46,183 bases of DNA from Polyangia bacterium (GCA_039916065.1 JBDSME010000630.1:1-46183), one strand, 5' to 3'; shown: positions 1 to 46,183, counted from the stretch's first letter. Made by a program: numbers and translations. The notes: a model not told the origin generated them from the sequence alone.

Positions 1-344
1 CGGGTGGACGCAGCTATCACGAGCTGATCGACATGGGGTTCATCGAGATCGAGCCGCTCACCTACATCCGCGGACGGTCCATCCCCAATCAGTTCATCAT
101 CGTGGACGAGGCCCAGAACCTGACGCCGCACGAGGTGAAGACCATCATCACGCGCGTCGGCGAATCGACGAAGATCGTGTTGACCGGCGACCCCTACCAG
201 ATCGACAACCCCTACGTCGACGCCACCTCGAACGGCCTCACCACCATCGTGGAGAAGTTCAAGGGCGAGCCAGTGGCGGGACACGTCACGCTGAGCAAGG
301 GCGAGCGGTCTGCGTTGGCGGAGCTGGCGAGTAACTTGCTGTAG
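1..344 (+). CDS. PhoH-like ATPase (PIN/PhoH, YlaK-type), C-terminal part; 5' end outside window
   Basis: Frame 3 is open from the window edge to TAG 342-344. Walker-B-like [10 protein letters not shown] is followed by [18 protein letters not shown] and [11 protein letters not shown], the conserved C-terminal half of PhoH-family NTPases. Confidence 0.8.
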
Positions 345-383
345 AGAGGAACCTTGGGAGGGGTCCCAAACCCTGGCATCTTA

Positions 384-418
384 CGGGGGCATGGTTCGCT
401 GCCGCTCACATGCCCCCG
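384..418. terminator. GC-rich hairpin in the convergent gap between the PhoH-like gene and uxs (possible bidirectional terminator)
   Basis: cgggggcatg (384-393) pairs perfectly with catgcccccg (409-418), giving a 10-bp stem and 15-nt loop. No U-tract follows. More G5/C5 runs lie at 464-495. Confidence 0.3.
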
Positions 419-511
419 GTCCCCCCTCGGCTTCACCCAGCAAAGCCGGGTTACGCTCGCCCGTTAAACGGCAGGGGGGCAAAGCCCATCCGTCCCCCAC
501 GGGGGATTTCG

Positions 512-1465
512 TCAGGCAATACGCGGCCCCAGCCGTTTTCTGAAGTCGGCAATGGTTTCGGCGATTCCCTCGTTCAGGTCCACCTTGGGCTCCCAGCCCC
601 CCAACAGCGTTCGTGCACGGGTGATGTCCGGATTGCGCCGGGTGGGATCGTCCTGCGGCAGTGGCGCCCGAACGATCTCGCCCTTGGACCCCGCCAGCTT
701 GCGGATCAGCTCTGCGAGCTGCAGTACCGTGGTCTCACGGGGGTTTCCCAGGTTCACCGGATCGGACCCATGCTCGCTGGCCATCAAGCGCAAGAAGCCC
801 TCAAGCAGGTCCGAGACGTAACAGAACGATCGGGTCTGCTTCCCCTCACCGTACACCGTGATCGGTTCGTTGCGCAGCGCCTGCACGGTGAAGTTCGACA
901 CCACCCGTCCGTCGTTCTCGTGCATGCGCGGTCCATAGGTATTGAAGATGCGCGCGATCCGCACCTCCACCCCGTACTGCGTTGCATACGATACCGCCAG
1001 CGACTCCGCACAACGCTTCCCCTCGTCGTAACAGGCGCGCGGTCCGATAGGATTGACGTTCCCCCAGTAGGTCTCCTTCTGGGGATGCTCCGTCGGATCG
1101 CCGTAACATTCAGAGGTCGAGGCGATCAGGATGCGAGCGTGGGCCTCCCGCGCCAGATCGAGACAATTCAGCGTCCCCTGCACCGCCGTCCGGATCGTGC
1201 GAACTGGGTTGCGCTGGTAGTGGATGGGTGAGGCCGGGCACGCCAGATGATAAATCTCATCCACCTCCATCGTCAGCGGCTCGGTGATGTCGTGCCGCAG
1301 CAGCTCGAACCGGTGATGGTCTAGCAGATGCTCGATGTTGCTGCGGCTGCCGGTGAAGAAGTTGTCGAGGCACACCACCTCGTTTCCAGCCTGCATCAGC
1401 CGGTCGCAAAGGTGCGATCCCAGAAAGCCAGCTCCACCGGTGACGAGGACGCGTTTACGGGACAT
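512..1465 (-). CDS. uxs: UDP-glucuronate decarboxylase (UDP-xylose synthase), extended SDR
   Basis: [18 protein letters not shown]...[18 protein letters not shown]...[18 protein letters not shown]...STSECYGDP...[11 protein letters not shown]...[21 protein letters not shown] is near-collinear with UXS-family sequences. Start placed at ATG 1465 ([11 protein letters not shown]); the ORF is open to 1498. Confidence 0.9.
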
Positions 1466-1541
1466 TGTCGTCGATTCATACATGCCCGCGCTGGACATTC
1501 AAGCTACGCAGACGCAAACACAGGCGAGAGGCACGGGCGCC

Positions 1542-2777
1542 TCACCGCGCCGATAGCGCCCGGGCGGCCACCGTTTCGCGCAGCAAGACGTCCCACCGAT
1601 CATTGACAATCTTCCGGCTGAACTGGCTGAAGTAGGCGGCCCGAGCCTGCTCCTGCCAGCGCCTCAGCGCCGCAGGACAGGCCGCCAGTTCCACCAGCCG
1701 GGCGGCGACGGGCTCCACGTCGGCGGCCGCCCCCAGGTGCATTCCCACCCCCAGTGACCGGCCCCATGATGCGATCTCCGATTCAGCCGGGCCGGCGTAC
1801 ACCACCGGCCGTCCCATGGCCAGCGAAGCAAAGAATTTCGACGGCACCACGATCCCCGCCCACTCCCGACGCAGGCTGACCAGGTGAACGTCGGCCGCTG
1901 CCAGACGCGCGGCCAGGTCGGCCTCCGAGGCGAAATCGGCGAAGGTTACGTTGTCGTCTGCCGGCTCCACCGCGGCGCGCAACTCGGCAGCCCGGTTACC
2001 TCGACACGCGAAGCAGAACGCAATACGACGGCCTGCCCGTGCCCGACAGGCGCGCGCCAGCGCCAGCATCGGCTCAAAGTCGTGGGCCCGCCCCATGGTC
2101 CCGGCGTACAACAGCCCCAACTGGGCGTCTCCGAACAGTGACCGACGTACCACGGGGTCTACCGGCGTTGGCACTATAGATTCCGCCAGAGCCCACGGGG
2201 TCAGCGTCTCCTGTCGGGCAGGGCTGCCATAGGTCGCCAGCCGGGCGCGCATGGTGGTACCGATGTCCACCAAGACGTCGCAGCGCCGGTACGCCGCCTT
2301 CATTAGGCCGTGCGCCACAGGGGCCAGCGAACGCGCCACCCGCAGTCCTTCCGCCTCGATCGCCTGTGGATATAAATCGAAGCACCAGTGAACGATGGGC
2401 GTAGCCGGTCGCTGCGCCCGCAGCGGCAGCGACAGCAGCGCCGCGAACGCTGGATCGGAACCAATTACGATTGCGTCCATGGGGGGCAGACGCAGTGCCT
2501 GCCAGGTCCACCCAGCCAGCAGGAAGGCACTGTTACCCAGCCGCGGCAACGCCCGCGACTGTGGCCAGGGCGGGCGAAATTGGCGGCGCACCTCCATCCC
2601 CCGCCACACCTCCACGCTGGGAAGGCTGACGCGCACGTCGTGGCAGGATCTGTTGCTGGTGACCACGGTGACGTCCCATCCGCGCAGCCGCTGCTCTTCG
2701 GCGAAGTCGCTGTACAAGCGGGCGCTGACGACGTCGTCGGGATGGAAGAAGTGATAAAAAACCAGCAGTGTAGGCAC
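1542..2777 (-). CDS. GT-B glycosyltransferase, family 4-like (WcaI/WbuB-like)
   Basis: 411-aa ORF with GTG start. N-terminus LLVFYHFFHPDDVVSARLY...GWDVTVVT and C-terminal half VHLVSLRREWAGIVVPSKFFASLAMGRPVVYAG are typical of GT4 enzymes. Confidence 0.75.
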   Translation of the reverse strand: MPTLLVFYHFFHPDDVVSARLYSDFAEEQRLRGWDVTVVTSNRSCHDVRVSLPSVEVWRGMEVRRQFRPPWPQSRALPRLGNSAFLLAGWTWQALRLPPMDAIVIGSDPAFAALLSLPLRAQRPATPIVHWCFDLYPQAIEAEGLRVARSLAPVAHGLMKAAYRRCDVLVDIGTTMRARLATYGSPARQETLTPWALAESIVPTPVDPVVRRSLFGDAQLGLLYAGTMGRAHDFEPMLALARACRARAGRRIAFCFACRGNRAAELRAAVEPADDNVTFADFASEADLAARLAAADVHLVSLRREWAGIVVPSKFFASLAMGRPVVYAGPAESEIASWGRSLGVGMHLGAAADVEPVAARLVELAACPAALRRWQEQARAAYFSQFSRKIVNDRWDVLLRETVAARALSAR

Positions 2778-2833
2778 GTGGCACTCGCAGGTCGCGCGCC
2801 ATGGTGGCCGATTCCCTCGCGGTCGTCAAAGCG

Positions 2834-2844
2834 CCCCCCCCCCC
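2834..2844. repeat. Homopolymeric C11/G11 tract in a divergent promoter region
   Basis: 11 consecutive C read directly. The tract lies inside the 107-bp gap between GTG 2777 (minus-strand GT4) and ATG 2885 (plus-strand GT2). Confidence 0.95.
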
Positions 2845-2884
2845 GGCGTCCGGCACAGGAAAGGTTTGACGAATCTCGCGCCAC

Positions 2885-3637
2885 ATGATTCCTTGGGCGC
2901 CCATGCTGGTGTCTTTGGTCATCCCGCTATTCAATGAAGCCGCCACCCTCAAGGAGCTGGTGGGGCGGCTGGTGGCCGTGGACTTCGACAAGGAGCTGAT
3001 CTTCGTCGATGACGGCTCCACAGACGGCAGCCGTGAGCAGGTGGCTGAGTTGGCGGCGTCGTCCCTGGCCGCCTGGTTGCCGCCCGGCACGCCAATGCGC
3101 GGGAGAAATTCCGTCCAGGTGGTGTTGCAGCCTCAGAACATGGGCAAGGGAGCAGCGCTCCGCGCCGGTTTCTCGCTGGTGACAGGCGATATCGTGGTCA
3201 TTCAAGATGCCGATCTGGAGTACGACCCGCGGGACATCCCGCGCTTGATCCAGCCGATAGTCGATGGAATCGGCGACGTCTGCTTCGGTTCGAGGTTCAT
3301 CGGCTCGCCCCGACGGGCGCTGTTTTTCTGGCATACGGTGATGAACCGGGCGCTCACGCTGGCTTCGAACGCGCTCAACGACATCAACATCACGGACATG
3401 GAGACCTGTTACAAAGCGTTTCGCTCCGAGATCATTCGCTCCATCCGCATCGAGGAGGACCGCTTCGGCATCGAGCCCGAACTGACCGCAAAGGTCTCCA
3501 AGCTCAACCTCCGCATATACGAGGTGCCGGTGAGCTATCAGGGCCGCACATACGCAGAGGGGAAGAAGATCGGCTGGAAGGATGGGATACGCGCGCTGTA
3601 TTGCATCTTCAAGTACGGCGTGCGCCGCCGCGCCTAG
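2885..3637 (+). CDS. GT-A glycosyltransferase family 2, DPM1/ALG5-like (candidate polyprenyl-phosphate hexose synthase)
   Basis: [24 protein letters not shown] and [10 protein letters not shown] motifs. About 245 aa with no obvious C-terminal TM helices. Alternative start at ATG 2903. Confidence 0.8.
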
Positions 3638-3753
3638 CGCGGTGCCGCAAGGGGCGCCGACGGCCAATGCCCGTCGTATCGCTAAGGATAAGCAACCCAG
3701 CGGGCGCGCAGGATCGGCCGCGCAGGGTTGACCCTATTTCGATGGCCGGGCAC

Positions 3754-5649
3754 TTAGGCGTTCTGTGCCGCCCAGATGTCCAGCATCGCGAGAGCGAACA
3801 TCTGGCGACCCAGGTCCGCACCTCCCAGGTGGCGGTCGATCACCGCCTGGACAGCGGGCGCCGAGAACCCCAGGTTGCGTACCAGGGCTCCTGACGACAT
3901 CCGTTGGCGCAGGAGGGCGGTGCTGGAATCGCGGAACCAGCGATCCACGGGCAGCTCGAATCCCCGCTTTCCCTGCCGCGTGATCGAACGGGGCAACCGC
4001 TCGGCCAGCAGCCGCCGCAGCAGCGGCTTGTTCCCGCGCAGCGCGATCTTGGCATGGATGGGCAGGGCCAGACCCAGTTCGACGAACTTCCGGTCGAGCA
4101 GGGGCACGCGGACTTCCAGACCTTGTGCCATCGACAGCTTGTCAGCTTTTACCAACAGGTTGTCGAGCAACATGTTGGACATGTCGACCATCTGCATGCT
4201 CTGCACGACATCCAGCCCGTCGGCGCGCGCGCGGTCGTAGATCTGCTGCACGCGCGGAGCGACCTCGTCGGGTGCCTCGCCCAGAAGGTCTGTCCGATCT
4301 TGGCGATTGAAGATCTGGAACCAGGAAAGATATCGCTCCGCCTCCGGCAAGCGCACGGTACTGGCAAATTTTCCCACCCGGCGCGCGAGGTTCAGCACGC
4401 CCCGAGATCGCGGCGAGAAGGCGGGCAACGCCGCCAGACCGCGCGTCAACGAGCCGGCCGCCGCCAGGGTCCCGCCTGGCGAGAGCGCCGCCGCTGCGTA
4501 ACCCCAGAAATAGCGCGTGTATCCCCCCAGCGCCTCATCCCCGCCTTCACCCGACAGAGCCACCTTGACGTGAGCGGCGGTGCCCTTGCACAGGTGCCAC
4601 AGCGGGACGATGGCGCTGTCCGCGATCGGCTCCTCGAGCGCAGCCTGTAGTGGTGCCAGATCGCCCAGGGTGCTGGGATCCAGCGACAGAATGGTATGGG
4701 GGCTGCCCACCGATCGCGCGATCACCGCCGCGGCCTCCGTCTCGTCGCGCTGACCGGCGGCCTGAAATCCCACGGAGAAACTCCGCGGTGCGTGCGCCAG
4801 GTGCGGAGTGGCTACGGTCAGAATCGAGCTGGAGTCCAGCCCACCCGACAGGAACATCCCTACAGGCACGTCCGAAATCAGCTGGCGCCGCACCACCCAG
4901 TTCAGGCGCTCCCGGAACAGCTCCAGCAACTGGTCGTCGTCCAGACCCGCCCGCAGCACTTCGGGCGTGACCCGGTAGAATTCGCGCGTGGTCTCGGAGC
5001 CGCTGTCTAGGTCCAGTTCCAGGATCGTGCCAGGGGTCAACTTGGTCACGCCGGCAAACGCTGTTTGCGGCGACGGCACCCAGCCGATGTGGAGATAGGA
5101 GGCCACGAAGCCGGGATTCGCCCCCGGCTTTCCGCGACCGTCGTGCGCGAAGGCGCGGACCTCCGAAGCGAACGCCAGCTGTCCTTGGCCTCGACGGAGG
5201 TACAGCGGCTTGACGCCGAAGCCATCCCGCACCAGCGACAGCCTACGCCGCCGCCTATCCAGCACGGCAAAGGCGTACATTCCGCTGACTTGGCCCAGCA
5301 GGGCGTCCAACCCCAGGCGCGCAACTCCGTGCAGCAGCGTCTCGGTGTCGCTGGTACCTCGAAACCGCTGCCCGGTCGCCAGCAACCGCGAGCGCAGGTC
5401 GAGATGGTCGTAGAGTTCGCCGTTGAACACGACGGTGATGTTACCGTCGTCCGAAGTCATCGGTTGGTGACCGGCCGGGCTCAGATCCTGGATGGCGAGC
5501 CGGCGCATGCCCATGGCCACTCCGCCTTCGCACACTATTCCCACATCGTCCGGGCCGCGGTGGGCCAAGGAGTCCACCATCCCGCGGATTGTCGCCGGAT
5601 CGATTGTTTCCCCGGAGCGCCACCTGACGATTCCCGCAATTCCACACAT
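3754..5649 (-). CDS. Asparagine synthase family glutamine amidotransferase (AsnB-type)
   Basis: MCGIAG at ATG 5649 gives Cys2 as the Ntn nucleophile. PP-loop MFLSGGLDSSS is present. The upstream gene's TGA (5651-5653) sits 1 nt before this ATG, so the longer ORF to 5766 is probably not used. Confidence 0.85.
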   Translation of the reverse strand: MCGIAGIVRWRSGETIDPATIRGMVDSLAHRGPDDVGIVCEGGVAMGMRRLAIQDLSPAGHQPMTSDDGNITVVFNGELYDHLDLRSRLLATGQRFRGTSDTETLLHGVARLGLDALLGQVSGMYAFAVLDRRRRRLSLVRDGFGVKPLYLRRGQGQLAFASEVRAFAHDGRGKPGANPGFVASYLHIGWVPSPQTAFAGVTKLTPGTILELDLDSGSETTREFYRVTPEVLRAGLDDDQLLELFRERLNWVVRRQLISDVPVGMFLSGGLDSSSILTVATPHLAHAPRSFSVGFQAAGQRDETEAAAVIARSVGSPHTILSLDPSTLGDLAPLQAALEEPIADSAIVPLWHLCKGTAAHVKVALSGEGGDEALGGYTRYFWGYAAAALSPGGTLAAAGSLTRGLAALPAFSPRSRGVLNLARRVGKFASTVRLPEAERYLSWFQIFNRQDRTDLLGEAPDEVAPRVQQIYDRARADGLDVVQSMQMVDMSNMLLDNLLVKADKLSMAQGLEVRVPLLDRKFVELGLALPIHAKIALRGNKPLLRRLLAERLPRSITRQGKRGFELPVDRWFRDSSTALLRQRMSSGALVRNLGFSAPAVQAVIDRHLGGADLGRQMFALAMLDIWAAQNA

Positions 5650-5650
5650 C

Positions 5651-6796
5651 TCAGGCGCTCTCCCGCACGCGCTGATACAGCCCCGCGACTTCCCGCGCTG
5701 CTCGTGACCAGGCGAATGTGGCGGCGTGGCGGAGACCATGTTCGCGCAGCCCCGCCGCGAGGCCAACGTCGCTCAGCACAGCGGCGACATGGTCGGCCAG
5801 CCGTTCCTCGTCCTCGGGATCGGCGGTCAACGCCGCGGGACCGACCACCTCGGCCAGCGATCCGGCGCGTGAACACACCACGGGCGTGCCGCACGCCATG
5901 GCCTCCAGGGGGGGCCAGCCGAATCCCTCGTACAGCGACGGGTACAGCAGCACGTCGGCGGCGTTGTACAACATGGACAGCTCCCGGTCCGGAAGGGGCC
6001 CCAGATCCCGCACGAAGTCGGCGATCCCTAGCCCCGTCGCCAACTGGCGCTGCTCCGGTGTCAGGCGCAGCCCTCCGCGAAGGAAATGGACATCGACCCC
6101 GCGCCGGCGCAGTCGGGCGATGATGCGCAGGCTCCCCTCGAGATTCTTATAGAAGGCATTCCCCACCTGGAGCACGACCCGACAGCCCTCGAGCCCCCAG
6201 CGGCGTCGGCCCTCGTCGCGCGCTGCCGGATCCCGCGCAAAAGGCTGATTCATTCCCGGGAAGATCACCTCGATCCGCGCCGGATCGACATCGGCGAACT
6301 GGACCAAATCGCGGCGGGTCTGCGCGCTGTCAGCTATCACCGCAGCAGCGCCGCGTAGCGTTCCGGCGAGCTGGCGGAACACCTCCAGGGCCACTCCCGA
6401 TACCAGCCGCCGCCCCAACCGTCCTGACGCCAGCACCAGCAGCATCAGGTCGTGGCAGGTGATCACGGTGCGTCGTGGATCCAATGATCGCAGCAGGTGC
6501 GCGTGGCCGTGATCGACGATGTGGTACACGTCCGACGGGGGCATGGACCTCACCGCGTGCGGGTAGTACAGGAACCGACCGGCATACGAATCCAACTTTT
6601 TACCCGCCCAGAACGATCGCCCCTGGGACGACAACATCGTGGGGGGAAGCAGGTGCCGGACCGTCAGCCCCTCCTCGGTCAGGCTTGCGCCCAGCCGCTC
6701 CGCGTACAGCTTCATGCTGATCTGTTCGGATTCGCGGTAGTTGTGCAGCAAGCAGACGCGCAACGGGGCCGCCCAGTGATGTCGAGACTCGGTCAT
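5651..6796 (-). CDS. GT-B glycosyltransferase, family 4-like
   Basis: C-terminal LYPSLYEGFGWPPLEAMACGTPVVCSRAGSLAEVVG, the GT4 E-x7-E region. ATG 6796 is preferred over TTG 6814. Confidence 0.8.
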   Translation of the reverse strand: MTESRHHWAAPLRVCLLHNYRESEQISMKLYAERLGASLTEEGLTVRHLLPPTMLSSQGRSFWAGKKLDSYAGRFLYYPHAVRSMPPSDVYHIVDHGHAHLLRSLDPRRTVITCHDLMLLVLASGRLGRRLVSGVALEVFRQLAGTLRGAAAVIADSAQTRRDLVQFADVDPARIEVIFPGMNQPFARDPAARDEGRRRWGLEGCRVVLQVGNAFYKNLEGSLRIIARLRRRGVDVHFLRGGLRLTPEQRQLATGLGIADFVRDLGPLPDRELSMLYNAADVLLYPSLYEGFGWPPLEAMACGTPVVCSRAGSLAEVVGPAALTADPEDEERLADHVAAVLSDVGLAAGLREHGLRHAATFAWSRAAREVAGLYQRVRESA

Positions 6797-6881
6797 TGCC
6801 GCGCGTGGGGCCAAGATATATCACGCGGGCCCTCACCTCGCGTCCGCAGCGCAGAATTCACCGCCGGTTTACACTACGGCC

Positions 6882-7943
6882 ATGGCGGGCCTCGAGGCGG
6901 AGATCTTGCGTGCCCTGTTGCCGCCGCTGTTCGACTCCCGGATGCCATTCATTCCGCCGCGCGCCCCCGACGCGTTGGTGCTCTCGGTGGCCCGCCGCCA
7001 CCGCCTCTCCCCCGCCCTGGCGGTGTCGACAGACACCGCCAGGCTGTCCCCGGCGCTGGTAGACATATTCCAACAGGATCGCCTGGTCACGCTGGGGCGT
7101 ACCACCATGCTCCGACGGGCGCTGGTCGAGACCCTGTACGCGTTGGACGCCGCCGGGGTGCGCACGGTGGTATTGAAGGGCCTGGCATACGAACAGCAGT
7201 TTTATCCTGTGGTGGGCACGCGTCCGGCGACCGACGTGGACCTGCTGGTGGAACCCCCGTCCCGCCCCGCTGCGTTCGCCGTATTCCGTGCGCTCGGCTT
7301 CGTTCCGGCCGCGGGCGGCCCCGGCTTCGACGAGCCGGATTATCACGAGGTTACGTTTCGCCGCGGTGACGTGTTCGTGGACCTTCACCAGGGTCTCGCC
7401 CCGTTCGTGCGGGGAGCCGTCGACTACATGGCTCTGTGGCGGGACATCATCCCGCTGCCGATTGACGGCGCGCCTGGCTACTCGCTCTCGCGCGCCCACG
7501 CCACCGTCAATCAAACGTTGCACATGGCGCTCCATCACTTTGATGTTCCTGCGCTTTACCTTCTGGATCTGGCACGCATGCTGGCCGACCCCTTGGTGGG
7601 TCCCCACGCGGCCGAGGCGGCGCGCCGGTGGCGCTGTCTGCGGCCTTGGCAGACCTCGATTGCCTTGATGACAGCGTTCATCCCCGGCAGTGGTCCGGGG
7701 TTGACCGAAGGGGCCGTCGCGCCCTGGACCCGTCGGGTGATCAGCGACTTCGGGCTGGCGACCGCGTTACCACGGGCAGAACAGTTGCGACGCAAGGTGG
7801 AGCACTTCGATACGGTGACCGATGCTGTTCGCTACTTGATGGTGCAGGGTCGGCGGGTGCTGCGCGAGCGCTGGCTGGCAGCGGGTGGTGCACCCACCGC
7901 AGCCCAGCGCTTGGGATGGCCACCGGAAGGCGGGCCATCCTGA
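6882..7943 (+). CDS. Uncharacterised nucleotidyltransferase family protein (NTP_transf_5-like)
   Basis: VVLKGLAYEQQFYP..GTRPATDVDLLVEP...FRALGF...YHEVTFRRGDVFVDLH is the pattern I associate with the Pfam 'uncharacterised nucleotidyltransferase' family. Confidence 0.65.
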   Translation: MAGLEAEILRALLPPLFDSRMPFIPPRAPDALVLSVARRHRLSPALAVSTDTARLSPALVDIFQQDRLVTLGRTTMLRRALVETLYALDAAGVRTVVLKGLAYEQQFYPVVGTRPATDVDLLVEPPSRPAAFAVFRALGFVPAAGGPGFDEPDYHEVTFRRGDVFVDLHQGLAPFVRGAVDYMALWRDIIPLPIDGAPGYSLSRAHATVNQTLHMALHHFDVPALYLLDLARMLADPLVGPHAAEAARRWRCLRPWQTSIALMTAFIPGSGPGLTEGAVAPWTRRVISDFGLATALPRAEQLRRKVEHFDTVTDAVRYLMVQGRRVLRERWLAAGGAPTAAQRLGWPPEGGPS

Positions 7944-8021
7944 CGCGAGGTCATCCAACGCTGCTCTAGGTACGTCGCCACCAACGGTGGGGGGCCTTCC
8001 AGCGATGGGGCGTCTCCGTGG

Positions 8022-8050
8022 TTGCGACGCAAGGGTCGTTCGGCTAGGTT
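8022..8050 (+). promoter_or_regulatory. Sigma70-like promoter candidate directly abutting the wzc start
   Basis: TTGCGA (8022-8027), a 17-nt spacer, then TAGGTT (8045-8050). GTG 8057 follows 6 nt later. The AGG inside TAGGTT could instead act as a weak SD. Confidence 0.3.
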
Positions 8051-8056
8051 ACCGCC

Positions 8057-10252
8057 GTGGAATCGGGTAGCGAAAACGAAATTATAGAACAACCATCGGC
8101 TCTTCCTGGCGCGGAGGCTCCCAAGCTCGACGTCCGGGCGTATTGGCGAATCGTTCGCAAGCGGTGGCCGATGGTCGCGTTGACAACGCTCGCCGCGATG
8201 GGGGTGGCCTTTCTGTACACCTACCGGCAGCCGAAAATCTACGAAGCCACCTGCCAGATCGTGATCGAGCCGATGAGCCCCCAGGTTCTGCAGGGGGTCA
8301 AGGACGTGGTCGAACTGGGAACCGGCACCTACTGGGCCACCAAGGAGTTTTACGAGACCCAGTATCGCATCATCCAGTCGACGGCGGTGGCGATGCGTGT
8401 GGCCGAGAAGTTGGGCCTCGGCAACGATCCCGATTTTCGCGAAGCCGCGCAGAGCAAGGATCCAACCGCGGTCGCTCGGATGATTCAGAGCCGGGTGCGC
8501 GTGCAGCCGGTCAAGGACTCCCGCATCGGGTCCATCATAGTCGAGGACGTCAAGCCGCAACGGGCAGCCCTCATCGCCAACACCGTAGGCGAGACGTACA
8601 TGGAGTACAACCTCGATTACAAGCTGGAGGGGGCGAAGACTGCCAACGCCTGGCTCAGCGAACAGGCGATCGAATACAAAAAGAAGCTGCGTGATTCCGA
8701 GCTAGGGCTGTACGAGTTCCGGCGGCAGCGCAACCTGCTGGCTGCACGCCTGGACGACCGCCAGAGCATGACGGCGCAAAATCTGGAGAACGTCAGCGCG
8801 GCGTTGTCCAAGGTCCGCCTGAAACGAATTGAGATCGAGGCCGCCCGCAAGCTGATCCTGAGCGCCAAGGACGACATCAACCGCGCCGAGAGTATCCCGG
8901 AGGTGCAGGCCAGTGAGGTCGTCACGGGCCTGCGCCGGGCGTTCGTGCAGCTGTCCAAGGACCGCGCCGAACTGCTGGCGAAGTACGGCCCCGAGCATCC
9001 CAAGATGAAGATGGTCGAAGGGCAGATCCAGTCGATCCAGGAGGCCTATCACAAGGAGATAGCGAACGTCCTGGCCACCTTCGAGAACGAATATCTGGCC
9101 GTAGTGGATCAGGAAAAGGCGTTGATGCGCGCCATGGAGGATGAGAAGAAGGAAGCGATCGAGCTCTCCAAGGTCGAAGTCGAGTACAAGCCCCTCTCTC
9201 GCGACAACGAGGAGAATCTGAAGCTGTACAATCTGATCTCGACGCGCGAACGAGAAATCGATCTCACTGGTCTACTCCGCACCAACAATGTCCGCCTGCT
9301 GGAGCGGGCCATTGTGCCCGGCGCCCCTGTGCGCCCGCGCCCCGTGCAGAACCTGATGATCGCCTTCCTGGTTGGCCTGGGCGGCGGCATTGGTATCGCT
9401 CTTTTGATCGAGGCCCTGGACAACACGCTGAAGTCGCCCTCCGATGTCGAGGCATACCTAGGCATTCCGGTGCTGGGGTTGATCCCCGTGATCGGCAACA
9501 AGGACGAAAAGGCCTCACCCGATAAGATCCGCGAGCGCGACCTTGGCATCTTCATGGACCCAAAGTCACTGGCGGCGGAATGTTGTCGGTCCATCCGCAC
9601 GAATATTCTGTTCATGTCACCGGATCACCCGCCCCACACCATCGTGGTTACCAGCCCCAGCCCACAGGAGGGGAAGACCACCACCACCATCAACCTGGCT
9701 GTCACGATGGCCGAAGCGGGTGCGCGGGTGCTGATTATCGACACGGACATGCGGCGACCGCGATTGCATCGGTCGTTCGGTGTGCCCAATCAGGCGGGCA
9801 TCTCGACGGTGGTGGTGGGGAACTCCACCCTCGACGAGGTGATCAAGCGAACCGAGGTGCCAAACCTGGACGTATTGCCGTGCGGTCCCCTTCCGCCGAA
9901 TCCTTCGGAATTGCTCCACGCGGAGCGGTTCGCCCAGATCATCCGCGATTGCGCCAAGCGCTACGACCGCGTGCTGCTCGATTCGCCCCCCACGTCGGCT
10001 GTTACCGATCCCGCCGTGCTGGGCAACCTGTGCGACGGCGTGCTGCTGGTGGTCAAGGGCGGGCAGACCAAGCGAGAGTCGGCGGCCCTGGCCCGCCGGC
10101 AGCTCCTGGCGGCCAAAGCTAAGATCCTGGGCGTCATCGTCAACGAGATCGACTTTTCGAACCCGTCTTACGGATACCAATACTACTATTATCGCGACTA
10201 CGCCCGCTACGGCTACGGCGGTAGCCCCGAAGAGCGCGAAGCTTCGAGCTAG
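8057..10252 (+). CDS. wzc: Polysaccharide co-polymerase / tyrosine autokinase (PCP-2a, Wzc-type)
   Basis: N-terminal Wzz region (YWRIVRKRWPMVALTTLAAMGVAF = TM1), a long coiled-coil periplasmic segment and TM2 (LMIAFLVGLGGGIGIALLI). Walker A SPSPQEGKTTT, A' LIIDTDMRRP, Walker B VLLDSPP. C-terminal Tyr cluster YGYQYYYYRDYARYGY at 10169-10216. Confidence 0.9.
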   Translation: MESGSENEIIEQPSALPGAEAPKLDVRAYWRIVRKRWPMVALTTLAAMGVAFLYTYRQPKIYEATCQIVIEPMSPQVLQGVKDVVELGTGTYWATKEFYETQYRIIQSTAVAMRVAEKLGLGNDPDFREAAQSKDPTAVARMIQSRVRVQPVKDSRIGSIIVEDVKPQRAALIANTVGETYMEYNLDYKLEGAKTANAWLSEQAIEYKKKLRDSELGLYEFRRQRNLLAARLDDRQSMTAQNLENVSAALSKVRLKRIEIEAARKLILSAKDDINRAESIPEVQASEVVTGLRRAFVQLSKDRAELLAKYGPEHPKMKMVEGQIQSIQEAYHKEIANVLATFENEYLAVVDQEKALMRAMEDEKKEAIELSKVEVEYKPLSRDNEENLKLYNLISTREREIDLTGLLRTNNVRLLERAIVPGAPVRPRPVQNLMIAFLVGLGGGIGIALLIEALDNTLKSPSDVEAYLGIPVLGLIPVIGNKDEKASPDKIRERDLGIFMDPKSLAAECCRSIRTNILFMSPDHPPHTIVVTSPSPQEGKTTTTINLAVTMAEAGARVLIIDTDMRRPRLHRSFGVPNQAGISTVVVGNSTLDEVIKRTEVPNLDVLPCGPLPPNPSELLHAERFAQIIRDCAKRYDRVLLDSPPTSAVTDPAVLGNLCDGVLLVVKGGQTKRESAALARRQLLAAKAKILGVIVNEIDFSNPSYGYQYYYYRDYARYGYGGSPEEREASS

Positions 10253-10261
10253 GAGAAGGCA

Positions 10262-10295
10262 AGCTGTCCCCGGGGAACAGCTGTCCCCGGGGAAC
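10262..10295. repeat. Perfect tandem 17-bp repeat x2 (agctgtccccggggaac), each copy holding a CCCCGGGG palindrome; likely bidirectional terminator
   Basis: Read directly at 10262-10278 and 10279-10295. Located in the 53-bp gap between convergent wzc (stop 10252) and the methyltransferase (stop 10306). GTCCCCGGGGAAC can self-pair. Confidence 0.85.
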
Positions 10296-10305
10296 GGCCT
10301 GCCTC

Positions 10306-11262
10306 TTAGCCGGGCTTGTGGGCCTCGATGAATAGGGAGTCGGCGAAGTAGCGCAGAGGCCGGAATTTCGCCGACACCCTGCACAAGGCGACTGACGCGC
10401 TTACCACCAGTCGCGGGAAAGGGGGCAGCAGGTCAACGTCGCTGACCTGAGGATTCAGCGTAAAAAACCCGTCTGGGGTCAGAGTGGCCGGACCTACGTT
10501 TTCGCGAAACGCCGACAGCAGTTGCCAGGGCAACCACCGGCGCACCCGAAAGATGCCGTTCTCCCCATGCGTCAGGTCGACGATCTGATTGTACATCTGG
10601 CGAAGCCCCAGGACGTTGGCCATCTGGATCAGCATAGTCCCGCCCGGCTTCAGCACTCGCTCGGCCTGACGCAGCGTCGCTTCGACGTCCGGTCGGGAAA
10701 AGTGCTGCAATACCGAATACGAAAAGACCACGTCGAAGGTGTCCATGGGAAAGGGGAGATTTCGTCCGTCGGCCACCAGAAATTCGGGCGAGGCCCCCAG
10801 TTGTCGCGATACGCGCCGCGCTGCCTCCACGGCCTTGAGGTTCGGGTCGATACCGGTGGCCTGGAACCCAACCCGCTGGGCGGCGATGCACCATCGTCCC
10901 CAGTTGCAACCGATGTCCAGGACGCGGCGACCGCCCCCGTCGGACATTGGAAAGCGCGGAATGGGATACCGGGTCAGCTTACCCAGCAAGCCCCGGTACA
11001 GGTTTCCATTGGTATTGATGATCTCGCCCTGGACGAAGGGGTCGATGACGCCCGACGGGGGGGCGCTTCCCTCCGCGGAGACGCCGTTGGTGGCAGTGGC
11101 GCGCGACTCGTCGAAGGCCCGATGGTTCGCGACGACGTCATCGCGCAAGAGGATGGGAATATCCTGGACCACCGCATAGCGGTGCCCCTGGCGACAAGAA
11201 TAGGCGGACTGCTCCACTGACAACGGGGTTCCGTCCTTCGGGCACACCAAGGGCACACGCAT
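10306..11262 (-). CDS. Class I SAM-dependent methyltransferase with N-terminal Trm112-like zinc-ribbon
   Basis: LVCPKDGTPL...YSCRQGHRYAVVQDIPILL is followed by motif I VLDIGCNWGRW, then FDVVFSYSVLQHF and LKPGGTMLIQ. ATG 11262 is preferred; the ORF is open to TTG 11301. Confidence 0.75.
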   Translation of the reverse strand: MRVPLVCPKDGTPLSVEQSAYSCRQGHRYAVVQDIPILLRDDVVANHRAFDESRATATNGVSAEGSAPPSGVIDPFVQGEIINTNGNLYRGLLGKLTRYPIPRFPMSDGGGRRVLDIGCNWGRWCIAAQRVGFQATGIDPNLKAVEAARRVSRQLGASPEFLVADGRNLPFPMDTFDVVFSYSVLQHFSRPDVEATLRQAERVLKPGGTMLIQMANVLGLRQMYNQIVDLTHGENGIFRVRRWLPWQLLSAFRENVGPATLTPDGFFTLNPQVSDVDLLPPFPRLVVSASVALCRVSAKFRPLRYFADSLFIEAHKPG

Positions 11263-11387
11263 TACGAACGGCAAGATAGGAGTCGACCCCCCATGCGTCA
11301 AGGATCCGCTTTTTCGTGGCGGAGCGCTTGCCGCCCGATCGGCATGGCTTAAGATTCGTCGCGCCGCCGTTCGAAGCCCGTAACGTC

Positions 11388-12590
11388 ATGGCAATCACAC
11401 CCGTCATGCGCGTTGCTTACGTCCATCCGTTCACGCAGCAACTGAGCGGACCCGATGAGAGCCTGCTCGCCCTGTTGGCGCCGCTGTCGAGGCTGAACGT
11501 GCGGGCCCACCTGGTGGTTCCGCGTGCCACCCCCCTGGCGAACCGGTATCGGGCGCTGGGCGTAACTCTGCACCAGCAGCCCCTGACCATCCTGCATCGC
11601 GGGATGAAGCCCGGCGAAACGGCGCTGTTCGGCCCCCGCCTGGTGATGCGTGCGGCGCGACTGGCCAGACTGCTGCGCGATATTGACGCCGATCTGGTGC
11701 ACACGAACATGGAGGTCGTCCTGGAGGGGGCCCTAGCCGCACGGATGGTGGGGCTGCCCCACGTGCTGCACTACCGCGGCAACAGTCTCGATTCGCCACG
11801 CCTCCTGTTCGACGTTCTGACCCTGGTCTGGGCCTCGCTCTCCGACCGCGTATTCTGCATTTCTGACGCTACGGCGCAGATTTTTCGCGTCCGCAAGCGG
11901 GACAGAAACGTGGCCGTGCTCTACAACCCTATTCCGGTGAGAGCGTTCGCGGAGACTGTTCGCTCCGAGGCGGTGCGGGCCAGTCTGGGTGCCGCGCCTG
12001 ACCAGCCGCTGGTGATCACCATGGGGCGCATTCACCCCCGCAAGGACATCGAGACGTTTGTGCGTGCCTGCGGCCTGGTGGCGGCGGCAATGCCCCAGGC
12101 GCGTTTCGCGGTCGTGGGGACCGCCGAGACGCCGGTGGAGTTGACCTATCACGCGCAGGTCCTGAAACTGGTGGACCAACTGGGCGTAGGCGGACGGCTG
12201 CTGTTCGTCGGCGCGCGATCCGACGTCGCTGCCGTGATGAAGGCGGCGGACGTATTCGTGCTGGCCTCGCGTCACGAGGGATTTGGGCGGGTGGTGGCCG
12301 AGGCGATGGCGGCGGGCACTGCGGTGGTGGCGACCCGCGAGGGGGCACTCCCAGAGCTGATCGACGAGCCGCGCTTCGGCCTGGGCGCCGTCCCCGATGA
12401 CGCCGGCGACTTCGCCCGGCAGATTCTGTCACTGCTGGGGGACGACCAGCTGCGGCTGGCCACCGGCAGGGCGGCGGCGGACCGGGCACGAGATTTCGAC
12501 GCCGCAACACTGGCCCAGCGGGTCCGGGAGTGTTACGACGAGTTACTCGATGGCCGTGGCGAAACACGGCGAAACGCCCCTATTCAGTGA
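11388..12590 (+). CDS. GT-B glycosyltransferase, family 4-like
   Basis: MRVAYVHPF...; SRHEGFGRVVAEAMAAGTAVVATREGALPELI. Start is ambiguous: GTG 11316, ATG 11388 or ATG 11406. Confidence 0.8.
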   Translation: MAITPVMRVAYVHPFTQQLSGPDESLLALLAPLSRLNVRAHLVVPRATPLANRYRALGVTLHQQPLTILHRGMKPGETALFGPRLVMRAARLARLLRDIDADLVHTNMEVVLEGALAARMVGLPHVLHYRGNSLDSPRLLFDVLTLVWASLSDRVFCISDATAQIFRVRKRDRNVAVLYNPIPVRAFAETVRSEAVRASLGAAPDQPLVITMGRIHPRKDIETFVRACGLVAAAMPQARFAVVGTAETPVELTYHAQVLKLVDQLGVGGRLLFVGARSDVAAVMKAADVFVLASRHEGFGRVVAEAMAAGTAVVATREGALPELIDEPRFGLGAVPDDAGDFARQILSLLGDDQLRLATGRAAADRARDFDAATLAQRVRECYDELLDGRGETRRNAPIQ

Positions 12591-12618
12591 ATCGCCTTAA
12601 CCTATACTGTCCACCGTT

Positions 12619-14385
12619 GTGACGACGAATATTCTTGGTCTGAATGCCTTTCATGGAGATGCCTCGGCGGCTCTCCTCACGGACGGAGCACTGGTCGCTG
12701 CGGTCGAGGAAGAGCGCCTGAACCGCCGCAAGCACTGTGCCGGCTTTCCTGCCCTGGCGGCCAAGGAGGTGCTGCGCATCGGGGGAATCGGCCCCGATGA
12801 CCTCGATCACGTGGCCATCTCTCGCGACCCCAAGGCCAACCTCCACAAGAAGGTACTGTTCGCGCTACAGAAGCGCCCCTCATTCACCAAGCTGGTCAAG
12901 GATCGTCTGGCCAACGTCGCCAAGGTGCGCGACGTCCGCGACACGCTGGCCGCGGCACTGGGAGTTACCGAGTTCCGGGCCCGGCTGCACAACGTGGAGC
13001 ATCACAAATCCCACATTTCCAGCAGCTTCTTCGTTTCCCCCTTCGAAGAGGCAGCCTGTCTATCCATCGATGGGTTCGGCGACTTCGTCTCCACCATGCG
13101 CGCGGTCGGACGCGACCGACGAATCGATGTTCTCGACCGCATTGAATTCCCGCATTCAGCCGGCCTGTTCTATACCGCGATCACACAGTTCCTCGGGTTT
13201 CACAAGTATGGCGAGGAATGGAAAATGATGGGCCTTGCGCCGTACGGCAAGCCGTCCTACGTCCAGCAGCTGCGACAGGTGATTCACCCGACGGACGGCG
13301 GGCGTTTCGAGCTGGACCTCCAATATTTTCGCCACCATAGCGAGGGTGTTGAGATGACCTGGGACGACGGTGCCCCACACATGGGACTCGTCTACTCACC
13401 AAAGCTGGCTGAGTTGCTGGGGCCGGCCCGTGACCCCGAAGATCCGGAGTTCTATGGCAAGTGGGCCGATTTGGCGCACAGCGCGCAGGTCGTGTACGAG
13501 GAAATCTTCTTCCACGTCGTGCGAGACCTGCAACAGCGCACCGGGCTGACCCGCCTGGCCCTGGCGGGAGGCTGCGCGCTCAATTCGGTGGCCAACGGAA
13601 AGATCTACGAACAGACCGGATTCCGCGAGGTCTTTGTGCAGCCGGGCGCCGGTGACGACGGCACCGCTATCGGCGCCGCTTTGTACGTGGCACACAGCGT
13701 TCTCGATCAGCCGCGCGGCTTCGTGATGTCTCACGCCTACACCGGCCCGCAGTTCGACGACGCGCAGATCCAGGCTGCCATCGAAGCAGCGCGCAGCAAG
13801 GGATGGGATCCCGCCATTCGCGTAACCCAGTTGCGTGAGCCGGAACTTTACGAGCAGGTGGCGACCGCCATCGCAGATGGCCGGGTGGTGGGGTGGTTTC
13901 AGGGGGCCATGGAGTTCGGTCCCCGAGCGCTAGGCAACCGGTCCATTGTCGCGGATCCGCGCCGGAGCGACATGAAGGACATCCTGAACCAGCGCATCAA
14001 ACACCGCGAGACTTATCGTCCCTTCGCGCCCAGCATCCTCGAGGAAAAGGTGGGTGACGTGTTCGAACGTTCGGAAGCGTCTCCCTACATGTTGATGGTC
14101 TACAAGGTGCGGGAGCACCAACGGGCCAAGCTGCCCGCCGTCACACACGTCGATGGGACGGGCCGGCTACAAACCGTAAGCGCAAAAAGCAATCCGCGTT
14201 ACCATGGCCTCATCTCCGCCTTCGACCGCCTCACCGGCGTCCCTCTCATCTTGAACACCAGCTTCAACGAGCACGAACCGATCGTGACAACGCCGACAGA
14301 CGCAATTAACTGTTATTTGAAGACACGCATGGACTTATTGGCTTTGGGTAATTGGGTTCTCGACCGGCGCCAACCCGGCGCGTAG
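12619..14385 (+). CDS. Carbamoyltransferase, NodU/CmcH family
   Basis: [44 protein letters not shown] and the C-terminal [11 protein letters not shown]...[11 protein letters not shown]...[12 protein letters not shown] are characteristic of NodU-type O-carbamoyltransferases. GTG start. Confidence 0.85.
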
Positions 14386-14392
14386 GGCAGGT

Positions 14393-15997
14393 ATGCGTTC
14401 CGCAGCTGTCGCCTTCGTCCTGTCGATGCTCTCGGCAGCGCTCCTGACCCCATTAATCCGTGAACGGGCGCTGCGGATGGGTGCCGTGGACCACGCGCTC
14501 TCGTCCCGCAAGATCCACGGCCGCCCCATTCCCCGATTGGGCGGGCTGGCCATTGCCTGTGCTTTCTACGCGCCACTGCTGGGCCTGATGGTGTTTCAGA
14601 GCAGCGTGGGAGCTTTGTTTCTGGCCCAGCAGAAACTAGCCATTGGCCTGATCCTGGGCGGGACCGCCATCGTGTTGCTGGGCGTCTACGATGATCTGCG
14701 GGGGGCTGGTGCCCGCCGCAAGTTCGCCGTGCAATTCGCCGTCGCAGGGCTGATGTACGCGATGGGGTTCCGTATCGACGGCATGGCAAATCCGTTCGGC
14801 GCCCCCATCCAGATCGGCTGGTTCGGCCTGCCGCTGACCCTGTTGTGGATCGTCGGGATCGTGAACGCGATGAACCTGATTGATGGGCTCGACGGCCTGG
14901 CCGGAGGGGTGGCACTGGTGGCGGTCACCGCGACCTTGCTCATCTCCGTGCAGCGCGACAACCCCCTGATGACGCTGTTCTGCGCCGCTTTGGGCGGCGC
15001 CATCCTGGGCTTCCTCTTCTACAACTTCAACCCCGCATCGATCTTCATGGGCGACACGGGGAGCATGTTCCTGGGCTTCATTCTGGCAACCACGTCCATC
15101 CAAACTAGCCAGAAGGCGTCCACCACTGTCGCCGTTCTGGTCCCTCTGATGCTGCTGGGTGTTCCTATCCTGGATACTCTGCTGGCGGTGAGCCGCCGCG
15201 CCATGCGTGGCCGACCGCTGTTCCGCGCTGATCGGGAACACATCCACCACCGGCTGTTGGCGATCGGCCTGTCGCACCGGCAGGCGGTGCTGGTCCTGTA
15301 TGGCGTCTGCGTGCTCTTCGCCGCCACGGCCCTGGTGCTGACCGTAGCGAACAGCCGCCTGACCACCGTGACACTGGGTGTTGTAGCCATCCTTTCATTT
15401 ATCTTTCTGCGGCGGCTTGGCTACATGCGTTTTCGATACGGGACGGTGCTGTCCGACCATCGCCGGCGCAGCCGGGATCTGCGCGCCCTGGTGCGCCCAT
15501 TCGCGGAGCGGCTCCGAAATACCAAGGCTCCCTCCGAGATCTGGCAGGTGGTGCGGGATTTGGCCGAGGCGTTCGGCGCATGCAGCGCAGCGCTGCAACT
15601 CGGCGAACCATCAGTCGGCGGTAAAACGGAGGGCGGCCCCCAGGACACCCAGCCGATGAGCGGCAGCCACGGCCGCGCCGGCACGCAGAACCGTATGAAC
15701 GACGGCGTCGTTACGTTTTCCGCAGCCGCTTCGGAGGCCACCGGCGCAGCGATGGGCGACCATTCGCCGCCTCTTCCCAAGCCCCTGTTCCACGCCCGTT
15801 TCGGCCTGATCGGCATGAAGCACGACGAGGGGCTCCTCGAGCTGACCTGGGATGACGGTCGAACGGCCCTGGACCGCGACACCGAGATCAGCCTCGAGCT
15901 GTTTTGCGACCACGTCGCCTCTGCCTATGAGCGCACCCGGTACAAGCCCGACAAGGACACAGGGCGGGTGTTGAAGCTGCCCACCAGCGGCGGCTGA
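14393..15997 (+). CDS. Polyprenyl-phosphate HexNAc-1-phosphate transferase (MraY/WecA family) with a C-terminal cytoplasmic extension of about 190 aa
   Basis: [36 protein letters not shown] and HIHHRL motifs, with about 10-11 TM segments up to roughly aa 335. A non-membrane tail then runs from about 15400 to 15997. Confidence 0.85.
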
Positions 15998-16016
15998 CCG
16001 TCAAGGTTGGCGCCTC

Positions 16017-16229
16017 ATGAGCCGGCGGATAATATCCCGCGTGATGTTTCCCACTGTTCCTGGCATCGACGACCTCGGCCCCGACGGCGCGGGCGCCGGC
16101 GATGCGCCGTCGGGACTGGCCCCGCTCTCCAGAGCGTGCTCCCTTGCCGCCGCCGCCTGGACCGCCGGGGTAGGATTGGCGTTCGTCTTCGGCGTCGCCA
16201 AGCGGCTGGTCTGGCATCTGTTCGGCTGA
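16017..16229 (+). CDS. Small hypothetical membrane ORF (70 aa), in frame with the next gene across one TGA
   Basis: GC3-rich codons after about codon 15. C-terminal hydrophobic helix AAAAWTAGVGLAFVFGVAKRLVW. The TGA at 16227-16229 is followed by 2 codons and then ATG 16236 in the same frame. Confidence 0.3.
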   Translation: MSRRIISRVMFPTVPGIDDLGPDGAGAGDAPSGLAPLSRACSLAAAAWTAGVGLAFVFGVAKRLVWHLFG

Positions 16230-16235
16230 CCACCG

Positions 16236-18002
16236 ATGCGGGACGCGTTCATCCATGTCGCGCTATTGCTCTGGACGGCGCTGGTCTGGACGCTGGGTGG
16301 TTTCCGGATCTGCTCGGCCCGCCTGAGGCGGGAAGAGCCGCTGCTGGTGGTGGCGACCTCGGCTGGACTGGGCGCCGGGCTCACCGCCATCCTGCTTACG
16401 GTGGTGGCGGCGCTGCGGCTGCTGACGCCGGCGGTGATCTGGGGAATTCAACTGGGTTGGACGGTGCTCGCGATTTCGGCGGCCCACCGCCTTGCCGCAC
16501 CCCTGCTCCGGACCTGGCGCGCGCACGGCGGCCGCCCGCTCCGCGCCTGGCGGGTGTGCCTGGGAGTTTTGCTGGCGATCACGGCGCTGGCGACACTCCT
16601 CACGACGCTCGCGCCGCCCACCTCGCTGGACGCCACGGTGTATCACCTGCGCATTCCCCGCGAGTTCTTGCGCATGCATCGCCTGGCGCCCATTCGCGAC
16701 GACGTGCGAATGTTCCAGCCGCTTTACGTGCAGATGCTGTTCGCTTCGGCAATGGGGTTGAAGGACGACATTCTGGCGGCGTTGCTTCACTGGTTCCTTG
16801 GTGTGGCCACGGCGCTGGCTACGGGCGCCTGGGCACGACGGCTGGGAGCGCGTTCATCGTTGGCCGCAGTGGCGATCTTCGTACTCAGCCCACTGGTCAT
16901 CTGGGAAGCGACCTCCTGCTTCATCGATTTTGGACTGACACTGGCCACGGCCCTGGGACTGCTGTGGGCCAGTCGCCCCGATCGCGGCACGCCAGCCCTG
17001 GCGCTGGCGACACTCTTCGCGGGCCTGGCTGCGGGTAGCAAGTTTACCGGGTGCGCATCGGCGGCCCTCATCGGGCTGATGGCGGCGCTGGCTCTCTGGC
17101 CGGACCGGCGTGCCGCGCTGATCCGCCTGCTGGTGGTGGGGACCGGCGCTCTGGTGGTGGCGGCACCCTGGTACATCCGCAACGCCATCCTGACCGGTAA
17201 TCCCGTATACCCTCTGGCCAACCCCCTGTTCGGTGGGCCACCGGTGCCACTGTCCAGCTGGCACTATGGATTCGGCCACGACCTGCTACACCTGTTGACT
17301 TCCCCCTTCGATCTGCTTGTGCGCGGCGACGAGTTTGACTCCGGCTGGGCCACGGGGCCGGCCTACCTTGCCCTTATTCCGGTCGCTCTCCTCACCCGCC
17401 GCCGCACCAGGATCCGGCTGGCTGCCGCGGGCGTCATCGCGCTCCACTGGCTGTTCTGGTTCTACTCCAGCCCTCAAACCCGCCTGCTGTTGCCCATCTT
17501 TCCCCTGGCGGCGGCGCTGGCCTCGCTGGGGCTGGAGAAGGCGTTGGCATCCGGTTTCTGGACGCGTTGGGCTGCATACGGGTTGCTGGCGATCAGCTTC
17601 GGAGTGGGACTGGGGACGGCGTTGATCACTGCTCGTGGCTCGGCGCGCATGGCGCTGGGCCTGGAGAGCCGGGACGCCTTCCTGCACCGTATGACCTGGG
17701 ACTACGAGGCGTACCAACAGACGAACCGTCGCCTGAGTTCCAGCGCGCGTCTGGCCGTGTTCGGTGTCAGCAACGTCTACTACCTATCCCCGCCCACCAC
17801 CGTCGTCGACCACGACAATACCGTCAAGCTGCGGGCGAAGGGCTTTTCCCACCTGCTGCGCGTGCGCAACTGCGAGAGCGATGAGTTGCACGCCGGCGAA
17901 GCGGTGATCTGGCACGGCAAGTACATGAATCCCGGCTCGCGCTTCCAGGGGACGTATCCGGACCACCACCTCTGCGCGCAGCTGGTTGACCTGGCACCGT
18001 GA
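16236..18002 (+). CDS. Polytopic membrane protein, GT-C-fold glycosyltransferase-like (PMT/ArnT, GT39/83-like)
   Basis: About 12 hydrophobic segments. First loop PPTSLDATVYHLRIPREF resembles the acidic-residue/aromatic loop of PMT_2-type enzymes. Soluble C-terminal tail of about 100 aa. Confidence 0.55.
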   Translation: MRDAFIHVALLLWTALVWTLGGFRICSARLRREEPLLVVATSAGLGAGLTAILLTVVAALRLLTPAVIWGIQLGWTVLAISAAHRLAAPLLRTWRAHGGRPLRAWRVCLGVLLAITALATLLTTLAPPTSLDATVYHLRIPREFLRMHRLAPIRDDVRMFQPLYVQMLFASAMGLKDDILAALLHWFLGVATALATGAWARRLGARSSLAAVAIFVLSPLVIWEATSCFIDFGLTLATALGLLWASRPDRGTPALALATLFAGLAAGSKFTGCASAALIGLMAALALWPDRRAALIRLLVVGTGALVVAAPWYIRNAILTGNPVYPLANPLFGGPPVPLSSWHYGFGHDLLHLLTSPFDLLVRGDEFDSGWATGPAYLALIPVALLTRRRTRIRLAAAGVIALHWLFWFYSSPQTRLLLPIFPLAAALASLGLEKALASGFWTRWAAYGLLAISFGVGLGTALITARGSARMALGLESRDAFLHRMTWDYEAYQQTNRRLSSSARLAVFGVSNVYYLSPPTTVVDHDNTVKLRAKGFSHLLRVRNCESDELHAGEAVIWHGKYMNPGSRFQGTYPDHHLCAQLVDLAP

Positions 18003-18131
18003 CAGAAAAAATGCACCGGCAGGTATTCCCGGCTTTACGGCCGTGGCGGGTGCCGCCACCGCGTGGTATCAAAACCGCGGGTCCGACCAGGGCGGAGTCC
18101 CTGCGCCGGTCCGTCACCTCCACCGTCCTCG

Positions 18132-19091
18132 ATGCCCGATAGCAACCCACTCGTCTCCATCGTCATTCCGACGTTTGGGCGGCCGGCGCTGCTGAGACAG
18201 TGTGTGGAAGCCGCGCGCGCGCAGCGGTGCCCCTTTCCCTACGAAATCGTGGTCATCGATGATGGAGGGACGCCAGCCGCGGCCGAGACCCTGGCCGACA
18301 TCATCGATCCGCGGTTGACCCTGAAACGGATGGTCAACGGCGGTCCAGCCAAGGCGCGCAACGAAGGGATCCGGCTGGCCCGCGGCACATTCGTCGCCTT
18401 CACCGACGACGACTGCATCCCAGATCCGGACTGGGTGCGGGTCGCAGTGGAAGCGTTCGCCGACGATGTATCGATGGTTCAGGGATCAGTCGCTCCTCCC
18501 CAGCCGGCCAGCCCCCTGACCTACCATTTCATCGAGACCGGAAATCAACCCTGCGATGTCACCGCCAACCTGGTGGGCCGACGTCAGGCCCTGCTGGCCA
18601 TCGGCGGCTTCGACGAGGGGTTCCCTTATGCCGCCGCCGAGGACTACGACCTGTGCTGGCGGTTGGAGCGCGTTGGGAAGAAGCGATTCGCCCCGAATGC
18701 GCGAGTGGTGCACGCGCTGATTCCCATCACCTGGCAGCGCCGCCGATCGCGCGCCAGGGTGATGGCCACCTACTTCCGTTTGTACGGGCTGCACCCCGAC
18801 CGGCTGAAGACCATAGGCCTCCCCGGAACCCGGTGGGCCCGCGCGGCCCTGCTGAACCTCTCTCCACCGCTGTGGATCGGCACGTACGTGGCGCTGGTCC
18901 CGTTTTTGGATTGCCTGCGGAACGCACGGCGGAGCGCCTGGTCGTCGGTGCTGGCCGAACTGGCGGCCACCATGCTGAATCTCATCGAGGCAGTTGGGTT
19001 GATCGGGCGCTACCGGCGCGAGTACAACGCTGCGGTGAGGGACGGGGGCCGCCCCGGACTGCTGCGTGACGGCGCCCCGCAGGTGGCTTGA
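18132..19091 (+). CDS. GT-A glycosyltransferase family 2
   Basis: LVSIVIPTFGRPALLRQCVEA, IVVIDDGGT and AFTDDDCIPDPDW (DXD). ATG 18132 is preferred over GTG 18063. Confidence 0.8.
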   Translation: MPDSNPLVSIVIPTFGRPALLRQCVEAARAQRCPFPYEIVVIDDGGTPAAAETLADIIDPRLTLKRMVNGGPAKARNEGIRLARGTFVAFTDDDCIPDPDWVRVAVEAFADDVSMVQGSVAPPQPASPLTYHFIETGNQPCDVTANLVGRRQALLAIGGFDEGFPYAAAEDYDLCWRLERVGKKRFAPNARVVHALIPITWQRRRSRARVMATYFRLYGLHPDRLKTIGLPGTRWARAALLNLSPPLWIGTYVALVPFLDCLRNARRSAWSSVLAELAATMLNLIEAVGLIGRYRREYNAAVRDGGRPGLLRDGAPQVA

Positions 19092-19116
19092 GCTGCGGCG
19101 CCAGACCCTTCTTCCC

Positions 19117-20232
19117 TCAGGCGGCCGCCTTCTCGCGCGCCACCAGGGCCTGTTGATACATGGACAGGTAGAGCGGAACCAACCGCTCCCAGTGGAACTG
19201 GGCGGCGCGAAGCCGCGCTCGTTCAGACAGCTCTCGCCTCCGTTCAGTTCCGAGATCGCGCAGCGCGGCCGCCCAGGCCTGCGGCTGGTCGGGCGGGAGC
19301 AGCACGCCGGCGTCGCCTACCAGCCAGCGCAGCACGGGTATGTCGGAGACGAGACAGGGCAGGCCAGCATTCATGGCCTCCAGAACCGCGATGCAAAAGC
19401 CTTCGATGTGCGTCGGCAGAACGAAGGCGTCGGCCGCCGCCAGCTCGGCCGGAATCTCCGTCATCGGTACTGTTCCCGTCGAGAAGCGCGCCCCAAGCAA
19501 CCGCCGTCCCAGGTCCTGTAGCTCCGGCGTCTCGTGGTCAGGTTGACCGAGCAGGCGCAGACGCACGTCCGGCAACTGGGCCACCGCCCGAACGGCGGTG
19601 TGAAAACCCTTATGCGAATCGTTCAGCGTTCCCACGCCGATCAGGGAACGCGGTGGCCCGGGCGTGATGGTGTGCGACCCGCTTGCTGAGGGTCTGCGCG
19701 TGCCGTGCGGGACCATGGCCACCCGCCATCCGGGGAATCCCGCGCCGCTCAGGCGGTCCGCATCGATGGGGGTGACGCTCTGGATGACATCTGGACGCAA
19801 CAAGTGCTCGGGTGTCATGGGACCACCGTTGGTAAATACGATGGCGAAGTTCCCCCCCAATCTGTTTCGCAGATGCCACAGGGCGTTCATCAATCCAGGA
19901 TCGTGCAGATGGACGATAGGGTAGCCTCCCAGGCGCGCCATGGCGTAAACGCTGGGCGCAAACGAGCGCTGCTCCAGCAGGTAGGCCCGCGGTCCCGACC
20001 ATCTCAGCACCTGACTGACCGTCCCGAATCTCTGCAAGCAAAACAGCCGCCGTCCGGGCCCGCCACGCCAGACACCGCCGCCGCGCGCCAGGGTGACGTC
20101 GACAGATCCGCGCAGCGCCTGTTCCAGTTCCTCCGATGCCGTCTCGAATCCCCGGGACACGTGTCCCACGCCGCTGCACGCCACCAGAACCCGGATTCTA
20201 GAGGCGACGGCGCGGTCCCGGTCCGCGGTCAT
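19117..20232 (-). CDS. GT-B glycosyltransferase, family 4-like
   Basis: IRVLVACSGVGHVSRGFE...; PTHIEGFCIAVLEAMNAGLPCLVSDIPVLRWLVGD. ATG 20232 overlaps the upstream stop (ATGA). The Arg/Gly-rich extension to 20568 is unlikely to be translated. Confidence 0.8.
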   Translation of the reverse strand: MTADRDRAVASRIRVLVACSGVGHVSRGFETASEELEQALRGSVDVTLARGGGVWRGGPGRRLFCLQRFGTVSQVLRWSGPRAYLLEQRSFAPSVYAMARLGGYPIVHLHDPGLMNALWHLRNRLGGNFAIVFTNGGPMTPEHLLRPDVIQSVTPIDADRLSGAGFPGWRVAMVPHGTRRPSASGSHTITPGPPRSLIGVGTLNDSHKGFHTAVRAVAQLPDVRLRLLGQPDHETPELQDLGRRLLGARFSTGTVPMTEIPAELAAADAFVLPTHIEGFCIAVLEAMNAGLPCLVSDIPVLRWLVGDAGVLLPPDQPQAWAAALRDLGTERRRELSERARLRAAQFHWERLVPLYLSMYQQALVAREKAAA

Positions 20233-20987
20233 CAGCGCACCTTGCGCCAGAGAACCCGACGGGCCAGTTGCTGGTTGCACAGCTCTCGATCTTGGTAACC
20301 GTGCTTCTTCATCCGCTCCGATAGCCATTGGACGGTGTAGGGCGCGGGCTGCCACTGCGGGTGCTCCTCCAGCATCACCACCGGAGCGTAGCGATCCAGA
20401 ATCTGGTCCATCCCCTGCAGCACGAACGCCTCCGCCCCCTCCACGTCGATCTTCACGAACGCCGGCTTGACCATCAACGTCTCGCATAGTTGATCGAGGG
20501 TGATGGTGGGAACGCCGCCCTCCCCGCCTGACGAGAAGCTGGGATGTCCCTCGGGACCCATGGGCCACTCCACCCGAACCGGCTTTCCGTTTCCCACCGG
20601 TACCGGCAGCGTATGCAAGCGGATGGCAGGATACCAGCGGGCCAGCTCCTGCATGTTGCCCAGCAGGTCGGGGAAGGCCCGGCCATCCGGTTCCAACTCG
20701 ACGAAGGAGTCACCGGGACGGGCGCGCGGGGCCAGCAAGAGCGCATACCATCCGTGAAATGCTCCCACATCCAGCAGATCCCCGCCCTCATAAGCTGCGA
20801 GGGCTTGGTTAGACTCGGCCAGTGTGGCCGGGTCGCTATGCCACACGCGAAAGATTTGGGAAGTCCGCCGGCTGCCCGTCACGGCGGTCCCGCCGAGGTG
20901 CTTGATCTGCACTGGATAATGGTCGAGTAAAGTCCGCGCGGCGTTGTTCCGCCGCACGATGTGAGAAAGACGCGCTCTCATGGTCAT
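20232..20987 (-). CDS. FkbM-family SAM-dependent methyltransferase
   Basis: LLDVGAFHGWYALLLA (motif I) and FVKIDVEGAEAFVLQGM, the FkbM signature. ATGA overlap with the upstream GT at 20984-20987. Confidence 0.8.
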   Translation of the reverse strand: MTMRARLSHIVRRNNAARTLLDHYPVQIKHLGGTAVTGSRRTSQIFRVWHSDPATLAESNQALAAYEGGDLLDVGAFHGWYALLLAPRARPGDSFVELEPDGRAFPDLLGNMQELARWYPAIRLHTLPVPVGNGKPVRVEWPMGPEGHPSFSSGGEGGVPTITLDQLCETLMVKPAFVKIDVEGAEAFVLQGMDQILDRYAPVVMLEEHPQWQPAPYTVQWLSERMKKHGYQDRELCNQQLARRVLWRKVR

Positions 20988-22207
20988 GCTCCCCTGAAGG
21001 TAAAAAAGCGCCTCTGCGAGGAGCCGAGCCTTCGTTTGATCGTGGTGAGATAGGTTTCCTCCGCCGAGGCAGCGACAACATCCCAGGACAACCCCTCGGC
21101 CGTCTGTCGGGCCAGACGGCGCAGGGGCTCCTGCGGCTGGCTCAGCAGGTGGGCAATTCCGTTCGCGAATGATTCGGCGTCCGGGGCGGTCGCCACGCCG
21201 GCTCCACTCTCGGCGATGATCCGCCCCACCTCGCCCACACGCGATGTAGCCACCGGCAGCCCTGAAGCGAGATAGTCCCCGACCTTGATGGGAAATCGCG
21301 AGTGATTGAACGCGGTGTCCGCTTGGGGCATGAGCCCCACGTCGGCCGCTTGGAGATGCAGCTTCAGATCCTCATCGGTGATCCATCCCGGCACGCGGAT
21401 GACGTCTGCGAGTCCACGGCGCTGGATGTCTGAACGGACCTCGTCTCCGATGTTTCCAATCATGGTCGCCAGTACGTTGCGGTGGCCGAGGGCCGGCAGC
21501 CGTTCCATCACATCCAGAACCAACTTGGCATCGTAGGTGCCTACTGCCACGTAAGTGAGGATGCGCTGGTTCTGCGGCAGTCCCAGCCGAGAGCGCGCCT
21601 CTTGAGCATCGCCGGGGACAAACTGGTCGATGCGGCAGCCGTTCGGCAGGTAGAAAATGCGGGAGGGATCATAACCATGTTCCAGCGTGCGGCGGCGCAG
21701 ATCCTCGCTTACCACCGTGATGGCGTCGGTCAGACGAGGCGTGTTCGCCTCGAACCAATTGTCAAAACGATCGTTCCATCCTGTGGCGGTCCACCAGGGA
21801 CGACGCGGCCCACGCAGGCCGCCATCTCTCCACAGATCCTCGCGATCGTAGATGGTTACCGTTCGCGGCGAAACCACCGGGGTGGACCAGAGCGGCAATG
21901 CGCTGTTCAGCATGTGGCCGAAGCCGTGGACCACGTCAAAGCGACCTTGACCGATGAAACCGATGCGAAAAAGGACGTCCCAGGGCAGACGAGTGCCGCG
22001 TTCGAAATACTGCCAGCCCCGCAACCGGGGAATCTCCAGGATGCGAACACCCTGGTCCATCTCCGTGGTGAAACGCAGCGAGTTTTTGGGCGACACGTTC
22101 ACCATGGTCACCGAGGCGCCGCGACGAAAGAGGGCCTGACCCAGTGGGACGTAGCGGAACCATCCGCCGATGCGGGCACCGGTGGAACAGAGCATTAGTA
22201 TCTTCAT
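20984..22207 (-). CDS. GT-B glycosyltransferase, family 4-like
   Basis: MKILMLCSTG... N-terminus. C-terminal FPIKVGDYLASGLPVATSRVGEVGRII nucleotide-sugar binding half. Confidence 0.75.
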   Translation of the reverse strand: MKILMLCSTGARIGGWFRYVPLGQALFRRGASVTMVNVSPKNSLRFTTEMDQGVRILEIPRLRGWQYFERGTRLPWDVLFRIGFIGQGRFDVVHGFGHMLNSALPLWSTPVVSPRTVTIYDREDLWRDGGLRGPRRPWWTATGWNDRFDNWFEANTPRLTDAITVVSEDLRRRTLEHGYDPSRIFYLPNGCRIDQFVPGDAQEARSRLGLPQNQRILTYVAVGTYDAKLVLDVMERLPALGHRNVLATMIGNIGDEVRSDIQRRGLADVIRVPGWITDEDLKLHLQAADVGLMPQADTAFNHSRFPIKVGDYLASGLPVATSRVGEVGRIIAESGAGVATAPDAESFANGIAHLLSQPQEPLRRLARQTAEGLSWDVVAASAEETYLTTIKRRLGSSQRRFFTFRGA

Positions 22208-22380
22208 TCGGAGTTCACCTGCGCGGTAGGGCGAACAACCGGAAACCGGGGCAGCCGCACCTCAAGACGATATTTTCGCGGCAGCTTACATGACGGCGAT
22301 CGCGGTCGCCATGTGCCTGCAGCCGATGCGGAGCTCCCTTGACACCGACGCTCCACGAAGGCCAATCTGACGCCGTTACG

Positions 22381-23031
22381 ATGTCCGCCCCCACCAGCGC
22401 CGAATTTCATGTCTGCGAATCGAACCCCTCGGCCGCCGACCTGGAGCGCTCCGTCGAATTCTGGCGGCCACACTTGGGCCGCCGCGTTCTGGACATCGGC
22501 TGCGGAGAAGGTCACCTGGTAGCGGCCCTGTGTCGGGCCGGCTACATGGCCGAGGGGGTCGATTTGACCGCCGAACTGGCCCAGCGCGCCGCGGCCCGAG
22601 GCGTGAAGGTCGCGGTGGGGGACGCCATGGAATACGTCCAACAGCAAGGCAGTCGGTTCGACACCTTCCTGATGCTCGACTTCGTGGAGCACGTCCCCTT
22701 CCAGAATGTCGAGAACATCTTGGGAGCCATACCGCCCGGGGGCCGGTGCATCATCCAGACGCCGAACACCAACTCGATCATCGGCCATCAGTTCTATTTG
22801 CAGGTTCCCGGACACGTTACTCCCCTCTCCCCGGCCGTCTTGGGCAAGATGCTGGCCAGGGCAGGGATGACAACCCTGGCCTCGGGGACGTTGTGGGGAG
22901 GGCTTCCATGGACAGGTCTGCGTCGGCGGGCGACGTTGTTCCTTCTGGAAAAGATCTTGGGGGTGGTCATGCTACCGCTGTTGGTCGAGGGGGCGGGTTA
23001 TTACGTTGTCGCTGAGAAGCGCGTCGGTTGA
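22381..23031 (+). CDS. Class I SAM-dependent methyltransferase
   Basis: VLDIGCGEGHLVAALCRAGY (motif I), GVDL, FDTFLMLDFVEHVP. ATG 22381 is preferred over TTG 22339. Confidence 0.75.
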   Translation: MSAPTSAEFHVCESNPSAADLERSVEFWRPHLGRRVLDIGCGEGHLVAALCRAGYMAEGVDLTAELAQRAAARGVKVAVGDAMEYVQQQGSRFDTFLMLDFVEHVPFQNVENILGAIPPGGRCIIQTPNTNSIIGHQFYLQVPGHVTPLSPAVLGKMLARAGMTTLASGTLWGGLPWTGLRRRATLFLLEKILGVVMLPLLVEGAGYYVVAEKRVG

Positions 23032-23155
23032 ACCTCGCCCGCGTGTGCCGATACCCGGCCGCGGCCACCGGGCGGTCCCGGCCCCCTCCACATTCCATCT
23101 ACTCTCGTCGCACGGCAGTTGCCGACCGGCTGCGAAATGATAAGAGTAGCCACCT

Positions 23156-24349
23156 ATGTCAACGGCGGGTAACGGGCGACGTTTTGCGATGGTATGCCCG
23201 AACTACTATCCGGTTACCTGTGGGGTCGGCGACTATTCGATGCGACTGGCTCGCGAGCTGGTGGAGCGGGGGGCCGAGGTGGCCCTGTTCACCCACAATC
23301 CAGCCGAGCGCAACCCGGAGTGTCCATCCATTGACGTTCACGGCGCCGATGGTCGTACACCGCTCGAGGTGACCTCCGCCCTGCGCGGCGCCCTGCTGGC
23401 GTTCGACCCCTCGGAGGTGGTCATCCAGTACACGCCCCAAATGCTGCGCGCCTCCCGCTTCGGCAGTCCCGCCATCCCGGCGTTGATGGCGGAACTGCGA
23501 ACGCGCGCCCGCGTCACCGTTATCTTTCACGAGCTATATAGCCCCTGGTCGTGGCGGCCCGATTTGGCAGTGGGAGGAGCGCTCCAGCGCCTGCAGTTCG
23601 GGGCTGTCCTGGGGGCGTCCGATAGACTCTTCGTCACCACGGCGCCGCGTCAGCGCCGGTTGGAGGAGATGTTGCGGCGCGCGGGCCGCGACAGCACGGT
23701 GCAGCTGATGTTTGTAGGCGCCAACGCCCCTCCTGTCCCGAATCGGGCGCGCCCTGGACTACGACGGCTGGGGATTTTTTCCATGCTGGGGCGCACGCGT
23801 CGCTTCGACCTGATGGTGGACGCGTTCGCACTGGTTCACCAACGCTACCCCGACTCGGAGCTGGTGCTGATCGGCGACATGGGGACGGATGCCAGCTCAC
23901 GTTATCGGGCGCTGAAGGCCCACATCAGCCGCAGTCCGGTGGCCAGACAGATTCGTCTGACGGGCGCCCTGCCCTTGTGGCGCGTCGCAGAGGAGGTGGC
24001 CGCCCTGGACCTCTATTTATTGCCGGACGAGACCGGTGCCAGCACCCGCAGCAGCACCCTGCCTGTGGCTCTGGGCTCCGGGGTCCCGGTGGTGGCGACC
24101 TGCGGCCCCGAAACTGCCGGCGATTTTTTCGTCGATGGGGAGAACATTGCCTACGCGTCCAGCATGACGGCTCCCGCCTTGGCCGCCGCAGCCCTGAAGG
24201 TCCTGGATGATCCAGCGTGGGCAGCCAAGTTGGGCGCTGGTGGTCGCCGCCTTTACGACCGCCACCTCTCGTGGGACGCCATCGCCGATCACCTGCTGCC
24301 GCGCCGGACGCTCGAACGTTCGGTTGCGGGCATGGGGATTTCGGCCTAA
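23156..24349 (+). CDS. GT-B glycosyltransferase, family 4-like
   Basis: FAMVCPNYYPVTCGVGDYSMRLARELVERGAEV...; STLPVALGSGVPVVAT. Confidence 0.75.
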   Translation: MSTAGNGRRFAMVCPNYYPVTCGVGDYSMRLARELVERGAEVALFTHNPAERNPECPSIDVHGADGRTPLEVTSALRGALLAFDPSEVVIQYTPQMLRASRFGSPAIPALMAELRTRARVTVIFHELYSPWSWRPDLAVGGALQRLQFGAVLGASDRLFVTTAPRQRRLEEMLRRAGRDSTVQLMFVGANAPPVPNRARPGLRRLGIFSMLGRTRRFDLMVDAFALVHQRYPDSELVLIGDMGTDASSRYRALKAHISRSPVARQIRLTGALPLWRVAEEVAALDLYLLPDETGASTRSSTLPVALGSGVPVVATCGPETAGDFFVDGENIAYASSMTAPALAAAALKVLDDPAWAAKLGAGGRRLYDRHLSWDAIADHLLPRRTLERSVAGMGISA

Positions 24350-24370
24350 TACTCGCACCGCCACCTAGTG

Positions 24371-25729
24371 ATGTACGCAGACGCAACACAGCCCCGGATC
24401 CTTTCGGCCCACCAGCGAAAGAACATCGCCGCCAAGCCGTTCTTTTCGCGGGGCGTGATCTGGATGACGGTCTTGTTAGCGGCCATCTGCTTCGAGGGCC
24501 TGGGGCGGACCATTCTGCTCCAGGTTCCCTCGCTGGTTTTCTACTTGGCGAAAGACGTGGTGTTGCTGGCCGCGTTTGTTTTTATCGGCGTCAAGCCAGA
24601 CGTGGTGGCGCTGGTCAAGTCCCTGTACGGGAAGTTCTCGGTGTTCCTGGGGTTGTCGGTAATCTGGACGGTGCTTCAGGTGTTCAACCCCGAACAGCCG
24701 TCCTTCCTGCTCGGGGCCCTGGGATTGCGCTCTTACTGGGTGTGGTGGCTGGCGCCCGTTCTGATCGCATCCGCGCTGCGCGGTAGTGACCAACGGAACC
24801 GCGCCGCTGTCGTGCTGGGGGCGTTCGCCATTTTCATCGCACTTTACGCGACTCTGCAGTTCGCCGCGCCGCCCGAGGCAGAGATCAACTCGTACGCGCT
24901 GTACGACGGTGAGGCGATCATGAAGACAGCCTACGTCTTCGCGACCGGGCGAACTCGCGTGTCCGGCACCTTTAGCTATCTCAGCGGCTTCGCCGATTTC
25001 GCGGTAGCGGCGCCGGTCATGCTGCTGTCCGTCGGTCTCGACGCGAAGCTTCACACGCGTGTCATCACCATCGCAGGCGCAGTCCTCCTGGCCAGCACCG
25101 TGGCCATGGCCGGCTCGCGCAACGGCATCATCTTGTGCTCGGTTGGGTTAGTCGTCCTCCTCTTCCGTTCGGGATTTATCCGCAGTCGGACCGGCTGGTG
25201 GACTCTGGTCGCAATTGCGCTGGCCGCTGCCTTTTCTTTTTACCGCGCCGAGGAGGCGGTCGAAGGGATGGTTGGACGATTCGAGGGCGATGACACCTCA
25301 GACCGCATCGAACGTGAGCTTCGCATCCTGCCTCCCCTGGCGCTTGCGCGATCGCCGTATCCGCTGTTCGGTCTGGGGACGGGGATGCAGCAGAATGCCC
25401 GGTTCCAGTTCGGAGTGCCCACCATGTACGGACTGGAAGAAGAGCCTCCGCGGCTGCTCGTGGAACTGGGCGCTATTGGATTTCTCCTGTTCTGGACGGC
25501 GCGGCTGGGGATACTGATCGGCCTGGTACGGGCTTCGCGGATCTTGAAACGTGCCGGAAAAATGGGGGCATCCGGCGGGGCGACGGCGCTGGCCGTATTG
25601 ACCATGTTCAATCGAATTGTCTTCGATCACGTCTGGCAGTCTCTGTTTTTTACTGCGCTCGGCATCACGTTGAGCGCGACCCTGGATGCCACACAACAAC
25701 TGAAGAAGACCGCTGCGAAAGCGGCATAG
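24371..25729 (+). CDS. O-antigen polymerase/ligase family membrane protein (Wzy_C domain)
   Basis: About 10-12 TM segments. Central VAMAGSRNGIILCSVGLVVLLF motif followed by a large loop is typical of Wzy/WaaL-type proteins. Confidence 0.7.
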   Translation: MYADATQPRILSAHQRKNIAAKPFFSRGVIWMTVLLAAICFEGLGRTILLQVPSLVFYLAKDVVLLAAFVFIGVKPDVVALVKSLYGKFSVFLGLSVIWTVLQVFNPEQPSFLLGALGLRSYWVWWLAPVLIASALRGSDQRNRAAVVLGAFAIFIALYATLQFAAPPEAEINSYALYDGEAIMKTAYVFATGRTRVSGTFSYLSGFADFAVAAPVMLLSVGLDAKLHTRVITIAGAVLLASTVAMAGSRNGIILCSVGLVVLLFRSGFIRSRTGWWTLVAIALAAAFSFYRAEEAVEGMVGRFEGDDTSDRIERELRILPPLALARSPYPLFGLGTGMQQNARFQFGVPTMYGLEEEPPRLLVELGAIGFLLFWTARLGILIGLVRASRILKRAGKMGASGGATALAVLTMFNRIVFDHVWQSLFFTALGITLSATLDATQQLKKTAAKAA

Positions 25730-25732
25730 TCA

Positions 25733-26959
25733 ATGAGTTCTGTTCTGGTCAGCCATCCTCACGCCGCCCCTTTCGCCACCGGCGCAGCCGCGGGCCTGGC
25801 GCGCTCTGGCCATCTGGCGACCTACGTGACCGGCATCGCCGCAATTCCGGGGCGTCCGGCGGCCACGCTGGCGCGTGGCATCGGTGAGATGTTGCCGATC
25901 GCACGCAACCGGCTGGTGGACGGTCTGTCGCCCAAGGATCTGCTCTCACTGGGCGCTATCGAGCTGTCGTCACGGTTCCTGTCGAAGCTGGCCAAGGCCA
26001 TGGGGCTGGCCGGCCCGTCCCCCTATGACGCCATGTTCGTGGCGCATGACGCGGCGGTTTCCCTCTTGCCGTGGCCAAAACGCACTGACGTGGTGTACGC
26101 CTATGAGGACGCGGCTCTGCTGACCTTTGAGCGGGCGGGCCGGCGTGGCCTCGAGCGCATCTGGCATCTGCCCATCCCCCACTACGCCACCCTGGAGCGG
26201 ATGTGGTTGCAGGAGTCCGATCGTTGGCCGGGTGCAATGGGGGAGCGTCCGCCCGTCGAGCCGGAATGGAAGAAGAGAAGAAAGGACGCCGAATTCCGAC
26301 TGGCGGATCGAATCTCGGTTCCGTCCGAGTATACCGCGGCGTCGTTGCATGCCGCGGGCGCGCGGGTACCTGTGATCGTAACGCCCTTCGGTTTCCCGGT
26401 CGATGAATTCCCCCGCAAAGACAGCTACTCTGATGGTCCGTTCACCGTGATCGCGGTGGGGACTCAGGACTTACGCAAGGGGACTCCCTATCTTCTGGAG
26501 GCCTGGCGAAAGGCGGGAATCAAGAACGCCCGCCTGAAATTGATCGGTCCGATGAGCCTGACCAAGCGGTTCGTCGATCGTTACGCCGGCATTTTCGAGC
26601 ATGTCGCCCACGTCCCACGAACGAGATTGCAGCTGGAATACAGGGCGGCGGATCTGCTGGTCCTTCCCACCCTCGGTGACGGTTGTCCCCTGGTGGTGCA
26701 GGAGGCGATGTGTTCCGGTACGCCCGTAATCACTACCCCTTGTGGTAACGGCCCTGATTTCATCACCACCGGCCATGACGGCTGGGTGATCCCGGAAAGG
26801 GACATCGATGCGCTGGTGGACCACCTGCGCATCGCAGCCGCCGACCGAGATCGCACCCTGGAAATCGGACGGGCGGCGCGGCGTCGCGCGGAACGGTGGA
26901 CCTGGACGGACGTCGGGCACGCACTGACAGCAGCGATCGATGGACGAACGCGGTATTAA
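25733..26959 (+). CDS. GT-B glycosyltransferase, family 4-like
   Basis: LVLPTLGDGCPLVVQEAMCSGTPVITTPCGNGPDFI; 408 aa. Confidence 0.75.
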   Translation: MSSVLVSHPHAAPFATGAAAGLARSGHLATYVTGIAAIPGRPAATLARGIGEMLPIARNRLVDGLSPKDLLSLGAIELSSRFLSKLAKAMGLAGPSPYDAMFVAHDAAVSLLPWPKRTDVVYAYEDAALLTFERAGRRGLERIWHLPIPHYATLERMWLQESDRWPGAMGERPPVEPEWKKRRKDAEFRLADRISVPSEYTAASLHAAGARVPVIVTPFGFPVDEFPRKDSYSDGPFTVIAVGTQDLRKGTPYLLEAWRKAGIKNARLKLIGPMSLTKRFVDRYAGIFEHVAHVPRTRLQLEYRAADLLVLPTLGDGCPLVVQEAMCSGTPVITTPCGNGPDFITTGHDGWVIPERDIDALVDHLRIAAADRDRTLEIGRAARRRAERWTWTDVGHALTAAIDGRTRY

Positions 26960-28502
26960 CGGCGGGATGCCGGTGGCCGATCATCCGCCTCCACCGGGTC
27001 CGCTGCGAAGATGGTTCGGGGCCGAGCTGCCGAATGGCCTCAGGCTTCCCCATTTGGTTTCATTGCGCGGTCATCACGTGCTCGCCGACCTGCTGGATCA
27101 CACCTCCACGGTCTTGGACCTGGGAGCGCATGTCGGCCAATTCTCGACGGAGATCAGGGAAAGGTTCGGCGCCCGCTGTGTGGCGGTCGAGCCCAATCCA
27201 GTCCTCTGCGCCAAGATCCCCAGCACCGAGTTTATTCGGCCCTTCAACTGCGCCGTGGCCGGGAAGACTGGTCCTGCGCTGTTCGAGGTGACGGACAACC
27301 TGGAATTCAGCCACCTACAGGGGGATGGCCGGAGCGTGGCCGGGGACGCCATCTCCATCCAAGCTTTCACCCTTCCCGACTTGATGCGCACTGCCGACAT
27401 CTCGCGCATAGACCTGCTCAAGGTGGATATCGAAGGGGCCGAGTTCGAGCTGTTCGACTCGCTGGAAGACGCTTTTCTTCGTGAGATCGGTCAGATCACC
27501 GTCGAGTTTCACGATTTCATCGCGTCGCTGTCGTGCGGTCCGGACGTGACCAGGGTCAAGGAGCGTTTGGGCCGTCTGGGGTTCGCTTGTATCGTTTTCT
27601 CCGCGGAGAACAACGGTGACGTGCTGTTCGTCAATCGAACCAGGTACCAGGCCACGCCGCTGCAGTGGTTTTACCTGGAGAACGTCGCCCGTTACACCCG
27701 TGGCCTGACCCGCCGGGCACAGCGCTGGTTGACGCGCACCAGCAGCGGCGGGGCGGTGGCGGTGAATGGAATGATCGCCATGCCCCCCACCCCATCCGCG
27801 GTGGGAGGCCGTACTCTGGAGATTTTCGCGGGGACGGGCCGCCTGAACGCCTGGGTCTACTCCAAGCTGGCGGCGGGGGTCAGGGGTGACGTGCTGGAGA
27901 TCGGCAGCGGCATCGGCAATCTCAGTCGCCTCATCCTGAATGACGCGCGGCATTTGGTGGTCACCGACGTGGAGCCTGCCTACCTGGATGGGCTGCGCCA
28001 AACCTTCGGCTCCGACCCACGAGTGGAGGTACTGAGGTTTGACCTGGACGATGCCCCGCCGCCCGAACTGGCGCAACGCCGTTTCGACGCCATTGTGGCC
28101 GTGAACGTGATCGAACACATCAGGGACGACTACACGGCGGTGCAGCGACTGGCGGACATGCTGAAGCCTGGTGGGAAGCTGCTGGTGTACGTGCCCGCCT
28201 GCCCCTCCGCGTTCGGCTCCCTCGACGAAGCGCTGGGGCATCACCGCCGTTACACCCCGGGCATGCTGATAGCCCTGTTGCGCGGGGCTGGGCTCGACCC
28301 GCTTCCCCCCCAGTACATGAACTTCTTCGGTCTGTTCGGGTGGATCGTCAATGGCCAAGGTTTGAGGCGGCGGGTACTTTCCGCGCAACAGGTGACGGTA
28401 TTCGACCGCCTGGTGCCGGCGTTGCGGATCGAGGATCGTCTGAAGTTGCCGATCGGGCTGGGTATCTGCACGGAGGCGACCAAGCGCCAGCCGGCAAACT
28501 GA
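26940..28502 (+). CDS. Two-domain methyltransferase: N-terminal FkbM-type plus C-terminal class I (Methyltransf_11/12-like)
   Basis: Domain 1: VLDLGAHVGQFSTE...LLKVDIEGAEFELFDS. Domain 2: DVLEIGSGIGNLS, VVTDVE, FDAIVAVNVIEHI, LKPGGKLLVYVPA. Alternative start at ATG 26967, just after the upstream stop. Confidence 0.75.
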   Translation: MDERGINGGMPVADHPPPPGPLRRWFGAELPNGLRLPHLVSLRGHHVLADLLDHTSTVLDLGAHVGQFSTEIRERFGARCVAVEPNPVLCAKIPSTEFIRPFNCAVAGKTGPALFEVTDNLEFSHLQGDGRSVAGDAISIQAFTLPDLMRTADISRIDLLKVDIEGAEFELFDSLEDAFLREIGQITVEFHDFIASLSCGPDVTRVKERLGRLGFACIVFSAENNGDVLFVNRTRYQATPLQWFYLENVARYTRGLTRRAQRWLTRTSSGGAVAVNGMIAMPPTPSAVGGRTLEIFAGTGRLNAWVYSKLAAGVRGDVLEIGSGIGNLSRLILNDARHLVVTDVEPAYLDGLRQTFGSDPRVEVLRFDLDDAPPPELAQRRFDAIVAVNVIEHIRDDYTAVQRLADMLKPGGKLLVYVPACPSAFGSLDEALGHHRRYTPGMLIALLRGAGLDPLPPQYMNFFGLFGWIVNGQGLRRRVLSAQQVTVFDRLVPALRIEDRLKLPIGLGICTEATKRQPAN

Positions 28503-28578
28503 GCGCCCGCCGCCAATTGGCGGGCACCCGTTGGCCACGGGTGGACGTTGGGTAGACGCTAAACTAAACTGCCGCCCC

Positions 28579-29310
28579 ATGGCGACGACTGATGGCATTC
28601 GCAGGGCTCTCGGGAACCGCTTTCCATTGGCCCGCACGATCTATCGAGCGGGGATGAGTTACGGGCAGACGGCCGTCCGGCGCGTCGAATTTTCGGTGCG
28701 TGACCCGAAGAGCACGTTCAGGAAGATCTATCTCGAGAACCTGTGGGGCGATCCGGAGAGCCGATCTGGGCCCGGGTCCAGCCGGGCCGCGACCGAAGCG
28801 CTGCGGGTGACCCTCCCCATCATCCTGTCCGAACTGAAAATCAAGAGCATGCTGGACGCGCCCTGCGGGGATCTTGCCTGGATCTCGGAGATCCCGCTGC
28901 CCTTGGAGCGCTACGTGGGCGTCGATCTGGTGCCTGAGCTGATCGATGACCTGAAGGTCAAGTATCAGGGCCAGCGCCGTGAGTTCTTGGTCAAGGATCT
29001 GCGAACGGACCCGCTCCCAGCGGTCGATCTGGTATTTTGTCGGGATTGCCTGATTCATCTGTCAGAAAAGGACGTCTTTTTGGCGCTCCGGAATATCCGC
29101 GACAGCGGCTCGAAGTACCTCATGACGACCACCTATCCAGAGCAGACGGCCAACCGCGACATCATCACGTCGTGGTTCCGTCCTATCAACCTGCAGAAGC
29201 CGCCGTTCTCGTTCCCCAGCCCGCGGAAGCTGGTGGTGGAGCAGTCGGCACGAGGGAACAACTCGTCTCGCGCCATGGGACTGTGGTTGATCTCCGAGTT
29301 ACCTCTCTAA
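28579..29310 (+). CDS. Class I SAM-dependent methyltransferase (LPS/EPS-cluster type)
   Basis: SGPGSS...MLDAPCGDLAWISE...YVGVDLVPELI...DLVFCRDCLIHLS...GSKYLMTTTY. ATG 28579 is preferred over TTG 28531. Confidence 0.7.
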   Translation: MATTDGIRRALGNRFPLARTIYRAGMSYGQTAVRRVEFSVRDPKSTFRKIYLENLWGDPESRSGPGSSRAATEALRVTLPIILSELKIKSMLDAPCGDLAWISEIPLPLERYVGVDLVPELIDDLKVKYQGQRREFLVKDLRTDPLPAVDLVFCRDCLIHLSEKDVFLALRNIRDSGSKYLMTTTYPEQTANRDIITSWFRPINLQKPPFSFPSPRKLVVEQSARGNNSSRAMGLWLISELPL

Positions 29311-29337
29311 AAGCACGGCAGCACGCCGACAGGATTG

Positions 29338-30093
29338 ATGAGCAATATTTCTGAAGCGACGCCGGACCGTTGGTTGGATGCCCAGGTCAAGGGGCATTCG
29401 CTCGAAGGTGCCGACACGGTGGGAATCTGGCAGCAGCCCAAGCTGTTGGCCCTGCGCAAACTCGCTCGGCGGTGGTGCCCCAACCCTCAGGTGGCGGTCG
29501 ACCTGGGATGCTTCAGCGGCGTGTTCAGTCGTGCACTGTTCGGCGATGTACCTCGGCTGATCGGATACGACGCGCACCCGGAGGCTCTGGCCTTGGCGCG
29601 ACAGGCGGGACTGGAGACACACCTGGTCGACCTCGGCAATTCCACTCCGGGTCCGGTGCCCGCAAAAATCGCGGATGTGGTTCTGTGCGCAGACGTGATC
29701 GAGCACGTGATCGAGCCACGCTACCTTCTGAAGGAAGCGCAGAGGTTGCTCAAGCCGGATGGCGTGTTGTTGCTGTCCACGCCGAACCTGGCCTACTGGA
29801 AGTCCCGACTGCGCCTGTTGTGGGGTGCGCCGCCCTATTGCAGCAACGGAGTCGCGCCGGAGTTCCGGTCCGATCGCTGGGTTGATCCCACCCACCTCCA
29901 TGTTTCCACCTCCAGCGAGTGGGTGGCATTTTTGACCGCCGAGAACTGGGACGTTCTGGAGGCGGGCGGTGCCCATCAGCACATCGGCGGCCGACGGCAT
30001 GCCCTTCCGCGCGTGCTCGATCGCGCGTTCAACCGGTGGCGCCCCTCGCTGAGCCTGATCCAGGTGCTGGCGCTTCGTTTCCGACAGCCCTGA
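29338..30093 (+). CDS. Class I SAM-dependent methyltransferase (MetW/type-11-like)
   Basis: VAVDLGCFSGVFS, IGYDAHPEAL, VVLCADVIEHVIEP, LKPDGVLLLSTPNLAYWKSRLRLL. Confidence 0.75.
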   Translation: MSNISEATPDRWLDAQVKGHSLEGADTVGIWQQPKLLALRKLARRWCPNPQVAVDLGCFSGVFSRALFGDVPRLIGYDAHPEALALARQAGLETHLVDLGNSTPGPVPAKIADVVLCADVIEHVIEPRYLLKEAQRLLKPDGVLLLSTPNLAYWKSRLRLLWGAPPYCSNGVAPEFRSDRWVDPTHLHVSTSSEWVAFLTAENWDVLEAGGAHQHIGGRRHALPRVLDRAFNRWRPSLSLIQVLALRFRQP

Positions 30094-30106
30094 GCGTCCG
30101 CCGCCG

Positions 30107-31630
30107 CTAACCTCGCTGCCGCCGCACCGACGAGAGCACCAACCGCCGGGTGCGTGCGAAATCTTCCCGCAATAACAGGTGCGCCAGCCCCGCATACAGC
30201 GGCACCCCGGTAACGATGCCCACCGCCAGGCCCCAGCGGTGATTGGCGGTGCCGGTGAGCCGCTGCATCAATTCAACCCCCGCCGCCATGAGCATTGCCG
30301 CCAGAAGGGGTCGAATGGGGGCCCGCAATACCGCGATCCGCTGGCGCGCGTTCTCCGCGGGCACCACCAAAAATACCACCACATTGACCGCGCTGATGAT
30401 GGTCCACGCCGCCACGAACGCCTGGAGGGTTCCGAACCAGGCGGCCGCGCCGTAGCCGATCCAGGCCAAAGGGATCATGAACAGGCCCAGACGCAACAGC
30501 GTCCCCGAGCGTCCCTGCGCCATGAGCCATGCGATAGGCAGGGACGCCAGCGGCTCGACCGAGGCGCCGACCGCGAAGCCTTTCAGGGTGGGCGCGAGCT
30601 GGGCCCACGAAGGGGAGAGCACGGCGACCAGCTCGTCGGCTACGGCGAACACGCCCCAGGCGATAGGCGCGATACATATCGCCAGCGTGCGCAGGGCAAT
30701 GACGTACGAACGCGATCTCTCCGCCGGGGGAACCCGCATGATGCTTGGCAGAAAGACGGATGAAAAAGCCGTGCCCACTTTTTGCGTCGATAGGGCGACT
30801 AGCTTCATCCCCATGCTCAACAGACCTACCGCGGTCGCCCCCGCCACCCTCCCCAGCAAGAATGTGATGGGGAACCAGGCCACGGCGATGGCCAGGGCGA
30901 ATCCGGACAGATTCGCCCCGAACGCCGACAGCTCCCGGGCCAGAGGCCGTGAAAACTGCCGCGGCACCACGCGGATCGGCGCCGCCAGGACGTACATGAA
31001 CGTCATAATCGCCGGCGCCACCAGCGTAGAGATGGCCAGGCTCCATCCCCCGGCGCCGCGCGACGCCGCCACGATGCCGCAAGCGGAAGCGATCACCGCC
31101 GCTACAATTGCCACAACGGAGAGGGCGCGAAAGCGAAGCTCGCGAGCGAGGTGGGCGAACGATGGCCGCGAGGGTGCCATGAGAAAGAAGTTGGCCGCCA
31201 GGACGGCCGCCATCACCCCCACCTCGCGGCTACCGAAATAGAACCCCATGACCGGTGCTGCCGCCAGCGCCGCCAAGCTGAGGCCCGCCCCTCCTATCAT
31301 GCCCATGGTGAAGCCGGTGGTCTCCTCCACTGGCCCAAGCCGGGGGCCACGGATCAACGCGAAGCTCAAACCACCGTCACCAAACACCCCGAAGAACGTG
31401 ACCACCGTCGAAGCCATCCCGAAAATGCCGTAGTCCGTGGGACGCAGCCAGACCGTAAGGAGGCCCGCGCTGGCCAGCCCGATCAGAGTGGACAGCACCT
31501 GCGAGAAGACGTTCCACAGCGTCGATCTGGTGGCGGACACCGCCAAAGACGTTCCAGGAGCCGACTCCTCCTGCGTCCTTCCTGTCGCCGCGTCGCGCGC
31601 CTGTCCGGCCACCTCCGCGGGGCCACTCAT
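30107..31630 (-). CDS. wzx: Wzx-type flippase (MOP superfamily, polysaccharide biosynthesis protein)
   Basis: About 12-14 TM segments. The N-terminal region TLWNVFSQVLSTLIGLASAGLLTVWLRPTDYGIFGMA is typical of Polysacc_synt proteins. ATG 31630 is preferred; the upstream extension is Arg/Ser-rich and unlikely. Confidence 0.75.
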   Translation of the reverse strand: MSGPAEVAGQARDAATGRTQEESAPGTSLAVSATRSTLWNVFSQVLSTLIGLASAGLLTVWLRPTDYGIFGMASTVVTFFGVFGDGGLSFALIRGPRLGPVEETTGFTMGMIGGAGLSLAALAAAPVMGFYFGSREVGVMAAVLAANFFLMAPSRPSFAHLARELRFRALSVVAIVAAVIASACGIVAASRGAGGWSLAISTLVAPAIMTFMYVLAAPIRVVPRQFSRPLARELSAFGANLSGFALAIAVAWFPITFLLGRVAGATAVGLLSMGMKLVALSTQKVGTAFSSVFLPSIMRVPPAERSRSYVIALRTLAICIAPIAWGVFAVADELVAVLSPSWAQLAPTLKGFAVGASVEPLASLPIAWLMAQGRSGTLLRLGLFMIPLAWIGYGAAAWFGTLQAFVAAWTIISAVNVVVFLVVPAENARQRIAVLRAPIRPLLAAMLMAAGVELMQRLTGTANHRWGLAVGIVTGVPLYAGLAHLLLREDFARTRRLVLSSVRRQRG

Positions 31631-31839
31631 CGCTGCACGGCGCCAGATTCCGACCGAATCGGAAAAGGAGCCGAAGCCAATGGGCGCCGCGGCCGCCCTT
31701 CCGGCGCCGCGCTGGACGTGCCTTGAGGACAGACGTCGTCGACTCTTGAGCCGGGGCGTGGTTCTGGTAACGTGCGCGGAGCCATGGCGTGGACCAATTT
31801 CCGAAGATAGCACCTCGTCCAGCACGCCCCCCGCAATTC

Positions 31840-33018
31840 ATGAAAAACAAGATCAGTGTCGCTGTCATCGGTGGCTGTGGCCACGTCGGACTTCCGCTCA
31901 GCATCGCGCTGGCACAGCATTTCCCCGTTCACATCGTCGATGTGGACGTAGCGGCTGCCAAGCTGGTGAGCTCGGGCATCGTCCCCTTCCGGGAGGAAGG
32001 GGCGACCGAGCAGCTCCAGGCGGTAATCGGTAAGACCCTGAACGTCCACACCACTCCGGAGATCATCTCTGACGTCAGCCACGTCGTGGTGGTGATCGGC
32101 ACCCCCGTGGACGAGCACTTGAATCCAGATTTCACTCTCTTCGACCGGGTACTCGATCAACTGGGGAGTCACCTGCGCAGCGGTCAGACCCTGATCCTGC
32201 GCAGCACGATTTTCCCAGGAACAACCGCCCGCGTGGCGCGGCTGCTCAGCGACCGCGGTCTGGCCGTACACGTCGCGTTTTGTCCGGAGCGTGTCGCCGA
32301 AGGGTTCGCCCTGCGAGAAATTCGCGACCTGCCGCAGATCGTGTCGGGCGCCACTCCCGAGGCGATCGCGTCGGCGCGTTCGCTGTTCGAGAAAATCGGT
32401 CCCGAGCTGATCGACCTGCCAGCCGAAGAAGCCGAAGTGGCCAAGCTGTTCACGAACGCCTGGCGGTACATCAGCTTCTCGGTGGCCAACCAGTTCCAAA
32501 TGATTGCCAGCGAACGTGGGCTCTCCTTCGCCCGTATCCTCAAGGCCATGAAGCATAACTACCCGCGCGCCCAGGCCATGCCGGGACCGGGGTTTGCCGC
32601 CGGGCCCTGCCTGTTCAAGGACACCATGCAACTGGCCGCCTACGCCGACAACCAGTTCTTCCTGGGTCACGCGGCGATGTTGATTAACGAGGGAATGCCC
32701 CGCTTCCTGGTCGATCGGGTGCGGGCCAAGCACCCTGATCTGGCACAACGGACGGTGGGGATCCTGGGAATGGCATTCAAGGCGGGCAGCGACGACACGC
32801 GCGAATCGCTCAGCTACAAGCTGAAGAAGGTGCTGCAAATCGAGAGCCGCACCGTGCTGACCACCGATCCCTATGTCACAACCGACCCCACCTTGAGCCC
32901 CCTGGCGGAGGTGCTGACTCGGTCCGATCTGCTGGTGGTGGGCGTACCCCACCCCGAATACCGCGACCTGCCCTCGTCAAACAAACCTATTTACGATTTG
33001 TGGAACAGCCGCTGTTAG
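31840..33018 (+). CDS. NDP-sugar 6-dehydrogenase (UDP-glucose/GDP-mannose dehydrogenase family), substrate unassigned
   Basis: MKNKISVAVIGGCGHVGLPLS (Rossmann fold), catalytic-Cys region GFAAGPCLFKDT, and C-terminal GMAFKAGSDDTRES. Confidence 0.8.
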   Translation: MKNKISVAVIGGCGHVGLPLSIALAQHFPVHIVDVDVAAAKLVSSGIVPFREEGATEQLQAVIGKTLNVHTTPEIISDVSHVVVVIGTPVDEHLNPDFTLFDRVLDQLGSHLRSGQTLILRSTIFPGTTARVARLLSDRGLAVHVAFCPERVAEGFALREIRDLPQIVSGATPEAIASARSLFEKIGPELIDLPAEEAEVAKLFTNAWRYISFSVANQFQMIASERGLSFARILKAMKHNYPRAQAMPGPGFAAGPCLFKDTMQLAAYADNQFFLGHAAMLINEGMPRFLVDRVRAKHPDLAQRTVGILGMAFKAGSDDTRESLSYKLKKVLQIESRTVLTTDPYVTTDPTLSPLAEVLTRSDLLVVGVPHPEYRDLPSSNKPIYDLWNSRC

Positions 33019-33037
33019 GCGCCGCAAGAAAGCACCC

Positions 33038-34057
33038 ATGAGGACCTTAGTCACTGGAGCAAGTGGTTTCATCGCCGGATACCTGGTAGCCGACCTGCTC
33101 GAGCACGGCCACGAGGTGGTAGGACTGGACAACCTGTCCAAATACGGCCCCGTGGAGAAGAGCTACTCCAAACACCCGCGCTATCACTTCGTCGAAGGAG
33201 ACGCCAAGGACGTCGCCCTGATGAAGAAACTGATTGCAGACTGCGATCATTTTGTGGCGGGCGCCGCCATGATTGGTGGCATTTCGTATTTTCACGAGTT
33301 TGCCTACGACCTGCTGGCGGAGAACGAGCGCATCATGGCTTCATCGTTCGACGCCGCCATCGCCGCGCACAAGGCGGGCCGCCTCAAAAAAATCACCGTG
33401 CTCTCCAGCTCGATGGTGTTCGAGAGTTCCGAGATGTTTCCTTCCAAGGAGGGTGATCAGTTTCGGGTGCCCCCTCCCCGCTCCACCTATGGGTTTCAAA
33501 AACTTGCGTGTGAGTACTACGCCAAGGGGGCACTGGAACAGTACGGGCTGCCGTACACGCTCTGCCGTCCCTTCAACTGCGTGGGCATCGGTGAGGCGCG
33601 CGCCAAGACGGGACGCGATATCATGAGCGGCAATGTCTCGTTGGCCATGAGCCACGTGGTGCCTGACCTGGCGCAGAAGCTGTTGCGCGGCCAGGATCCA
33701 TTGCACCTTCTCGGCAGCGGCAGCCAGGTCCGCCACTACACCTACGGCGGCGACCTGGCCCGAGGCATACGGCTGGCCATCGAGAGCGCGGCCGCCACCA
33801 ACGACGATTTCAATCTTTCCAGCCCCGTCGGCCACACCGTTCTGGAGCTCGCAGAGGCTATTTGGAAGAAGCTCAACCCGGGAAAGCCGTTCCGCTACGT
33901 GTCGGACAAGCCATACGAACACGACGTGCAATGCCGGGTTCCCGACGTGGCAAAAGCCAAGGCAGTGCTGGGATTCGAAGCGAACACGACGCTTGAGGAC
34001 ATGCTCGACGAGGTACTTCCCTGGATCCGGGCCCAGGTCGCCTCCGGCGCCATTTGA
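33038..34057 (+). CDS. NAD-dependent epimerase/dehydratase (extended SDR)
   Basis: LVTGASGFIAGYL, and a catalytic S...YGFQK (YxxxK) motif. 339 aa, 19 nt downstream of the dehydrogenase. Confidence 0.8.
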   Translation: MRTLVTGASGFIAGYLVADLLEHGHEVVGLDNLSKYGPVEKSYSKHPRYHFVEGDAKDVALMKKLIADCDHFVAGAAMIGGISYFHEFAYDLLAENERIMASSFDAAIAAHKAGRLKKITVLSSSMVFESSEMFPSKEGDQFRVPPPRSTYGFQKLACEYYAKGALEQYGLPYTLCRPFNCVGIGEARAKTGRDIMSGNVSLAMSHVVPDLAQKLLRGQDPLHLLGSGSQVRHYTYGGDLARGIRLAIESAAATNDDFNLSSPVGHTVLELAEAIWKKLNPGKPFRYVSDKPYEHDVQCRVPDVAKAKAVLGFEANTTLEDMLDEVLPWIRAQVASGAI

Positions 34058-34060
34058 TCG

Positions 34061-35152
34061 TCAGCGATCCTCGTCTACTCCGCCAAGGCCGGTGACGCTG
34101 CGGCGGATGATGCCGGCGACACTGCGCGAAAACGATTCATAGTTCAAGCCCCCGTCGACCAGCGCGCGGGCCCGTCGGCCCATTGTCGCGGCGGCATCGG
34201 GGTGATCGGTGAAGAATCGCAGGGCCTCGCACCAGCCGTTCACGTCACCGGCCTCGACCCATCGCCCAATGCCCATCTCCTCCACATCGAGGTCGATACC
34301 CGGATTGCGGGTCATGATGACGGGCTTTCCCGCCCCGAGCGCATCGAGCAGGCTGGTCAGGCCGCACAATCCGTCCTGCGCGACCATAGGGATGGCCAAC
34401 GCCCGCGCCTGGGAAAACATTCGGGCCGTAATCCGGTACTCCAAGAATTGGCGGGGCGCCATCAGGCGCACGGTGGGACCGAACGCGCCGAACACCGGCT
34501 GAACGCTGGACTCCGGGCAGAGGATGGTGGCCGGAACGGCGACCTGGGTCGCGGCACGACCGAAGGTCACAAAATCGCGGGCCGTGCGTCCCGCGGCCAG
34601 GATCCCCTCGCCGGGATACTCCGCCTGGGGATAGAAACTTGCATGCGGCCCCCAGCGCAACGCCGTGGCGATGGGACGGTTCGGTGACAGGCCATTCGCC
34701 TCGACCGCCACTCTCTCGCTGAGGGTAGGCAACGCGGCCAGCCCCCGCAGCATCAGGCGGGCGAAAGGGCGCGTCACCGTGCCCAGCCGCCCCCGCACCA
34801 GCGGGTGATGCGCCAGACAAACCAAAGGCGCCCGAATCAGACCCAAGGCGCGCAGGTAGCTCAGGGCCTGGATCTGAGTCTGGCAGGCGGCGTAGATGAC
34901 GTCCGCGTCGCCGAGCATCCCCAGCGCCGCCACCTGCCTATCGATGCTCCCGATGATCTCGCGCGATCGGTTCAGGCGGCGGTCCAACGCCGCCAGCCAG
35001 CGTGAACGTTCCTCGGACAGGAGCGTCACCTGGAATCCGTGCGCCGCCAGGTAGTCGGTCCCGTACAGAAAATGCAGAGGCGACTCTCCGCTATTCCCGG
35101 CGTCCCAACTTGCGCGCAGCGAGTAGTCGTTGACAACCAGGGCCCGGATCAT
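34061..35152 (-). CDS. Glycosyltransferase, GT-B-like (divergent GT4)
   Basis: MIRALVVNDYS...; C-terminal GLCGLTSLLDALGAGKPVIMTRNPGIDLDVEE resembles the GT-B donor-binding half. Weaker match than the other GTs. Confidence 0.6.
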   Translation of the reverse strand: MIRALVVNDYSLRASWDAGNSGESPLHFLYGTDYLAAHGFQVTLLSEERSRWLAALDRRLNRSREIIGSIDRQVAALGMLGDADVIYAACQTQIQALSYLRALGLIRAPLVCLAHHPLVRGRLGTVTRPFARLMLRGLAALPTLSERVAVEANGLSPNRPIATALRWGPHASFYPQAEYPGEGILAAGRTARDFVTFGRAATQVAVPATILCPESSVQPVFGAFGPTVRLMAPRQFLEYRITARMFSQARALAIPMVAQDGLCGLTSLLDALGAGKPVIMTRNPGIDLDVEEMGIGRWVEAGDVNGWCEALRFFTDHPDAAATMGRRARALVDGGLNYESFSRSVAGIIRRSVTGLGGVDEDR

Positions 35153-35169
35153 CTGCGCTACAGATCCGC

Positions 35170-35997
35170 TTATGAGGGAACGACGTGCTCGCGCGGCAGC
35201 TTGGTCATGCCTTCATCGGTGATCGAGCCGGCGGGGATGGCGCTGACATTCGACCCCTTCTCGATGAAGACGATGCTGTGGTAGCAGTGCACCCCTACGA
35301 CGCTGCTATCGAACTCTCCGGCCGCTCGCGTGGCGGACCGAATGTCCTCGTAGTGCAGCCCGTCCAACAGTTGCTTCACGAACCCCATGGTGGTGCGGGT
35401 ATCACTCAAGTCATCGGACGACCCACCAAAGGTATCCCAGTAGGATGCGTGGGTGTCCTCGATCACGTAGATACCGTCGTCGGCCAGCAGCGGAAACAGC
35501 ACCTGGAACGACGCGATCACGTGTTCGCTGATGTGGCTGCCATCGTCGATGATCACGTCAGGGCGACCAATGGTTGCGACGACGTGGCGGAGAAAGTCGG
35601 GATCCGCCTGGCTACCCTGAAAGGTGCGCACCCTCCCGCTGTCGTGCGGTGACTTGTTGTAGATGTCCACGCCAGCGACGCGGGCCCGGGGCAGATAGGT
35701 CTCCCACATCCGCAGCGATCCGCCGCCGGCCACCGGCGTATCGTAGCCACCGATTCCGATCTCCAGCAGGTTGAGACGGCGCGCCCGCAGAGGTCCGAAG
35801 TGCCGCTCGTATAAGGGGTAGTACCAGAGGTGCTTGCCGGCATTGAAAGTCTCGCCAATCCCGCGCAGGCTGCGCGGGTGACGCACCGTCGTCGACAACC
35901 TCTGCACCTTCCAGTAGGCCTTGCGCAGCCGCGCAATTTCCGCCGGTCCCAGATGCGCTTTCAGCAACTGCCGAAGTGGCTCTGTGATCGACTTCAT
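35170..35997 (-). CDS. Class I SAM-dependent methyltransferase (sugar O-methyltransferase-like)
   Basis: LNLLEIGIGGYD...GGSLRMWETYLPRARVAGVDI...VIIDDGSHISEH...DDGIYVIEDTH. From memory this resembles deoxysugar O-methyltransferases, but that is not verified. ATGA overlap with the upstream MT. Confidence 0.7.
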   Translation of the reverse strand: MKSITEPLRQLLKAHLGPAEIARLRKAYWKVQRLSTTVRHPRSLRGIGETFNAGKHLWYYPLYERHFGPLRARRLNLLEIGIGGYDTPVAGGGSLRMWETYLPRARVAGVDIYNKSPHDSGRVRTFQGSQADPDFLRHVVATIGRPDVIIDDGSHISEHVIASFQVLFPLLADDGIYVIEDTHASYWDTFGGSSDDLSDTRTTMGFVKQLLDGLHYEDIRSATRAAGEFDSSVVGVHCYHSIVFIEKGSNVSAIPAGSITDEGMTKLPREHVVPS

Positions 35998-36845
35998 GGA
36001 CCTTCACTGGCTGGTTTCAGCGACTCTCCTGGGGATGAGGCGGGGCGCAACACGGCCGCGAAATGGGTATGCAGCTTGCGTCTCAGCGCCGGTGGTGTCC
36101 GCACCGTGACCCGTTCCACCAGGTTCACCAACGACCTGGGCAAGAACGGCAACAACAAACCCGACTTCAAGTGTCCCTGTGTCAACGGGTTGGTGAAAAT
36201 TCGCAATTCGGCCACGCACAATCCCGCCTGACCAGCCAGCCGATACAGCTCGTCTTCGTGCAAGAGGAAGATGTGCCCGTCGGAGTCCGGCTTGAACTGA
36301 TCCTTTTCAAACAGCGACGGGTCCGGGCAGTCGGAAAACCGAGGCAATCGGTTGCGGAAGTAGCCCCCATTCGGGGTGGTCATGATGATGACCCCTTGAG
36401 GCTTGACCAGTGTGGCGATGCGCCGCAGGAACTGGTCGGGGTGGGCCACGTGCTCGATCACCTCGGCGATCAAAACAGCGTCGAACTTATCGATCGGTGC
36501 AGGGAGATCCAACACGTTACCGGCACAGTAGTGGACCACGCCGCATTCCCACTTGGCCCTTACATAATCGGCCAGCTCCTCGCGCAGGTCATTCCAGGTC
36601 ACGTCGTACCCAGCCTCGGCCAACCGCAAGGTGAAGTTTCCTTGCGCCGCCGCCACGTCCAAAATTCGCGCGCCGGTAGGCACGGCGCGCCGGATCATGT
36701 CGAAGGTGTTGTCCGCCCGGGCCTGGTACGCGTAGGCGTAGCCCCGCATCTCCGGGGAAACCTGGCCGAACACTTCGGCCTGATCGAAATAGTGGCTCTG
36801 TTTCCAGCTTTCGGGCCAGGCGCTGTCGCGAACGGGCGACTTCAT
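35994..36845 (-). CDS. Class I SAM-dependent methyltransferase
   Basis: ARILDVAAAQGNFTLRLAEAGYDVTWNDL, FDAVLIAEVIEHVAHP, VKPQGVIIMTTPNGGYFRN. ATGA overlap with the gmd stop. Confidence 0.75.
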   Translation of the reverse strand: MKSPVRDSAWPESWKQSHYFDQAEVFGQVSPEMRGYAYAYQARADNTFDMIRRAVPTGARILDVAAAQGNFTLRLAEAGYDVTWNDLREELADYVRAKWECGVVHYCAGNVLDLPAPIDKFDAVLIAEVIEHVAHPDQFLRRIATLVKPQGVIIMTTPNGGYFRNRLPRFSDCPDPSLFEKDQFKPDSDGHIFLLHEDELYRLAGQAGLCVAELRIFTNPLTQGHLKSGLLLPFLPRSLVNLVERVTVRTPPALRRKLHTHFAAVLRPASSPGESLKPASEGP

Positions 36846-37852
36846 CGCTGAATGGGGGCGTCAGCCGTGACGCTGCTGCTCGGGCTGTCGAACGGGACCT
36901 CGCAGCCCAGCAGGCGAAGGTCGGCCGCGAGGAGGATACGCAGAATCCCTTCGAACTTGATGCGGGGAGTGATCCCCAAGGTACGCTGCAACTTAGCCGT
37001 GTTGCCAATGATGGGCATCTGTTCGCTCGGCCGCACCAGAGTGTCGTCGACACGGGCAAACTTGGTCCAGTCCAACCCGACCAGACCAAAGGCCGAGGAG
37101 GCCAGGTCCCGGACAGTGTGGCCCTCACCGGTGGCGACCACGAAATCGTCGGGCTTGTCCAGATCGAGTAGCTTGACCGAGAGCGCAGCGTACTCTGGGG
37201 CGTATCCCCAGTCGCGCACCGTGTCCAAATTTCCCAGGGTCAGATGTGTCGAACGCCCAGCGACGATCTCCGCTACTCCCCGGGTGACCTTTCGGAAGAC
37301 GAACTCAGGCGTGCGACGCAGCGATTCGTTGGTGAAGAAAATGATGTTGGTGGCGAACTGCCCGTATTTTCTGCGGTAGGCCCTGACGGTGTGATAGGCA
37401 AAAGCCTTCGCGATCCCGTATGGATTGAGCGGCCGAATTGGTGTTTCCTCGTCCTGCGGAGAGCGCTCCGCTTCGGCGAACAGCTCGCTGGAGCCCGCCT
37501 GGAGGACCCGACAGCCCGGTGCGGCTCGTCGAACGGCCTCCAGCAATCGCACCAGTCCCAAAGCCGTATACTGGGAGGTCAGGATGGGCTGCGTCCAGGA
37601 GGCTGGAATCACGCTCTGAGCCCCAAAGTTGAAGATCCGATCCGGCCGCACCTGTTCCATGATGGAAAGAAGGGAATACTCGTCCAACAGATCGCCGGTG
37701 ATGGGGTGGTACGGCAGTGATGCATCCCCTGCGTTGCGGCCAGTTGTCGACTGCCGGACCAGGCCCCACACCGTGTCGCCCCGCTGCGAGAGCTGTTCGG
37801 CCACAAAGTAGCCAAGCTGTCCGGTGACGCCGGTGACGAGAACACTGCCCAT
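36842..37852 (-). CDS. gmd: GDP-mannose 4,6-dehydratase
   Basis: VLVTGVTGQLGYFVAEQL, NPYGIAKAFAYH (YxxxK), FTNESLRRTPEFVFRKVTRG, LGNLDTVRDWGYAPEY. Confidence 0.85.
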   Translation of the reverse strand: MGSVLVTGVTGQLGYFVAEQLSQRGDTVWGLVRQSTTGRNAGDASLPYHPITGDLLDEYSLLSIMEQVRPDRIFNFGAQSVIPASWTQPILTSQYTALGLVRLLEAVRRAAPGCRVLQAGSSELFAEAERSPQDEETPIRPLNPYGIAKAFAYHTVRAYRRKYGQFATNIIFFTNESLRRTPEFVFRKVTRGVAEIVAGRSTHLTLGNLDTVRDWGYAPEYAALSVKLLDLDKPDDFVVATGEGHTVRDLASSAFGLVGLDWTKFARVDDTLVRPSEQMPIIGNTAKLQRTLGITPRIKFEGILRILLAADLRLLGCEVPFDSPSSSVTADAPIQR

Positions 37853-37888
37853 TTTTGCGCGGCGGGTAGCCTAACACATGGGTCGCGT

Positions 37889-40537
37889 TTATGGACCTGG
37901 CGCGTCGGCTCTGGGGACGATGTGGCCGGCGGTGTCTCTGCGGATCCCCAGACGCGCGGCGGCCTGCTCGTCGTCCATGCGGCGCAGAGCCTCGCTGGCC
38001 TGCTTGTCAGGCGCCAAGCGCATGACCTCGGCGTACGCGTCGCGCGCCACCGTGAAGTAGCGCGCTGCTTCCGCCGTGGAGGCAAACTGTCGCCACAACC
38101 CCGCGTCGTCCGGTGACGCCATGGTGGCGATCCGAAACTCCGCCATTGCATCTCGCACCCGCCCGAGCGCCACATAGATTCCTGCTGCCGCCAGGTTCGC
38201 CTCGACGGTCGAGCGTCCCACCTCCTGCAGTGCCTGTTTGTAACCAAGGATGGCGCGTTCCGCGGCGGTCCAGCGCTCGAAACGGGACACCAGCTCGATC
38301 CGCTTTCGCTGCAGGTCCAGGTCCGAGGGTTTCCGGTCGAGCGCGCGCTCGACGGTCGCCAGCGCCACTGAAGCCGCATCCTTACCACCCTGTCTCACCA
38401 TGTACTCGGCGTCTAGAAGCGCCACCCGGCTATCGTCGGGGGCCAACGATCGTGCGTCCGCCAGCGCCTTTCCGGTCAGCTCGGCGTCAGCGTTGGTCGA
38501 CAGATCCATTCGGGCTCGCAAGAGCGCCACTTCCAGCTTCGGAGCCCCCATCGCGGAGGCGGAATCGATGACAGGCGCCGCCCGCTCTGGATGGGGACGC
38601 ACCAGGATGAACTGCGCCACCTCCAAAATGCGCTGCGGATTGTCATCAGCCAAGCGCGTCAGCTCCAGCGGCTGGGCTCCCAGTCGCGTCAACTCGTCCA
38701 GGGACTGACGAAAGATCGCCGGTTGGTTGCGCGTGGCGGTCGCCCACTCCGACAACGCCTGCGGCCGCCTTCCCAGCCGCCACATCGTGCGCGCCACCTG
38801 TAAATGGACCTCCGGGCAATTCGCACACAGGCGCAGCGCCTGATTCAGGGCACGCAGCCGGGGCGAGGGTCCCCCGTTGGGCGACACCAGTGGTTCCACC
38901 GTCGAAAGGACCAGTGGGTAATAATAGTCGAGGGGATGAGCCTGGCGGGCTGCCCAGATCACCTCTCGACGATCATGCGCCCCGACAACACCCTTGAGTT
39001 CGGCGTCGAAATCTCGGCCGCTGCTCCGCACCGTCGCCCACAGCGACAAGCAGCCCACGATCACCGCCCCCCCTAGCCCGGCCAGCACGACTCGGGTCGT
39101 CCGCTGGTGGTCGGTGGATTCCGGAAGGGTGGCGAGGTCAGGCAGCGGCGACACAGGGTGATTGCGGCCCAACAGGGTTCCCAGGACGGCCATGAAGGGG
39201 AGCAACACACCCAAGGTCTCCAGCCCGAAATCCGTTACGCTGTGGGCGGCAATGGCGGTGACGCCGGCCAGCAGACCCAGCTCGAGCCCGTCCCTGCGAC
39301 CATGTTTGGCGAGGTGACGCAGCGGAAGCACGGCCGCACACACCACGAGGGCGAACCCCCAGTAACCGAAATCGATCAACATCTGCAAAGGTTCGTTCTC
39401 GACGAAAGAGAACCGCACCGGTCGCCCAATCTCCATGGTGCGATAAATGGGGTACACGACGTCGAACGCTTGCCGACCGATCCCAAAGGGGTGGGCACGC
39501 AGCACGGTGAGACTGTCGCGCCACACTCCCAGCCGCATGTCGCTGCCCACGGCATTGGCTCGGAATCGGTCCAGCAATTGCCCCGCGCCGATGCTGACGG
39601 CGATCACTCCGACGGCGATCAACCCGACAACTACCGCCAGCCACCCACGCCGAGGCGGCAAGGGCGTTGACAGCTCGGGGACCCTCTCGACAGTACGACC
39701 GAGGATCAGGACGGCGACACCGATCCCAAGAGCAAAGACCGATGAGCGAGAGAGAGTCGCCAGGGCGCCTGCGGCACTGATGGCCGCGGCTCCGAACCAC
39801 GAAGCGCGCGTGATGGTCGTGGCGCTCTGTCGTGCACACGCAATCGCCGTGAAGGTGGCCAGCTCGAGGAATTCCGCCGTGTGGTTCGCGTTGACGAATG
39901 GACCTGTCAGCAGGGCGGCGTGACGGCCATTGGTGAATAATCCGTAGATTGTGGTGATGGCGAGGATACGGTGCCCAAGACCGATCACCACTGCCGCCAC
40001 TCCCGTGATAGCCACAGCGCGGAGAAACAGCGACCGTCCGGTTCTCTTGGCGGCCCAGTGGTACGCGAGAACAAACGTTAAAAAAGCCGCCACAGATCGC
40101 GCCAGCACCTGAACGGTAGCGGGGGAATCCAGGGTCAGGGGGCGCCAACCAGCGGTTCCTCCCCCTCCCTGCGCCAAGAGCGCAGCCCCGCGTGGATCCA
40201 GCCGGTCGCCGAGGCCAGGCGGCAGCGGCAGCAGCTGCAGCGCGGTGAGCACGACAAAGACCGCCGGAAAAAGTGCGACGGCGGAGATCTTGATCCGGCG
40301 GCCAGAGCGCGACCCGGCAACGGCCAAGACAACCGTAGACGCCATCACCATCAGGCAAAGGACAATCAACGCGGGACGGTGAACTCCGCCGGCGGCGAGA
40401 GGTGCCAGAACGAGCGCAGCGAGCGCCAGGCCTAGCGATAAGTTGGCCAGGCCATTGCGGCGCCCTCGTTGGCGCGAGGAGGAGGACCGTTTGGAGCGTG
40501 AGCTACTGGCCCGGCGGGCTGCGGCCGGCAACTCCAC
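37889..40537 (-). CDS. Large fusion protein: Wzy_C (O-antigen polymerase/ligase-like) polytopic domain plus C-terminal TPR-like helical repeat domain
   Basis: Multiple TM segments with LATLSRSSVFALGIGVAVLIL (Wzy_C-like). The last 350 aa or so are Ala/Leu/Arg-rich helical repeats (TPR-like). Start placed at GTG 40537, 4 nt after the OPX stop. The ORF is open to GTG 40657, which would overlap the OPX gene by 116 nt. Confidence 0.7.
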   Translation of the reverse strand: MELPAAARRASSSRSKRSSSSRQRGRRNGLANLSLGLALAALVLAPLAAGGVHRPALIVLCLMVMASTVVLAVAGSRSGRRIKISAVALFPAVFVVLTALQLLPLPPGLGDRLDPRGAALLAQGGGGTAGWRPLTLDSPATVQVLARSVAAFLTFVLAYHWAAKRTGRSLFLRAVAITGVAAVVIGLGHRILAITTIYGLFTNGRHAALLTGPFVNANHTAEFLELATFTAIACARQSATTITRASWFGAAAISAAGALATLSRSSVFALGIGVAVLILGRTVERVPELSTPLPPRRGWLAVVVGLIAVGVIAVSIGAGQLLDRFRANAVGSDMRLGVWRDSLTVLRAHPFGIGRQAFDVVYPIYRTMEIGRPVRFSFVENEPLQMLIDFGYWGFALVVCAAVLPLRHLAKHGRRDGLELGLLAGVTAIAAHSVTDFGLETLGVLLPFMAVLGTLLGRNHPVSPLPDLATLPESTDHQRTTRVVLAGLGGAVIVGCLSLWATVRSSGRDFDAELKGVVGAHDRREVIWAARQAHPLDYYYPLVLSTVEPLVSPNGGPSPRLRALNQALRLCANCPEVHLQVARTMWRLGRRPQALSEWATATRNQPAIFRQSLDELTRLGAQPLELTRLADDNPQRILEVAQFILVRPHPERAAPVIDSASAMGAPKLEVALLRARMDLSTNADAELTGKALADARSLAPDDSRVALLDAEYMVRQGGKDAASVALATVERALDRKPSDLDLQRKRIELVSRFERWTAAERAILGYKQALQEVGRSTVEANLAAAGIYVALGRVRDAMAEFRIATMASPDDAGLWRQFASTAEAARYFTVARDAYAEVMRLAPDKQASEALRRMDDEQAAARLGIRRDTAGHIVPRADAPGP

Positions 40538-40541
40538 GTGG

Positions 40542-41162
40542 CTAAAACAGACGCTCCTCAACCACCACGAGATCTCCGGGAAGAACGGGGATATTGCTCG
40601 ATCGGCCCTCGGTGATGTCCGCAACGCGATAGACGCGGCTCTCCACCTTACCGCCACCCTCCCGACGCAGACTCACGGAATTCTTGGCCGCGATGCCCGT
40701 AAAGCCACCGGCCAGAGCAATCGCATCTATGATCGTCATGTGGGGATGGTAAGCCACTGGACCGGGCTTCTGCACCTGCCCCAGCACGGATACCTTCCGG
40801 CTGTTCCATTCCTTCATAACCACGGTCACCTGCGGATTCTTGAGGTAGCCCTCACGCAGGCGCTCGGTCACCTTTTTCTGGATGTCTCCCGTTCGAAGCC
40901 CAGCCACCTGGATTCTACCGGCGAGAGGGAAGTCGATGGTGCCATCCGAGGCAACCCGATAGGTGCTGGACAAATCGTTCTCGCCAAACACGCGGACGTC
41001 GAAGATGTCGTCAACGCCGACCTGATCGTCCGGCGGCATCTGCTCCATGACGCCCACTGAGACCGGAGGAGGCGCGCTCTTGTAACAGCCCACCCCGAGA
41101 CCGCTGGCGGCCATAACAACAAGAATGGCGCTGATTCCAGCGACTTGCCCCACGCGAAACAT
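40542..41162 (-). CDS. Short outer-membrane polysaccharide export (OPX, Wza-like) lipoprotein: PES plus a single SLBB, no C-terminal pore helix
   Basis: Lipoprotein-like signal ...AASGLGVGC. Poly_export region YRVASDGTIDFPLAGRIQVAGLRTGDIQKKVTERL...NPQVTVVMKE. One SLBB, VSVLGQVQKPGPVAY...IIDAIALAGGF...LPGDLVVVEE. AGAGG SD lies 6 nt upstream of ATG 41162. Only 206 aa. Confidence 0.8.
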   Translation of the reverse strand: MFRVGQVAGISAILVVMAASGLGVGCYKSAPPPVSVGVMEQMPPDDQVGVDDIFDVRVFGENDLSSTYRVASDGTIDFPLAGRIQVAGLRTGDIQKKVTERLREGYLKNPQVTVVMKEWNSRKVSVLGQVQKPGPVAYHPHMTIIDAIALAGGFTGIAAKNSVSLRREGGGKVESRVYRVADITEGRSSNIPVLPGDLVVVEERLF

Positions 41163-41174
41163 ATAACCTCTATC

Positions 41175-42488
41175 CTAGTACGTGATACCGACCCGGGCAA
41201 ACGTCTGATGCTTCGTGTAATTCACCCCGGCCAACGCATTACCCATCGGCATATAGTCACTGCGGTTGACATTCAGGGTGTACGAAACGCCGGCATAAGC
41301 CCACGTCTTCAGGTAATAGTCCAGAATCACGCCTGCTTGGGTAAACTTGTCTCGCCGCGGATCTTGCGCCCCCGGCAGGCCATAGTAGCGGCGGTAGTCG
41401 TAGGAGCCCCAGAGTTGTCCCACGAAGCGGTCAGAAATCTGCTGTGAGGCGGTAGCGTAGGTCCCATCGGAGTAATAGAAATTGCCAATTACGGAATTCT
41501 GGAAATCATGGCGGACACCCAACGACAACCGCGTTGAGAGAATGGGCAGGTAGACCACCTCGGCCGCAGCGGAGGTGGATCCGAGGAATCCCCCGGTATT
41601 GACCCCATTTGAGTAGAAACCGTTCTGGTAACCGAGCGCCAAAGCAACAGAGGTTTTCTCGGTCACCAGGCCGCGAATACCCACCACCGCCCGCAGGGGG
41701 TAAGAGGACGATTTCTGGGTAGCTGACAAAGTCATCCCGGGGTCGGAGTTGAAATAGCTGATGTATCCCTGCCGCAGTTGCAGGTACAGCGCCGTTTTCG
41801 GCAGCCATCGCCAGCTCAGGTCGAGCATTCCTTCGTGCCCCATTGCGTTAGCGGGCTTGAGGTAATCCGTCTCGAACCAGTCAATCGTGTTCGTGTATCG
41901 AACCAGGCCCTGCAGTCGACCACCGCCGGGCGCCCACCGCAACTGGGCTGTAGCCGTGTTGTTGTTTCGGATGATCAGCTGCTCCGTCGTCCCCCGCGTG
42001 TATGGAGCGTCCTCGGCGCGGGTATATATTTCGGTGGCACCAACAGCTAGCGAACCCCGCGAGTTATGCTCCACGGCGGCGTTCACAGTTGGAGAAAAGG
42101 ACCTCAACCTGGTGACGTCAGGCTGGTCGCTGAAATACTCACGGTAGAGCACCAGTGCGCGCAGGTCGTAGAAAAGCCCCGAAGGAACCTCACCGTTGCG
42201 AGAAGTATTGGTCAGCTCCATGAACGGGGTGACGCGAAGCACCGCCGAGGCGGCGCGGTCACTATCGTTATAGAAGACATTGCTGTCGTAGCCGGCTTCG
42301 ACGCCGACTCCTGCGTGAAGCAGTGCGCCGTCCCCGAGCCGAACGCCATTTTCAGGCGACAAGGGCTTTGCCGTGGACGTCACCACCCCGCCGCTGACGG
42401 GGCCGAGTTGCTGCTGCGCCTGTCCCTCACGCGCCGTGAGCAGCACCGCCGCCACCGCAACGCATCCCAACGAGATTCGTAGTGTCAT
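41175..42488 (-). CDS. Outer-membrane beta-barrel protein (candidate glycan-export porin)
   Basis: Sec signal MTLRISLGCVAVAAVLLTAREGQAQ at ATG 42488. Y/G/N/T-rich sequence with alternating hydrophobic pattern. Ends ...FARVGITY (aromatic C-terminus). 12 nt upstream of the OPX gene. Confidence 0.6.
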   Translation of the reverse strand: MTLRISLGCVAVAAVLLTAREGQAQQQLGPVSGGVVTSTAKPLSPENGVRLGDGALLHAGVGVEAGYDSNVFYNDSDRAASAVLRVTPFMELTNTSRNGEVPSGLFYDLRALVLYREYFSDQPDVTRLRSFSPTVNAAVEHNSRGSLAVGATEIYTRAEDAPYTRGTTEQLIIRNNNTATAQLRWAPGGGRLQGLVRYTNTIDWFETDYLKPANAMGHEGMLDLSWRWLPKTALYLQLRQGYISYFNSDPGMTLSATQKSSSYPLRAVVGIRGLVTEKTSVALALGYQNGFYSNGVNTGGFLGSTSAAAEVVYLPILSTRLSLGVRHDFQNSVIGNFYYSDGTYATASQQISDRFVGQLWGSYDYRRYYGLPGAQDPRRDKFTQAGVILDYYLKTWAYAGVSYTLNVNRSDYMPMGNALAGVNYTKHQTFARVGITY

Positions 42489-42552
42489 GCGCTGAGTAAT
42501 ATTGGTGTTAAGCGGTGAGCGAAAATAGTCAATCGTCTCTGGGTTCGTCCGG

Positions 42553-43140
42553 TTACCGATAAGTGCTGGCAGCCGGGGGGCGTTCGACCGCAGCCACCGG
42601 AATACCCGGCTGGGTCGGATCCGAATTGGGGATGTTGGGGTCGACCTCGACATCGATTCTCGTGGCTCCGACAAAGGTTAAATCCTCCCCAATACAATTT
42701 TCGGCCTCGGCGCCCAGCACCAAGACCTTCTGATTGATGATGGTGAGTCGGGTAAACTCGTGGGTTCTCCCACCTTCATCGGCTTTCGCTATGTTCTCCT
42801 GTAAGGCGGTCATCGCTTGGTCCGCAATGCTGGCGTTCACTTTCGCTTGAACCAGCTTGTCGGACACGCAGTTGAGTTTGATGATGTCCTTCTGCTTGCG
42901 CGCCGTTTCCTGGAGCACTTGGACGCGCTGCAGCACCTGGGTCATGCTCTGTTGGTACTGCCGGGCCTGACTTGTCATCTCATCAACTGTCAGCGTCGGC
43001 TTTTGGCCGACTGAAATGTCGACCTCGCCGCCGGCGGATGCGCCTCCGCCCGAGGCAGTTCCAGCAGGTGCGCTGGGCTGCGCGAAGACGGTGCTGGAAA
43101 CCAGGAGAGTTCCGGTGATTAGTTTGGTCAAGGTTTTCAA
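42553..43140 (-). CDS. Secreted hypothetical protein with a Q/K-rich helical (coiled-coil-like) core and two Cys
   Basis: TTG 43140 is preceded by GAGAGAGGA, giving (M)KTLTKLITGTLLVSSTVFA/QP, a clean Sec signal. The ORF is also open to GTG 43197. I recognise no family. Confidence 0.5.
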   Translation of the reverse strand: MKTLTKLITGTLLVSSTVFAQPSAPAGTASGGGASAGGEVDISVGQKPTLTVDEMTSQARQYQQSMTQVLQRVQVLQETARKQKDIIKLNCVSDKLVQAKVNASIADQAMTALQENIAKADEGGRTHEFTRLTIINQKVLVLGAEAENCIGEDLTFVGATRIDVEVDPNIPNSDPTQPGIPVAAVERPPAASTYR

Positions 43141-43211
43141 GTTTGAGTCCTCTCTCGCTTCACTTGCCCGCGGCAGGGTTGCTCGGAGCAGATCCACAAA
43201 AAGACGTAGGC

Positions 43212-43240
43212 ATCCTAGGCACGACTGAGTACCGTGTCAA
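43212..43240 (-). promoter_or_regulatory. Near-consensus sigma70-type promoter for the export module
   Basis: On the minus strand: TTGACA (43240-43235), exactly 17 nt, then TAGGAT (43217-43212). It lies about 70 nt upstream of TTG 43140 and its SD, which stands out in GC-rich DNA. Confidence 0.4.
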
Positions 43241-43372
43241 CCGATTGACGCCTTCGATCGGCGAGCGATGGAACGAACGCCCATTTGTGTCACCTCGTCG
43301 CTGCGGCGGGGAAGGCGGGACATCGTCCTGCCGGCGTGCGCACGCCGTGCATCCGCTTCCGTCCAGACCCGA

Positions 43373-45055
43373 TTAATCGCCGATTGAATCATCCTCGGCC
43401 GCTTCACCGGTGATCTTGTCGGTGACGTCGCGGGGGATGATGTGGCCTTGGGGCCCGAGACGGAGCCGGATGAAGCGGATGGCGGGAAAATGGGCCACCA
43501 CCTCGTCGAGGGTGGGGTCGTCACCGCGCCGGGCGAGGCCCACAACGCGACGGGCACCGAAAGCATAGGCGCCGCTGGGGGGGACCTGAGGCCGCGCCAG
43601 AAGAAAGTCCACCGTAGCACCGCGCGCCGGAGGCAACGCCACGAACGATGACGGCACGTCGCCGAGGACCAGGAGGTCTGGCTCATGGGGGGCGAAGCGG
43701 AGATCCTCCTTCACGGCAAGGTCCAGATCCTTGATGCCGGCCGCCACGTGGAAAGTGTTGACTCCGTGAGCGAGTCCGTCGGCGACGGCGCGGCGGGTGG
43801 CGGAGAGACGCGCTTCGTATGAAGTGACGTCAGCCCGACGTTGCCATGCCTGTCCCACGCTGAGGCCGGCCAGGACAGCCAGCATCGCCACGGCGAGGGG
43901 AGTGGGGCCTGGCGCCAGGACCTCTGCCGCGAACCAGGCCAGTCCCACGGCCGGCAGATAAAAATACCGCGCTCCCACGATCCAGGGTGCCGCCAGCAAC
44001 GGCACGAGGGAGACGACAACCCACGCCAGTGGGAGGTAGGGTCCGCGCGCAGATGCCGAACCGGACGCAAGGGGAGCGGCAACGCGGCGGGCGAGGCGCC
44101 GGCGCTGGTGGGCGGTGATCAGCAGCGCTGCCCAGGCGAGCAGGCCCAGAATCCACGCCAGCGGTTCGTTGGAAATCGCGGAGCCCGCGACCAGATGGAT
44201 CAGGCCAGCGGTGAGCTGCAGCAGCTTTCCCGGCAAGGTCGCCGATGGTTCGCCATCGCTGACGATGTTTCCCAAGCCGCGCAGAACGGCCGTGCGGGCG
44301 AGCAAGAACAGCAGCGCCACCACTCCCCAAGGAGCAACCCGCGCCAGCATGAAACGGAATCGAGACGGTCCTGGCTGTTCAAACTCCTTTTGGGGCTGTT
44401 TTGGAACGATCAGCACCGCCAGCGCTGGCAGGACCAGCGCCGTCTCTTTCGACCAGCATGCCGCCGCGAAGAGCGGCAGCGCCAGCATGAAGCGCGCGCG
44501 CGACCACGCCAGCAGCGCGCCCAACCCGAACGCGGTGGCGAAGAGGTCGGTCGAGGCGGCGTACCAGAAGGCGGCTTCCTGGGTGATGGGGGCGACGAAG
44601 AAAAGCAGGGCGGCAATGATTCCTGCTCGCAGGGCGCTGGCGGGTGCGCCGTCACTCGACTGCAACGGATCCGTCTGCTCGCGGCGGCGCACGGCCAGCA
44701 CCAATGCCCCCAACTCCAGGCTGACCACGAGATGAAGAGCAAACGACAGCGCTGCGAACGGCCACTTGGCCCCACCCGCCAGACGCCCCAGCAGCCACCA
44801 CACCACCATGGGCAACGGTCGATAGAACTCGCCGCCGTGCTGATCCCGCACAAAGGCAATCAGCGGATCGGGGACGTAGCGCGCGAAGGCCAGGAACAGG
44901 TGATCGTCGCCGATGAACGTGGTTGCGCTATAGAAAAAAGCAGCGGTCACGATCACCACGACGCCGATGGGCAGCGCGACGGCGACCGGCAAACGGGGGA
45001 ATCTTGCCGGCGGATTCACGGAGTCATGATGGCACGCGGCGAGCCGTCGCCGCAT
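43373..45055 (-). CDS. Polytopic membrane protein, GT-C-like (PMT/TMTC/ArnT-like) with soluble C-terminal domain
   Basis: TM1 is followed by FIGDDHLFLAFARY...GGEFYRPL, an acidic-loop motif as in PMT-type enzymes. About 11 further TM segments, then a non-membrane C-terminus of about 170 aa. Confidence 0.5.
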   Translation of the reverse strand: MRRRLAACHHDSVNPPARFPRLPVAVALPIGVVVIVTAAFFYSATTFIGDDHLFLAFARYVPDPLIAFVRDQHGGEFYRPLPMVVWWLLGRLAGGAKWPFAALSFALHLVVSLELGALVLAVRRREQTDPLQSSDGAPASALRAGIIAALLFFVAPITQEAAFWYAASTDLFATAFGLGALLAWSRARFMLALPLFAAACWSKETALVLPALAVLIVPKQPQKEFEQPGPSRFRFMLARVAPWGVVALLFLLARTAVLRGLGNIVSDGEPSATLPGKLLQLTAGLIHLVAGSAISNEPLAWILGLLAWAALLITAHQRRRLARRVAAPLASGSASARGPYLPLAWVVVSLVPLLAAPWIVGARYFYLPAVGLAWFAAEVLAPGPTPLAVAMLAVLAGLSVGQAWQRRADVTSYEARLSATRRAVADGLAHGVNTFHVAAGIKDLDLAVKEDLRFAPHEPDLLVLGDVPSSFVALPPARGATVDFLLARPQVPPSGAYAFGARRVVGLARRGDDPTLDEVVAHFPAIRFIRLRLGPQGHIIPRDVTDKITGEAAEDDSIGD

Positions 45056-45066
45056 TCGCCGGGCCT

Positions 45067-45927
45067 TCAGGGCCAGGGGGTCTGGGACGTTTGCGCGACC
45101 TGCCGGAGGATGGCCTGCATCTCCTCATGGATGAGGCCATTTGTGGCCAGGACGCGGCCGGTCTCCCCGTCGAAGGGCGTCCCATCCAGCTCGGTGACCA
45201 GCCCGCCGGCGGCGTTCACGATGGCGGCGCCCGCCACCAGATCCCAAGGATGGAGCATCCGTTCCCAGTAGGCATCCAGCCAGCCGCACGCCACGAAGCA
45301 GAGATCCAGCGCCGCCGACCCCAGCCGCCGCGTACCCTGCGTGGCGCGAACCATTGCTTCCCATTCCGCCAGATTGTCCTGGGCAGGGTTTCGCGCGTAC
45401 GGAAAGCCGGTCACCACCAGCGCATGCTTCACGTCGGCGGTCCGCGACGGCGCGATGTCGCGGCCGTTCCAGCGGGCGGCGCCACCGACCACCCCCGAAA
45501 AAGACCACCCCACCGCTGGAGCCTCCACCACGCCAACCATGGCTCGTCCCTCCACGGCAAGCCCGATCGACACGGAAAACAGCGGAAAACCGTGGGAAAA
45601 ATTGGTGGTGCCGTCCAGGGGATCGACATACCAGACGCGGCCACCGCCGTGCCGCCCCCGGGCGCCCACCTCACTGCCCTCCTCCCCCACCACGGTGTCG
45701 TCGGGAAAAGCGGCGGCCAGCCGAGACACAATCAGCGCTTCCGAACGGCGATCGAACTCGGTGACCAGATTGATGTCCTCTGACTTGAACTCCACCGTCG
45801 GCCGCGTGCCCCACCCTTCCAGCAACAGACGGCCGGCGTCCCGGGCCACCGATTCCGCCACCTGACGAGCATGTTCCAGCGCGACTGCGTCCGGCGCCGC
45901 CACGAGACTGTCGGCACTGGCGTTCAC
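45067..45927 (-). CDS. Inositol monophosphatase family phosphatase (SuhB/CysQ-like)
   Basis: VVGEEGSE, WYVDPLDGTTNFSHGFP and GSAALDLCFVACGWLDAYWE motifs. GTG start overlaps the GNAT stop (GTGA). Its stop is 11 nt before the next gene. Confidence 0.85.
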   Translation of the reverse strand: MNASADSLVAAPDAVALEHARQVAESVARDAGRLLLEGWGTRPTVEFKSEDINLVTEFDRRSEALIVSRLAAAFPDDTVVGEEGSEVGARGRHGGGRVWYVDPLDGTTNFSHGFPLFSVSIGLAVEGRAMVGVVEAPAVGWSFSGVVGGAARWNGRDIAPSRTADVKHALVVTGFPYARNPAQDNLAEWEAMVRATQGTRRLGSAALDLCFVACGWLDAYWERMLHPWDLVAGAAIVNAAGGLVTELDGTPFDGETGRVLATNGLIHEEMQAILRQVAQTSQTPWP

Positions 45928-46183
45928 AGGGGCTTGCGCATCCAGGTCGCGCTCTTGGAACGCGCCAGCAAGTATTCGGCAGTGGTGGCGATGCGTGGAT
46001 CGACGTCCTTGCGATCGACCACCTCGAAGCCCAGCCGCTGCCCGAAATACCCCTGCGCGCCGTCGGTGACCAGGTACAGTGAACGTACCCCCTGGTTGCG
46101 GGCCCGCTCGGTCGCGGTCTCCACCAACAGATATCCGAGACCTTCTCCCCGGCGCTCCGGAGCAACCGCCAGCATGCGCAGCA
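45924..46183 (-). CDS. GNAT family N-acetyltransferase (ArsN2/ArgA-like), C-terminal part; 5' end outside window
   Basis: LAVAPERRGEGLGYLLVETATERARNQGVRSLYLVT...FGQRLGFEVV is the acetyl-CoA binding motif A region. The frame is open to the window edge. Confidence 0.7.
   Translation of the reverse strand, partial: LRMLAVAPERRGEGLGYLLVETATERARNQGVRSLYLVTDGAQGYFGQRLGFEVVDRKDVDPRIATTAEYLLARSKSATWMRKPL

Follow-up and report, generated by a model that had tools for sequence, protein, structure and literature searches.

Nine methyltransferase domains in a Wzx/Wzy-type locus of an uncultured Polyangia: a surface polysaccharide probably O-methylated at several positions

The EPS, BPS and MASC of Myxococcus xanthus are made by Wzx, Wzy and a PCP with tyrosine-kinase function, with a probable separate outer-membrane beta-barrel. 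To our knowledge, no methyltransferase complement comparable to the one reported here has been described for these loci. Among mycobacterial products, the glycolipids GPL and PGL have four to five methyltransferases, several of which act on one 6-deoxyhexose; we know of none among GPL, PGL, MGLP and MMP that is made via Wzx, Wzy or Wzc. The methyltransferases of Pseudomonas aeruginosa CPA are partially redundant. In Tannerella forsythia, three methyltransferases account for two methyl groups (PMC6120980). Mycobacterial MMP is almost fully methylated with only two methyltransferases (PMC9883506).

The locus and its pathway

The window analysed (the whole 46-kb contig, 46,183 nucleotides) comes from an uncultured Polyangia (Myxococcota) MAG. 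Pfam and NCBIfam identify one large Wzx/Wzy-type polysaccharide locus on this contig, with a Wzc, a WecA-like initiator, approximately 10 glycosyltransferases, a carbamoyltransferase, an amidotransferase and a GDP-mannose 4,6-dehydratase-like enzyme (GMD). Its features are as follows:

1542-2777 (-), 2885-3637 (+), 5651-6814 (-), 18063-19091 (+), 19117-20568 (-), 20984-22207 (-), 23156-24349 (+), 25733-26959 (+): glycosyltransferases (Pfam)
3754-5766 (-): asparagine-synthase-type amidotransferase (PF00733, E-value: 2e-78; TIGR03108, 416 bits, cut-off of 817 not reached)
8057-10252 (+): Wzc-type polysaccharide co-polymerase with a tyrosine autokinase domain (Pfam Wzz, GNVR and AAA_31; TIGR01007, 193 bits)
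11316-12590 (+): GT4 glycosyltransferase (Pfam)
12619-14385 (+): carbamoyltransferase (PF02543, PF16861)
14393-15997 (+): WecA/MraY-family initiating phospho-N-acetylhexosamine transferase (PF00953, E-value: 2e-42; TIGR02380, 144 bits, under the cut-off)
24368-25729 (+): Wzy-type polymerase (PF04932 Wzy_C, E-value: 1.3e-8; seven hydrophobic segments)
30107-31825 (-): Wzx flippase (PF13440, E-value: 4e-43; 10 hydrophobic segments; called as 30107-31630 in L001)
31789-33018 (+): nucleotide-sugar dehydrogenase
33038-34057 (+): NAD-dependent epimerase/dehydratase
34061-35152 (-): GT4-like glycosyltransferase downstream of MT7 (weak Pfam GT1-group matches)
36842-37852 (-): GMD (PF16363, 285 bits; TIGR01472, 237 bits, equivalog cut-off of 415 not reached)
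37889-40657 (-): 922-aa Wzy_C-domain membrane protein with C-terminal TPR repeats (PF04932, E-value: 1.2e-16; weak TPR match)

The initiating transferase, Wzx and Wzc are each encoded once in the window, where the coding strand changes six times or more and approximately 11 transferases are encoded in all, as are two more polytopic membrane proteins (a 588-aa LIC_10190-like protein and one of 560 aa). No OPX/Wza exporter was found on the contig. The 922-aa protein appears to be ligase- or polymerase-like, the amidotransferase probably functions in uronamide formation and the GMD-like enzyme is the predicted source of 6-deoxyhexose. The carbamoyltransferase represents a second kind of decoration on the glycan.

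The methyltransferases

Eight genes in the window encode nine methyltransferase domains, of which two are FkbM-type, six are class I and one is a MycE/TylE-type sugar O-methyltransferase:

10306-11301 (-): MT1, class I SAM methyltransferase (Pfam Methyltransf_25/11, E-value: 2e-23)
20232-20987 (-): MT2, FkbM-family methyltransferase (PF05050, E-value: 2.5e-11; TIGR01444, 65.6 bits, cut-off 37.7, full model length)
22339-23031 (+): MT3, class I SAM methyltransferase (Pfam Methyltransf_23, E-value: 8e-13)
26940-28502 (+): MT4, FkbM (aa ~57-196) and class I (aa ~313-453) fusion (Pfam FkbM at aa 60-196, E-value: 1e-14; Methyltransf_23/12/25 at aa 313-453, E-value: 6e-18)
28579-29310 (+): MT5, divergent class I methyltransferase (Pfam Methyltransf_25, marginal, 29.7 against 27 bits)
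29338-30093 (+): MT6, class I SAM methyltransferase (Pfam Methyltransf_23/11, E-value: 6e-16)
35170-35997 (-): MT7, short MycE/TylE-type metal-dependent sugar O-methyltransferase (3ssm, E-value: 2.5e-56; 8ia9, E-value: 7e-47)
35994-36845 (-): MT8, class I SAM methyltransferase (Pfam Methyltransf_23/11, E-value: 4e-17)

An earlier note made from the DNA had listed eight such ORFs with nine SAM-methyltransferase domains, two of them FkbM-type, in a glycan locus. All eight ORFs were found at the coordinates it gave or a few codons away, the FkbM-type domains are MT2 and the N-terminal part of MT4, and the total of nine is borne out by Pfam, NCBIfam, PDB homology and a structural model of MT5. Seven of the eight ORFs exceed the Pfam threshold (MT5 marginally) and MT7 falls below it. 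All nine domains show a recognisable motif I together with an acidic residue at post-I, and the SAM sites look intact. The longest ORFs with ambiguous starts span 10306-11301, 22339-23031, 28531-29310 and 29335-30093; the starts at 28579 and 29338, which the earlier note had used, were also chosen when genes were called independently on identical Logan contigs.

Pairwise identity among the nine domains is at most 34% and is confined to the Rossmann core, which indicates that they are not recent duplicates and would be expected to have distinct specificities. No domain reached the level of an NCBIfam equivalog, and for eight of the nine the matches are all of a generic kind, to class I or FkbM; the best NCBIfam similarities are to UbiG, ArsM and BioC types, all far under the cut-off. 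Neither signal peptides nor transmembrane helices were found in the methyltransferases, except for a hydrophobic C-terminal stretch in MT3 (aa 198-216, hydropathy 2.11). Inside the glycosyltransferase operons, the methyltransferase genes are dispersed among GT, Wzy and GMD genes; starts and stops overlap by 4 bp at GT4e/MT2, GMD/MT8 and MT8/MT7. The GC3 of the methyltransferase genes (0.76-0.81) matches that of their neighbours.

MT1 (motif I VLDIGCNWG, post-I GID; alternative start at 11262) has Wzc on one side and a GT4 gene on the other. Its N-terminus contains a weak Zn-ribbon-like segment. MT2 has the motifs LLDVGAFHG, ELEPD and KIDVEGAE, and it overlaps the flanking GT4 ORFs both upstream (by 4 bp) and downstream. 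MT3 (motif I VLDIGCGEG) is the first gene of the plus-strand run MT3-GT4-Wzy-GT4-MT4-MT5-MT6. Among the best 150 of 1.84 billion representatives, no protein other than the window's own extends across the two halves of MT4; the window's protein is present identically in two Logan assemblies, and the NCBI version (482 aa) retains both domains. MT6 has the motif I VDLGCFSG and the post-I GYD. MT8 is joined by its 4-bp overlaps to GMD upstream and MT7 downstream.

MT5 is a member of a family (>200 clusters) of ~230-aa proteins that is conserved and as yet uncharacterised, whose homologues adjoin GT4, Wzx and Wzy genes and whose alignment has the invariants SxSGxGS, LDAPCGDxxW, Y.G.D and CRDxxxH. 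Its AlphaFold model (pLDDT 88.8) gives 792 Foldseek matches in the PDB at an E-value of 1e-3 or lower, and all 50 of those listed are methyltransferases or have a methyltransferase fold. In Pfam, MT7 has a sub-threshold match to CmcI/Methyltransf_24 (E-value: 3e-3). Its PDB homologues MycE (3ssm) and TylE (8ia9) are both solved sugar O-methyltransferases, and MT7 corresponds to the catalytic domain only. The conserved active site of MycE consists of Tyr208, Asp275, His278 and Asp304 (PMC9275233). MT7 residues Y85, D152, H155, E180 and D181 align with MycE Tyr208, Asp275, His278, residue 303 and Asp304, and are invariant or nearly so among 31 family members.

Abundance and occurrence in relatives

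The window has the highest methyltransferase count (eight genes, nine domains) among approximately 170 comparison loci. In a baseline of 80 loci anchored on GDP-mannose dehydratase, home-made HMMs, which may overlook other methyltransferase families, gave 28 matches in 1.43 Mb (0.0196 per kb), so that the window density is ~17-fold over baseline (Poisson P for at least nine in 26.5 kb: 5e-9). These HMMs recovered all seven methyltransferases of locus L088 (six flagged by Pfam and a MycE-like one), and a Pfam spot check of 110 ORFs from eight zero-scored loci found no methyltransferase family with three or more matches. Two or fewer methyltransferases are present in 76 of the 80 baseline loci, in agreement with the typical zero to two cited in the earlier note. 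The rarity that it implied is overstated, as L088 has seven in 20.8 kb and L135 has six in 11 kb.

Three relatives (L003, L004 and L006) have a core in common with the window at 50-78% identity. This conserved core consists of Wzc, the WecA-like initiator, the carbamoyltransferase (77-78% identical to its L003 and L006 counterparts), the AsnB-type amidotransferase, several GT4/GT2 proteins, Wzy, the Wzy_C-TPR protein (39% identical to its L004 homologue), GMD and one class I methyltransferase of the MT4-C type. Close relatives have only this one methyltransferase gene; MT1, MT2, MT3, the N-terminal half of MT4, MT5, MT6, MT7 and MT8 have no tblastn match in the three loci (for MT1, at E-value cut-offs of 1e-5 to 1e-8). 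Because the relatives have the core with a single methyltransferase, the remaining ones in the window are likely to have been accreted. The core would have been enlarged in the window's lineage by extra glycosyltransferases and seven further methyltransferase domains, which would stem from no fewer than four lineages unrelated to one another (FkbM, MycE/TylE, the MT5 family and generic class I). Elsewhere, homologues of MT4-C, MT5 and MT7 occur in glycan loci, often right behind a GT2 gene or fused to it. The MT8-MT7-GT cassette is also present in L088 (44% GC) at 44-56% identity, the product of 34061-35152 being 44% identical over 359 aa to that of the L088 gene adjoining the MT7 homologue.

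Proposed methylation and comparison with known systems

The best reading of the locus is probably O-methylation of a lipid-linked repeat unit at multiple sites; the methyltransferase count, the highest in the comparison, suggests that the surface sugar is methylated at many positions. We infer the acceptor, timing, number and distribution of the methyl groups as follows. The nine domains would work as tailoring enzymes in the cytoplasm, soluble or peripheral to the membrane, and each would most likely read one sugar or position context on the undecaprenyl-PP-linked repeat unit. SAM would supply the methyl group for a hydroxyl, or possibly a carboxyl, once the corresponding sugar has been attached and while the unit still awaits flipping by Wzx. 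A cassette for adding a 6-deoxyhexose and methylating it appears to be formed by MT7, MT8, GMD and the GT4 gene beside them. The locus is predicted to make a heteropolysaccharide with a long repeat, O-methylated at several distinct positions as well as carbamoylated and amidated. N-methylation, which the earlier note had also allowed, is unlikely because Pfam and NCBIfam found no sugar aminotransferase in the window.

It is possible, if less probable than multi-site O-methylation, that the polymer is only locally methylated, with partly redundant enzymes placing methyl groups on one or two 6-deoxyhexoses, perhaps as di- or tri-O-methyl fucose or rhamnose in side branches or caps. GMD is directly coupled to MT8-MT7-GT4, the target of characterised MT7-family methyltransferases is the 2-OH of 6-deoxyallose or rhamnose, and redundancy is documented in T. 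forsythia and P. aeruginosa CPA. However, the six other methyltransferase genes are spread across three other operons up to 25 kb from GMD and adjoin different GT4/GT2 genes, which fits different acceptor sugars. It is fairly unlikely that the window combines two or more separate glycan pathways (such as EPS and an O-antigen or protein glycan), each with an ordinarily methylated product. The two Wzy_C proteins and the two other polytopic proteins, the number of transferases, the strand switches and the division of the locus into a core and an accessory part are consistent with such an arrangement, but the initiating transferase, Wzx and Wzc are single, and L004 has both Wzy_C proteins together with its one methyltransferase, which argues that both are part of one conserved system.

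The earlier note had proposed that almost every residue is methylated, which would give a near-permethylated, hydrophobic, hydrolase-resistant polymer. Nine domains against approximately 11 transferases, with a mutual divergence that suggests different sites, point in this direction, yet the conclusion does not follow from gene count: the T. forsythia and MMP cases imply that the number of genes tracks how many different acceptor sites there are, or redundancy, rather than how heavily the product is methylated, and P. aeruginosa CPA likewise breaks the link between enzyme number and the fraction of residues methylated. The sharing of one 6-deoxyhexose by several enzymes in GPL and PGL also speaks against this reading, as do the uronic-acid, amide and carbamoyl functions, which predict a polar polymer; near-permethylation is considered quite unlikely. 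There is little reason to expect that several of the enzymes act off-glycan (on lipid, protein or small molecules) or are inactive paralogues in a variable region. Generic class I signatures and the sub-cut-off UbiG/ArsM/BioC similarities would allow this, but the genes are tightly embedded among and translationally coupled with GT genes, their SAM motifs are intact, their GC3 matches that of their neighbours and unrelated bacteria also have homologues of them in glycan loci. The suggestion that some are non-reducing-end chain terminators like WbdD is highly improbable. MT8 weakly matches WbdD (4azw, E-value: 8e-3) and the related methyltransferase-rich loci L087 and L088 contain Wzm/Wzt, but Pfam and NCBIfam found no ABC transporter (Wzm/Wzt) in the window, where Wzx, Wzy and Wzc are present and the co-polymerase would set chain length, and none of its methyltransferases has a kinase or coiled-coil ruler domain in Pfam.

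The enzyme families and the pathway are all already known, and smaller methyltransferase-rich clusters also occur elsewhere. The uncharacterised environmental glycan loci L088 and L135 have a similar mix of FkbM, class I and MycE-like enzymes, and L088 has homologues of MT7 (49%), MT8 (56%) and GT4h (44%). Unlike the window, L088 has Wzm/Wzt and a GC content of 44%, L135 has LicD and a nucleotidyltransferase, and both lack the FkbM-class I fusion and the Polyangia core.

MT7 resembles MycE, TylE and ThnM1 (Mg-dependent deoxysugar O-methyltransferases of actinomycete natural products) in its catalytic domain and in adjoining a 6-deoxyhexose pathway gene, but it lacks their ~190-residue N-terminal auxiliary domain and lies in a Wzx/Wzy polysaccharide locus rather than a macrolide cluster. 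This short subfamily comprises 2877 clusters, mostly without Pfam annotation. The pathways of M. xanthus belong to the same phylum and follow the same logic, whereas the window has a WecA-type PNPT initiator and no OPX on the contig. WbdD (E. coli O8/O9a) and PA5457/PA5459 (P. aeruginosa CPA) are also class I methyltransferases of O-polysaccharide loci, but they cap non-reducing ends in ABC-transporter pathways. The mycobacterial GPL, PGL, MGLP and MMP sets likewise achieve heavy methylation by several regiospecific SAM O-methyltransferases that modify 6-deoxyhexoses or hexoses once these have been transferred (for the methylated polysaccharides, PMC9883506), although MMP is a cytoplasmic homopolymer. 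The 27-kb general protein O-glycosylation cluster of T. forsythia is similar in having class I methyltransferases among glycosyltransferases, Wzx-type assembly on a lipid carrier and methylated uronamide sugars (PMC6120980). Its three methyltransferases serve a protein-linked decasaccharide, whereas the Polyangia locus combines eight methyltransferase genes with a Wzy polymerase and a Wzc.

Composition of the locus and its export pathway

The window, with a GC content of ~64% over its 46,183 bp, contains one large polysaccharide locus according to Pfam and NCBIfam scans that took in essentially every long, high-GC3 ORF. Its genes are also present in two Logan assemblies (SRR26386590 and SRR26386593). 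The gene order is as follows, where MT1 to MT8 are the eight methyltransferase ORFs.

Gene order of the polysaccharide locus
Locus start, in order: epimerase/dehydratase, GT4, GT2, AsnB-type amidotransferase, GT4, NTP_transf_5 protein
8057-10252, after the NTP_transf_5 gene: Wzc-type co-polymerase/tyrosine kinase (Wzz/GNVR/AAA_31 and TIGR01007); then MT1, GT4, carbamoyltransferase
14393-15997: WecA/MraY-type initiating transferase (PF00953); then 9-TM LIC_10190-like membrane protein, GT2, GT4, MT2, GT4, MT3, GT4
24368-25729: Wzy (PF04932); then GT4, MT4, MT5, MT6
30107-31825: Wzx (PF13440); then nucleotide-sugar dehydrogenase, epimerase, GT4-like protein
Next in order: MT7, MT8, GDP-mannose 4,6-dehydratase-like enzyme (GMD; 36842-37852, -)
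Locus end: 922-aa Wzy_C-TPR protein, probable outer-membrane beta-barrel, secreted coiled-coil protein, 8-TM protein, inositol monophosphatase

The proteins that identify a Wzx/Wzy pathway (initiating transferase, Wzx flippase, Wzy polymerase and PCP [Wzc]) are all encoded in the window. The Pfam and NCBIfam scans found no ABC transporter (ABC_tran or ABC2_membrane), second initiating transferase or second flippase there. The XrtA/PEP-CTERM exopolysaccharide system was not matched in the window: TIGR03108 reaches only 416 of the 817 bits that its cut-off requires, TIGR03007, TIGR03018 and TIGR03017 are also under cut-off, and no exosortase was found. Among the scanned ORFs there is no Poly_export match for an OPX (Wza) protein, the gene for which may sit outside the contig.

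Two adjoining proteins without Pfam matches are candidates for outer-membrane export parts. The first (41175-42674, -; 499 aa) combines a signal-like N-terminus with a beta-rich sequence, ends in ...RVGITY and is probably an outer-membrane beta-barrel. The second (42553-43197, -; 214 aa) is a secreted coiled-coil protein. Both are kept in the related locus L004 (32% and 65%, respectively), as is the 922-aa protein (37889-40657, -), which carries TPR repeats at its C-terminus in addition to a Wzy_C (O-antigen ligase/polymerase) domain and ~10 membrane segments and could be a ligase or oligosaccharyltransferase instead of a second polymerase. The polytopic membrane proteins at 16236-18002 (+) and 43373-45055 (-) have 9 and 8 hydrophobic segments, respectively, and belong to no Pfam family; the former is weakly like the LIC_10190 family (NF047510, 43 bits, under cut-off). 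In relatives, the NTP_transf_5 "uncharacterised nucleotidyltransferase" gene (6882-7943, +) is retained next to Wzc and the core methyltransferase; it is joined to an epimerase in the related locus L003 (10906-12942) and, on the P0008 contig, has the methyltransferase as its neighbour. Taken at their longest, the amidotransferase ORF (3754-5766, -) and that of the upstream GT4 (5651-6814, -) overlap by 116 bp; because the Asn-synthase profile begins at residue 40 of the amidotransferase ORF, its true start is probably near 5650. Similarly, the GT4 ORF at 19117-20568 overlaps MT2, the actual start probably being near 20235.

The nine methyltransferase domains

The earlier note had claimed nine SAM-methyltransferase domains between 10306 and 36845, and both the eight ORFs and the nine domains are real, as indicated by Pfam/TIGR01444 matches, MycE/TylE homology, fold matches and SAM motifs. 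MT1, MT3, MT4-C (the class I half of MT4), MT5, MT6 and MT8 reach Pfam gathering scores, MT5 marginally; in all, seven domains in six ORFs are comfortably above these thresholds. The FkbM domains of MT2 (65.6 bits) and MT4-N (75.6 bits) match the full TIGR01444 model, which has a cut-off of 37.7, and the DxGAxxG and EGxE motifs of the FkbM family (TIGR01444/PF05050) are aligned in both. All nine domains show the glycine-rich loop of motif I and, where strand 2 ends, an acidic post-I residue; the loop is a variant in MT5 (DAPCGD, invariant across the MT5 family) and MT8 (DVAAAQG). A six-frame HMM scan of the window returns these nine domains only. Judged from their sequences, they are members of the class I/FkbM/MycE-like SAM-methyltransferase families, with SAM binding and methyl transfer predicted. 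Recent duplication as their source was ruled out, as no pair exceeds 34% identity, and that over the core only. Signal peptides and membrane spans are absent, and a hydrophobic C-terminal tail occurs in MT3 only. In MT1 (10306-11301, -), the N-terminal ~45 aa contain CPxxG...CxxGH ahead of the methyltransferase core and weakly match the RlmA Zn-ribbon (E-value: 9e-3); this segment may be a Trm112-like or Zn-ribbon module.

Because an NCBIfam equivalog scan of all eight methyltransferases gave only sub-threshold generic matches (UbiG, ArsM, BioC, MftM and NodS), acceptor assignment is impossible by this route. In a PDB sequence search, MT2 had no match, MT5 none better than an E-value of 0.06, and the matches of MT4 and MT8 were confined to generic class I; MT7 alone was informative.

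MT7 (35170-35997, -) is under the Pfam threshold. Its match to the solved sugar O-methyltransferases MycE (3ssm; E-value: 2.5e-56) and TylE (E-value: 7e-47) covers the whole catalytic domain. MycE has an N-terminal auxiliary domain, whereas MT7 is only 275 aa long and its match begins at MycE chain residue 200. This domain was reportedly found by Akey et al. in 2011 to be required for the tetramer and for substrate binding. As it is missing, MT7 is classed as a short relative of MycE and not as an orthologue. MT7 residues Y85, D152, H155, E180 and D181 align with MycE Tyr208, Asp275, His278, residue 303 and Asp304, and are invariant or nearly so in 31 homologues; the conserved MycE-family active site is made up of Tyr208, Asp275, His278 and Asp304 (PMC9275233). 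The methyl acceptor in this family is one hydroxyl of a vicinal diol that chelates Mg, on 6-deoxyallose or rhamnose (PMC9275233). Short MycE-like O-methyltransferases (~260 aa, no auxiliary domain) form 2877 clusters at E-values of 1e-10 or below in many phyla; most are without Pfam annotation, and glycan loci are their typical setting.

MT5 (28579-29310, +) only just passes its Pfam threshold (29.7 against 27 bits). Its family consists of well-conserved ~230-aa proteins (214 clusters at E-values of 1e-3 or below) with the invariant motifs SxSGxGS, LDAPCGDxxW, Y.G.D and CRDxxxH, as well as WRPINL..PPF. An AlphaFold model of MT5 (pLDDT 88.8, pTM 0.83) has 792 PDB matches at E-values of 1e-3 or below; all 50 of the matches listed either are methyltransferases or have the methyltransferase fold, among them ChlM, Hen1, NodS and phosphoethanolamine methyltransferases. 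The family is widespread and uncharacterised (Myxococcota, Acidobacteriota, Bacteroidota and archaea), with many members lacking a precomputed Pfam match. The closest relative of MT5 (74% identity) is found in a different arrangement, GT2-MT-MT5-acetyltransferase.

MT4 (26940-28502, +) fuses FkbM and class I proteins that elsewhere stand alone at ~240 aa each. Among the best 150 of 22,908 matches in 1.84 billion representatives, the window's own protein alone spans both halves, and the fusion thus appears to be unique within those 150; a few two-stretch proteins (P0280, P0362, P0368 and P0369) were also noted in the search. An identical 520-aa ORF in two other assemblies rules out an assembly artefact or frameshift, a reading also countered by the presence of both domains in one NCBI-annotated protein. 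In relatives, the homologue of the C-terminal half is found directly after a GT2 or joined to it.

Methyltransferase load and its likely assembly

Class I, FkbM and MycE-like HMMs were built from the window domains and iterated over all six-frame ORFs of fetched loci, which gave the main count; separate gene calls were chosen by GC3. The baseline consisted of 80 loci (1.43 Mb, 80 GTDB species) anchored on homologues of the window GMD. Methyltransferase matches numbered zero in 64 loci, one in 10, two in two and three in three, and a single locus had five hits (four genes). The HMMs recovered 7/7 methyltransferases of the environmental locus L088 (six Pfam-flagged and one MycE-like), and when 110 ORFs taken from eight zero-scored loci were scanned with Pfam, no methyltransferase family matched three or more of them. 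The HMMs are not grossly blind, and the earlier note's view that zero to two methyltransferases are usual in a glycan locus therefore holds (76/80 GMD-anchored loci have two matches or fewer). The window has 6 methyltransferases within GMD +/-10 kb (Poisson P 5e-6), 8 domains within 16.6 kb (P 2e-9) and 9 within 26.5 kb (P 5e-9).

MT-rich examples were found among loci anchored on MT7 homologues. In L088 (GCA_034691665.1, JAXMNJ012608815.1, 1-20801), 20.8 kb contain 7 methyltransferase genes (2 FkbM, 4 class I and 1 MycE-like) as well as Wzm/Wzt, GT2/GT4 and a Wzy_C protein. Four methyltransferases occur over 17 kb of a JGI contig that also carries Wzx, GT4s and GMD-like genes, and six over 11 kb of L135 (1-11135), where they are accompanied by LicD, a nucleotidyltransferase and GT4. 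The L135 nucleotidyltransferase is joined to a ParB_N-like domain, and DUF711 is also present. Of the 14 metagenome loci that are anchored on MT7 and reach 15 kb or more, 9 contain the anchor only and the maximum is 4. Because such MT-rich loci exist, the window is not unique and instead stands at the extreme of a sparse but genuine tail. Nothing directly comparable was found in the literature on MT-rich polysaccharide clusters or hyper-methylated myxobacterial polysaccharides, although coverage was incomplete and this negative is weak.

Three related loci, L003 (ENA), L004 (ENA/NCBI) and L006 (MAG MFD04540.bin.3.176), have a core in common with the window at 50-78% protein identity; in L006, GMD, the carbamoyltransferase and the WecA/MraY-family initiator PNPT are 76%, 78% and 69% identical, respectively. 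The core is composed of GT2a, AsnB, GT4b/c/f/g, NTP_transf_5, Wzc, carbamoyltransferase, PNPT, Wzy, Wzy_C-TPR and GMD, together with the beta-barrel and coiled-coil proteins. Each relative has one methyltransferase over ~21 kb, which in L003 and L004 is of the MT4-C type and directly follows a GT2. In tblastn searches of MT1, MT2, MT3, MT4-N, MT5, MT6, MT7 and MT8 against these three loci, no match was found. Because the nine domains are so divergent (at most 34% identity), the expansion came about by accretion of different genes and not by duplication. Homologues of MT7 (49%), the adjacent GT4 (44%) and MT8 (56%) lie within ~6 kb in L088 (10016-15752), whose GC content of 44% indicates a distant organism; the window counterpart is 34061-36845 (-). 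This arrangement points to a horizontally portable "transferase plus two methyltransferases" cassette, MT8-MT7-GT4.

Proposed product and comparison with known systems

SAM is cytoplasmic. Given this, the Wzx/Wzy/Wzc pathway and the lack of signal peptides or membrane spans, methylation is expected on nucleotide sugars or on a glycosylated intermediate. The latter would be the Und-PP-linked repeat unit, methylated ahead of flipping. Characterised analogues acting on glycosylated intermediates are MycE/ThnM1 (PMC9275233), the MMP enzymes (PMC9883506) and those of T. forsythia (PMC6120980). The 4-bp overlaps GT4e/MT2, GMD/MT8 and MT8/MT7 fit enzyme-by-enzyme coupling of glycosyl transfer with methylation. 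From the chemistry of the MT7 family and the position of GMD two genes upstream, the most concrete prediction is a methylated GDP-mannose-derived 6-deoxyhexose. Predicted uronic acids may be methyl-esterified, and the carbamoyltransferase and AsnB-type amidotransferase would add further decoration. N-methylation, which the earlier note had allowed for, is unlikely since no sugar aminotransferase was seen in the window.

Overall, the observation in that note is confirmed, and its interpretation as a hyper-methylated polysaccharide is supported in part only. Three T. forsythia methyltransferases put on two methyl groups (PMC6120980), the two methyltransferases of P. aeruginosa CPA show partial redundancy, and in MMP nearly every mannose is methylated, yet two methyltransferases suffice (PMC9883506). 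Gene number is thus not methyl number. The many divergent methyltransferases argue for either many distinct acceptor contexts or redundancy; their count establishes neither the methylation of almost every residue nor a hydrophobic polymer. We also leave room for more than one glycan product, which the ~11 transferases and two Wzy_C proteins of the window would accommodate; however, a single pathway is favoured by the presence of just one initiator, one flippase and one co-polymerase, and by the co-occurrence of both Wzy_C proteins in L004, which has only one methyltransferase. The suggestion that some methyltransferases terminate chains is not borne out, as it requires an ABC-transporter pathway, of which there is none in the window. 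WbdD-type systems combine an ABC transporter with a methyltransferase bearing a kinase or coiled-coil ruler, whereas the window methyltransferases carry no extra domains.

Bacterial glycan O-methylation is regarded as uncommon and sparsely used; it alters hydrophobicity, enzyme and phage resistance, and recognition by innate-immune lectins. A nine-domain locus with smaller similar loci in unrelated bacteria suggests that methylation is a main axis of glycan diversification in some environmental bacteria. It is conceivable, though we consider it unlikely, that the MT-rich loci (window, 9 domains; L088, 7; L135, 6) mark a recurrent, as yet undescribed class of surface polysaccharides with multiple O-methyl groups. 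Such loci would belong to uncultured soil and water bacteria, in which portable cassettes of a GT and one or more methyltransferases, MT8-MT7-GT4 among them, accreted onto conserved export cores. The Polyangia polymer would then have at least eight chemically distinct methyl positions per repeat and would be the most heavily methylated Wzy-dependent polysaccharide known. The locus also supplies a set of divergent sugar O-methyltransferases that are probably regiospecific, and its compact MycE-like enzyme and natural FkbM-class I fusion could serve glyco-engineering.

All of the enzyme families and the pathway are already known, and neither the pathway nor the enzyme folds are new in kind; as the organism is also uncultured, the locus has value as a lead and not as a discovery. 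What is unusual is the methyltransferase load, which is the highest among the compared loci, the FkbM-class I fusion and the evidence for assembly of such loads from portable cassettes on a conserved core.
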